From NCBI GenBank assembly GCA_036172245.1, contig JAYWIR010000040.1, positions 992,001 to 1,056,000 on the forward strand: a stretch of DNA of 64,000 nt, written 5' to 3'. The position numbers and the translations under genes were made by a program. The notes under the pieces were generated by a model that saw nothing but the letters and a program-made list of their open reading frames with translations, did no database searches and was not told the DNA's origin. Below are positions 1 through 64,000 of this stretch, one piece after another (within the stretch, counting starts at the first letter, position 1; every line of letters starts with the position of its first letter). This stretch comes from Raillietiella orientalis (lineage: Eukaryota).

Positions 1-93
1 CTCCCATTTCTGCAGCTTTCCGCCATCAGGAGAGGTGAGACGAAAATGGAAGAGTCGAATTCTCCGTTGCGGCGTAGCGCATTTTTCCTGCTC

Positions 94-2336
94 GTCGGTG
101 GACTAGAGTTCGCTCTCCATGAAGGGTGTGGTCACTGTACCGTCTGATGCACAGGAGCTGAGGTTGGAAAATCTTGAAAGGGCTCTGGTGCAGTGTGGAA
201 GCAGGAGTCGCATCTCCTAGTTCACGGTCCAGGCGGGAAGCGGTTCCCGAGTCGCTACAGCAGACGGACCGCTTCTTACGCTCGAACCCGCCTAGGGGCT
301 GCGCTCCCGGCCAATTCCCCGTACGCCAAATCGAATGGACGATTCGAAGGCGCAGACCTTCAGGCGGAAGGTGGCGCGCGCAAATGCGGACGTGCGAAAT
401 CATCTCGAAGAGAATGCGGAAGCTTTATTTTCGTCCACTCGGTTTCCTTAGTGATTTTGATCTCGGATCTTGTCTCGATTCTTGATTTTTCGGGGCTTTG
501 CTCTCTTCCAACTGTTCGCTCTTCTGATTTCTATGAGGAGCGAATTGCTGGTGAATTCTCTTGAGATGACCACAAGGTAGCTCGGATTTCGTGTTTTGAT
601 TCTGGTCTTTGATGACTTCCCGGAAAATAGTACAGAGTATGATTGTTTCTGTTCTGAGAAGAAGGAAACACCGTACAATTCGTTGTTTTCTTCCGGATTC
701 GCAGGCCTTGTCGTCAGCAAAACGGTCTCGTTGCCCGGAGGCTGCAGAGAGGAAGTAGGCGAGTTTAGGGATTGGTTGCATTATTTGAACCGCAAGTGAT
801 CATTGCAAGCAAGCCGCAGATTTGTGAAACTTCCCGAATAGGTAGAGGGAGGAGCCACAGCTTCCTGTGGCTGCTCCCAGAAGAAAGGCACGCAACTTAC
901 AACCACTTCGACGAAATCCATGGTTTCCGTAGGCAAGCAAATGAGTTTGTTTGAAATCAGAGTAGTTTTTCCGTAACCAAGGACAACTTTGCGTTCTGGC
1001 AGCGGCAGCACTTCCATCACGACGTCCAATTCCTCGTTAGCAACGTCCCACGTCAATTTCAGGCTCCGAATTGCAAACGCACTATGCTCGAACTCTTTTT
1101 CCAGGCTCCTCAACGAAAACCTGGATGCGAATGAAAGGGATTAGGAAACTGCGGGAGCTCGGTCGATGTTTCCCCAGGGAAGCGGTCGCACTTTCTTTCC
1201 CGCAAAGAGTCGGTCCCGGGAGGAAAGGGTGTTGTCCAGACCGCGTTCCCCACTCTTCATGCAAGAACAGCTCGCATAGGAAACCTCCCGTCCCCCGTGG
1301 GAGAGCTCCCAAGCAGTGACCAGGAAGGCTTCGTGCCCGAACGTCAGCACGACCTGCGTTGCTCCTCGCGAATAGAAAGCAACGCTGGTGGTCAGCAAAG
1401 AATTCCCCTCAGCAACGTCGCCGGACAACGCCGGAAAGTCGGAGATTCCAACCGAACCGCTCTCACCTTTTCGTTCTTAAGGCATCTTCGATCTCTACAA
1501 ATCCCCGTGGGCTGTCCTCGGAAGGTAGGTCGCACGTGTTTCGCGAGATTGTCGTTCTGTTCACGGTGATTCTCACGGCGAAGTGTCCCTGCACAGAATG
1601 GAGTGGTCCATGTCATCGGATGCTGCTACGAGCGGGCGGGGTAAATTGCAACTCACATCACTGGAAAAGTAGCACGAGCCCTTTGAGTTGGACAGGGGCG
1701 TGTTATAAATCCCTCCGGGAGATACGGGAATGTCACAAAGCTCTTCTCGTAACGTCTCCTGTTCTCTTTCGGCGCGAAGAGGTATGCGTCGTCCATCTTT
1801 CTATCATCAAAGGAACAAGTTACTGGGCGCTCTTTGCGCAGATTTTCGTACCCGTCGCGCGGAGAGCGTAGGCCAAACGCAGGAGCACAGGAGAAGAGCT
1901 GCGATCACAGGGAGCATTGCCGCTTTCGTACAATCCAGCGGATTCCAGAGTCGGAGGGTGGCGGGGTGCTGCGATGGGATGGCAGGTGCCCTCGTGGACG
2001 GGAGCTGGTCGGCGGTCCTGGAGAATCTTCGACCTGGTGCGGCGCGCCTCCCACGTATACACACGAAAGTGTCGAGCGACAAGTGTCGCGATCCTTCATT
2101 AGCTGGGGACGCGCGTCATCGAGCAGGCGGAGGACCTCCGCGGTGGTTCTAATTATGCTTCCCTTTGGCGTCTGTCGCTCGCCCCAAGCAAATAGATTTT
2201 CCAGAAGATGCCATCGGCACGCGGTGGGCGGTCTCATGCCACGTAGATGCGGGAGCAGCTGAATGCCTTTCCGCGCGTTTCATGATGCAGGCAGAGCCAA
2301 AGCTGAGACCTGGAACGAGGTCCGAAGAGTGAGAGA
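94..2336 (+). repeat. Third (direct) copy of a ~2.25 kb segment also at 31014-33258 (+) and ~44398-46627 (-); decayed LINE RT/3' half
   Basis: Identity starts at GTCGGTGGACTAGAGTT (94 and 31014) and ends near GAAGAGTGAGAG. Contains degenerate RT motifs: FSGL, TR*LGF (YLG motif, ~572-590) and KLPE*VEGG (thumb-like). Confidence 0.85.
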
Positions 2337-3299
2337 GTGCATCCTTGCCGTCGCTCGCTGCAGTGAAGGGTCAGCGAATGCGGGTCATCCTTGCGCTGAT
2401 GATGGTCGGTAAGTTAGCGCCTGGGGAGAGCTTTTGGTTCCCGCCCCCTTCCCGGAATCACGTTATTTGTGTCCTTCTTGTGTGGACACTTGCTTCAATG
2501 CCACGCGAGAAACTCCTCCATGGACCACATCCTTCGCTTTCCCATTTCACGGGAAAACCCCAAGCCTGACGGCGGCGACGAATCTTCAACGGGTAGTCAG
2601 GAACGCGTACACGGTTCGTTCCACCTGACTGTCGACCTGCGGTCACGTATCCTTCTCCGGAAACGGTCACGGAGGGATGCCTGCGGAGACCGAAGAGCTG
2701 CTGCAGCCGCATAGTAGCCAGCCCAAGGCGAGATCCGCTAAACTGTGATCACGAGAAAGAGGTTATGGACACCGACGCAACCTCCCGGTTGTGTGGTCAG
2801 TACCCATCGTCGTCACTGCTCGTGCCATCCAGAGGTCAATCCGAGTTCTCAAGCGTGACCTCGTTCGAGGCTGCCCTGCAGCACCCTTCCGCTTCCAGTA
2901 CCCTGCGTCCAAGGAGAGTTCCTGCAATGTGGGTGGGTGATCCTTACAGGAAACAAGGGTGCTTGGAGAGGACGTGGATGCGTGCAAGGTAGAGTACCAT
3001 CTGTACCATCGCGCGCGTATTCGTTGCCTGGGTTTCCACGCGAGCGCACGCTGTCTTTGTGGTAGCACAACGCGTAGCAACAGGGCCGATCGGCTGCCTC
3101 GGTGGAGCGGCACCAGTGCTCCTACAGAAGCTGCTCCCCCACGCACGAAACAGCACGCGCTTCCGGGTTCTGCACGCATCGGCGCACGCTGCCTTGCGTG
3201 CCACCTGGGTGAAGCTGCATCTTCTTTCTTCTTCTCTGTTTGCGTCTGGTTCGGAAACGATGGCCCAGTCCCGCAAATGGTCGAGCGGCTTCCCTCGTG

Positions 3300-4880
3300 T
3301 CCACGCACCCGTAGGGTGTCCGTTTTAAGCGAGACCTAGCGGCCGGCGCCGATGATGCTTCAGGAGGAGGAGCAGAGTCCCATGCTACCATCTCGAAAGA
3401 TGCTTCTCGCCCGTCGTTGCCATTCTCGATTGATAGTCCTTCCTGCACGCAGCGCCATCTGTTCGCGAGAAAGGGAGGAAACGGCAACCCGTATGGCACA
3501 TCCTCGTTCGCGCGCGCCACGCGGGCGGAATCAGGAAGGAGGCAGCGACTGAGAGCACATAATTCGATGAAGAAAGAAATGAAAGAGCAAATGAAGAAAT
3601 GAAGGAACGCCAGTGGAGAGGACCTGCCGTGAAACCTTTGGCACGATTCCTTTCTTGAAGTGGGGACGGGTGCGCAGCGAGTAAAGTGTTCGAACCGAGC
3701 CGGTCCCACTCGACAGCAAATCCCTGTGTGGCTCGCCTTGGGCAACACCGTTTCCTGCGTACACTTCCTACCCGTTTAACGATGGGTTCCTACCAGTTGT
3801 CCTTCCCAAGAAAGAGGTGCTCCCGTCGCGTTGCGCGCTTCCCACCGCTCTCGTGCTGCGGGGTTGGCGGTGGATAGTCACCTCTTGCAGCCACGCAACA
3901 CAAGGTACCCCCTGATCGCCTTTGGGTAGGTGGCAGGGTCGTTCGAGGTCGCTGCCAAGGTCGTCGGACGTCATCAGCAACGAAAGCAGCGCTATTCGAG
4001 TGCGCGTCACCGCAACACCGATGGTGCATCTCTCGTTGTGGCGTGGGAAAGCGCTGCGAGGGACACGGGAAAGCAAGAACAGCAGCATTCCTGTCGAGGC
4101 ACGACATCAAGGGACGCATAGAAGCCTTCGTGGCAGCGGAGAGGCTGCCCACGATTCAGCTGCGGTCCGCAAACGATCAGACAGCCCCTTCGGACAGCGA
4201 ATGTCGCCCATCCATCGCAGCAGCCGCAGCCTGAGCTCCGATATCTGCTAAGGCTGCCGTCTCGGAGCCGCGTTTGCACAGCCTGCGGCCGGGGCCTCGT
4301 CCAGCCGTTCGATCCTGCAATTCGCATTGGAAGGTGTGCGCTGCCCCGGAAGTACTCCATTCGGAGGTCCCCGGACAGCTTGTTCGGACCTCTGGAGGGG
4401 ACGCAAACAAACTTCTGGTAAAGTGGGAAAGGGCCGAAGATGCAAAAACACAACGAGTTCTTCGCCGGGAGACAGGATGCTGGAACCAAAGAAAGGGACC
4501 AAGCAACCACCAACTCTGCCTTCAGACATGGTTTTACGTAACTTTGTTCCGGAACCTGCAGCGGAGGCAACCCTGCAGGGTCACTCTCGCTCACCGCACC
4601 AACACGAACGGCCGAGGACGCACACGGCCTTTTCAAGACGCAGCGAACGGGCTAATGGGCCGATTAACTCCTATCTTCGCCTGCAAAGGGCTGCGGTTGC
4701 AGGGCCTTGCGCGCAGCATTGTGGTTGGTCAAGCACTAGGCGATGGGAAGGGCTGGACAGCCCCTCGGCGACAAGTGGGGGCCCTGAGCGTAGGCGCGGT
4801 GCGCTCCGACGCCGGTGACTCCCGCCGGCGTGCCGGTGCAACCACCCTTGGAAAGGTCTGCAGAATGTGGTCGTTGAGAT
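3300..4880 (+). mobile_element. Decayed RT remnant, possibly RTE-clade LINE
   Basis: GRCQG...ALF, LRSAND (LRFADD-like), EVPGQ (YLGQ-like) and CLQTW (ETW-like) in order. Confidence 0.35.
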
Positions 4881-5029
4881 CCTGAAGCAAAAACAAACAG
4901 AGAAACGTGACCAAAGACCGACTCTTACGCCTTTCCTCTTTTCTTTGTGCGGCTTCTTGATCGCCGCTGGAAGAGGAGATTTGAGCTTCGCCCCTCCTTC
5001 CTTCGATTCGTTGGAACTCGAAACCGATG

Positions 5030-6300
5030 ATGATGCCGCAGGAGCCGACCAGCATACGAAGTTCAAACAATGGTTGAGGAGCGTAACCCAATATTCTTTC
5101 TCCAGTATTTTTGTCAATGCGGAAGAGCGGGTCACTCTCAAATAGAACTGAGGTCTGAATGAGTCTTACCTGATGCGATGACCATTGTCACTGCGTGTCA
5201 ACACACTTAATCGAAAGAAAGCGACTTCCTGTCACGCAAGGAGGCCATGGATGCACTTGACGAAGGATGAAATCTTTTCACTTTGCAGTGCTCACCGTTC
5301 AGCCCAGTTTGGACTGAGCAGGACGTTTCGGAAGTTGCCACAGAAATCTTCACTCTGGATGCCTCCTGCATCACCTGGAACACGAGCGTCCATTTCTCGA
5401 AAGAACTCCTTCGATGCCACTTCATAAACGCTGGTAGAAGAGGAGACCTCCTTCGAGTTTCCTTGATGTGCCAGCGATGGATTCAGGCAAGAACCTTTAT
5501 CCGCCTGAATGCCATTCAAGATTTTCCTATCCGCGTGGCATTCGGTCTTCCGCCTATTTCTGAGGTCAACAGACGATGCATAGCGACTACGTTGATGCCT
5601 TTCTCTCTTCTGCCTGCAGTGGCGATTGCAGTCCGCTATCCGTTCTTCACCCAGCGCTCTCCAGCTCTCCTGGTGTCCGAAATTTTCCAGCGTGCAGAAA
5701 GCATGAAGGAAAGACGAAGAGAGCAGCATTTTCCTAGGAAGGACCACTCGGCGAATCGTAACGCAGCCATCGTCCAGTTGCTCCTGCACGAGTGCGTGCG
5801 ACCGCCTCCGGCTTGTGGAGGCGCATGGAAAACGCAAGTGCGGCGAAAATCCACCGTCTTGTGTTTGCTCGGCTGAATGGTGCAGGGAATGGGGAGGGGG
5901 GAGAAAACGTGCCGAAACGAATGATCCCGCGAGAAACGGTGCCCTCCTGCACGAATCCATCGCACGTGTCGCAACTTGCATCCATGCAGAGCTGTCACCT
6001 CGAACACCACTTTAAGAGCAAAATGCATCGTATAAGTGATCAACTCATTGGAAGCTTGGGGGGAGCATGGCAAGTCTCCTGGACTGGAACAGGAAACGGC
6101 TCCATGCAACATGGCTGCACGGAGAATGCAAGAAACAGCAGCGATGCTCTCGGCTGCACTGCCGGCACGGAGAATTCTTTCGGACTTTTCGGGCTGCCAA
6201 GCTGGCATCGGTGCTGGTGCTGGTGCTGCTGTGGCTTCAGCCTCTCCGGGCCTTGCTGCAATGATCGCTCTTCGGTCACTGTCCCCTTTGTGCTGTCAGC
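5030..6300 (-). mobile_element. Decayed non-LTR RT N-terminal fragment
   Basis: DSFRPQFYLRVT...LTKILEK resembles the xYRPISLL...KILEK motif. Confidence 0.35.
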
Positions 6301-6899
6301 CAAAGTGGCTGATCGGGGCAGCCCATTCCTTCAGCTGTCCTCTGAACCCGCTGAGTGAAAGAAAACTCTTCCGCCGGCTTTGCAGCTTTGGAAACGTGTT
6401 CACGCACTGCCCGTGTCCATCGGTCGTGCATCGGATTCCTTGAGCCAAATTCCATTCTCCAAAAGTTCCTCCAGGTCAACGTGTTTCGGACGTGGAGCGT
6501 TGTCTGCAGTGCCTCCCGGAATCCATTCCCACGCACGCCGGAAACAGCAAGAAGGAAAAGCAGGAACTGCATGACGGATTGGGCCGTTCCTCAAACCAAA
6601 GACGGGAAGCCGCAGTTTCCGCCCTTCCAATCGTTTCGTCTTCCGGTGGCCGAGAGCGAAGCAGGCGTCATGGTGCCAGAACTGCTTGACCCCATGTGCG
6701 ACGAGGCATCCATTCCTACGGTCAGCACCAGGCTCTGCAAGATCCGCCTGGAGAAAGAGAAGAGAAAAATACGGATTTCAAGCGACGCGTTGATTCCTCT
6801 CGGGAAATCTGAAAAGTGACCGCGTGTTCACAGAATGGCTTCACGACCTTTTGGGTCAGGTCAAAGAATCGCAACTACGACAAGAGTAGTGCCCGCCAA

Positions 6900-9700
6900 T
6901 TCTCGTCGGCCGACTCAACTGCTGACCACGAGTCCCAATGGTGCAAGCGAACCGCATTTCCGCTGCAGGGACGCGATTCCGCATCGGCCTTAGGGAAGCC
7001 TCTGCAGAAAACTGCTGTCCTCCCACACACGCGTCAGTTCAAACGGGAGGAGCGTGGATAATCGCAGGATGCCTGCAGGTGGATCGTTTTTCGGCCAGGC
7101 CCAGTCCACGGCGCTGACGCTCCCGTCCGCTGCGTGCTCAGACTGGCCAGCGGGTGCGGGTGCTTGAAGTGAAGGCGGTGTCGCCCGACGGTTGGACACA
7201 CTTCCCTGCTGAACGAGCGGAGCACCCTGGAGACGGTTGTGCGGTGGCCAGTGGGCAATGGCTGAGCCCTCCAATCCGATCCATAGGCGAGGTGCTGGCT
7301 GGAATCGCTTGCGCGCTTGGTCGAGTGGATTTCGCTGCAATTGCACGGACGGTATGGCAGTCGCCCAAATCGTCGTCGCCTGCTGCACCATCCTGGAGAT
7401 TTCATCCTGATTGTGGTTTCCTCCCTCAACGTTCGCAATTCCAACAACGACCGGAAACTTTGGGCCTCCTTGCTGGCCAGCGAGAGGTCACTTGTCACGA
7501 ACAGCGAGTTGCTCATTTCTACTACACGTTGATGGATAGAGTGCCGCATCTTGTGCTTAAGTGGCCGAGTTCGGCATGGTATCTTGGACAGAGAGCCAGT
7601 AACGTGTTTTCCTGCCGCTGCTCTCATTCGTTTGGCGGAATCCTGGAAAGCAAAAAGACTGGCGGAGTAGAGTGTAAACACGAAAATCTGGAATGACAGC
7701 TGTGCATCCCGGAAATGCAACTCCTGCTCAGCGGATTGGCGTTGGCGTTCCGTCTTCTTCCTAGTGTTGCGGGAAGGAGATGCATTTGGCAAACTTGTCG
7801 CCCACGTGCAACATTGCGCGACCCAACTGCTGCCTCGCTTTCCTTCGCTGTGGGCACTCTTCGTCATGCTGAATCGCAAACGGTGGCGAACGCGTCATCA
7901 CCACCCGATCACATGACGAAATTTGAAGCGCTTCCTCCTGGATCACCGTACCGGGATTTCGCTCGCGCGATCGCCTATCCGGAAGCAGGAACCAGGAAGA
8001 GTAGCAAACTGCACGGATTTCCTGAAGGGAGCAACTCCAACCAGCTTGCCGGCCGCCAACTTCGTGTGGCCGCCTCCCAAACATCCCTTGCTTTCGAAAC
8101 GCCGCGCGCAACGCATTTCGGGAGCTGTTGCGGTTGTGCAATCCCAATTGGCTCGCGTTCGCCCAGTGCCTTTGCATGTGACGAACTTGTCATCGTCATC
8201 ATCGGAAGCAAATTCGAGCGTTCAACGCTGCTCTTTGCGTTTCGTCGATGGAACGCCCGTTGCATGTTGCGAGTCGCGAACTGCTGCTGACCTACGTCCT
8301 CAAACGATGGCAGCATGCGGGCTCCACTTCTGGTTTCGTGCTCAGCGGGTGCTCATTTGCTTTGGAAAAACGAAACTTTGAGAGGAGCGGATGCATTTTC
8401 CCGTGGGGCACCCGAAGTCCATGGAAGATAGCCGAAGAAAGCGGCCAAGGAATACCTTGGGATAGGAAATCGTCTCGGTGGGCTGCTTGCTGAAGAAGGA
8501 ACGTGACTTTCTTTGGGCATCCTTCGAAAGAGATTTTGCGTGTTTGCATCATTGCGTGCGTGCCAAACATCAACTTTCTCCCTGCGGCAGGCGAACCTCA
8601 TCCGTCGTCGTCCAAGTACATTTGGGCTCGAGGACATCAATTCGAGTATACTGGCTGGGTTGAAAGCTGCGACAGCTGAAAGGTGCCCCGAGGAACGCCC
8701 TGCTTCCTTCTTGCAGCCCATACAAAAATTCGTTTGGCGAATGTTCTCGCAAGGCGTGAGACACACAATCGAAGAATGGGAATGTTGAGCATTGCAAGTG
8801 CGACGCTGGTCGAGCGGGAAGGAAGCTCAAATGCATCCCTCCGATGCACTGATGGGGAGGAGGACTGAGGTCTTCCACGGACGTCGCACTAGCTGAGCAC
8901 GGGTTGATGAAAGCAAGGCCAGAGGAGGGTAGCGAGATAGCCAAGTCGCTGAGCGCACATGGAGACCTGTTGGCGCCATTGCAGTGCGGATCGTACAATG
9001 CGAGCGTGGGAAGGGAATGGCGTTGGCATTCGGCACACAAGAGTGCCTGTGGCATGGGCGGCTCTCGTCCAGGGACATTCCGCGAAGAGCGCTCTTTCCG
9101 TCCGGTTGCCAGTTCCAAACTTGAAATTCCTGGAGGTGAACCGGGACGCGGGCGTGCGTGCGCGGGCTGCCGTCGACGCGTGTGCGCCCACGGTGCTTTT
9201 TCTTGCAAGGTGCGAGCAGATGACGGGCGATCGAAAGTTTGCGACTGCGACGGCGAAGAGCGCCGTCGTTCGAGCGGCGCTCGCTGAGTGATTTCTCCAG
9301 AAAAGAAAGTTGCCCCCTTTCGTGGGAACACCCGAGTCCACCTGCCAAGTGGATGCCGGTTTGGTGCGATGCAAGGGACCCTGTCGCTTCCGGACAAATG
9401 AGCGACATGATGGGATGCGATCGATCTGCCCTCAGCTGTTTCACCGCAGTCTTTCGAGGGCGTGCAGGCGAGGAGACAGCAGGGGGAGCATGAAATATTG
9501 CGGCGCAAATGTTCCGTGCTTTCGAGAAAGTTCTTGGTGTTTAGAGGATCGGAAGTGCCCTCGCAAGGCGGAGACTCCCCGCGGAATTTCCTTCTTAGCC
9601 GCGCGAAAGCCTGTACGACACGGTCCTTCGCAGCTTCATGCCGAGGAAGAGAAGGCTTGGCGGCGCGGATAGCAAACCGGAAAGTCGAAATCTCGAAAGT
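6900..9700 (+). mobile_element. Probable decayed non-LTR RT fragment(s)
   Basis: LHGFPEG (QxGF-like) and ELLLTYVL (PLLF-like) in GC-rich, ORF-fragmented sequence; weak. Confidence 0.25.
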
Positions 9701-11630
9701 TGGCCGACGCACGTGTTTGCTGCATCTCTTTCGCATATTTGCCCACGTGATAAATACATTGGAGACGAAAATGCAAGCACCGAATTATTAACTTTAAAAG
9801 AAATGGTGTCGATGATAACTGGAGCATACCAAGTGCATAAATAGTCACATATTCAATGAGTGTAAATTCAAATGTATCTGTCGATGCGCGTTTGTGTACC
9901 TAATAAGCATGTATGTTTACTTTCTTTGCAGCACATACGTTCTTAGTGGGCACTTTGGTACACTTCCCTTTGGAAGCAATCCTACGTATGTTGGTAAACG
10001 TTGGTGAGGATCGACGTTGCAAGCAACTTTGCGCATTCCTCTGCCCGTGCAAAAGTGCACACATGCATATTCATGTATAGAGTAAGGTGGAACACGTGTA
10101 TTTTGCATCTTTCCAATGTGCATCGACCTTACCAATTCAGTCGCACCAACAGAGGTAACGAGGGTTTCGATTTCTTTTTTTTTTTTTTAATCTTTCGGGA
10201 CTCAGGGATGCGGGAGTTTCGATTCGGAGATTTGGACGTTCGGGGTTTTGCAGCGATCCCGGCCTTGGCCTACCTTCGGAGCAATTCGAATTCGGGACAC
10301 GACATTCCTGAGGAAGCAGGGCACCGCAGCCCTCTCACCGAGGGTGGCAGCTGCGCTCGTCGAAGAGTCTTCACGAAAAAACCTCCCGGAACTGCTCTTC
10401 GGCAAGGAGCAACTCGGTACGACTCCTCCCTCGTCTTCACGCCATCTGCCGCATTTCCGAAAATGCTCAAGATGAGCATTTCAGGAAAACCGGAAGAGAT
10501 GCGTGCAGATCGGAAGCAGAATGCGAGGAACGGAGACCTCTGGTCACTTCCGATCGGAGCGCCGTCCAGCGATTCAAACGCGCTTCAGCCCAGCGCATCA
10601 TCTTCGACGGGCACTGCAAGTTCTTTTTTGCCATGTTGGGGGGTTACGGCCGAACGGGTGAACTGTTCCTTCCACGCATGTCCTCGGCTCGCTTTCTCCT
10701 TCCCCCTCTGAGATGCTGCGTGATCATCCCCGGCATCGCGTCGAAACGGGATTCCACCTGCGCTCGAACCGTGCAAGAAGGTCCACAGCTGAAGAACGCC
10801 GATCACCTTTTGTCGCGACGTCCGCTCGCGCAGCAGCCGCAGCGGATCCCCTCGTGCAAACGGCCAACTTCGAACTCTGCTGGCGTGCGTAGCGCCCCAA
10901 TGGGCGAGGATTTTGAGATGAGGGGGGCGATCGCCGAGCGAGAAGATTGCGCACAACACGAAGCAATGCGGTTGCCGCGGAGTGCTGCGGACTTGCAGAA
11001 GCCGGAGGCGAAACCACGCGACGTCCGTATCCAAGCAGGAACGGGAAGAAATCCTGCCGGCCGGCGATGTTCCTTCCATCCCGATGCCCCAGGGCCAACC
11101 CGTGGATGCGGTCCTCGATGTCGTCCGCCATGTCCGGACGGCAGCGGCTCGAATCTCTCCCGAGCTCGGATGCGAGGGGTGGTCGCTTCCGAAACGGAAA
11201 AGAGGCACCCCCGCGTGAGATGGGATCGCTAACACTTTGCCGTGCGCTTCACCTTTCGGAAATTTGGAGAGTGCGTGAACCTCGGTGTGCAGCCGGTGTT
11301 GGCCGCGGGGCTGCAGAGGAACGAACAAATCCAAGGGGAGAGTCCTGGCACTACCGCGGGAAGTTGGTTTCCGAAAGCGGTGCGTGAGCTGCTCTCGCAC
11401 CACGCGCAGCCGTTCCACCTGCTGAAGTGCTTCATCGGATGGATGGAAGAGTTCAGTTGCCCTTCCAGCCTCGGAGGAGAAGGTTCCCGCATGTGTTCCC
11501 GCTCGACGGTCAGCAGGCAAGGAGTCTCGACCGCTGCCTACCTGCGGTGCGACACCGCAAGGAGACTCTCCTTCCCTTGACAACAAGGCTACACACCGTT
11601 GCACATGTTCCGATCCTCAACACCGACTGA

Positions 11631-12430
11631 CGTCCTTCCGCGGAAGCGCTGCAAGAGAATTTGCAGACGTTGGCACTCTTTCCCTGGCACCTTCTGGCAC
11701 GCTCGCATCTCTCGCCGGGCGATTCTGCGACGGCTCCGAAGCGACGAGACTCTCTTCCGGTGAGGTCCCGCGTGCTGCGAATGGACGAGAGAAGTTGACC
11801 GTTCCTCCTTCCTGGCATTTCGTCCGTGACATGGTGATGTCGTCTACTTGCACGTCGAAGGACCTTCATCCGCGCTCTATCGTGTTCTTCTTACGAGGAC
11901 ACGCACGAACGCGTGCAACCAATCGCTGCTCGTCCCGAGGAGCGGGTCGAACGAATCGTTCGCCGGGAGGAGATGGGAGATCGTCGCTGACGAGTCCTGG
12001 ATCAGACGGAATGTTCGCTCGTAACCGGGGCTCGCGGGCGAAACGCTCGGACCGCTGCGTGCATGGAGATGAGACCCCGCAGATGAACCCAAGCTGTCGA
12101 TCGGAATCCGCCGATGCCGGAGATTCTCCGCATCCTGCGAGACCCCGCATGTGATCGCTGGCGGCGACATCGCCGCACAGCACGACGCACCGAAGAAGCT
12201 CGAAGGGCAGATCGCGCGTGCGAGCCGCGACGGTCGACCTGACCAGCTCCATGCGACCACCGAGAGAAGAGCCTTCTTAGACTGTTGCTGGAAGCACTGC
12301 TGCTCCAGGAGGAGCGGTCGTCCTCCAGGATGAAGCGCCGCCCCTGTCGACGATCCGACACGAAAACCCTTTGACCTGAGGAAAGAGGCTGCTCGCATCG
12401 ACTCCACGACCCTTGACGGTCCGAGGGCAC
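11631..12430 (+). mobile_element. 5' end/ORF1 start of a related L1/Tx1-like element
   Basis: Shares CGTCCTTCCGCG...GAATTTGCAGACGTTGGCACTCTTTCCCTGGCACCTTCTGGCACGCTCGCA with 58794-58870; translates TAPKRRDSLPVRSRVLRMD vs MAPKRREGVPVGSRVARMD. Confidence 0.65.
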
Positions 12431-12435
12431 TCTCG

Positions 12436-15400
12436 CTACGTTGCCACCCGGTCAAGCCGGGACGTTTATCGCAAACTGACAACCATTGCAGTGCAAGGCC
12501 TTTCTGCGGCCAAGACAACAAGGGACCTGCCGGGTCGTCGGTACGCAGACCGACTTGACTCTCCACGGCATCGGAGGGGGATGGGGAAAAAACAAAAGGA
12601 AACATAAAATAAATAAACAATAAAATTGAAAAAACAATAGTTCTTCGAAGGGTCGGGAAGGGATCACGGTCCCTTTGATTCCATCTTTTGCAGGATGCGA
12701 CGAGGTGCTTCTGCCTGTTTCCCAGGTGGGACCATCGGGTTGCTATTCGCAGGAGGCGAACCGCGTACTCGATGACGTCCGTATCGTTTGCATCTTTTAC
12801 TTCGTCGGATCCACTCCAGGCCGCCACAATACCGCGGATTCAGCTGAGCGCTGCTAAGGCTGCGGCTCGCTACGGGGCGTCCCGCACGAAGAGGAGCCGA
12901 AAAACATCTCCAGGAGGGCTGCCCTCCGGGATCCCGAGGGTCGTCCCGAAACGTTCCAAAAGGGGCCGGAGGGCGACACTGTCAAGAAGCAGGTTTGCGG
13001 GGAGGATTCCCGTTCCCCGCACCTGGCACAGTTCGGATTCACTCGGCCCGCTACCTGCGAATCGCGATCGGCTGGTCCCATCTGGGAGCTATGACGAGGG
13101 ACCTCGAGGGCATCCTGGAAAGGATGGTCTCTTCCTCACGCGGGCTGTGATCCGTTGCCGGCCTTCCAAATAGTTTCTTTCTTTTTTTGAATGTTTCATT
13201 TTTTTTTCTATTTGTTTTACCCCCTATCCCCTCCGCTGCCTTGGAGAGTCAAGCCGGTCTGCGAACCGGCTTCCTGGCAGGTTCCGTGAACTATTGGCGG
13301 TAGCCGGGCCTAGAACCGCAAATCCAAAGTGCTTAGTAATAAACACACCGTGAACGGCGTGACCGGGTGAGAACGACCCGTGTCCAGTGGTGGCGGCGCG
13401 CGTTGCAGGGGAGACCCCAGTGCAACAACATAAGCGCCGACTCCAGCCACTTTAGGGGAAGGACCCTTCTACCGGTTATCACTGGTGGTCATCCATCGAG
13501 ATGCCGGGAAGCTCTCCTTATTTCTTCAGTCCTCGCGGTAGGACGCTCGGGGTCGTGGCGTCCGCCAGCTCTCCCCTGGTCCAACAGCTCATCAACTTTT
13601 CTCTGCCTGCGATACGGCAAGAGACTTGCCACCTCGGCATCCGGCTGCTAACGAGGGCTCTCCGTAGGAAGGGCTGCGCCGTAGCTAGTCAGGTCGTCTC
13701 TGCCCACGTCCTCCTGGCTGGACACTCCAGGATCTCGGGCGTAGCGGCTGCGTAGCAGACGATTCCACGTCTCGTGGCTGCTCTGATTCACTACCGCCCA
13801 CGTGCCAACTCTTTCTTCCAGACATGCGCTGGAGTTGCCGCGGCTGCAGATCATCCACCCGTTCTCCTTCGCCAGCGCGGCCGTGCGTCCGAGTAGAAGG
13901 CCGCATCTTCTCATCTTCTTGCCGCGGCACATAGGATGAGATGCAATTCCTCCCGTTCCGGATACACGGCTGACGAGAAGACGGGCCGGAACGCACCAAG
14001 GGGTGCTCCAAAACTTCGCAGCGACGGCCAACGTTTGCCATCGCAGCTGAACTTCCATCCGCTCCAACGTCAAGAGTTCTAGAGCGCCATCCCGACGTGG
14101 AGCACACAAGTCCATCAAAGGGACTCTGGCCACCCGTTTCCCCAAACGGCGATGCGCACGAGGTCCTTCGTCCTTTTCTTCATTTCCACGGGAACGGAGA
14201 AAACAAAAAGTAGGGGGCGAAGGATGGGGGCCGCAAAGTTTGCGTTCCATACCGCGGCCCGTTCCGGCAAGTGAGACTTGCCCTCCAGGAACGGGCCGAT
14301 CGCCAACTCCACTTTCTGGAGACGATCCGCCCAGGCTTCTGACGGGCAGAAGTACCCCTACGGAACACTAAGGTACTACAAGTACCCGCCCGCACCCTCC
14401 TGCACCTGCAGCCAGCTTCTGGCTCGTGCCCCAACTTCCGCTCCCTCTGCTCGTTCGGCAAGCGCTCATGTGGTCGGCACGGGTGCGCCCGCTTCCTTTC
14501 GTGACGGAGGCGTTCCTCGTCCACGCAAACCGGGTCGTTCGTAGAGCTGCCCTCGGGCAGATGCAGCAGCATTGCTTCCGTGCTCACGGGACCAAGGACG
14601 TTTCCGAAGAAGCGGTCGATCGGTCAGCAACTCCGCAAGTGGTCGACAGCCGCCCACTTAATGGATTCACAGCCGTCCTCGTGCCTTCGCAACCTCCCGA
14701 CGCTTCGATGGTGTCGCGACCATCGACTTGCGGCTCATCCATCACACGGAACGGCTCACCGCTCAGCTGCTGTCTTTTCCCTTTCCTCCTTTTCTCGTTC
14801 CTGCAGTCCTCGGGAGAGGCAAACAAGCAAGAATCAGCCAGCGATGCTCCCGGTTCGCCATTTTTCCGCCAGCCTGCTGGCGTTTTGCTGAGAATCCTTG
14901 CGAGTCGGCCTCCGCTCCCCGCCGATCTGCGCGCGCGTGGCACCCGCGAGTGACGCGAAAATTCGCGCGCACCCCAAACGCGAAGCGTCGCGCGCCTCCC
15001 GCGCATCAGCCAATCAGGAGGCAGATTGGCATCGCACGCGAGCGACCTGCAGCATCCGATCGGATGGGCGATGCCGAGACTTCCTAGGCGGATGCGTCGT
15101 GGCGAAGCGCGCAGGCGGTTTTCGTCCGGTTGCTGGACCTCAGGATAGGCACCTATACTTGGATTATTTCAAGACATTAATGCACGTGATACGCACGTAC
15201 ATGGAGTTGTTGTGATCCCTCATCCAGTGTGTACCTACAAAGCAGCCAACAACTCGTTGGTATCACCACTCCCTAGAAATCCGTCTGTGCAAAGAACGTG
15301 GCTGTCACCAAGATGCACGTCCCTCAAGCTGGTGAAGATCTGAGCATGGTGAAATCAATCTGTAGCTGAATGTGCGTGGAATCAGCGCGCCTTCCTTTGA

Positions 15401-18400
15401 GTGTCGACAGCTTTCGGGATTTTTGATGGGCAGCGATTCGCGAGCGTGCGGCCGCTTCCGATGAAAGTGTCCCCGACGGGGAGCGTCCGCGCGTTCCCTT
15501 CGACTTCCGACTTCTCTCGCGAGGCACGAATGGCTCCTTCGCCTTCCGCAGCCGCTTTCTCGACAAGCGCGCCTTCACGCTCGCCAACCGACACTCCCAC
15601 GATCGAGTGGGATTCGCCGCAGTGGCCGATCCCGCTTTCCTGAAGAAACCATGCCGCGACCCCATTCGTGCTGGGAACTTCCCCACGAACATAGTTTCCG
15701 AGCGGGAACGGAGGTGCCTGGGAAGCGCATGCTGCTCCCAGCATCCCGAAAGGTGTTCCTGCTCGGATGGAGTGCAACTCCGGAATGACGTCAGCAAAGT
15801 GCGATGCCGACTGCAGGACAACCCATAATCCCGTAAGCGCGCGCCTGACCTGGATGCGCACCTTGCGAAGAAACCTTCTTCCGTCCGCCAACGGGTAACG
15901 CGTGAGAGGTTTCCATCCACTCTTCGCTAGCCGCCCACCCTAAACGGGTCGTCCACTTCTTTGCAGAGGGATTGGCGCCAAAGATTTGCATGAGGATCCC
16001 TAACTTGGCGCTTGGTCCGCAGTAGCACCGGTGGAGACTGTCGCGGAAGGTGCCTTGTGCCTTCCAGACCGTCCGGTGCAAGGGAAGCAAAGGAATTGCA
16101 GGATCAGTCGATGCAGGGGAAGAACGGGATAGGAAAATCAAGAGGCGTTCCAACGTGCGTCACAGGAGTTGAACGAACTGGTCTCCATTTCCGCGGAGCT
16201 GCAGGCATTCCCTCCCGTCGCCCGTCCCGGCCGTGTCTGATGTTTCCCATCTCCCGGCGCGTCTGGATGCGGATTCCTCTGTATCGTTGCAATCCGTGCT
16301 GAGTGCTGCTATCGGTGAGTTCCGGCAGCTTTGTGGATTGGCGCACCTGCATTGCTGGGAATGCACTTTTTATTTATTGTGCGAAGATGTAGCTCCTTGG
16401 GAGTGAGAATTCCCACGACTTCATCTGCTGTCCATCGACCCCGGAGAAGCCGGACGTGCGATCGGGATCCGCTTGACTGAGGTGTTCCTTCGGTGTCCAT
16501 TCAGAGCTCGCGTTCAGTCGCAGCCCCAATGCGGTCCAGAGAAGTTTCACATCTAAAGCTCGAACCGGGTCGCAGACATGTATGCTTCCGAAGAATTCCA
16601 CACGCTCCGGGAGCCTGAACATCTCCTGCTTGTAGCTTGTTACCATGGCGTCGTTATCCCCACCCCTTGCAGCAGAATTGGCCCCTTGCTGACCACCAAC
16701 TGCAGTCTTCGACGCTCGGGCAGCCTGAGCCGATGTCGCATCAAGCATTTCCGGTCCTCAAGAGACGCTCATCCTTGCTAGCGGGCTCATCCTTCCGAGG
16801 AAGGCGTTATGCAGGAAAGGCCACGCCCTCGCTTTGTTCTCGGTGACCCGCTCCCGCTCTGCAGAGTCGATGCTCGGTGTGTTGATCCCCTGGAGATGCA
16901 CCACTTGCGAAAGCTGCCGTCCCATGTGAGCTTCTAGCACGCGAGATCCGACAGCAGCAAGAAAGGGGGGGTTCTCCCTCGTTTCCCCGAAGTGACTGGA
17001 CGCGTCAAAAGAGAAGTTTGCAGCGTCTGCCGCCACTCGCACGTTGAGACGAAACCGTCAACGGAATGAAGATGGTGAGCTTCCATCCGCAGTACCGGTG
17101 ATCCACGGAGGGCACATCGAATCGGTTTTTCTCGTCCTTCGATGTCGGCTGGCCGAGAGCGTCCCGTCTCCGACGGTGTCCGGGAGTGCACCGCGCTCGC
17201 AGGACCGTGTGTCGGCGCAACCCACTACCGGAACCCAACATCCGCCAGGGAAAAAAGCGCTGAACGGTGGACAGAGGAGGCGAACGCCTTCTACTGACCC
17301 GCGACAATTCCTCGAATGCACTTTGGAAGGTGGGGGCCGAGATGCCGTTTTCATCAGGAAGCGAATCCCTTCCGCTCCCTCGTTCGGATGCCCGCTTCCC
17401 TTGAGCGGCAGGAAGGCGCTCAGCAGCTCGGTCGCTCTCTCAGGAGGAGGACGAAGAAGTGCGTTTGACAAGACCGAAATCCCTCGTGCGCAGGATCTCC
17501 AGTGGGTCAGATCGGAAGTGGAATGCAAGTCGCCGGCCAAGGGTCGCAGGGAAGCCCTTCTCTCTGTCAGCTGTCACTCCTGACAGCATCCCTGCAGTCC
17601 CTCGTCGCTCCGCAGTTGCAGATGCAGGCGGCGAACCTGTTTTCCTCTGGGTGCTGAAGAAAAAAAATGCCCTGAGAGACGTCCGAAAGCGAAGCGGCCG
17701 CCTCGGCGGACTTCTGCCTGTGGAAGGGAGAATCGACCGTCCGCACGAGGACGGCATCCCTTCGAAATTGCGCGGGGCCAATCGTTACAAGGGTGAAGAG
17801 GAGGAGCACTGTACGGCGACCACCGCAACGGTGAGCTGGCAGTAGGGACGAGGCCGAAAAAATTCCTAAAGTGAGCAAAAGTGCAGCGACCTTCTCCGCC
17901 GGCGTCGGTGGTGCCCATGCCATGGCGTTCGGTGCGTCGGCGTTTCACGAAGGAAGAGAATCACGTAGGCCACCATTTCGTAGCGCTTTATCGGCGAGAC
18001 GAGTGCTGCATTTCTCTCGCGGAGCGCTGTATCACCCACGCGAAGGAAATTCGCACGCTGAGATGAGGATCTCCATCGAGGGTGGCTGCGGAGCGAAATG
18101 TCACCGGACGGCTCCTCGGGAACACCTCCAACGTACAACACACTTCTGTCCTTCTTTCTTATGGAGGAGTGTTTCGACTCGTCGGCGATTTCCGCCAGTC
18201 CACGACAAACGCTTCTCACCAGGGGAATTGTGAAGATTCTGGTGGCTGGGTTTGCCGCCAAACTGCCGCAGGAAGATTCGCTTCCTCGTGGCTTCCTTGA
18301 ACCCGACCTTCCACATCGGAGATTCCCTTGCGGGAAACGGCAGAGAAAATCTCGGATGGACGGATGAACGAGGTGGCCGCTGCTTTCGATCCTTCCTGGC

Positions 18401-18892
18401 ATTTTCCGTGGTTCCGGCAGCTGCAGTCATCTTGCCAGCCCATGCTGCGCGCATCCGCGCCGTGGGCATTGCTTGCCTCCTCCGACACGAATACCGTTTC
18501 CTCCCGGATCGTGCAGCATCCACTTTCCAGACGTGAGATCGTTCATTGGGGCGCGCCCAAGTTCCCCACTGCCCCGTGACCACCTGGACACGGCGTGAGT
18601 CCAAGCAGCTGCCCATCCCCCCTCTCCGGTTCGGCACAGGTCGTAGTGTCGGCGGAATAACGACGCCGTGCGTCCGGACGACCTTCACACGCACACGTTT
18701 CGGGTGTTTCCGGCTCTTCACCCGATTGCTGGTCCATTCGCGCCACGCGGGACCCCACCGGAACACCCTCTCGTCTCTTCGGAGCCATCGTAGAATCGCC
18801 CGGCCATCGATGGTGCGAGCGTGCCAGAAGGTGCCAGGGAAAGAGTGCCAACGTCTGCAAATTCGCTTGCAGTGTTTGCGCGGAAGGACGAG
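12436..18892 (-). mobile_element. Near full-length degenerate L1/Tx1-like non-LTR retrotransposon
   Basis: ORF1 starts MAPKRR (~18788). APE remnants at ~15700-16380 (CYCGPS, SRSGARLRDY...SRHR...GCWEQ). RT remnants at 14050-15100 (MPICLL, VNPLSG...GV, *YLSVP, LCAPRRDGALEL). Zinc-binding C-terminus (LLHWGLPCNARR...NPNCARCGERE), then a structured 3' UTR. Many stops and frameshifts. Confidence 0.7.
13048..13376 (+). mobile_element. 5'-truncated 3' end of a related LINE inserted antisense into the zinc-finger region of the 12436-18892 element
   Basis: Encodes RYLRIAIGWSHLGAMTRDLEGILERM*, homologous to CFLRRATRWPHLGRLVKDLEGNLETM* of the 27.3 kb element. Followed by a T-rich tract, the hairpin UTR and AATAAA at 13338. 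Confidence 0.75.
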
Positions 18893-19059
18893 TCCTTCTC
18901 GCTCGGCGATCCGCCTCCCGACGCAGAAAACTCCTTACTTCTGTTCCTTAGAATACAAAAAAAGGAACGGTTGTCGTGTCCACAGATCCTTAAACTCCGG
19001 ATGAAAACTACGACTTGTATTCCCTCTCCGTTTTCAAGAAAACCAAAAAGTTACAAATT

Positions 19060-19600
19060 CGTAATCAGTTAGGGAGCATGACACTGAAAATGGGCCGAAC
19101 GACATTCTACATTTTTAGGCCCGCAGAAGAATTCAGTAGTCCCGGTCTTCTGATAAACTTTACGTGAGTGAAGGAGCAGAATGACACCAGAGCAGAACTG
19201 GAGCAGATGTCCGAGATCAAAATCACTAAGGAAACGAGTGCACATAAAATCAAGCATTCGCAGGTATTCGCTTTGAGATGACGTCCAACGTTCTCACCTC
19301 TTTACGCCACAGTCCACCAAAAGTACTGTGCCTCCACATTGGCGAATCATGTACCTGATTTGGCGTACTGCGAAATTTCGAGGGCGCATAGCCCTTAGGG
19401 GGATCGCGCGAAAAAACGGCATCTTTTTTGTGGCGACACGGAAACAGCTTGCCCTCTGGAACACGAACGAAGAGATTCCGCTTCCCGCTTCCGTACTGTT
19501 CCATAGACCTTTGAAAACATTTTAGTCTCACTGTCTGCAGCACTCCCGGGCGGTGTCCGCGATTTTCCTCGAAAGAGGACCTCACTCTTCCAAAGTGATT
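19060..19600 (-). mobile_element. Diverged LINE RT fragment related to 94-560 and 31014-31500 (mirror at ~58080-58620 +)
   Basis: Collinear shared blocks TTTCCTTAGTGATTTTGATCTCGGA and GTACGCCAAATC; peptide VRLKCFQRSMEQYGS vs LRLENLERALEQFGS. Confidence 0.55.
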
Positions 19601-20397
19601 TCTGCCCCTCTATAGAGGAAAATCAACCCATTTATAGCAAGAAAATATGATTTCTGTGATGCGAATATGGTGTAGCTTGCTCCGAGACTCACGAAAGACA
19701 GCTTTAGGGGGAACAAGTGATGCTGCTCAAAAGATCAAATACGTGTCACAACGCATAGCACGAAAAACGTGCAATTCAGGGTACGCCGAACTTGATATTC
19801 TTAAATGCAGAGTTGATCCCTTAAACAAAATAAAAACAAGAAAAACAAGAAAGAAAAGTTCGAAGACATTGGAAAACAAGGTTTTGAATGCAAAGAGGCT
19901 AGTCAACATACTTGAAATATGAGATACATTATATCAATGGAAAAATAGAATTCCGAATTCCCATTTGTAATTCCACGAAGAAAGTGCTCAGCTTGAGAGA
20001 TGCGCGCGATCTGAAACCGAATTCTGTTTGTGATTTTTCGCAGGAATCACGAAATACCCATCTTTTTCCTCGGTGGCAGAAGGTCCTTTTTTATCTTTCT
20101 TCCAACCAATCCACCTCTTTGCTAAAAAGAAGTTCGAATCAGAGTGGAATTTCGTCATCAGAAAGATGGTTTAACATATATTCAGTCTGTTATGGTAAGA
20201 ATGCCTCATGCATTTTAGAGATTCGATTCCGAGCTTCACAATTTGTTACATTTTCGTGCGCCGTTTCACAATCCCCCCAAATCAACTAGTCACCCTAAGT
20301 ATTAGTGCTTGGACTATTCGAACTGTTAGATTCGATCGCGAAGTCTTTCGTTCCACATTTGGCCGTTTTTTTGCCTTGTTACTACAACGGAGTGGAG

Positions 20398-23300
20398 ATG
20401 ATTTCAGTGGATTCCAAAACTGCTAAAAAACTTCCTGGTTCCTTTAAGAGGAGAACATCTGGGAAGACTGTTGTTTTCGTTTCAGTTGGTCCGCGGAGCG
20501 CAAGCAGTTTGGAGGATAGGGTGGGTGTGCTTTGCTGAGAGGTCCCACCAACTGTTCGGTTGCAGGAAAGCCAACGAAACGGAAACAGTATGAATTTTAC
20601 TGATTCCGCGGAGAGATATTCAAGAGATTTGATAGTTGATGTAAGTGCATTGCAGACGTTTTTGTAACATTTGGAGCTTGTCTAGCAAATTGTGTACTTC
20701 ATGCTGTACGTTTGAAGCATGTACATCACAAATTGATGCATAAGTGACGATTTCTGTGGCTGGCTGTGTGTTTCGTTGATACTTGTGTCTGCCATATGTA
20801 AAGTTGCGTAGGACTAAGGTTGCCTGTAATGTGTGAATGCAGTGCATGCTTTCATCGTTCAAGTGTCATGGAAATTCCGTGCTGAAGCGTAGCAAGCAAG
20901 CATCCCTTTCCATGCATGATCATTCCCTTTGTGATGCATGTATCCGATTCTCGAAATCATGGGCGGCACACGTATCGTGAGGCCTTTTGTCGGCAACATT
21001 TCTGTACTCTTGATCGTGTTGTTCATGAAAATGAATCGGTGGTTGGTAGAAGAAGATGATTTCATGTTCATTCCAAGTATTTTACAAAAGTTTGCCTTCT
21101 CTGTCCATTGCGTGAATGCTCTTTGCACATGTGAATGCCAATACTTGGCGATTGTCTCGACCCATTCTTTAATCCGCATTCGATTCACCAGAAGTTGCCT
21201 TTTGTGATTTGAGGTCTTTGCAGTAGGTCCGGCATCCCGAATGGTGTGCTCGTTCTATGAGTGGGTCTCTTGTAGGTGGTGCGTTTGAAAACAAACCAAT
21301 TCCATTTCCACGACTCGAATGGAAACAGATGGAATACATAAGTCTCTGTTTCCCTGTCAAACTACGGAAACGGAGTTTTTTTGGAACGGTGTGCATTTGC
21401 ATGAACGAAGCCGTGTAAGTGCAAGCAGCACTGCTTTCCTCATCGTTTCTTCGCTTTTTGCAGAAGCGTTTCTGATTTGTTTGCATAGCAGGAAGCATTT
21501 ATTGTGTCTTTCGAAAACAGTCGGTCGTATTGGTTCCCAGGAACAGCGTTGTCTTTTGCTAACTTGTTGGCTACGTAAGGGTGTTCTATGTATCTGAACT
21601 GTGTGATTGTGAGGCACCAAAAAATGAGGAGGAGGAGGATTCCTCCAGATGTCATGAGGAAGAAGAAGTAGTACCTTTTGTAGAAAAAGGTTTGTTGATG
21701 CATTGTGCTTTATTGTAGGTTGGCTTCCTTCATAGGAAGTTAGAAGCTAAAACTGAGGCTGTCATCATCTTGACTGAAGATCTGGAAAAATGTCACGTGG
21801 AAAGGGATTATTACAAAAATTTGTGCAAGAAACTGACCCATAAAATCATGGTAAGTCTGTTTTATGTGCAAATTGTGATCGATGGATTTCTAGTAATGAG
21901 CCATCTTAGTTTTATTGCGAATTTAGATCAAGGAAGTTCCCCACCTGAATAGCATGGATCTGGAAGACTCACAGAGTGAAGAGGAAGAGCCCAGTTACAA
22001 TTTGAAGTTTGAAGTGAAAAATTTGCGTGAGAAACTTCAAGAGGCACGTGGAGACATCAATGTGAGTACAGTTTTATGAATGGTATGCAAGCCAACACAT
22101 TGTGTTGCCAAGCAAGTGCTTTCCTGTGTGGTTGATTCGCATGTTCCCTCACTTTGTCAGTTTTCTTTATGTACTGGGAAGCCTGTACATGCCTTCAAAG
22201 TGAAGGAAACTCTTTAGGATCACATGGATAGGTGCAAGCACTTTCACAGATGCTTCCGTCCAATTTTGCGGATTGTGAAAGTGTGATGGATGGTAGCTTT
22301 CGTTTCTAGGTGTTTGGGTTCATTAGGAGAGGACGAAAGTTTAGTTTTTTGGGAACGCATGTAGTGCTAATGGCTGGCATGCAAGTGTATTGGAAACATT
22401 GCACGCTTGAGTCTTTCCATAGCTGCTGCACGAATTTTCTTTGCTGCATTGATCACTGAAAGAATTGTTCACGTTTGCAGTTTTTGCATTTTGATTTTTG
22501 AGCTGAAGCATTTCCCTTGCACACTTGAACTGATTGCTGGTAACAAACCAGTGAATGAGTTTAGTGTAATGTTTGGAAAAAAGAATTTCCATTGCTGCTG
22601 CATGGCTTGGGATTCGTTTTAACTTAGGACACCTAGTGATCCTATTCAGTCCACAATAGTGATTGCTCCCAAGTGAAAATTGGAAGCGTGCATCAATTGT
22701 GTCATTACTTCATCAAGTTGTGTATTACCTGTAACTGACAAGCATCATTGTGTAATTGATTGTTTGTTGACGAGTTGCGTGGAAAGGATGAATTCCTGGA
22801 AAAGAGGAAATCCCCACGAATCAGTGAAATCATTTTTGCTAATATAATATCTCTCACACCTGTTGCGTGTTTGCTGGAATGTGGGGGAATATATTGGGAT
22901 GAATGTGGTTGAAAAAGTGGAAGGGCAGGAAAGCTTTCCCAATATTAAGGTGAAGGTTGGATCCAGCAACGATCGTAGTTTGGAAAATGTTTTGCAGACT
23001 CGGGGTTTCATCCTGTTTTTTTTCTTTTTTGTATAGATATTGCGAAACGAATTGCATATGTACAAATCTTTGGATCAGGAAAAGGTGGTTTTGAATTCCG
23101 AAAATAGCATCAAAGAGAAAGATATGCTCCTGAAGCAAATTGAAAGACTTCAGCAGAAGGTATGTTGTTTTGTGTGTATTTTTTATGCAGTCTTTGATTC
23201 AGTGTTTTGCATTGGAGAACGATGTATCTTCCCTGTTGGATGAAAAAGAAGAACTGATTAAAGAAAAGGAAGTGTATAGAGAAAAAGCCACCCGACTGAA

Positions 23301-26300
23301 TCACACTGTTAATGAACTCTTGAATAATGAAGATTCGGATAAAAAATATTTAGACGTGGACGCTCTTTTGATGCAGAATAGGTAGAAGCCTCTTCTTTTT
23401 CTTTCAGTTGTCTTGCATTTGTGAACCCTTTTCCTCCTTGTTACCATTTTAGGTACCTCCAGGAGAGACTTGGCCAAATGGAGGAGGAAAAAAAGTTTAC
23501 TTTGCAAACAATTTGCAAATACAGGGTAAGCAATGCCCTGTTTCACGTTTATGTATGCTGTGTCTCTTTTTTCTCCTTGCGATTTATGGCTGCTCTGAGG
23601 AGTTTATTTTTGGCTTGCTGTGCTGTGTTGTATGCCATTGCATTTATTTTGTAGGGGAAACAAAAAGTTTGTCACTTTTGATCCATCGCTTCCCAGAATG
23701 CATAAGTGCATCAAATGAAACACCGCAACCGTGCGAAAGGAATTCTTTAAAGTAAATTGTTTCAATTTGTTAAAGATGGCATTGGTTCATTCCTCAGAAA
23801 ATGTGGCAATCTGTGGTGTGAACGTGAAAGAAAACTTGGTGAAAAAGCGTTTGCACGGTGTTCAGAGTCTTTGTACTGTATTGAAGCTTCAAACTTTGAA
23901 AAGTAATGAATTTCCTTAATGCAAAGACTGAGTGCTTTTATTTGAATGTATTTTCATACAGTGCACAATGGGAATGTGATGGTTCCTTAGAATGAGTGAA
24001 TTTCATTAAATGAAATGCTGTGCCAATACTTTTCCTTTTTGTATGTGTGGAAATGTTTGTGCAATTTTATTTTCGTGGAGGATTGTACAGAACGGAACAT
24101 GCGTTTGATGCATTGATCAGATTAAGGGTCGGCGAATTTGCAGTGGTTTGAACGCTTATATGGAAATAACGTGAATGAGTGGCGATTGTGTGCTTGAGGT
24201 TACAGAGAAAAGTGAAAACCTGGACGTTTTTTCGAAGCTGATTGCTTCATTCTGTGCAGTGCGATGTGGACGCACAAGCATCTGCATTTAGTGTGAGCCT
24301 GTTTGCAAATTTGTCCGGTCCATTCCGTTTGCCGTTCTCATCAAATTTGTTCGAAAGTGAACTTTGCCATCTTCTTGAATTCCTAATCAGCATGTTTTTT
24401 GGGCTGGTGCAGACTTGGAGGACTTTAAGATGAAAGGATCGAAATCCGACCGGAATGCCTGAAACTGATCAAGCAGCATTGCATTGCAAGGTGTTGTGAA
24501 TGTGACATTGCTGCAACCCCATAACTGAAAAAGCCGGTTGAAAGTGTTGTTGAGTGGAGGTGTTTTTTGTCTTGTTCTCTGCACAAGTTTTTCTTGCGGA
24601 TGTCTCTCATTGATTTTTGTGTTTGAATCAAGTTTGAAATGTATGTTTTGTGTAACGGGCTTTTCTGGATTTTAGTAAAAAGCATGGTGAGTGGATTGTG
24701 CTGCTACAGTTTTTCACAGTAGTGGTTGAACAGTATTGGCATTGCGTTTTGGTTTTTCTAAGTTCGTTTTGGTTATTGAAAGGAATGAGTGTAATATTTT
24801 ATTATGTAGAACATGTTGGAATCAAAGAAGAACAAAAACATTCAGAGATGGAAAAATCCCTCTGGAGAGACTCTAGTTATATCCACGAAGCAAGGTGAGT
24901 TGCTTTTGTTGCAAGCTCATTTGGGGATGTCATTTGTAATTTTTTTCAGTGGAAGAGCTGTTGAATCAGCAAACGTCATCGTGCAAGCCTGCTTCAGATG
25001 GTGAATACCATACTCTGTGTAGTGCACTATTAGAATCCTTGAGGGATAAAGGTTTGGCACTTTCTCATCAGAGAAAGGCAAACAGGTACTTTCCATTTTT
25101 CGTCATGGACTGCCGCCCCTCTTTGAGCCCGTTCGTGTTTACGGAAATGGCCGTGAAATCCACTCGGAAGACTTCTTCCTGCCCTAATTGGAAACATCTT
25201 GTTTAGCTCAGATGCATGAAAAAAATCATTTCTTTTGTATGGCCGTTCGTGCTTTTCAGCAACCGAATGCATTAAATGGTGGTGCCTGGAAGACTGTTTA
25301 GGTAATGGTGCCATTGATGCAACTTTGTTGGCAGTCGGTTGCTGTTATGTGAATGATGCTACAAACGTAGGTCTCTTTGACGAAGGAAAGAGAAAAAGCC
25401 AAGAAAAGCTCTGTGCTGTTCTGTTCCCGTCCTGGTTGTTCTCATTCTTTAGGCACTGAAATGACAATTTCCAAATTCACTGACAATTATCTTTCTACTC
25501 TTGTGAACAGATGGCTATTGTTTCGCTGTCTCGCGAAGGTTCGTTTCAATTGGTTTCAGCAGATGGAAGAAACAGAAAAAGGCGTCTTGCGAGCACCCAT
25601 TGCCCCTTTCCTTTCCAACGGATGACATTTGCTAGCGATGCTTGGCGTGGAAATGGGGGGTAATGGCAGAGGTTCCATAGGCGGCAGACCTGCACCAAAT
25701 CACGTGGAATGAAAGTGCGAGGTTGACGGACATTGGGGAAGCCGAAATCGGCTTCTGTTCTTCGGGTTTTTCGATTGCATGCCGCAGGCCAAAACTCACT
25801 CGAACTGCAAGGGGGAATTTCGCGCACGCACGAAACAAATGTCTCTTATTTTCTTCGCAAAAAAACAAAAAACGAAAAGGAAGGAAAGCAAGAAAGAAAA
25901 AAGATAGGGATAGTCGTGAAAGCTCTGAGCCTTGGAGTCGAACCGGGAAAATAAGGGCAGAGGAGGCCGATGAGTGGATTGCTCAGCCTTTGGGCAGGCC
26001 TGAAAGTTGCCCCGAAGATGATCACACAGGGAGATTGCCAATGTTATGCTGAAGTGGGATGCTGGAGGGAAGGAAGAAAAGCAGCAAACCGTTTGCATAA
26101 AGGTGATGGAAAAATGCAAGAATGCAAGGAGGAGAGGGAATGGAGGAAAGCGCCTTCCTTTTCGTGCCTGAAAGTCGAAAGTATTGTGTCTGTGATGCTG
26201 AGCCATGCGTGGCATCTGCTGTGGCAGTGCGTGTTTTGGTGGTGGTGCGTTTTTTCCACCCATTCACGGGTTTGATGGGGTGTTGTTTCAGGATCCTGGG

Positions 26301-26670
26301 CATGCGTGTCAAGGAGTTGGAGGAGAGGCTGCAGGAAGGTTTTAGTGCCGGCATGTTTTCTGCTGATGCACGATCCCCGGATGAGCGAAGGAATGTGGAA
26401 GCTGGAGAAAGTCCAGAGTGTTCGATCGCAGCATCGGAGGAACGCACGCAGATGGATGCGGGCGCACCCCGGTCGAACTGGACGACCGAGTCGTGCACTC
26501 CGGTGGATGACGAATGCGGAACTTCGTTGTGCAGCCGGAACCAGCAAGTTGCCTGCAGGATTCGGGGCGCTCAGGAGGAAGGCAAATGCACATCCGGGCT
26601 TCCTCCCAGTCTTCAGCGACTAGTGGACGATGCCATTCATCAGATCAAAGAAACCCCTTTGCGGGTGTAG
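20398..26670 (+). CDS. CCDC149: Coiled-coil domain-containing protein 149 (CCDC149), spliced gene, left-arm copy, ~454 aa
   Basis: Exons with GT-AG borders and compatible phases: 20398-20520 (least certain), 21719-21850, 21927-22061, 23037-23159, 23203-23381, 23453-23525, 24810-24894, 24950-25085, 26292-26670; total 1365 nt, open. Peptides RKLEAKTEAVIILTEDLEKCHVERDYYK, LLDEKEELIKEKEVYREKATRLNH, DVDALLMQNRYLQERL, VISTKQVEELL and LCSALLESLRDKGLALSHQRKANRILGMRVKELEERL match the conserved CCDC149 blocks as recalled, in the correct order. Confidence 0.88.
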
Positions 26671-26740
26671 ATTTCGTGGGGCCCGCGCCTCTGCCTGCCT
26701 TGCTGTTGACGTTGTCCTTCGTGGGGGGGAGGAAAAGCAG

Positions 26741-26746
26741 AATAAA
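26741..26746 (+). promoter_or_regulatory. Candidate poly(A) signal of left CCDC149
   Basis: AATAAA 70 nt after the TAG stop at 26670. Confidence 0.55.
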
Positions 26747-27104
26747 CGTTTCGAAGAGGCCTCGCAACCGAGACTGCTCGTCTGCTTCTCTCGGAGAGAC
26801 GAGGGTTTTCCACGTGTTCGCCGTAACACTCGAGAGCTTATTCGTCTCCCGAGCGATGCTGGAGCGATTCCTTTCCCCACGATTGTCCCTTTGGGATTGG
26901 CGCGCGTTTCAGCTTTCCGGTCTTTCGGTCCTTGCCGTCAAGAAGAAAAGTACGAGGGCAAAACTGATGTCGCGAGGGTTGTTTTCCAGGTGACCCCAAC
27001 TCTACCATCTCCTGCAAGCGTTCCGTCGAGTTTTAGGTAAGCGTGGCGATGCATCACGCCGCAGGAGTGCAGCTGAACGATTGCGTGGTACCTTGGGAGG
27101 CCGC

Positions 27105-28330
27105 ATCGTCGTTGCCTCCCGGTTACACCGGGGCGTTCATTAAATTCGCTGAAAACGTGGTATGAGGCCTCACTGCGACCAACACAACTGTGGACCTGGC
27201 GGGTCGCCGGTACGCAGACCGGCGTGACTCCAAGGAAGTGGAGGGGGATGGGGAAAAAACAAAAAGAGAAATAAAACAGAAAGAAAGAAGAAACAGACTT
27301 TGGAGGGCCAGGAAGTGATCAGTTGCCAGTGAGAGGAGGGTCCATCGTTTCCAGGTTGCCCTCGAGGTCCTTCACAAGTCTTCCCAGGTGGGGCCATCGG
27401 GTTGCTCTCCGCAGGAAGCAAACTGCATCCTCGATGACTCCCTTCTCGTTGGCATCTTCATCGTGCGCTTCACTCCAAGACGCCACAATCCCACGGATGC
27501 AGCAAAGTGTTGCCAGGGCTGCAGCTGGCTGCAGGACATCCCGCACGAAGAGAAGGCCAAAAACGTCACTGGGAGGGCTGCCGACCGGGATCCCGAGGGT
27601 CGTCCCGAAACACTCCCAAAGAAGACAGGAGGGTAAGACAGTCGACTATCAGGTGCGGGAGGCATTCCCGTTCTGTGCACCTGGCACACTCAGGATTTAG
27701 TCTGCCCTGCGTCCAGTGGTAGCGGCGTGCGTTGCAGGGAAGACCGCTATGCAACAGCAGAAGCGCCGACTCCTTCCAGTTGAGGGGGAAGATCCTGGAT
27801 CCATTCAACACCGGGCGCCACTTCAGGGCATCCGTCGGGATACCGAGCGGCTCGCCCCATCTTCAAAGTCCACGCGGAAGCATGCTCGGGTTCGTGGTGT
27901 CCGTCAGCTCTTCCCTGGTCCAACCGCTCATCTTCTTCTCCCTGCCTGCGATCCGACAGGAGACTTTCCATTTGGTCGTCCGGCTGCTGGCAACGGCCCT
28001 CCATAAGAAGGGCAGCGCAGTAGCTAAAGGGGTCGTCTCTGCCCTCGTGCTCCTGGCGGCACACTCCAGAATGTTCCGCTGTGAACAGGGGGCGTTGTTC
28101 GTAGAACGCAGGCAGGTCCAGCTGTCGCTTCTCCGGGCATTCAACCTCACCTATGCGCTAACAGATTCCTCCAAGCATGCGGTGGAGTTGGCGAGGCGGC
28201 ATACCATCCAGCCGCTCTCCTTGACTAGTATGACTATGCATCCGAGGACGATTCGTTGCTCTCGCTCCAGTATCGAAGGGGCAGACCCCACGGGAACCGC
28301 GACATCCTGTGAATCGATTGCGCGGTGTGC
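27105..28330 (-). mobile_element. 3' portion of L1/Tx1-like LINE (zinc-binding domain, C-terminus, 3' UTR)
   Basis: WKESALLLLHSGLPCNARRYHWTQGRLNPECARCTERECLPHLIVDC (Cx2C-x7-H-x4-C), stop at 27319, conserved structured UTR. Confidence 0.75.
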
Positions 28331-28399
28331 ACTGATCGGTGTGATTTGTCTGCGTCGTTCCCGTTGCCAAGCGTCGTCGTCGCGAGATTTTCAGTTCTT

Positions 28400-31300
28400 C
28401 ACTCGGAAGAGTGGACCGTATTCTTTAAGAATCCACAGCTGCGATGGTTTTGCTTGCCGACGAAACCGAATGTCGGTTGCATGCTTTCGACGTATACTGT
28501 GGCGGATGACGAAGGTGATGCACCGTCGAGTTCCGGTGTCATGTGAGGTGCACGGTCTGCCATTGCTGCTCAGGAAGCACCGACGACTTTGGTCGCATGA
28601 GACGCGTCTGTCGTACGTTCCGATTTTCATAGGCGATCTCCTTCGACCACATGGGCGCAAGCGCAGTGCTGTGTGCGTTTTGACGAGAGTTCTTTCACCA
28701 CACGCTGCGGAGAGCTTGTTCGGATGGCGGAATCGTCAACCGGAATGGCGGCAGTGCATCCTGCTCGTGTTCGAATGTCCCTCTTTGCTGCTGCAGCAAT
28801 GTCCAGCTGCCTTGATGGTGCCCACGTCGAATCGGGCACTGTTGAAACAACGTCAACGGTGTGATCCTCTGGGGCCTCTTCAAGAGCGTCGTGGTTCTCG
28901 TCCGTCCATTTCGGCCTTGGCAACCAGCCGCTGCCAATAGTTGCGGGCTCCAGCACTTCTGGCGCACGAATGGTCGAACGGAAGGCTGGAACGCTTTCGT
29001 CTCGCTGCTTCCTCATCCAGAGCCTAGGTGCGGGGCATCACCGCAGAAACTCTTAGCGCTATTTGTACGCAGAGACCGAGACCCAGTGTCGCGGAGTCCT
29101 GTGGAAAAGAGAGCTGCGGTCCATGGGTACCCCACCGAATGGACAATGAGCTTTGCGTCGTATCCCAGGGATCCTCCAGCTTGCGTTGTCTTCCGTGGCT
29201 CCTTCGGCATCCCACAAGTCTCCTGTACTCCTGCCCATCGCTGCTGGGTTCAACGTGTGGATGCTAGCAGGCTGTGTGTAAACTGGGAGACTTGGGAGCG
29301 CCAAGATACGTGGCAGACGGCAAGCACAGTGCGCGCCCAACGGCGTAAAGGGCAACATTACCGATCAAGGTTAGGGATCCCGCCTGCCCCTGGACGATGG
29401 CCTCACAGCGAAGGAAGCTTGCCACCACCTCCTCCATTGAGGAGGGAGGTCGGATCATTACCTGCTCATCGGAGCCGGGCGGAAATGCCGTGCGCGAGGA
29501 AACATGCGAGCGCTGCTCTTTGCACGGAGGAGAACGGCTTGAGCTGTGGGGAGCGCTGGCAAGCGAAACGCCCTCCTCCAGTCGGAACGTCGGGACGCCG
29601 GGAAAAGGAACGGAGCGTCCGTTTCCGAACGCGCTCCGAGTTCAGGCTTCTCTACAGGTGGACAACCCGCGGTGTAAGCCGGACAGATGGCCCCAGACGG
29701 GGCAAAGCAACGCAGCAGTTGCGCTCAGCTCCGTGGTCCTTCCAGGCGCGCCTGCTCGTCTACTCCACTTCGCTATCGATTCCGGTCTCTGGCGGCGGCA
29801 GCTCAAGGGCATCAGCCGTTTGCGGGGGATGTGCAGAGACGCTGCTGCATAGCCCGTCGGGAAAATGACGAACTGTCAGCGGGGGTTCCGCTTCCCAGCG
29901 GGTCCTGCTCCGGGGAACCGCAAATTGTTGCTGGGCGAGATGCGGGCCGGGTAGATGCGAGGGGTACCCATCACTGCTCGCCTTGCAGAGTGGTCCGGAG
30001 CTGCACATCTCTGCGGGGCCTTCTCACCACCCTTCCTTTGCTGGCGCTGCGACTCCCTTCCTCCAGCAGCCTGCATTTCCCAGCCCATTAGGAGCTGCCT
30101 TGCACAGTGGGGCGGCTCGGTTTCCAAGATGAAGGGGCTCCGTATGAACACGCCCTCGCACCTTCCAATTCTCCCGACGAGCAGCAACCGAGGAAGATGC
30201 GTCTCCCATTGATCGACGACAGCAAAAAACCATGTCGCCAGCCCCTGTTCGCCGAGCAAACGCATCCGCGGTATCGCAAGGCGAAAGTGGCGCCTATCCT
30301 CAACGAGCGCGTGGGCACGCGCGAACGAGAGGGGGACAAAATCCAAAAAGCGCATGTCCTTCCCGAGCCTCTTCCTCAGGTCATCTACGAGAGTGGGCGA
30401 AGAAGCGCAGGCTGCCTTCCATGTCAGGATGCGCTTCTCCTGAGAAGGGCCGAACGCCACGCCAATTCCCTCTGAAAGGTTCGCGACGACTTCCGATAGA
30501 AGGACGCTGTGAAGGCACGGACGTTCCTCGCAGCACTCGGAATCTGCAGCCCTTGGAGGGACGGACTTCCTGCAACGCTGGAAGCCACCACGAAGAACTG
30601 TTTAGTTTGTAGGCAGCTGCTAAGCGACGATGCTCCAAGGGATCCCTTCGTGCGAATCGCTTCTTTTGCAGGACACCATCGGCACACGCGGACCTGCTGC
30701 CAGCCCGAAGTCCGCAAAGATCGGCGCCTCCCGCACCGTCTGCATTCGAGGCCTCCTTGCTGCATATGGCGACCCAGTTCCCCGCAAATCCAGCTCGTCG
30801 TCTCCCTGGGCGGACAGCTGGAGGAACAGCGCGAGGCTGACGGAATGCCCGAAATTCGGCTTCGGCAGACGACCTCGAAAGGTTCGCCACATTCTTGCCC
30901 TGTCAGGATGCTGACCCCCGGTCAACCAGGTCACCAACGAGCAGAATTCGTTTCCAAATGTCTGTGTCTCCCTTCATCGAGATGACAGAGGCGCAGGAGA
31001 TCGTGAATCGGAAGTCGGTGGACTAGAGTTGGCTCTCCAGGAAAGGTGTGGTCATTGTACCGTCTGATGCACAGGAGCTGAGGCTGAAAAATCTTGAAAG
31101 AGCTCTGGAGCAGTTTGGCAGCAGGAGTCGCATCTCCTCGTTCGCTGTCCAGGCGGGAAGCGGTTCCCGAGTCGCTACAGCAGACGGACCGCTTCTTACG
31201 CTCGAACCCGCCTAGGGGCTGCGCTCCCGGCCAATTCCCCGTACACCAAATCGAATGGACGATTCCCCAATGCGAAGGCGCAGACCTACAGGTGGAAGGT

Positions 31301-32600
31301 GGCGCGCGCAAATGCGGACGTGCGAAATCATCTCGAAGAGAATGCGGAAGCTTTATTTTCGTCCACTCGCTTTCCTCAGTGATTTTGATCTCGGAGCTTG
31401 TCTTGCTTCTTTATTTTTCGGGGCTTTGCTCTTTTCCAAGTGTTCGCTCTTCTGGTTTCTATGAGGAGCGAATTGCTGGTGAATTCTCTTGAGATGACCA
31501 CAAGGTAGCTCGGATTTCGTGTTTTGATTTTGACGTTTTGTGAATCCCCGGAATATAGAACAGAGTATGATTGTTTCTGTTCTGAGAAGAAGGAAACACC
31601 AAAGAATTCGTAGTTGTCTTCCGGATTCGCTGGCTCCATCGTCAGCAAAATGGTCTCGTTTCCCGGAGGCTGCAGAGAAGAAGTAGGCGAGATTACGGAT
31701 TTGTTGCATTATTTGAACCGCAAGTGATCATTGCAAGCAAGCCGCAGTTTTGTGAAACTTCCCGAATAGGTAAAGGGAGGAGCCACAGCTTTCTGTGGCT
31801 GCTCCCAGAAGAAAGGCACGCAACTTACAACCACTTCGACGAAATCCATGGTTTCCGTAGGCAAGCAAATGAGGTTGTTTAAAATCAACCTAGTTTTTCC
31901 GTAACCAAGGACAACTTTGCGTTCTGGCAACGGCAGCACTTCCATCACGACGTCCAATTCCTCGTTAGCAACGTCCCACGTCAATTTCAGGCTCCAAATT
32001 GCTAACGCACTATGCTCGAACTCTTTTTCCAGGCTCCTCAACGAAAACCTGGATGCGAATGAAAGGGATTAGGAAACTGCGGGAGCTCGGTCGATGTTTC
32101 CCCAGGGAAGCGGTCGCACTTTCTTTCCCGGAAAGAGTCGGTCCCGGGAGGAAAGGGTGTTGTCCAGACCGCGTTCCCCACTCTTCATGCAAGAACAGCT
32201 CGCATACGAAATCTCCCGTCCACTGTGGGAGAGCTCCCAAGCAGTGACCAGGAAGGCTTCGTGCACGAATGTCAGCACGACCTGCGTTGCTCCTCGCGAA
32301 TAGAAAGCAACGCTGGTGGTCAGCAAAGAATTCCCCTCAGTACCGTCGCCGGACAACGCCGGAAAGTCGGACACCAACCGAACCGCTCCCACCTTTTCGT
32401 TCTTATGGCATCTTCGATCTCTACAAATCCCCGTGGGCTGTCCTCGGAAGGTAGGTCGCACGTGTTTCGCGGGATTGTCGTTCTGTTCACGGTGATTCTC
32501 ACGGCGAAGTGTCCCTGCACAGAATGGAGTGGTCCATGTCATCGGATGCTGCTACGAGTGGGAGAGGTAAATTGCAACTCACATCGCTTGAGAAGTAGCA
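28400..32600 (+). mobile_element. Older, heavily decayed near full-length LINE (ORF1 knuckle, APE, RT, zinc finger)
   Basis: Degenerate motifs in canonical order: VHGYPTEW and RLCVNW (ORF1-like), REETC, FAGDV and THHC (APE QET/GDFN/SDH-like), SPWRDGLPA (SPGxDG), RRLPGRT, TR*LGF, KLPE*VKGG, SCTN...TC. Boundaries approximate. Confidence 0.55.
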
Positions 32601-33279
32601 CGTGCCATTTGGCGTTAAGGGAAACTGGAACCTATCTCCAGGATGAACGTCTAGCGTGCAGGCATCGTCCTCTTCCAAAATATCCTGTTCCCTTTCCACT
32701 GGAAGTGGAAGGTGTCTTCTATCCATCTAAGATGAAGGAACAAGTTACTGGGCGCTCGTTGCGCAGATTTTCGTACCCGTCGCGCGGCGAGCGTAGGAAA
32801 AACGCAGGAGCACAGGAGAAGAGCTGCGATCACAGGAAGCATTGCCGCTTTCGTACAATCCAGCGGATTCCAGAGTCGGAGGGTGGCAAGGTGCTGCGAT
32901 GGGGTGGCAGGTAGCGTCGTGGACGGGAGCTGGTCGGCGGTCCAGGAGAATCTTCGACCTGGTGCGGCGCGCTTCAGGAATATGTAGAAATCGGCGTCGA
33001 GCAACAAGTGTCGCGTTCCTTCATTAGCTGAGGACGGACGTCATCGGGCGGGCGGACGACCTCCGCGTTGGTTTTAATTATGCGCCGCTTTGGCGTCTTT
33101 CGCTCGCCCCAAGCAAATAGGTTTTCGAGAAGATGTATCAGTATTCAGCAGGCGGTCTCATGCCACGTAGATGCGGGAGCAGCTGAATGCCTTTCCGCGC
33201 GTTTCATGATGGAGGCAGAGCCAAAGCTGAGACCTGGAACGAGGTCGAAGAGTGAGAGTGGTCGTTCTAAGTTGTGAAG

Positions 33280-34400
33280 GGTTTAGTTCAGTCCGTATCA
33301 TAATATTGTTCTAGGGATCCCTGGAGTCTTCTTCCGCGTTGTATACCCTCCAGGAAGCGATCTCCGGGGATCGGCTGGAAAAACTACCGAAAACGAATTA
33401 GCAAAAAGGCGTTGAACCTTCTTGCAGAAGTTGAAGAGAGGATGGGTCAGCTGTATTTTCCTGGAAGACTCTTTGTTCTAAGGCCGATTCCTGCAACTTC
33501 AATGCTGTGGTCCTCCTCGCTGTCCTTCTCGAGGAAGAGGTCATCTTGGAGCTGGAGATCCCTTCGTCTTGCAGTCTTCCTTCTGCTACAGTACCACGGA
33601 AGTGGCGGTGGACTGTGCAAGAACTGACACTCTCCCACGTTTCTACGACGAGCAGGGCAATTCCAAGACGATACCACGCTGGTGGGGGGGGCAGCTCAGT
33701 TCATCTCGGAATGATTCGATCCCCCAAAAAATCATCAACAACCCTCTCATTCCCATTCGATGCGAGCCTCGTAGGTGATTCCTGCCGTCGGCGTTTAAGG
33801 CAGTTTTTACAGTAGCTTCCGGTCTTTCGCTGTTGATGTAGCTCGACGATTAAAACGGTAGATCCGTGAAAACGGAGCCAGGTGTACGTGGATCTGAGAG
33901 CAGCTTTCGAGTCAAAGCGATGAGCTTGCTCACCAACTGGGAGGGAAAGAAAAGAATTTTCTAATCGAACCTGGTTCGCAGAACTAATTGTGAAACTGCC
34001 ACCGGCTACTCTCTTGGTCACAGCTGCGTGGTGTTGCCTTTCCGTTTCAATTGAGTCTCCCACCTTCTCGAGTGCTCGAAAAAAGAGCGGTCGAAGATGC
34101 CATTCAACTGTGCATTTGGATCCACGGGACTTTGGACAGCCTCGAAGCAGTTTCGTTAACGGCTAGCCGTTACGATGGAAACCCTCCTTTCGTAAAGGCA
34201 GCATCCTGAGGTTCCCTGATTTGACGGAAGTTCAAGATCAGAAGAGCAAGGCTGTCGTCTTCCTTCGAATCATTCCTGAAGGCCTTCGGGTTCGGATCCT
34301 CCGTAGTCAAGTTCAGCGACGCCATCGCACCTCCGGCAACGGGGATAGATCTGCAGCACGTTCGTCCCTGTCTTCAAAATCTAATTCCTCAGTCCCCGTC
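33280..34400 (-). mobile_element. Decayed LINE AP-endonuclease region
   Basis: NQGT, VAGGSFT (GGDFN-like), RVVDDFL (RIDxFL-like) and VSSWNC motifs in order, with many stops. Confidence 0.4.
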
Positions 34401-34599
34401 AGACTCTGAAGAGCAGAGGCCTCGTGTTTTCGAAATTAAGCGGGAGGGAGCCATCTGGTGAGCCGGAACCCATGTGCGTATCCTAAAAAGGAGCTGCAAC
34501 CCTATTCGCAGCTATAGAGGAAAGATTCTTCCAGAAAGAGCGAGGGCCACGATCTGGGAGTGCCGTTGAAGGAAAGCCAACCAGAGGTGAGTAGTTGCT

Positions 34600-35700
34600 T
34601 CTGTGCCTGCGCTGTTTCCCACCCGGGTGCGCCGGAGCGTTTATTGCTAAACTATCTGGGAAGAGGGTTCCCGGACAAAGGACACAGAAAAACGAATGGA
34701 AGGTCGGTAAACCGAAAGTCCGGAACGGGAGGGAGGTCAGGGGACAGGGGTCTTTGGTTTTCGACCGTTCCTTTTCTTCAGAACCGGTGGCGGATGCCGG
34801 AGATCTCGCTCCTCCGTCTTCTGGAAGGTGGGCCCACTCGGCAGCCGACGCCATGTTCACGCCGGCTATTCCGGTGGCCTGTCGTCGAATCGTCTGCTTC
34901 TCCAGCTCTCAATGGGCCTTGTCGATGGCGCGAGTGCAACAGACCGTTGCAATAACAGCACCTAAGGACAGGCCGCCTGGCGTGAAGAAGCGGCGCATCG
35001 AATCCCTTGCGGTGTCCCTCTGGAGCAGGAGAGCTGAGGCCAGCCTCTGCCACAGTCCTTGGAGGACACCGCAGTCCAAGAGCAGGTGCGGGAGCGTTTC
35101 CACTTCTCCGCACCTTTTGCAGTTTGGGGAGACAACTCCCCCGGAAACACGATTCGTCCGCTGGTTGGAGTGAAAACCCCAATGCACCAGCATGGTGACG
35201 TCCAGTTTCCAAGAAAGGGGGAACACGGAAGTGTTCAAACAGGAGGGAGGGACCGCAAGTTCTTCGAAAGGCACACTCAAAAGTTCGCTCCACCGAAGGA
35301 GTCCCTTTGCGATGTTGGGAGGCGTGGCTGCTCCTGCCAGCTCGCTAGTCCACCAGCCGCCCATGGGTCGGGTTGCTCCTGCGATGGTGCAGGCGACCTC
35401 CCACCTCGCCGGTAGGCAGCTGTCATGTATTACCCAATCTGCCTGCGCTGTTTGGGCACCACGCTGAAAACACCACGGTTCATCCGGTCGTCAAAATTGA
35501 GCAGTTTCGATCCTGGTTCGCATTTGGAGGAGAGAGACTTCTTGGTAACCCAGATGTTCCAAATTCTTTTGAGAACCGTGTGGCCTACTGGAAAGAGAGG
35601 AGGCGACGTGGATCGTATTGTATTTGAAATTAGTGGCCTTGGTCCCCTCTCATAATGCTGATTCTCAATGGGGAATGAAGAACTCGTTCCATGTGCTCTG
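34600..35700 (-). mobile_element. 3' portion of a more distant L1/Tx1-like LINE
   Basis: VFPLSWKLDVTMLVHWGFHSNQRTNRVSGGVVSPNCKRCGEVETLPHLLLDC; ends in TTAGCAATAAACGCTCCGGCGCACCCGGGTGG. Confidence 0.7.
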
Positions 35701-38250
35701 GATGTAGCGAGAATCCAGCTCAGGCTCCCGAACGAGTTCGATCCGGCTTGAGGATGCGAGAATGGATCACTCACGGATGCAAGCAGAGCGTGTACCCCGA
35801 CCGGGTTCTGGCCTTTTGAACCGCTTGGAACGGAAGTCAGCTCGAAGCGGATTCCTTCGGAGAGCTGAAATTTGCATGCTCACGCGGTGACTCAAGATGA
35901 GTTTCAGATGAAGCACGACTCACCCATGTGAACTGGATCACGATGGTGGAACAGATGTGTTCAAAAGGAACCCGAGAAATCCTGACCCGAAAGGGTCACC
36001 TTCCTAGGATTTTGCTGAAGAATTTGCTGAATTTACTGAATTTTGCTGAAGCCTGCAACAAGAATTCTTGAGGAAAGACTGGTTCTTGGGAGGCTGTCCG
36101 ACTTGCTTGGGGGACTTTGGGTTCAGCTGGTCAAATAAAGAGGAAGCGCACATTCTTTGAAGTATGGGGTCATCGAAAGTGTCTTCCACCACAGGCTGCA
36201 CGTTGCGATACAAATGATGACTGAAAACAGTGGCGCATGAGGAAAGAGGAGGAAGAGGGAGGGTAACTCTTCCTCTCCCCCTTTGGGGACAAAGTGACTG
36301 GTGGTCGGTGAATGAATGCCTCAAGCTGGCTGACGGACGTTCGACTGCGATCGCTACACTGGAATTTCCGTTCGAACCGAAGCCTTCGTGTCCCCGGACC
36401 GACAAGCGGTGGGGTGAGTTAACTGTAGGCAATTACAACAATCATGAATCACACTGATCATCATGAATCACACGAATCACGCTAAGAGTGGCCCTCTGTT
36501 TTCTTCTGTACACAGCAACTGTCACTTCCACTGTCACGATCGGGGTCGTGTCTTTCAGGATGGGGTTACTAGGTCAGATGGCGGGAGTTTTCCTCACTTG
36601 GGTGGCATCGACAATCTTCTTCGAGGTGTAAAGGTATGCCCATGTGGGCCACAGTTCCAGATCCCGATTTCCCTTTGGATTCCCCACTCTTAGGAGTTCA
36701 ACCGCAGGCACTTTTCTGCTGAAGCTCCCCATTTTTGCTCTTCCGATCGCGATGCTCGTGGTGGAGAGGGCGATGGTAGTGCGGATCATGGAATTGTACC
36801 GGGGAACGTTCCCGATCCCCTCGAACATCCCCGACAGGTTCTCCCGTCTTCGTCGTCGTCTGCAAGCTCCTCACTGCCTTCAGCGTCGTCCAGTCTTGTG
36901 GAGTGGCGTCGAGCAGGTGAGGACACGGAGTCGGGTTTCCCTGTTTCCACACGCCCTGCAGAGTTCTTCCTGGAAGTTGCCTGTCCAGTGTGTTTCTCTA
37001 GCTCCGCTCGGGATGCTTCCGTGGTAGAACATGAAAAGGTCACCGGAGTGTTCGGTGGTAGGTTGCTCCTCCGTATTGTCCGTCCGACCTCTAGCAGCAT
37101 CCCGAAGCGGTTGGCAGCTCCTTTGAGGGCATGGTCTCTTGCCTTTTGAGTGGTCATGACTCCGTGGTTGTTACTTCTGCTGATGAGGCACCGTTTTTAG
37201 TTTCTTCCAATGTTCCAACGTCTTGGGGGTGAATTTTCCTGTTATCCTTGTTGTGTGGCGATGCCGTCGCATTTCGTGACAGTGGCCACTTGTGGAAAAT
37301 TGATCGTAGTCGCGGATGGTCATCCCTGGCCTTCGGAATATCTACTCCCAGTTCCCCCGGGGCACCCACGGTATGAAATGAGGGGAATGAGCGTTCCCGG
37401 TTCTTCCTGAGAAAGTTCTCTGCCTCTCGGACCGATGTTGAATCGGTGTTTTCTCAGGCAGCATCGTAGCCAATGACCTTATACCGAAACACGATTACAG
37501 TTAGTGGAAAATTTCACCCAAAACCCGCAAAAGCGGCGCGAAATGCCAATGTTGCAGCACTTTTTGTGTACTCAAGCAAGGTGATTCAGACAGGCAGATG
37601 CGAAAATTTATCGCCTGGTGATCTTCCACCAATAGTGAAAACACTATGCACTGCGGTGTGGGTCTACGGTCTGATAACAGCCAACAGTTCAACCCAAAGA
37701 TGAGACGAACGGCGGAGCAAGACGAAACAAGAAGAGCCTGTTTCCAAACGAGCAGCAGCGCTCCATGCGAAGGCTCCGTCATCTTTGCCGACCAACGATC
37801 CCAACGCCACGATATCGGGAAAACTGGAACCCGGGAAGGATCTGGAAATCTTTCAAACTTGACGACTCCATCCCCCGTACTGAATGAGCGAAGGGATAAT
37901 CGTGGTGACCTTACCGATGGGAAACAATTCTCAAAACGAAGGTGTGTGCGATCCATCTCGCACACATACCTTCGGTACAGCGCGAGATGGATGGAAATGG
38001 TAAAAGCGATCGTTCCGTTTATTGGAGGGTTGATTTTCGTCGTTTTCTGTATGCATCGAAAAATGAAACGCTCGCCCAAGACGAATGTTTGCCATTCAGC
38101 TGAACGGAAGAAGGGGCATAGATGGAGGACGTGGCGGAGGTGGTGCATTCTGAGTCTTGATACGAAGGCAATACAGAATAGCTTCGCTCAATACGGAAAG
38201 GCATAGAAAATCACCAGAAAAGCTGTGGACGAAATAATCTATGGGGAGAG
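35700..38250 (-). mobile_element. Mixed non-LTR fragments (ORF1-like and zinc-knuckle-like)
   Basis: AANRFGMLLEV (ORF1 RRM-like) and LRHVLHLCP (CCHC tail-like); weak. Confidence 0.3.
36009..36051 (+). repeat. Short degenerate tandem repeat of TT(G/A)CTGAA
   Basis: ATTTTGCTGAAGAATTTGCTGAATTTACTGAATTTTGCTGAAG. Confidence 0.6.
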
Positions 38251-39199
38251 GCAATGGAGGAACTTCACAAAATCGAGCTTCACAAAGGTGCCAAGATCTT
38301 TAGTGTCATCTCCGTCGCGGGAATGTCTCTGGCCGTGAGACGTAGCCATATCCGCCTGATTTTTGCAGCTGATGTATGACATTCGGTGCTCCGAACGTCT
38401 CTGCACCATATATCTAATTCACCCTACAAAATTCACTACTTTATCTGAGTTTCCCTTTTCATCTCCGATAGTTTATTCCTTCTCATGACTTCGACACCTG
38501 TCTTCTGGTTCTCATAGAAAAGGGAAAAGCACCCCAGGAAGATCACATTTTCCTATTCCAATTAAGACTTGATCAGTATTTCATAAGGAATCGACAAGGG
38601 AAAGCGCCTTTTGCCATCTGCATTGCATCCTGAAATTTGCTAGGGAGTTCGTGTCCATTAGTAAAATGGCTGATGCGTGTAGTCACACGGATACAGTTGT
38701 TCAACACTTTTGAAGAAGGTACTTTCTATCATAGGCAAATACTTTGCGTTCTTTCTGCCGACAGAGTAAGAGAAATCTCAAATGGTAGTTGAAAGAGTCA
38801 AATAGCAATGGTGTTACTATTGTCAGATCAACATCTTATTTCATTCTATTGGATATGGTAAGCACTAATCATAGTGATTTTTCTTGATAATATGATGTAA
38901 GGTGAGAAGACAGCGTATTCCACACAGTACAATGCAATGACTCGCAACCTACAAGGGTGATTCCGCTATTTTGGAACATATTTAAGCGGACATGACTTGA
39001 ATGTAATGTTATTCGTATTTTTTTCTGTATCTATCAATGAAATAACATAAGAAACGAATATAGGAATTTCAGAGAGAGAATCCTTAACTTTTGTTGCACT
39101 GAGTAAACATACTCATAGATGAGCATTGTACTTGCCAACTTTCTGGTTCTCTGAAGAAGAATGTTACGTTAGAGATTCTGAGTTTCAAAGGGTTTGAAA

Positions 39200-39600
39200 T
39201 CAGGAGCCCAATCTCGATATTTTTCATTCTCCGTACACGAAAGTAACTCCAAGGTATTGTATGGGAAGAGCAAAGTTGTTGAGTTGTTATTTCATTCTTA
39301 TTCCTACTCTCGTGAGTCTTTCCACATCTATGTTTAGCAATCATTCCGTAGCTGTTCAAATCAATCCCGAATCGTTGAAATCACTTGATTTTGGAAATCA
39401 CGTGTACAATGTGTATGCAAACAGTCATATTATGGAAATATTGCAGATAAGATGAGAAGATGTTCAAACTTATTAAATAATGAAAACTGCAATTTTCTCG
39501 CAGAAAGGTAAATTTGCTGATTTTCTGAAGAGCATGGGAGAGCTCACTGCTTCAACGCAGTTTTGGCGCCACAACAAATTGCATAATCCGTTTCCGGTGC
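39200..39600 (-). mobile_element. Possible ancient RT remnant in AT-rich spacer
   Basis: LKQ..SPMLF, SGL and QYLGVTF in the expected order across frameshifts and stops. Confidence 0.25.
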
Positions 39601-41649
39601 AATCTGATGGTTTGCATGTCGTGGAAGTTGCTGGACTTCGATGATTGAAGCTTGTTGTTGCGTTTGGCGATGCTTTCCTTGTGATAGTGACCTCGGTTTC
39701 TTTCCTGGGTAGACATGAAGTGGACGTTGAAAAATAGATGAGGAAACCCGAATCCGTATTGCCAGTATGGAAAAGCCATGAAAATAAACATTTAGGTGAA
39801 AATAAATATTTTCACCTCAGCAGTATTTTCATTTTTGCATGGAAGCTTTGGAAAGCATTTTATTTCCATCAAGTTGTAACGGTGTGGTAATTTGCGAGGA
39901 GTCCCTTTGATTAAAGGTGACGAAATGTAGCATATTTGTTAAGCTATTTCCTTGTTGTTTTCATTTCAGGTCATGGAAATTCATTGATTGTTTCCTCAGC
40001 AATGAAAGGAAGCTGAATTCAAGGTAGAACATAATGCTATTTAGTAGTAAATGTGTGGTTTGTTGATTTAGGGATGATAACGTTTCTTTCCCCGACTGAA
40101 TTAATGGGAATCAGAATGTGTAGAAATAATAGTCTGAAATATCAGTAATAATTATTACGTATGAGTACGTTGCTTGCAGACTTTAATCCATTTTGGTTTC
40201 TAGCTCGTTTGAGGTCGATGCAAGTATGCCCGTGTGATTAAGAATTCCAGTAATGTGGCTGCAGTCTCGCAAGAATTGGCTGAATAAGGATCAGAAAGAA
40301 TCATATAATGCGACATTGAAAATTACGTCAATATCAAGTAAGGACAATGCTAGTTGTGTTACCAAGATCAACTTTCTGTAGCTTCCTGTATAGATTTTGA
40401 TTATGCTTGTATTGAAATTCCCAGAGGTTGAGTTGGGAGTGAAACAGTTCCCATGGCCAGAATGGAATGATCTTAATTCAGTATGGGATTACAAAACTAG
40501 CTATGATGTAACCCAAAGTGCTCTGCAGCTAAGAAGTGATTGCTTTTGCTTGATAGCAGTTGGGGCCAGTTCACAAATTATTTCATCTTAAAAATGAACT
40601 GAATTGTGGGTTCATTTCTAGGAAATCTTGGTACACCCTGGGTGAAAGGTTTGTTCAGATGATAAATGAAAGCCTGTAGCTGCTAAAGTTCATAGCATTT
40701 GTGTTGACTTTGCATTAAGTGGCAGCTATTTTTCTTAATGTTTATAAGCTGTCAGAGTTTTGGGCAGAATAATCAAGTTCTGTTGGCAGAAGGAATGACA
40801 TCAATAAGATGATTCTTCATTTAAGTTGAAGATTTTTTGAAGTTTTATGGAATATAGGGGGCCACATCATGTACTAATTGAGATACAGCAAAAACCATAA
40901 TTTTGCCAATCATTCCCATGCTAGTATGTTCAGAGTCTGTAGTATTTTACTTTTTTTTTCTCCTGTAATGGGAGTGTCATAATTCTCAAATAAGTGCCTG
41001 TGCAGTACCTGGTGATGGCATTGACCATGAGAAATGTATATGCCATTTATGATTGCAGTTCAAGAAGAGGATCTTTGGAAGAATACATTTCGAATCCGTT
41101 TTGAATCATCAATCCTGTGAAGGTCAAGATACAGTAGAAGCAAACTTTTTATAGATGTCAGTTGTCAAAGTAATATGAGATGCATCAATTGGACTTCTGT
41201 AGGAGTAATATTACAGTCAGCTTAGTAATAGTGGTATTGAAATCCAACCTGAAGAAATCAGAATTCTATCACAGCTAGACCATAGCCAGCTGTGTGGATG
41301 AGAATTTTTTAAGCACTTGGTCAATCCAGCAATTGCAGAGCACATATTTTGCAAAATCATGTGTGAGAAAATCACGTTGGCCCGTATGTATGTTGAAAAC
41401 GAATCGGTATGCTTCAATAGAGCAATTCGTGATCGTTAACATGATCACTTGGTTCTCGCACGATCTGTGCTGCGTGTCGGAGATTTTTCCTTAAAAAAAT
41501 AACTTTGTACACTTTAAGTAGTCAAGGTTCTATTTGCTACGTTTTGTAGGATCTGCTTTGTGTAGTACTCAAAACGGTGTATATCTGGCAAAACTTTAAC
41601 ATGGTGGCGAGTGCTGACTTTCGATTTTTGCACAAGATTGATTATGCAT

Positions 41650-44150
41650 TATGGTAAGATCCGGCTAATCTCATTTCTCCCGAGCCTTCATGCTTCCCAT
41701 GCATTTGCTCTCTGATCTTGCCGTCTTCTGCCCACTCTCATGATTTGTTAGGTTCTCTTTCTCTGCAGACGATGTGTGTGGATTGGATGATTCGGGATTC
41801 TCTGGCGTCTCCATAGCAACATCCCAAGGCCTCTGCCTAGCAGAGAGATCCCGATTCCTAGCCGATTATGAGCGAAAATTCTTCGATTAGCACATTCCTG
41901 GATACACAGATAACAACACCAGTCGCTACTGCGGCCAACTGGGAACTTTCTTACCCTTATCCAGAATCCGTAAGTCGACTGCTCAACATCAGACTGGCAG
42001 TCGCGAGCACAGATCGCGTCCTCGCTCTATTCCACGAGGACGAATCCTCAAGGCCCCATGAAGCGAGTGTTCGATTATACTGTCTCTGTCTCTTACACCT
42101 CTTCCGGCATTCCGATGGAATCTTCGGTTTATAAACGGACCGCAATGACCATCGCCTCAACTGATGCGAAACCTTGTGGAAGGCTTGTCTGGAGGTATGG
42201 GAGCGATGCACAGATCTTTCGACCTCCGTCTGGCTCTAGTAGGAAAGAAGTTTCTGCGACAAGACTTTTGTCCGATGGGACAATGCTCTTTGATCCCAGA
42301 AGATCCTGATGCTGTCTATTATCCATTGCCGAGGGCCGCGAGGCAGCCAACTTGCTTGCAATCTATAGGTGCAATCACTCCAGCCGTCGATCTTATCTAG
42401 TCCATCTGAGGATTTAGGGATGGGAGCGGTGGTTGCAGCTTTCCATTGCAACAGATTCCCTGCTGCCTTCAAACAAATGCTGAAGATGAGGGGTATCGGC
42501 TGGGCTCCCGGTTCAAAATTCCTCCGGAACAAAAAATGCCGTTCGTTTCCCAGGGAGGAGTTCACGGCAATGCCCTCACTGCCTCCCGGAGGAACGGTAC
42601 GAGATGTAGTAGAGGGATTGGTTCGTCACTCCTGCTGTTCGTATTTTGTGCAGGGTGTATTCACCGGTGATAACACCTCGAGAAAATGCCGTCCCGCCGC
42701 TTCTTCCGCGTGTTTAATTTCGCAGAAGCACCTGTGCTGACTTGCATGGTTCTCTTCCTGCAAATTCGCATAACCTCTGTATTTCTGATCTGTCCGTAGG
42801 AAGAATTTCCTTCCTCCCACGTGACGGTTACTTCGTAGCATTTTTAGGATCATTTCCGGGATGAAGTTGCCTTTGTGCGGTTCTCGAAGTCCTCTCACAG
42901 GAAAGATTCCCATTCTGATAACATCTGTTAAGATCCATTCTTTTCTATCAAACTTGTCGTCTGCCGTTGAGTCTGCAGGCGATGTCCAGCGACATGGACT
43001 GATGTCACCTCATGGTGCATCCTATGTCTGGGATGGAGGGAGGCACCCAGTCAAGCCGGGGAGTTTGTTGCGAAACCCATGCTGGCGCTCGAGTCCTTCC
43101 TTCGTTCCCCGACTTGGGCTGAAGTCCCAGAGGCTAGGTTAACCGCTCGCTAGCAGCTGGCCGACAAAAGTTCGCACAGGGAAAGTAAGGAAGAAGGTGG
43201 AAGGAGTGAACAAAAAACACATAACAAAAAAAAAAATCCTCGAAAAGTACTCGGCGGCAAGGAAAAGGATCACCGAGAACCCCCTGGCATCCTCAGCATC
43301 CTGTCCAGGATGCCGGCAAGTTCCTCCTCATGTCGATGTGGGAGAAGCCATCTTGTGGTCCTCCTCGAAAGGTAGGAGATGATCTCGATGCCGTCCTTGT
43401 TTCTCATCAGGCCTCTTTCAGCGTACCTTCTCGCCGGTCCGAATTCGCAGAAGGAGCACAAAGCTGCGATCGTCCTCTCGCAGTCATCGTCGACTGCGAT
43501 TCGGCTGCTGCTCTCGGAAAGCGCAGATGGCGCGCGCGTCTGGATGGGCAGGGGAGAGAATTAATCATTAAACGCGTTTCGACTCGCGATTAGCGTGGAG
43601 GCAGTGAAGCCGTCTTTTTATTCTTTTTCGGTGAAAATGCTCGAAAACTTCTTTCGTAAGGTTTTTTCCTTTCTCTATAATTGGTGCTGAGGCACGAGAG
43701 TATTTGAGACTGCATGCATCTTCCACTTTGCGAGGTTCCCAGAAGGAGACATTGCGATGAACGGCTTCATGACCAGTGAAACCGATCTGGGACATCTTTT
43801 GCGACGGGGTCACTTCGATTCCGACTTCCTTAAGTGCCTCAACGTTCCGCGAGACGAAGGTTTCCAGTGGTCCCACAACTCATGCCGTCACCCGAGGTGG
43901 TGACTCTGGCAGCGAGCATTCGGAACAGTTCGCAGCACTCGCGTTCCTCCCTCGGTCGCGCTTCCAGGCCCACTCTATCAGGCTCCATCGAGGGCCGCAA
44001 ACGTCGGGTGTGACGAAGCCAGTGTCGTTCTGGAGAAACAGCTCCGACCACACACTCGACTTGATGTTCCCGGTATTGGCAGATCAGAGGCCCGCAGGAT
44101 CGATGCTCATCACATTCGTCATCTGATGCTCATCGAGAATAAAACGAATA
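41650..44150 (-). mobile_element. Decayed R2/NeSL/Utopia-like (restriction-endonuclease class) non-LTR element, N-terminal and RT region
   Basis: CEIKHAEEAAGRHFLEVLS followed by LIFSICLKAAGNLLQWKAATTAPIPKSSDGLDKIDGW, resembling IFNICL...WK...TVLIPK...NWRP of R2-group RTs. Confidence 0.55.
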
Positions 44151-45049
44151 GAAAGCTGACAAGGAAAACTACCGAACAATTGTACCATAACCACCCTCTG
44201 AGTCCTTAAGGAAACCCCACGCATTAGAAACCTCAAATAAACGCGAGCGCATAGAAAGCAGTGCGAACGGCATGCAGGTTTCCGTCCTCCTCCTCCCCCC
44301 CTGCAAAAATAGAGATGATAGATGAGAAATTACACAGAGGGTTTCTCGACTGGCGTTGAAGGAATTATCTACAGAAGAAGGACACAAGAAACGTTTCTCC
44401 AGGTCTCAGCCTTGGCTCTGCCTCCATCATGAAACGCGCGGAATGACATTCATCTGCTCCCCAATCTACGTGGTATGCGACTGCCTGCTGCATACTGATA
44501 CATCTTTTCGAAAATCTATTTGCTTGGGGCGAGCGACAGACGCCAAAGGGAAGCATAATTAGAACCACCGCGGAGGTCCTCCGCCTGCTCGATGACGCGC
44601 GTCCCCAGCTAATGAAGGATCGCGACACTTGTCGCTCGACACTTTCATATGTATGTACGTGGGAGGCGCGCCGCACCAGGTCGAAGATTCTCCAGGACCG
44701 CCGACCAGCTCCCGTCCACGACGCTACCTGCCACCCCATCGCAGCACCTTGCCACCCTCCGACTCTGGAATCCGCTGGATTGTACGAAAGCGGCAATGCT
44801 CCCTGTGATCGCAGCTCTTCTCCTGTGCTCCTGCGTTTGGCCTACGCTCTCAGAGCGACGGGTACGAAAATCTGCGCAAAGAGCGCACGCAGTAACTTTT
44901 TCCTTTGATGATAGAAAGATGGACGACGCATACCGCTGCGCGCCGAAAGAGAACAGGAGACGTTACCAGGAGAGCTTTGTGACATTCCCGTATCTCCCGG
45001 AGGGGCTTATAACACGCCCCTGTCCAACTCAAAGGGCTCGTGCTACTTT

Positions 45050-48000
45050 TCCAGTGATGTGAGTTGCAATTTACCCCGCCCGCTCGTAACAGCATCCGAT
45101 GACATGGACCACTCCATTCTGTGCAGGGACACTTCGCCGTCAGAATCACCGTGTACAGAACGACAATCTTGAGTGACACGTGCGACCTACCTTCCGAGGA
45201 CAGCCCACGGGGATTTGTAGAGATCGAAGATGCCATAAGAACGAAAAGGTGGGAGCGGTTCGGTTGGTGTCCGACTATCCGGCGTTGTCCGGCGACGTTG
45301 CTGAGGGGAATTCTTTGCTGACCACCAGAGCTGCTTTCTATTTGCGAGGAGCAACGCAGGTCGTGCTCACGTTCGTGCACGAAGCCTTCCTGGTCACTGC
45401 TTGGGAGCTCTCCCACGGTGGGCGGGAGGTTTCGTATGCGAGCTGTTCTTGCATGAAGAGTGGGGAACGCGGTCTGGACAACACCCTTTCCTCCCGGGAC
45501 CGACTCTTTCCGGGAAAGAAAGTGCGACCGCTTCCCTGGGGAAACATCGACCGAGCTCCCGCAGTTTCCTAATCCCTTTCATTCGCATCCAGGTTTTCGT
45601 TGAGGAGCCTGGAAAAAGAGTTCGAGCATAGTGCGTTAGCAATTTGGAGCCTGAAATTGACGTGGGACGTTGCTAACGAGGAATTGGACGTCGTGATGGA
45701 AGTGCTGCCGTTGCCAGAACGCAAAGTTGTCCTTGGTTACGGAAAAACTAGGTTGATTTTAAACAACCTCATTTGCTTGCCTACGGAAACCATGGATTTC
45801 GTCGAAGTGGTTGTAAGTTGCGTGCCTTTCTTCTGGGAGCAGCCACAGAAAGCTGTGGCTCCTCCCTTTACCTATTCGGGAAGTTTGACAAATGTGCGGC
45901 TTGCTTGCAATGATCACTTGCGGTTCAAATAATGCAACCAATCCGTAATCTCGCCTACTTCTTCTCTGCAGCCTCCGGGAAACGAGACCATTTTGCTGAC
46001 GACGGAGCCTGCGAATCCGGAAGAAAACAACGAATTGTACGGTGTTTCCTTCTTCTCAGAACAGAAACAATCATACTCTGTTCTATATTCCGGGGATTCA
46101 CAAAACGTCAAAATCAAAACACGAAATCCGAGCTACCTTGTGGTCATCTCAAGAGAATTCACCAGCAATTCGCTCCTCATAGAAACCAAAAGAGCGAACA
46201 CTTGGAAAAGAGCAGAGCCCCGAAAAATAAAGAAGCAAGACAAGGTCCGAGATCAAAATCACTGAGGAAACCGAGTGGACGAAAATAAAGCTTCCGCATT
46301 CCCTTCGAGATGATTTCGCACGTCCGCATTTGCGCGCGCCACCTTCCACCTGTAGGTCTGCGCCTTCGCATTGGGGAATCGTCCGTTCGATTTGGCGTAC
46401 GGGGAATTGGCCGGGAGGGCAGCCCCTAGGCGGGTTCGAGGGTAAGAAGCGGTCCGTCTGCTGTAGCGACTCGGGAACCGCTTCCCGCCTGGACAGCGAA
46501 CGAGGAGATGCGACTCCTGCTGCCAAACTGCTCCAGAGCTCTTTCAAGATTTTCCAGCCTCAGCTCCTGTGCATCAGACGGTACAATGACCACACCCTTC
46601 ATGGCGAGCAAACTCTAGTCCACCGACTTCCGATTCACGATCTCCTGCGCCTCTGTCATCTCGATGAAGGGAGACAGAGACATTTGGAAACGAATTCTGC
46701 TCGTTGGTGACCTCGTTGACCGGGGGTCAGCATCCTTACAGGGCAAGAATGTGGCGAACCTTTCGAGGTCGTCTGCCGAAGCCGAATTTAGGGCATTCCG
46801 TCAGCCTCGCGCTGTTCCTCCAGCTGTCCGCCCAGGGAGACGACCAGCTGGATTTGCGGGGAACTGGGTCGCCATATGCAGCAAGGAGATCTCGAATGAA
46901 GACGCTGTTGGAGGCGCCGATCTTTGCGGACTTCGGTCTGGCAGCAGGTCCGCACGTGCCGATGGTGTCCTGCAAAAGAAGCGATTCGCACGAAGGGATC
47001 CCTTGGAGCATCGTCGCTTAGCAGCTGCCTACAAACTAAACAGTTCTTCGTGGTGGCTTCCAGCGTTGCAGGAAGTCTGTCTCTCCAAGGGCTGCAGATT
47101 CCGAGTGCTGCGAGGGACGTCCCTGTCGTCACAGCGTCCTTCTATCGGAAGTCGTCGCGAACCTTTCAGAGGGAATTGGCGTGGCGTTCGGTCCTTCTCA
47201 GGAGAAGCCCATCCTGACATTGAAGGCAGCCTGCGCTTCTTCGCCCACTCTCGTAGATGACCTGAGGAAGAGGCTCGGGAAGGACATGCGCTTTGTGGAT
47301 TTTGTCCCCCTCTCGTTCGCGCGTGCCCACGCGCTCGTTGAGGATAGGCGCCACTTTCGCCTTGCGATACCGCGGATGCGTTTGCTCGGCGAACAGTGGC
47401 TGGCGACATGGTTTTTTGCTGTCGTCGATCAATGGGAGACGCATCTTCCTCGGTTGCTGCTCGTCGGGAGAATTGGAAGGTGCGAGGGCGTGTTCATACG
47501 GAGCCCCTTCATCTTGGAAACCGAGCCGCCCCACTGTGCAAGGCAGCTCCTAATGGGCTGGGAAATGCAGGCTGCTGGAGGAAGGGAGTCGCAGCGCCAG
47601 CAAAGGAGGGGTGGTGAGAAGGCCCCGCAGAGATGTGCAGCTCCGGACCACTCTGCAAGGCGAGCAGTGATGGGTACCCCTCGCATCTACCCGGCCCGCA
47701 TCTCGCCCAGCAACAATTTGCGGTTCCCCGGAGCAGGACCCGCTGGGAAGCGGAACCCCCGCTGACAGTTCGTCATTTTCCCGACGGGCTATGCAGCAGC
47801 GTCTCTGCACATCCCCCGCAAACGGCTGATGCCCTTGAGCTGCCGCCGCCAGAGACCGGAATCGATAGCGAAGTGGAGTAGACGAGCAGGCGCGCCTGGA
47901 AGGACCACGGAGCTGAGCGCAACTGCTGCGTTGCTTTGCCCCGTCTGGGGCCATCTGTCCGGCTTACACCGCGGGTTGTCCACCTGTAGAGAAGCCTGAA

Positions 48001-49250
48001 CTCGGAGCGCGTTCGGAAACGGACGCTCCGTTCCTTTTTCCGGCGTCCCGTTTTCCCGAGGGCGTTTCGCTTTCCAGCGCTCCCCACAGCTCAAGCCGTT
48101 TTCGCGCACACGGCATTTCCGCCCGGCTCCGATGAGCAGGTAATGATCCGATCGTCCTCCTCGATGGAGGAGGTGGTGGCAAGCCTCCTTCGCTGTGAGG
48201 CCATCGTCCAGGGGCAGGCGGGATCCCTCACCTTGATCGGTAATGTTGCCCTTTACGCCGTTGGGCGCGCACTGTGCTTGCCGTCTGCCACGTATCTTCG
48301 CGCTCCCAAGTCTCCCAGTTTACACAAAGCCTGCTAGCATCCACACGTTGAACCCAGCAGCGATATGCAAGAGTACAGGAGACTTGTGGGATGCCGAAGG
48401 AGCCACGGAAGACAACGCAAGCTGGAGGATCCCTGGGATACGACGCAAAGCTCATTGTCCATTCGGTGGGGTTCCCATGGACCGCAGCTCTCTTTTCCAC
48501 AGGACTCCGCGACACTGGGTCTCGGTCTCTGCGTACAAAAAGCGCTAAGCGTTTCTGCGGTGATGCCCCGCACCTAGGCTCTGGATGAGGAAGCAGCGAG
48601 ACGAAAGCGTTCCAGCCTTCCGTTCGACCATTCGTGCGCCAGAAGTGCTGGAGCCCGCAACTATTGGCAGCGGCTGGTTGCCAAGGCCGAAATGGACGGA
48701 CGAGAACCACGACGCTCTTGAAGAGGCTACAGAGGATCACACCGTTGACGTTGTTTCAACAGTGCCCGATTCGACGTTAGCACCATCGAGGCAGCTGGAC
48801 ATTGCTGCAGCAGCAAAGAGGGACATTCGAACACGAGCAGGATGCACTGCCGCCATTCCGGTTGACGATTCCGCCATCCGAACAAGCTCTCCGCAGCGTG
48901 TGGTGAAAGAACTCTCGTCAAAACGCACACAGCACTGCGCTTGCGCCCATGTGGTCGAAGGAGATCGCCTATGAAAATCGGACCGTACGACAGTTGCGTC
49001 TCATGCGACCAAAGTCGTCGGTGCTCCCTGAGCAGCAATGGGAGACCGTGCACCTCACATGACACCGGAACTCGACGGTGCATCACCTTCGTCATCCGCC
49101 ACAGTATACGTCGAAAGCATGCAACCGACATTTGGTTTCGTCGGCAAGCAAAACCATCGCAGCTGTTTTCTTAAGGAGTACGGTCCACTCTTCCGAGTGA
49201 AGAACTGAAAATCTCGCGACGACGACGCTTGGCAGCGGGAACGACGCAGA
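45050..49250 (-). mobile_element. Mirror copy of the 28400-32600 decayed LINE
   Basis: Reverse-complement homology; paired ORF-track peptides, e.g. 47166-47534 vs 30107-30475. Confidence 0.55.
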
Positions 49251-49269
49251 CAAATCACCGATCGAATTG

Positions 49270-50490
49270 CACACCGCGCAATCGATTCACAGGATGTCGC
49301 GGTTCCCGTGGGGTCTGCCCCTTCGATACTGGAGCGAGCAACAGATCGTCCTCGGATGCATAGTCATACTAGTCAAGGAGAGCGGCTGGATGGTATGCCG
49401 CCTCGCCAACTCCACCGCATGCTTGGAGGAATCTGTTAGCGCAGAGGTGAGGTTGAATGCCCGGAGAAGCGACAGCTGGACCTGCCTGCGTTTTACGAAC
49501 AACGCCCCCTGTTCACAGCAGACATTCTGGAGTGTGCCGCCAGGAGCACGGGCAAGAGACGACCCCTTAGCTACTGCTTTGCCCTTCTTATGGAGGGCCG
49601 TTGCCAGCAACCGGACGACCAAATGGAAAGTCTCTGTCGGATCGCAGGCGGGGAGAAGATGGAGAAGAAGATGAGCGGTTGGACCAGGGAAGAGCTGACG
49701 GACACCACGAACCCGAGCATGCTTCCGCGTGGACTTTGAAGATAGGGCGAGCCGCTCGGTATCCCGACGGATGCCCTGAAGTGGCGCCCGGTGTTGAATG
49801 GATCCAGGATCTTCCCCCTCAACTGGAAGGAGTCGGCGCTTCTGCTGTTGCATAGCGGTCTTCCCTGCAACGCACGCCGCTACCACTGGACGCAGGGCAG
49901 ACTAAATCCTGAGTGTGCCAGGTGCACAGAACGGGAATGCCTCCCGCACCTGATAGTCGACTGTCTTACCCTCCTGTCTTCTTTGGGAGTGTTTCGGGAC
50001 GACCCTCGGGATCCCGGTCGGCAGCCCTCCCAGTGACGTTTTTGGCCTTCTCTTCGTGCGGGATGTCCTGCAGCCAGCTGCAGCCCTGGCAACACTTTGC
50101 TGCATCCGTGGGATTGTGGCGTCTTGGAGTGAAGCGCACGATGAAGATGCCAACGAGAAGGGAGTCATCGAGGATGCAGTTTGCTTCCTGCGGAGAGCAA
50201 CCCGATGGCCCCACCTGGGAAGACTTGTGAAGGACCTCGAGGGCAACCTGGAAACGATGGACCCTCCTCTCACTGGCAACTGATCACTTCCTGGCCCTCC
50301 AAAGTCTGTTTCTTCTTTCTTTCTGTTTTATTTCTCTTTTTGTTTTTTCCCCATCCCCCTCCACTTCCTTGGAGTCACGCCGGTCTGCGTACCGGCGACC
50401 CGCCAGGTCCACAGTTGTGTTGGTCGCAGTGAGGCCTCATACCACGTTTTCAGCAGGGTGGCTTCTTGGTGTAGCAGAGCAACAACGATG
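49270..50490 (+). mobile_element. Mirror copy of the 27105-28330 LINE 3' fragment
   Basis: Identical peptides in ORFs 49791-50036 and 50056-50283. Confidence 0.75.
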
Positions 50491-50850
50491 CGGCCTCCCA
50501 AGAGGTACCACACAATCGTTCAGCTGCACTCCTGCGGCGTGATGCATCGCCACGCTTACCTAAAAACTCGACGGAACGCTTGCAGGAGATGGTAGAGTTG
50601 GGGTCACCTGGAAAACAACCCTCGCGACATCAGTTTTGCCCTCGTACTTTTCTTCTTGACGGCAAGGACCGAAAGACCGGAAAGCTGAAACGCGCGCCAA
50701 TCCCAAAGGGACAATCGTGGGGAAAGGAATCGCTCCAGCATCGCTCGGGAGACGAATAAGCTCTCGAGTGTTACGGCGAACACGTGGAAAACCCTCGTCT
50801 CTCCGAGAGAAGCAGACGAGCAGTCTCGGTTGCGAGGCCTCTTCGAAACG

Positions 50851-50856
50851 TTTATT
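50851..50856 (-). promoter_or_regulatory. Candidate poly(A) signal of right CCDC149
   Basis: TTTATT on + strand, the mirror of 26741-26746. Confidence 0.55.
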
Positions 50857-50926
50857 CTGCTTTTCCTCCCCCCCACGAAGGACAACGTCAACAGCAAGGC
50901 AGGCAGAGGCGCGGGCCCCACGAAAT

Positions 50927-53271
50927 CTACACCCGCAAAGGGGTTTCTTTGATCTGATGAATGGCATCGTCCACTAGTCGCTGAAGACTGGGAGGAAGCC
51001 CGGATGTGCATTTGCCTTCCTCCTGAGCGCCCCGAATCCTGCAGGCAACTTGCTGGTTCCGGCTGCACAACGAAGTTCCGCATTCGTCATCCACCGGAGT
51101 GCACGACTCGGTCGTCCAGTTCGACCGGGGTGCGCCCGCATCCATCTGCGTGCGTTCCTCCGATGCTGCGATCGAACACTCTGGACTTTCTCCAGCTTCC
51201 ACATTCCTTCGCTCATCCGGGGATCGTGCATCAGCAGAAAACATGCCGGCACTAAAACCTTCCTGCAGCCTCTCCTCCAACTCCTTGACACGCATGCCCA
51301 GGATCCTGAAACAACACCCCATCAAACCCGTGAATGGGTGGAAAAAACGCACCACCACCAAAACACGCACTGCCACAGCAGATGCCACGCATGGCTCAGC
51401 ATCACAGACACAATACTTTCGACTTTCAGGCACGAAAAGGAAGGCGCTTTCCTCCATTCCCTCTCCTCCTTGCATTCTTGCATTTTTCCATCACCTTTAT
51501 GCAAACGGTTTGCTGCTTTTCTTCCTTCCCTCCAGCATCCCACTTCAGCATAACATTGGCAATCTCCCTGTGTGATCATCTTCGGGGCAACTTTCAGGCC
51601 TGCCCAAAGGCTGAGCAATCCACTCATCGGCCTCCTCTGCCCTTATTTTCCCGGTTCGACTCCAAGGCTCAGAGCTTTCACGACTATCCCTATCTTTTTT
51701 CTTTCTTGCTTTCCTTCCTTTTCGTTTTTTGTTTTTTTGCGAAGAAAATAAGAGACATTTGTTTCGTGCGTGCGCGAAATTCCCCCTTGCAGTTCGAGTG
51801 AGTTTTGGCCTGCGGCATGCAATCGAAAAACCCGAAGAACAGAAGCCGATTTCGGCTTCCCCAATGTCCGTCAACCTCGCACTTTCATTCCACGTGATTT
51901 GGTGCAGGTCTGCCGCCTTGTGGAACCTCTGCCATTACCCCCATTTCCACGCCAAGCATCGCTAGCAAATGTCATCCGTTGGAAAGGAAAGGGGCAATGG
52001 GTGCATACACCAGAACCGCCTTTTTCTGTTTCTTCCATCTGCTGAAACCAATTGAAACGAACCTTCGCGAGACAGCGAAACAATAGCCATCTGTTCACAA
52101 GAGTAGAAAGATAATTGTCAGTGAATTTGGAAATTGTCATTTCAGTGCTAAATGAAAGATATGAGAGAACAGCAAGCCAGGACGGGAACAGAACAGCACA
52201 GAGCTTTCTTGGCTTTCTCTTTCCCTTCGTCGAGGGCCTACGTTTGTAGCATCATTCACATAACGGCAACCGACTGCCAGCAAAGTTGCATCAATGGCAC
52301 CATTACCTAAACAGTCTTCCAGGCACCACCATTTAATGCATTCGGTTGCTGAAAAGCACGAACGGCCATACAAAAGAAATGATTTTTTTCATGCATCTGA
52401 GCTAAACAAGATGTTTCCAATTAGGGCAGGAAGAAGTCTTCCGAGTGGATTTCACGGCCATTTCCGTAAACACGAACGGGCTCAAAGAGGGGCGGCAGTC
52501 CATGACGAAAAATGGAAAGTACCTGTTTGCCTTTCTCTGATGAGAAAGTGCCAAACCTTTATCCCTCAAGGATTCTAATAGTGCACTACACAGAGTATGG
52601 TATTCACCATCTGAAGCAGGCTTGCACGATGACGTTTGCTGATTCAACAGCTCTTCCACTGAAAAAAATTACAAATGACATCCCCAAATGAGCTTGCAAC
52701 AAAAGCAACTCACCTTGCTTCGTGGATATAACTAGAGTCTCTCCAGAGGGATTTTTCCATCTCTGAATGTTTTTGTTCTTCTTTGATTCCAACATGTTCT
52801 ACATAATAAAATATTACACTCATTCCTTTCAATAACCAAAACGAACTTAGAAAAACCAAAACGCAATGCCAATACTGTTCAACCACTACTGTGAAAAACT
52901 GTAGCAGCACAATCCATTCACCATGCTTTTTACTAAAATCCAGAAAAGCCCGTTACACAAAACATACATTTCAAACTTGATTCAAACACAAAATCAATGA
53001 GAGACATCCAAGAAGAAACTTGTGCAGAGAACAAGACAAAAAACACCTCCACTCAACAACACTTTCAACCGGCTTTTTCAGTTATGGGGTTGCAGCAATG
53101 TCACATTCACAACACCCCTTGCAATGCAATGCTGCTTGATCAGTTTCAGGCATTCGGTCGGATTTCGATCCTTTCATCTTTAAAGTCCTCCAAGTCAGCA
53201 CCAGCCCAAAAAACATGCTGATTAGGAATTCAAGAAGATGGCAAAGTTCACTTTCGAACAAATTTGATGAG

Positions 53272-53328
<57 letters not shown>

Positions 53329-56300
53329 ATTATACCTGCACGGCAAACGGAATGGACCGGACAAATTTGCAAACAGGCTCACACTAAATGCAGATGCTTG
53401 TGCGTCCACATCGCACTGCACAGAATGAAGCAATCAGCTTCGAAAAAACGTCCAGGTTTTCACTTTTCTCTGTAACCTCAAGCACACAATCGCCACTCAT
53501 TCACGTTATTTCCATATAAGCGTTCAAACCACTGCAAATTCGCCGACCCTTAATCTGATCAATGCATCAAACGCATGTTCCGTTCTGTACAATCCTCCAC
53601 GAAAATAAAATTGCACAAACATTTCCACACATACAAAAAGGAAAAGTATTGGCACAGCATTTCATTTAATGAAATTCACTCATTCTAAGGAACCATCACA
53701 TTCCCATTGCGCACTGTATGAAAATACATTCAAATAAAAGCACTCAGTCTTTGCATTAAGGAAATTCATTACTTTTCAAAGTTTGAAGCTTCAATACAGT
53801 ACAAAGACTCTGAACACCGTGCAAACGCTTTTTCACCAAGTTTTCTTTCACGTTTACACCACAGATTGCCACATTTTCTGAGGAATGAACCAATGCCATC
53901 TTTAACAAATTGAAACAATTTACTTTAAAGAATTCCTTTCGCACGGTTGCGGTGTTTCATTTGATGCACTTATGCATTCTGGGAAGCGATGGATCAAAAG
54001 TGACAAACTTTTTGTTTCCCCTACAAAATAAATGCAATGGCATACAACACAGCACAGCAAGCCAAAAATAAACTCCTCAGAGCAGCCATAAATCGCAAGG
54101 AGAAAAAAGAGACACAGCATACATAAACGTGAAACAGGGCATTGCTTACCCTGTATTTGCAAATTGTTTGCAAAGTAAACTTTTTTTCCTCCTCCATTTG
54201 GCCAAGTCTCTCCTGGAGGTACCTAAAATGGTGACAAGGAGGAAAAGGGTTCACAAATGCAAGACAACTGAAAGAACAAGAAGAGGCTTCTACCTATTCT
54301 GCATCAAAAGAGCATCCACGTCTAAATATTTTTTATCCGAATCTTCATTATTCAAGAGTTCATTAACAGTGTGATTCAGTCGGGTGGCTTTTTCTCTATA
54401 CACTTCCTTTTCTTTAATCAGTTCTTCTTTTTCATCCAACAGGGAAGATACATCGTTCTCCAATGCAAAACACTGAATCAAAGACTGCATAAAAAATACA
54501 CACAAAACAACATACCTTCTGCTGAAGTCTTTCAATTTGCTTCAGAAGCATATCTTTCTCTTTGATGCTATTTTCGGAATTCAAAACAACCTTTTCCAGA
54601 TCCAAAGATTTGTACATATGCAATTCGTTTCGCAAGATCTATACAAAAAAGAAAAAAAACAGGATGAAACCCAGAGTCCGCAAAACATTTTCCAAACTAC
54701 GATCGTTGCTGGATCCAACCTTCACCTTAATATTGGGAAAGCTTTCCTGCCCTTACACTTTTTCAACCACATTCATCCCAATATATTCCCCCACATTCCA
54801 GCAAACACGCAACAGGTGTGAGAGATATTATATTAGCAAAAATGATTTCACTGATTCGTGGGGATTTCCTCTTTTCCAGGAATTCATCCTTTCCACGCAA
54901 CTCGTCAACAAACAATCAATTACACAATGATGCTTGTCAGTTACAGGTAATACACAACTTGATGAAGTAATGACACAATTGATGCACGCTTCCAATTTTC
55001 ACTTGGGAGCAATCACTATTGTGGACTGAATAGGATCACTAGGTGTCCTAAGTTAAAACGAATCCCAAGCCATGCAGCAGCAATGGAAATTCTTTTTTCC
55101 AAACATTACACTAAACTCATTCACTGGTTTGTTACCAGCAATCAGTTCAAGTGTGCAAGGGAAATGCTTCAGCTCAAAAATCAAAATGCAAAAACTGCAA
55201 ACGTGAACAATTCTTTCAGTGATCAATGCAGCAAAGAAAATTCGTGCAGCAGCTATGGAAAGACTCAAGCGTGCAATGTTTCCAATACACTTGCATGCCA
55301 GCCATTAGCACTACATGCGTTCCCAAAAAACTAAACTTTCGTCCTCTCCTAATGAACCCAAACACCTAGAAACGAAAGCTACCATCCATCACACTTTCAC
55401 AATCCGCAAAATTGGACGGAAGCATCTGTGAAAGTGCTTGCACCTATCCATGTGATCCTAAAGAGTTTCCTTCACTTTGAAGGCATGTACAGGCTTCCCA
55501 GTACATAAAGAAAACTGACAAAGTGAGGGAACATGCGAATCAACCACACAGGAAAGCACTTGCTTGGCAACACAATGTGTTGGCTTGCATACCATTCATA
55601 AAACTGTACTCACATTGATGTCTCCACGTGCCTCTTGAAGTTTCTCACGCAAATTTTTCACTTCAAACTTCAAATTGTAACTGGGCTCTTCCTCTTCACT
55701 CTGTGAGTCTTCCAGATCCATGCTATTCAGGTGGGGAACTTCCTTGATCTAAATTCGCAATAAAACTAAGATGGCTCATTACTAGAAATCCATCGATCAC
55801 AATTTGCACATAAAACAGACTTACCATGATTTTATGGGTCAGTTTCTTGCACAAATTTTTGTAATAATCCCTTTCCACGTGACATTTTTCCAGATCTTCA
55901 GTCAAGATGATGACAGCCTCAGTTTTAGCTTCTAACTTCCTATGAAGGAAGCCAACCTACAATAAAGCACAATGCATCAACAAACCTTTTTCTACAAAAG
56001 GTACTACTTCTTCTTCCTCATGACATCTGGAGGAATCCTCCTCCTCCTCATTTTTTGGTGCCTCACAATCACACAGTTCAGATACATAGAAGAACACCCT
56101 TACGTAGCCAACAAGTTAGCAAAAGGCAACGCTGTTCCTGGGAACCAATACGACCGACTGTTTTCGAAAGACACAATAAATGCTTCCTGCTATGCAAACA
56201 AATCAGAAACGCTTCTGCAAAAAGCGAAGAAACGATGAGGAAAGCAGTGCTGCTTGCACTTACACGGCTTCGTTCATGCAAATGCACTCCGTTCCAAAAA

Positions 56301-57293
56301 AACTCCGTTTCCGTAGTTTGACAGGGAAACAGAGACGTATGTATTCCATTTGTTTCCATTCGCGTCGTGGAAATGGAATTGGTTTGTTTTCAAACGCAAC
56401 ACCTACAACAGACCCACTCATGGAACGAGCACACCATTCGGGATGCCGAACCTACTGCAAAGACCTCAAATCACAAAAGGCAACTTCTGGTGAATCGAAT
56501 GCGGATTAAACAATGGGTCGAGACAATCGCCAAGTATTGGCATTCACATGTGCAAAGAGCATTCACGCAATGGACAGAGAAGGCAAACTTTTGTAAAATA
56601 CGTGGAATGAACATGAAATCATCTTCTTCTACCAACCACCGATTCATTTTCATGAACAACACGATCAAGAGTACAGAAATGTTGCCGACAAAAGGCCTCA
56701 CGATACGCGTGCCGCCCATGATTTCGTGAATCGGATACATGCATCACAAAGGGAATGATCATGCATGGAAAGGGATGCTTGCTTGCTACGCTTCAGCACG
56801 GAATTTCCATGACACTTGAACGATGAAAGCATGCACTGCATTCACACATTACAGGCAACCTTAGTCCTACGCAACTTTACATATGGCAGACACAAGTATC
56901 AACGAAACACACAGCCAGCCACAGAAATCGTCACTTATGCATCAATTTGTGATGTACATGCTTCAAACGTACAGCATGAAGTACACAATTTCCTACAGGA
57001 TTCTGGAAGACAAGCTCCAAATGTTACAAAAACGTCTGCAATGCACTTACATCAACTATCAAATCTCTTGAATATCTCTCCGCGGAATCAGTAAAATTCA
57101 TACTGTTTCCGTTTCGTTGGCTTTCCTGCAACCGAACAGTTGGTGGGACCTCTCAGCAAAGCACACCCACCCTATCCTCCAAACTGCTTGCGCTCCGCGG
57201 ACCAACTGAAACGAAAACAACAGTCTTCCCAGATGTTCTCCTCTTAAAGGAACCAGGAAGTTTTTTAGCAGTTTTGGAATCCACTGAAATCAT
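50927..57293 (-). CDS. CCDC149: CCDC149, right-arm inverted copy, ~454 aa
   Basis: Mirror exons 57171-57293, 55825-55956, 55614-55748, 54516-54638, 54294-54472, 54150-54222, 52714-52798, 52523-52658, 50927-51305. Same lengths and splice sites as the left copy; no stops or frameshifts seen. Confidence 0.88.
53272..53327 (+). repeat. Poly(A) tract, 56 nt, in intron 6 of right CCDC149
   Basis: Directly visible; absent at the mirror site 24331-24340. Confidence 0.95.
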
Positions 57294-58793
57294 CTCCACT
57301 CCGCTGTAGTAACAAGGCAAAAAAACGGCCAAATGTGGAACGAAAGACTTTGCGATCGAATCTAACAGTTCGAATAGTCCAAGCACTAATACTTAGGGTG
57401 ACTAGTTGATTTGGGGGGATTGCGAAACGGCGCACGAAAATGTAACAAATTGGAATCGAATCTCTAAAATGAATCAGGGATTCTTATCATAACAGACTGA
57501 ATATATGTTAAACCATCTTTCTGATGGCGAAATTCCACTCTGATTCGAACTTCTTTTTAGCAAAGAGGTGGATTGGTTGGAAGAAAGATAAAAAAGGACC
57601 TTCTGCCACCGAGGAAAAAGATGGGTATTTCGTGATTCCTGCGAAAAATCACAAACAGAATTCGGTTTCAGATCGCGCGCATCTCTCAAGCTGAGCACTT
57701 TCTTCGTGGAATTACAAATGGGAATTCGGAATTCTATTTTTCCATTGATATAATGTATCTCATATTTCAAGTATGTTGACTAGCCTCTTTGCATTCAAAA
57801 CCTTGTTTTCCAATGTCTTCGAACTTTTCTTTCTTGTTTTTCTTGTTTTTATTTTGTTTAAGGGATCAACTCTGCATTTAAGAATATCAAGTTCGGCGTA
57901 CCCTGAATTGCACGTTTTTCGTGCTATGCGTTGTGACACGTATTTGATCTTTTGAGCAGCATCACTTGTTCCCCCTAAAGCTGTCTTTCGTGAGTCTCGG
58001 AGCAAGCTACACCATATTCGCATCACAGAAATCATATTTTCTTGCTATAAATGGGTTGATTTTCCTCTATAGAGGGGCAGAAATCACTTTGGAAGAGTGA
58101 GGTCCTCTCTCGAGGAAGATCGCGGTCACCGCCAGGGAGTGCTGCAGACAGTGAGACTAAAATGTTTTGAAAGGTCTATGGAACAGTCCGGAAGCGGGAA
58201 GCGGAATCTCTTCGTTCGTGTTCCAGCGGGCAAGCTGTTTCCGTGTCGCCACAAAAAAGATGCCGTTTTTTTCGCGCGAACCCCCCTAAGTGTTTTGCGC
58301 CCTCGAAATTTCGCAGTACGCCAAATCAAGTACACGATTCGCCAATGTGCAGGCACAGTACTTTTGGTGGACTGTGGCGTAAAGAGGTGAGAACGTTGGA
58401 CGTCATCTCAGAGCGAATACCTGCGAATGCTTGATTTTATGTGCACTCGTTTCCTTAGTGATTTTGATCTCGGACATCCGCTCCAGGGCTGCTCTCGTGT
58501 CATTCTGCTTCTTCACTCACGTAAAGTTTATCAGAATTCCGGGATTACTGAATTCTTCTGCGGGCTTAAAAATGTAGAATGTCGTTCGGCCCATTTTCAG
58601 TGTCATGCTCCCTAACTGATTACGATTTTGTAACTTTTTGGTTTTCTTGAAAACGGAGAGGGAATACAAGTCGTAGTTTTCATCCGGAGTTTAAGGATCT
58701 GTGGACACGACAACCGTTCCTTTTTCTGTATTCTAAGGAACAGAAGTAAGGGGTTTTCTGAGTCGGGGGGCGGATCGCCGAGCGAGAAGGACT

Positions 58794-61700
58794 CGTCCTT
58801 CCGCGCAAGCACTGCAAGCGAATTTGCAGACGTTGGCACTCTTTCCCTGGCACCTTCTGGCACGCTCGCACCATGGATGGCCGGGCGATTCTACGATGGC
58901 TCCGAAGAGACGAGAGGGTGTTCCGGTGGGGTCCCGCGTGGCGCGAATGGACCAGCAATCGGGTGAAGAGCCGGAAACACCCGAAACGTGTGCGTGTGAA
59001 GGTCGTCCGGACGCACGGCGTCGTTATTCCGCCGACACTACGACCTGTGCCGAACCGGAGAGGGGGGATGGGCAGCTGCTTGGACTCACGCCGTGTCCAG
59101 GTGGTCACGGGGCAGTGGGGAACTTGGGCGCGCCCCAATGAACGATCTCACGTCTGGAAAGTGGATGCTGCACGATCCGGGAGGAAACGGTATTCGTGTC
59201 GGAGGAGGCAAGCAATGCCCACGGCGCGGATGCGCGCAGCATGGGCTGGCAAGATGACTGCAGCTGCCGGAACCACGGAAAATGCCAGGAAGGATCGAAA
59301 GCAGCGGCCACCTCGTTCATCCGTCCATCCGAGATTTTCTCTGCCGTTTCCCGCAAGGGAATCTCCGATGTGGAAGGTCGGGTTCAAGGAAGCCACGAGG
59401 AAGCGAATCTTCCTGCGGCAGTTTGGCGGCAAACCCAGCCACCAGAATCTTCACAATTCCCATGGTGAGAAGCGTTTGTCGTGGACTGGCGGAAATCGCC
59501 GACGAGTCGAAACACTCCTCCATAAGAAAGAAGGACAGAAGTGTGTTGTACGTTGGAGGTGTTCCCGAGGAGCCGTCCGGTGACATTTCGCTCCGCAGCC
59601 ACCCTCGATGGAGATCCTCATCTCAGCGTGCGAATTTCCTTCGCGTGGGTGATACAGCGCTCCGCGAGAGAAATGCAGCACTCGTCTCGCCGATAAAGCG
59701 CTACGAAATGGTGGCCTACGTGATTCTCTTCCTTCGTGAAACGCCGACGCACCGAACGCCATGGCATGGGCACCACCGACGCCGGCGGAGAAGGTCGCTG
59801 CACTTTTGCTCACTTTAGGAATTTTTTCGGCCTCGTCCCTACTGCCAGCTCACCGTTGCGGTGGTCGCCGTACAGTGCTCCTCCTCTTCACCCTTGTAAC
59901 GATTGGCCCCGCGCAATTTCGAAGGGATGCCGTCCTCGTGCGGACGGTCGATTCTCCCTTCCACAGGCAGAAGTCCGCCGAGGCGGCCGCTTCGCTTTCG
60001 GACGTCTCTCAGGGCATTTTTTTTCTTCAGCACCCAGAGGAAAACAGGTTCGCCGCCTGCATCTGCAACTGCGGAGCGACGAGGGACTGCAGGGATGCTG
60101 TCAGGAATGACAGCTGACAGAGAGAAGGGCTTCCCTGCGACCCTGGGCCGGCGGCTTGCATTCCGCTTCAGACCTGACCCACTGGAGATCCTGTTCGCGA
60201 GCGATTTCAGTCTTGTCAAACGCACTTCTTCTTCCTCCTCCTGAGAGAGCGACCGAGCTGCTGAACGCCTTCCTGCCGCTGAAGAGAAGCGGGCATCCGA
60301 ACGAGGGAGCGGAAGGGATTCGCTTCCTGATGAAAACGGCATCTTCGCCCCCACCTTCCAAACTGTATTCAAGGAATTGTCGCGGGTCAGCAGAAGGCGT
60401 TCGCCTCTGTCCACCGTTCAGCGCTTTTTTCCTTGGCGGATGTTGGGTTCCGGTAGTGGGTTGCGCCGACACACGGTCCTGCGAGCGCGGTGCACTCCCG
60501 GACACCGTCGGAGACGGGACGCTCTCGGCCAGCCGACATCGAAGGACGAGAAAAACCGGTTCGATGTGCCCTCCGTGGATCACCGGTACTGCGGATGGAA
60601 GCTCACCATCTTCATTCCGTTGACGGTTTCGTCTCAACGTGCGAGTGGCGGCAGACGCTGCAAACTTCTCTTTTGACGCGTCCAGTCACTTCGGGGAAAC
60701 GAAGGAGAACCCCCCCTTTCTTGCTGCTGTCGGATCTCGCGTGCTAGAAGCTCACATGGGACGGCAGCTTTCGCAAGTGGTGCATCTCCAGGGGATCAAC
60801 ACACCGAGCATCGACTCTGCAGAGCGGGAGCGGGTCACCGAGAACAAAGCGAGGGCGTGGCCTTTCCTGCATAACGCCTTCCTCGGAAGGATGAGCCAGC
60901 TAGCAAGGATGAGCGTCTCTTGAGGACCGGAAATGCTTGATGCGACATCGGCTCAGGCTGCCCGAGCGTCGAAGACTGCAGTTGGTGGTCAGCAAGGGGC
61001 CAATTCTGCTGCAAGGGGTGGGGATAACGACGCCATGGTAACAAGCTACAAGCAGGAGATGTTCAGGTTCCCGGAGCGTGTGGAATTCTTCGGAAGCATA
61101 CATGTCTGCGACCCGGTTCGAGCTTTAGATGTGAAACTTCTCTGGACCGCATTGGGGCTGCGACTGAACGCGAGCTCTGAATGGACACCGAAGGAACACC
61201 TCAGTCAAGCGGATCCCGATCGCACGTCCGGCTTCTCCGGGGTCGATGGACAGCAGATGAAGTCGTGGGAATTCTCACTCCCAAGGAGCTACATCTTCGC
61301 ACAATAAATAAAAAGTGCATTCCCAGCAATGCAGGTGCGCCAATCCACAAAGCTGCCGGAACTCACCGATAGCAGCACTCAGCACGGATTGCAACGATAC
61401 AGAGGAATCCGCATCCAGACGCGCCGGGAGATGGGAAACATCAGACACGGCCGGGACGGGCGACGGGGGGGAATGCCTGCAGCTCCGCGGAAATGGAGAC
61501 CAGTTCGTTCAACTCCTGTGACGCACGTTGGAACGCCTCTTGATTTTCCTATCCCGTTCTTCCCCTGCATCGACTGATCCTGCAATTCCTTTGCTTCCCT
61601 TGCACCGGACGGTCTGGAAGGCACAAGGCACCTTCCGCGACAGTCTCCACCGGTGCTACTGCGGACCAAGCGCCAAGTTAGGGATCCTCATGCAAATCTT

Positions 61701-64000
61701 TGGCGCCAATCCCTCTGCAAAGAAGTGGACGACCCGTTTAGGGTGGGCGGCTAGCGAAGAGTGGATGGAAACCTCTTGCGCGTTACCCGTTGGCGGACGG
61801 AAGAAGGTTTCTTCGCAAGGTGCGCATCCAGGTCAGGCGCGCGCTTACGGGATTATGGGTTGTCCTGCAGTCGGCATCGCACTTTGCTGACGTCATTCCG
61901 GAGTTGCACTCCATCCGAGCAGGAACACCTTTCGGGATGCTGGGAGCAGCATGCGCTTCCCAGGCACCTCCGTTCCCGCTCGGAAAGTCCGTTCGTGGGG
62001 AAGTTCCCAGCACGAATGGGGTCGCGGCATGGTTTCTTCAGGAAAGCGGGATCGGCCACTGCGGCGAATCCCACTCGATCGTGTCGTGGGAGTGTCGTTT
62101 GGCGAGCGTGAAGGCGCGCTTCTCGAGAAAGCGGCTGCGGAAGGCGAAGGAGCCATTCGTGCCTCGCGAGGGGGAGTCGGAAGTCGAAGGGAACGCGCGG
62201 ACGCCCCCCGTCGGGGACACTTTCATCGGAAGCGGCCGCACGCTCGCGAATCGCTGCCCATCAAAAATCCCGAAAGCTGTCGACACTCAAAGGAAGGCGC
62301 GCTGATTCCACGCACATTCAGCTACAGATTGATTTCACCATGCGCAGATCTTCACCAGCTTGAGGGACGTGCATCTTGGTGACAGCCACGTTCTTTGCAC
62401 AGACGGATTTCTGGGGAGTGGTGATACCAACGAGTTGTTGGCTGCTTTGTAGGTACACACGGGATTAGGGATCACAACAACTCCATGTACGTGCGTGTCA
62501 CGTGCATTAATGTCTTGAAATAATCCAAGCATAGGTGGCTATGCTGAGGTCCAGCAGCCGGACGAAAGCCGCCTGCGCGCTCCGCCACGAAGCATCCGCC
62601 TAGGAAGTCTCGGCATCGCCCATCCGATCGGATGCTGCATGTCGCTCGCGTGCGATGCCAAGTTGCCGCCTGATTGGCTGATGCGCGGGAGGCGCGCGGC
62701 GCGTCGCGTTCGGGGTGCGCGCGAATATTCGCGTCACTCACGGGAGCCACGCGCGCGCAGATCGACGGGGAGCGGAGGCAGACTCGCAAGGATTCTCAGC
62801 AAAACGCCACCAGGCTGGCGGAAAAATGGCGAACCGGGAGCATCGCTGGCTGATTCTTGCTTGTTTGCCTCTCCCGAGGACTGCAGGAACGAGAAAAGGA
62901 GGAAAGGGAAAAGACAGCAGCTGAGCGGTGAGCCGTTCCGTGTGATGGATGAGCCGCAAGTCGATGGTCGCGACACCATCGAAGCGTCGGGAGGTTGCGA
63001 AGGCACGAGGACGGCTGTGAATCCATTAAGTGGGCGGCTGTCGACCACTTGCGGAGTTGCTGACCGATCGACCGCTTCTTCGGAAACGTCCTTGGTCCCG
63101 TGAGCACGGAAGCAATGCTGCTGCATCTGCCAGAGGGCAGCTCTACGAACGACCCGGTTTGCGTGGACGAGGAACGCCTCCGTCACGAAAGGAAGCGGGC
63201 GCACCCGTGCCGACCACATGAGCGCTTGCCGAACGAGGAGAGGGAGCGGAAGCTGGGGGCACGAGCCAGAAGCTGGCTGCAGGTGCAGGAGGGTGCGGGC
63301 GGGTACTTGTAGTACCTTAGTGTTCCGTAGGGGTACTTCTGCCCGTCAGAAGCCTGGGCGGATCGTCTCCAGAAAGTGGAGTTGGCGATCGGCCCGTTCC
63401 TGGAGGGCAAGTCTCACTTCCGGAACGGGCCGCGGTATGGAACGCAAACTTTGCGGCCCCCATCCTTCGCCCCCTACTTTTTGTTTGCTCCGTTCCCGTG
63501 GAAATAAAGAAAAGGACGAAGGACCTCGTGCGCATCGCCGTTTGGGGAAACGGGAGGCCAGAGTCCCTTTGATGGACTTGTGTGCTCCACGTCGGGATGG
63601 CGCTCTAGAACTCTTGACGTTGGAGCGGATGGAAATTCAGCTGCGATGGCAAACGTTGGCCGTCGCTGCGAAGTTTTGGAGCACCCCTTGGTGCGTTCCG
63701 GCCCGTCTTCTCGTCAGCCGTGTATCCGGAACGGGAGGAATTGCATCTCATCCTATGTGCCGCGGCAAGAAGATGAGAAGATGCGGCCTTCTCCTCGGAC
63801 GCACGGCCGCGCTGGCGAAGGAGAACGGGTGGATGATCTGCAGCCGCGGCAACTCGAGCGCATGTGTGGAAGAAAGAGTTGGCACGTGGGCGGTAGTGAA
63901 TGAGAGCAGCCACGAGACGTGGAATCGTCTGCTACGCAGCCGCTACGCCCGAGATCCTGGAGTGTCCAGCCAGGAGGACGTGGGCAGAGACGACCTGACT
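58794..64000 (+). mobile_element. Mirror copy of the 12436-18892 LINE (truncated by window end)
   Basis: Reverse complement of 13687-18892; MAPKRREG at ~58896. Confidence 0.7.

Follow-up and report, generated by a model that had tools for sequence, protein, structure and literature searches.

The primate red and green opsins are paralogues under gene conversion that show a peak of divergence, and the Teshima-Innan model, as outlined in PMC3924837, describes homogenised introns beside divergent exons in such genes. Palindromes maintained by conversion have been described for human Y palindrome P6 (PMC3723533) and for Folsomia candida and Adineta vaga (PMC5490193, PMC7953838), and inverted triplications are represented by the yeast ODIRA and human DUP-TRP/INV-DUP rearrangements (PMC10766186). 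We analysed a window of 64,000 bp of the Raillietiella orientalis genome (positions 992001-1056000 of contig JAYWIR010000040.1, here C40) together with its surroundings in the same contig, where coordinates above 64000 continue the numbering of the window into the extended region. At this locus a block of 24-28 kb containing the gene CCDC149 is present in three copies, the middle one inverted, and four copies of a second gene, here called X, bracket it.

Like the opsins in the published outline of the model, the X genes are paralogues lying close together, in which introns and flanking DNA are homogenised and the exons diverge much more strongly, but they comprise four inverted and direct copies instead of a tandem pair, the divergence of their exons is far greater (dS about 1, protein identity 35%), and the X protein has no family found and is compared from one species. 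With the palindromes, as far as those reports characterise them, the locus shares gene-bearing inverted arms of tens of kb, a unique spacer and kb-scale identical tracts, whereas its arms are 98.2% identical instead of the above 99.9% given for human Y palindromes (PMC3723533), hold divergent exons that have been retained as well as a bubble that does not align, and are joined by a third copy. The mechanism classes concerned are well known, and the locus clearly illustrates a known process. A literature search on such a locus returned nothing on point, which does not in itself show absence from print.

Three copies of a CCDC149 block

The window had initially been annotated as a giant imperfect palindrome, and the coordinates given for its inverted arms and spacer proved exact by self-BLAST and alignment, with position 13687 merely mirroring the window edge. 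Self-BLAST paired 13687-24335 with 64000-53340 (minus strand, 98.3%) and 24335-33238 with 53273-44398 (minus strand, 95.8%). The arms were also rightly described as something other than an exact fold-back copy, as they differ within the window by 435 substitutions in 19,511 columns and by 48 indel events including ragged ends. In the contig the full arms span 28 kb, with arm A at 5197-33238 (+), comprising the homogenised core and the inner gene X2, and arm B at 44398-72475 (-), of which 44398-64000 lies in the window and which ends at C40:1064475; they differ by 494 substitutions in 27,918 columns (1.8%) and 50 indel events and flank spacer 1 (33239-44397, 11.2 kb).

The assembly does contain the inverted repeat, but as part of a +,-,+ triplication, and the claim of a two-arm palindrome fails. 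Outward of arm B, a unique bubble is followed by X4 and then by copy C at 77409-101447 (C40:1069409-1093447) in direct orientation (+), and contig-level comparison gave three local copies in a zig-zag with the middle one inverted. The triplicated core (6415-30744, +) occurs in A, inverted in B and again in C, the copy profile across the locus is 2x-3x-2x, and the spacers of the amplicon are 11.2 and 6.1 kb long. The junction between B and C is sharp, and imperfect microhomology there amounts to about 4 bp at most. The sequence beyond the end of C at 101447 had no match to A 30745-33238 or to spacer 1, the flanks were not mirrored over the 60 kb on the left and about 55 kb on the right that were examined, and the locus lies mid-contig in 2.0 Mb.

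The duplication of a whole gene was confirmed in both window arms and extends to a third copy beyond them. CCDC149 (PF09789), of which three intact copies and no others were found in the genome, is predicted at 20590-26670 in A (+, nine exons, 430 aa, with the first exon and start codon modelled), at 50927-57101 in B (-) and at 91247-97367 beyond the window (+). Profile positions 1-300 of PF09789 were matched exon by exon and in order, with three exons above the curated cut-off. Intron 6 of copy B carries a 67-bp poly(A)-containing insertion at about 53272-53340, and the copies show 5 synonymous differences against 1 replacement difference (P = 0.002). CCDC149 is usually single-copy, and here the family has three near-identical intact copies. 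The tripling is most simply read as a passenger effect. In the account of PMC5145144, the worm orthologue is a protein of the ciliary base.

The X genes at the edges of the copies

The edge segments carry X, a predicted five-exon gene of signal-peptide type with four intact copies, all at this locus. X1 lies at 448-1917 (-, five exons, 258 aa, hydrophobic N-terminus), X2 at 31376-32842 (-, 258 aa), X3 at 44796-46265 (+, 258 aa) and X4, the mirror partner of X1, at 75890-77294 (+, 238 aa, 35-36% protein identity to X1-3). The presence of pre-existing repeats at the edges was supported by self-BLAST, in which 94-2335 recurred at 31014-33258 (+) and 44398-46627 (-), and a fourth edge segment lies at 74258-77141. 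The derivation of these repeats from transposable elements did not stand, since genome DNA and protein searches matched them only at this locus (a lower bound, as the DNA search skips very common words), the frames tested had no Pfam match, and the repeats carry an intact spliced gene. An isolated relic of X exon 5, interrupted by an in-frame stop, was found at 18952-19164 (+), with copies at 58520-58732 (-) and 89978-90190 (+).

Compared with X1-3, X4 has a dS of 0.95-1.1 and a dN/dS of 0.5-0.6, and dN is below dS at P = 6e-5. Its identity to X1-3 is 445/700 in exons against 571/680 in introns (P = 6e-18 for X1/X4), with intron 3 at 89-90% and the upstream DNA at 96% (1334/1395). Exon 2 of X2 (32583-32726) is 62-66% identical to X1 and X3 with surrounding introns at 88-96%; against X1 alone the exon matches at 87/140 positions and the flanking introns at 111/118 (P = 4e-10), and 22.5 of 31.8 synonymous sites differ. 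Plain erosion of the 83% inner edge was dropped as an explanation because most of that edge is X2 exon 2. X3 is a mosaic (P = 2e-20), resembling X1 from exon 1 through intron 2 and X2 across exons 4 and 5, and the four X genes contain three deeply different exon-2 types.

The hydrophobic N-terminus suggests that X is a secreted protein. Protein and profile searches found no homologue: Pfam gave no match to the edge-segment frames tested, none of 272 candidates passed when proteins of 111-356 aa only were searched with the X4 exon 4-5 frame, two exons gave no usable Atlas match, and there was no PDB sequence match. One profile match among 1.84 billion representatives, to a tandem-repeat protein, covered positions 3-19 only and was rejected as chance summation. 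The predicted structure of exon 4 (pLDDT 48.9, mostly strands) was too poor for a fold search; we take its look to be CUB-like, as an impression only. The locus points to an unannotated four-member X family of secreted type whose variants appear to be actively retained.

Probable exchange between copies and proposed origin of the locus

The cores are 98.6-98.8% identical among the copies. Over 23,873 columns, private substitutions numbered 128 in A, 172 in B and 164 in C, with 3 additional three-state sites. The odd-one-out copy changed in 143 runs against 312±10 in 2000 shuffles, and when clustered sites were thinned and the ends dropped there were 73 runs against 121±6 (minimum 99 in 5000 shuffles), a switching in tracts as expected from ectopic gene conversion. 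The longest identical tracts measured 1352-1573 bp, where roughly 410-460 bp were expected. This switching and the mosaics in X look like conversion between copies, a process that the initial annotation had named as known from sex-chromosome palindromes. Conversion is here inferred from one assembly, and recombination among alleles likewise yields mosaic patterns. Private sites had no GC excess of the kind that GC-biased conversion would leave (195 strong-to-weak and 163 weak-to-strong changes, unpolarised). The right end of C decays to 88-92% over its last 148 bp, with 68 variable sites per kb against about 15, and erosion at the outer A/B edge is only slight (7/172, 3/200 and 0/200 differences).

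On balance, we regard the locus as probably a genuine old local amplicon whose copies still exchange sequence by ectopic gene conversion. An inverted duplication on an X gene cluster would have mirrored X1-core-X2 as X4-core-X3 around the 11.2-kb spacer, and the core would have gained a further copy in direct orientation, joined to arm B on its outer side, directly past the X4 stop codon. Later ectopic conversion among the copies, in tracts between a few hundred bases and about 1.5 kb long, would keep the core with its passenger CCDC149 at the present identity, and would reach the edges of certain X exons without being retained across them (X2 exon 2 and the coding exons of X4). The retained divergence of X exons most likely reflects distinct X proteins kept by selection; as a dN/dS below 1 does not point to positive selection on X, a passive barrier due to divergence may also play a part. 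If confirmed, ectopic conversion would here make an old duplication look young, with 98-99% arms beside synonymously saturated exons, and both the peak-of-divergence model and the tract lengths of an invertebrate could be tested on the locus directly. A bolder version, which we consider rather unlikely, is that the palindrome is as old as a dS of about 1 and would work as a conversion-driven diversification cassette, storing versions of an orphan secreted protein and reshuffling their exons, with X3 as one chimera, while the same exchange keeps uniform 24 kb of DNA carried along as a passenger, together with a tripled housekeeping gene.

A tentative alternative that deserves weight is that the old paralogues X1, X2 and X4, standing in opposite orientations, gave rise to a recent template switch during replication (ODIRA or DUP-TRP/INV-DUP-like), which would have generated arm B with a new X3 as well as copy C and been followed by a secondary deletion and some conversion. 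Possibly, then, the X family alone is ancient and the CCDC149 triplication is about as young as its 1-10% divergence would imply. The copy order and profile, the sharp join of B and C and the closeness of X3 to X1/X2 throughout all fit such a course, and in the rearrangements described in PMC10766186 the middle of three copies is likewise inverted, the profile is 2-3-2, one junction lies in low-copy repeats and one is near-blunt, and spacers were enlarged to 1.1-34.9 kb after secondary rearrangement. A dispersed genome-wide repeat at 12438-13700 is shared by all three cores and differs from its relatives by only 15-18% (82-85% identity to the best other copies). This agrees with a core duplication that postdates the X family, unless the insertion was carried between cores by conversion. 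Against a young amplification, neither A 30745-33238 nor spacer 1 is resumed after C, so that one more deletion has to be assumed; it would be a coincidence that X1 and X4 mirror each other at almost the same distance from the core; the copy ends are more diverged than the middle; and the likeness of the X1/X4 upstream DNA calls for conversion anyway. In comparison with the ODIRA and DUP-TRP/INV-DUP cases, to the extent that PMC10766186 sets them out, the two-copy flanks here are inverted instead of direct, the middle copy is the longest, the reference is not resumed after the third copy, and the copies are diverged and apparently long-standing instead of de novo; the junctions there have short inverted repeats 40-80 nt apart or microhomology, and the locus here has spacers of kilobases and an imperfect match of a few bases at the join of B and C.

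An assembly artefact, in which haplotypes or chimeric molecules were joined in alternating orientation across the whole structure or for copy C alone, appears improbable. The assembly contains redundant products, since C198 is a palindrome of 13,056 bp at 100.000% identity that matches the end of C21 exactly and the end of C3 recurs in C141, and the core divergence of 1.2-1.4% falls within the allelic range of small invertebrates. However, these redundant duplicates are 99.995-100% identical and situated at contig ends, whereas the locus is less similar, mid-contig and without mirrored flanks, which makes a haplotype mis-join unlikely. Private substitutions and separate breakpoints mark each copy, and three deep exon-2 types in four X genes are too many and too old for two alleles. 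Copy C also lacks the segment 19398-19783 (+), and at its junction (about 90409-90445) an inverted copy of the left flank of this segment pairs in a perfect stem of 16 bp, a test in which none of 3999 tiled windows of 56 nt reached 12; this resembles the templated inverted insertions of snap-back repair type presented in PMC5728401 and likewise counts against an artefact. Reads from one run (share 0.06) on 19000-38900 gave scattered contigs, with depth in 16 of 30 bins and none across a junction, and are evidence neither way. The mis-join named in the initial annotation as its main alternative is weakened by the flanks, the private substitutions and the exon-2 types.

A two-arm palindrome of sex-chromosome type that arose from a transposon-derived repeat at its inner edges is highly improbable: inverted arms around a unique spacer, the conversion-like mosaic and the LINE-like remnants in the spacer would suit it, but its transposon and two-arm parts are largely refuted by edge-repeat matches confined to C40 that lack a Pfam match and carry an intact spliced gene, by the three copies and by an arm identity lower than that of human Y palindromes.

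Spacer, bubbles and dispersed repeats

Spacer 1 has no second copy within the 224-kb region. It contains decayed LINE-like pieces, with a weak zf-RVT match at 34912-35490 (-, E = 0.002, below the cut-off), and a genome-wide repeat at about 34610-35450. In its AT-rich island at about 38200-41800, no gene was identified and no match exceeded the cut-off. Two weak matches were seen in this island, with E of 0.005 and 0.05. In the GC-rich core, 14 long frames had no clear third-position bias and the frames tested had no Pfam match, although the core may hold further genes. Between the X1 upstream DNA and the core lies a unique bubble of 1693 bp (3504-5196), and the mirror bubble at 72476-74257 is similar in length (1782 bp); no homology was found between the two in DNA (scores of 29 and 24 against shuffled maxima of 29 and 34) or protein (best E = 0.04). 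The repeat at 12438-13700 has a relative at 27110-28222.

Inverted triplication in the extended window

The genome searched comprised 210 Mb in 491 contigs (2,009,156 bases in the contig bearing the locus), and the window was examined together with 60 kb of left flank and 100 kb of right flank. Comparing the window with itself paired 13687–24335 with 64000–53340 at 98.3% and 24335–33238 with 53273–44398 at 95.8%, both on opposite strands, with further copies of 94–2335 at both inner edges. The inverted-repeat coordinates of the initial annotation were thereby confirmed, and the arm alignment within the window contained 435 substitutions (225 of them transitions) in 19,511 columns, unevenly distributed. 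When the flanks were added, arm A spanned 5197–33238 (+) and arm B spanned 44398–72475 (−; positions above 64000 continue the window numbering along the contig), with 494 substitutions and 50 indel events in 27,918 columns. A third copy, C, was found at 77409–101447 (+), corresponding to A 6415–30744 minus 387 bp. The outer end of B adjoins the start of C directly, with imperfect microhomology of at most ~4 bp.

Beyond the core, the part common to all three copies, the mirror continues in 664–3503 and 77141–74258 (83%), which are parted from the core by unique stretches of 1693 bp (3504–5196) and 1782 bp (72476–74257) that had no detectable homology when compared. The remaining flanks did not mirror each other over the 60 kb on the left and about 55 kb on the right, and the sequence past C does not return to that of A. 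Also past C, a 755-bp fragment at 102644–103398 forms a fourth partial copy of core 14386–15139; it matches copy B at 99.6%, lies in the opposite orientation to copy C, and may have donated a B-specific tract. The orientations of the three copies and the anatomy of the flanks together define a +,−,+ triplication whose spacers measure 11.2 and 6.1 kb. Of the palindrome proposed initially, the whole gene in the arms and the conversion-like exchange were retained, while the third copy and the genic nature of the edge segment revised it.

Each core also contains a 160-bp inverted pair (87%; 11631–11789 and 18729–18890 in the window). A dispersed family with internally inverted halves lies at 12438–13700 and 27110–28222 and has dozens of genomic copies at 79–85%. 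GC content is strongly mosaic (31% to 67% across 4-kb bins), the introns and flanks of the edge gene X being GC-rich and the core gene CCDC149 lying in AT-rich DNA (42%). An AT-rich island in spacer 1 (38200–41800) resembles the CCDC149 gene body in composition and yielded no coding match above the cut-off. Decayed LINE-like frames were seen at 34912–35490 (−), with a weak zf-RVT match, and at 42236–42625 (−), which presumably has a reverse-transcriptase look and had no Pfam match.

Genes of the edges and the core

The edge segment, taken initially as TE-derived, is a gene, since DNA and protein genome searches (lower bounds for common repeats) gave no match outside the locus and an intact gene was modelled in all four copies. 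Its frame is open in the fourth copy at 44% amino-acid identity. Alignment and modelling gave five exons with 16/16 GT-AG introns and no internal stop in any copy: X1 (1917–448, −), X2 (32842–31376, −) and X3 (44796–46265, +), each of 258 aa, and X4 (75890–77294, +) of 238 aa. In the comparison of X1 with X4, dN was below dS (P 6e-5), which supports X as truly coding. In each protein the N-terminus is the sole strongly hydrophobic part (mean hydropathy 2.1–2.6), followed by three matching cysteines, on the basis of which the products are putatively secreted. Sequence and profile searches and structure modelling gave no family, homologue or usable fold, and each core holds a lone X exon-5 remnant with a stop.

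The PF09789 (CCDC149) profile was matched exon by exon in the core, and of 18 candidates scored in a genome search 9 matched; they comprise three exons from each of the three copies, and none lies outside the locus. The model has nine exons, 430 aa and GT-AG introns, and is open in all three copies, which do not differ at the exon-5 acceptor codon. Six coding sites vary, five synonymously and one by replacement (Q/L at 120), where the neutral chance of one replacement or fewer is 0.002; exons vary less than introns (6/1296 against 59/4785, P 0.014). The worm orthologue has been located at the ciliary base (PMC5145144). An intronic 67-bp insertion at 53272–53340, present in copy B only, includes 56 consecutive A bases and a short tail without another match in the 224-kb region.

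Signals of probable conversion

In the three-way core alignment, A, B and C were the odd copy at 128, 172 and 164 sites, respectively, with 3 three-state sites. These labels ran in tracts (143 runs against 312±10 when shuffled), also in the 185 sites left after removing both ends and sites less than 20 bp apart (73 runs against 121±6), and the longest runs of 12, 24 and 35 were matched in 0 of 10,000 permutations. Pairwise divergence was 1.28, 1.23 and 1.42%, with identical tracts of up to 1573 bp.

The X genes show a sharper signal. X4 differs from X1–X3 at 64–65% of residues with dS of 0.95–1.1, whereas intron 3 is 89–90% identical and, between X4 and X1, the 1.4 kb upstream is 95.6% identical. 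Exon 2 of X2 is 62–66% identical to that of X1 and X3, with synonymous sites near saturation, and its bordering introns are 88–96% identical. X3 is mosaic, its 5′ half resembling X1 and its 3′ half X2 (P 2e-20). Because dN/dS is 0.5–0.6, selection on X would be the retention of old differences rather than demonstrated positive selection. Homogenised introns beside diverged exons resemble the primate opsins, in whose introns conversion is described as prevalent and whose divergence peaks at the selected exon (PMC3924837).

Origin of the locus

We consider it on balance probable that an old palindrome, with mirror partners X1/X4 and X2/X3, later gained the third core, and that conversion would have homogenised all copies except where X exons were retained. 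The equal-length, unalignable unique stretches fit sequences that long ago ceased to undergo conversion. In the main, though less probable, alternative, an inverted triplication like those of ODIRA or DUP-TRP/INV-DUP (described in PMC10766186) arose more recently, seeded by X paralogues that were already old and followed by secondary deletion; this is favoured by the repeat common to the cores, 82–85% identical to its relatives, and by the mild outer-edge erosion. Under both readings the structure is real and conversion is required. The locus appears to behave as a palindrome maintained by conversion, with divergence peaks of the opsin type, and we assigned it to neither Y-type palindromes nor DUP-TRP/INV-DUP because it lacks the strict identity of the former and the flank arrangement of the latter.

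An assembly artefact is improbable: a mosaic by itself fails to distinguish paralogues from recombined alleles, but a head-to-head haplotype join would give mirrored flanks, which were not observed, three deeply different exon-2 types among four X genes are incompatible with two alleles, and at the deletion in copy C the adjoining left flank recurs in inverted form, giving a perfect 16-bp stem. Tiling the region with 3999 windows of 56 nt gave no stem reaching 12 bp, the tiles being out of register with the junction itself. The junction resembles the inverted-flank products described for snap-back synthesis-dependent end joining (PMC5728401).

Artefact-type duplicates do occur in the assembly; they attest to its high base accuracy and bear no resemblance to the present locus. 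Contig C198, of 32 kb, is a palindrome whose 13,056-bp arms agree at 100.000% and are identical to the final 13 kb of C21; it has a further short fold-back at 12590–13521, and is an artefact or else a real, very young palindrome that broke the assembly. C141 is a redundant contig, 99.995% identical to the end of C3 across the 40 kb that were compared (C3:7378691–7418691).

Published examples of palindromes come from a springtail and a bdelloid rotifer, with few genes in those of parthenogens (PMC5490193, PMC7953838). When two blind 200-kb samples were screened for inverted pairs of 1 kb or more with ≥90% identity, contig C1 yielded three and C12 none, and neither sample contained a pair of at least 5 kb. 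In regions chosen for other reasons, the end of C3 carries a 5-kb inverted pair (96%) with several older inverted and direct pairs, and C9:3554146–3561800 carries a 1.9-kb inverted pair (99.9%) with a 3.9-kb spacer.
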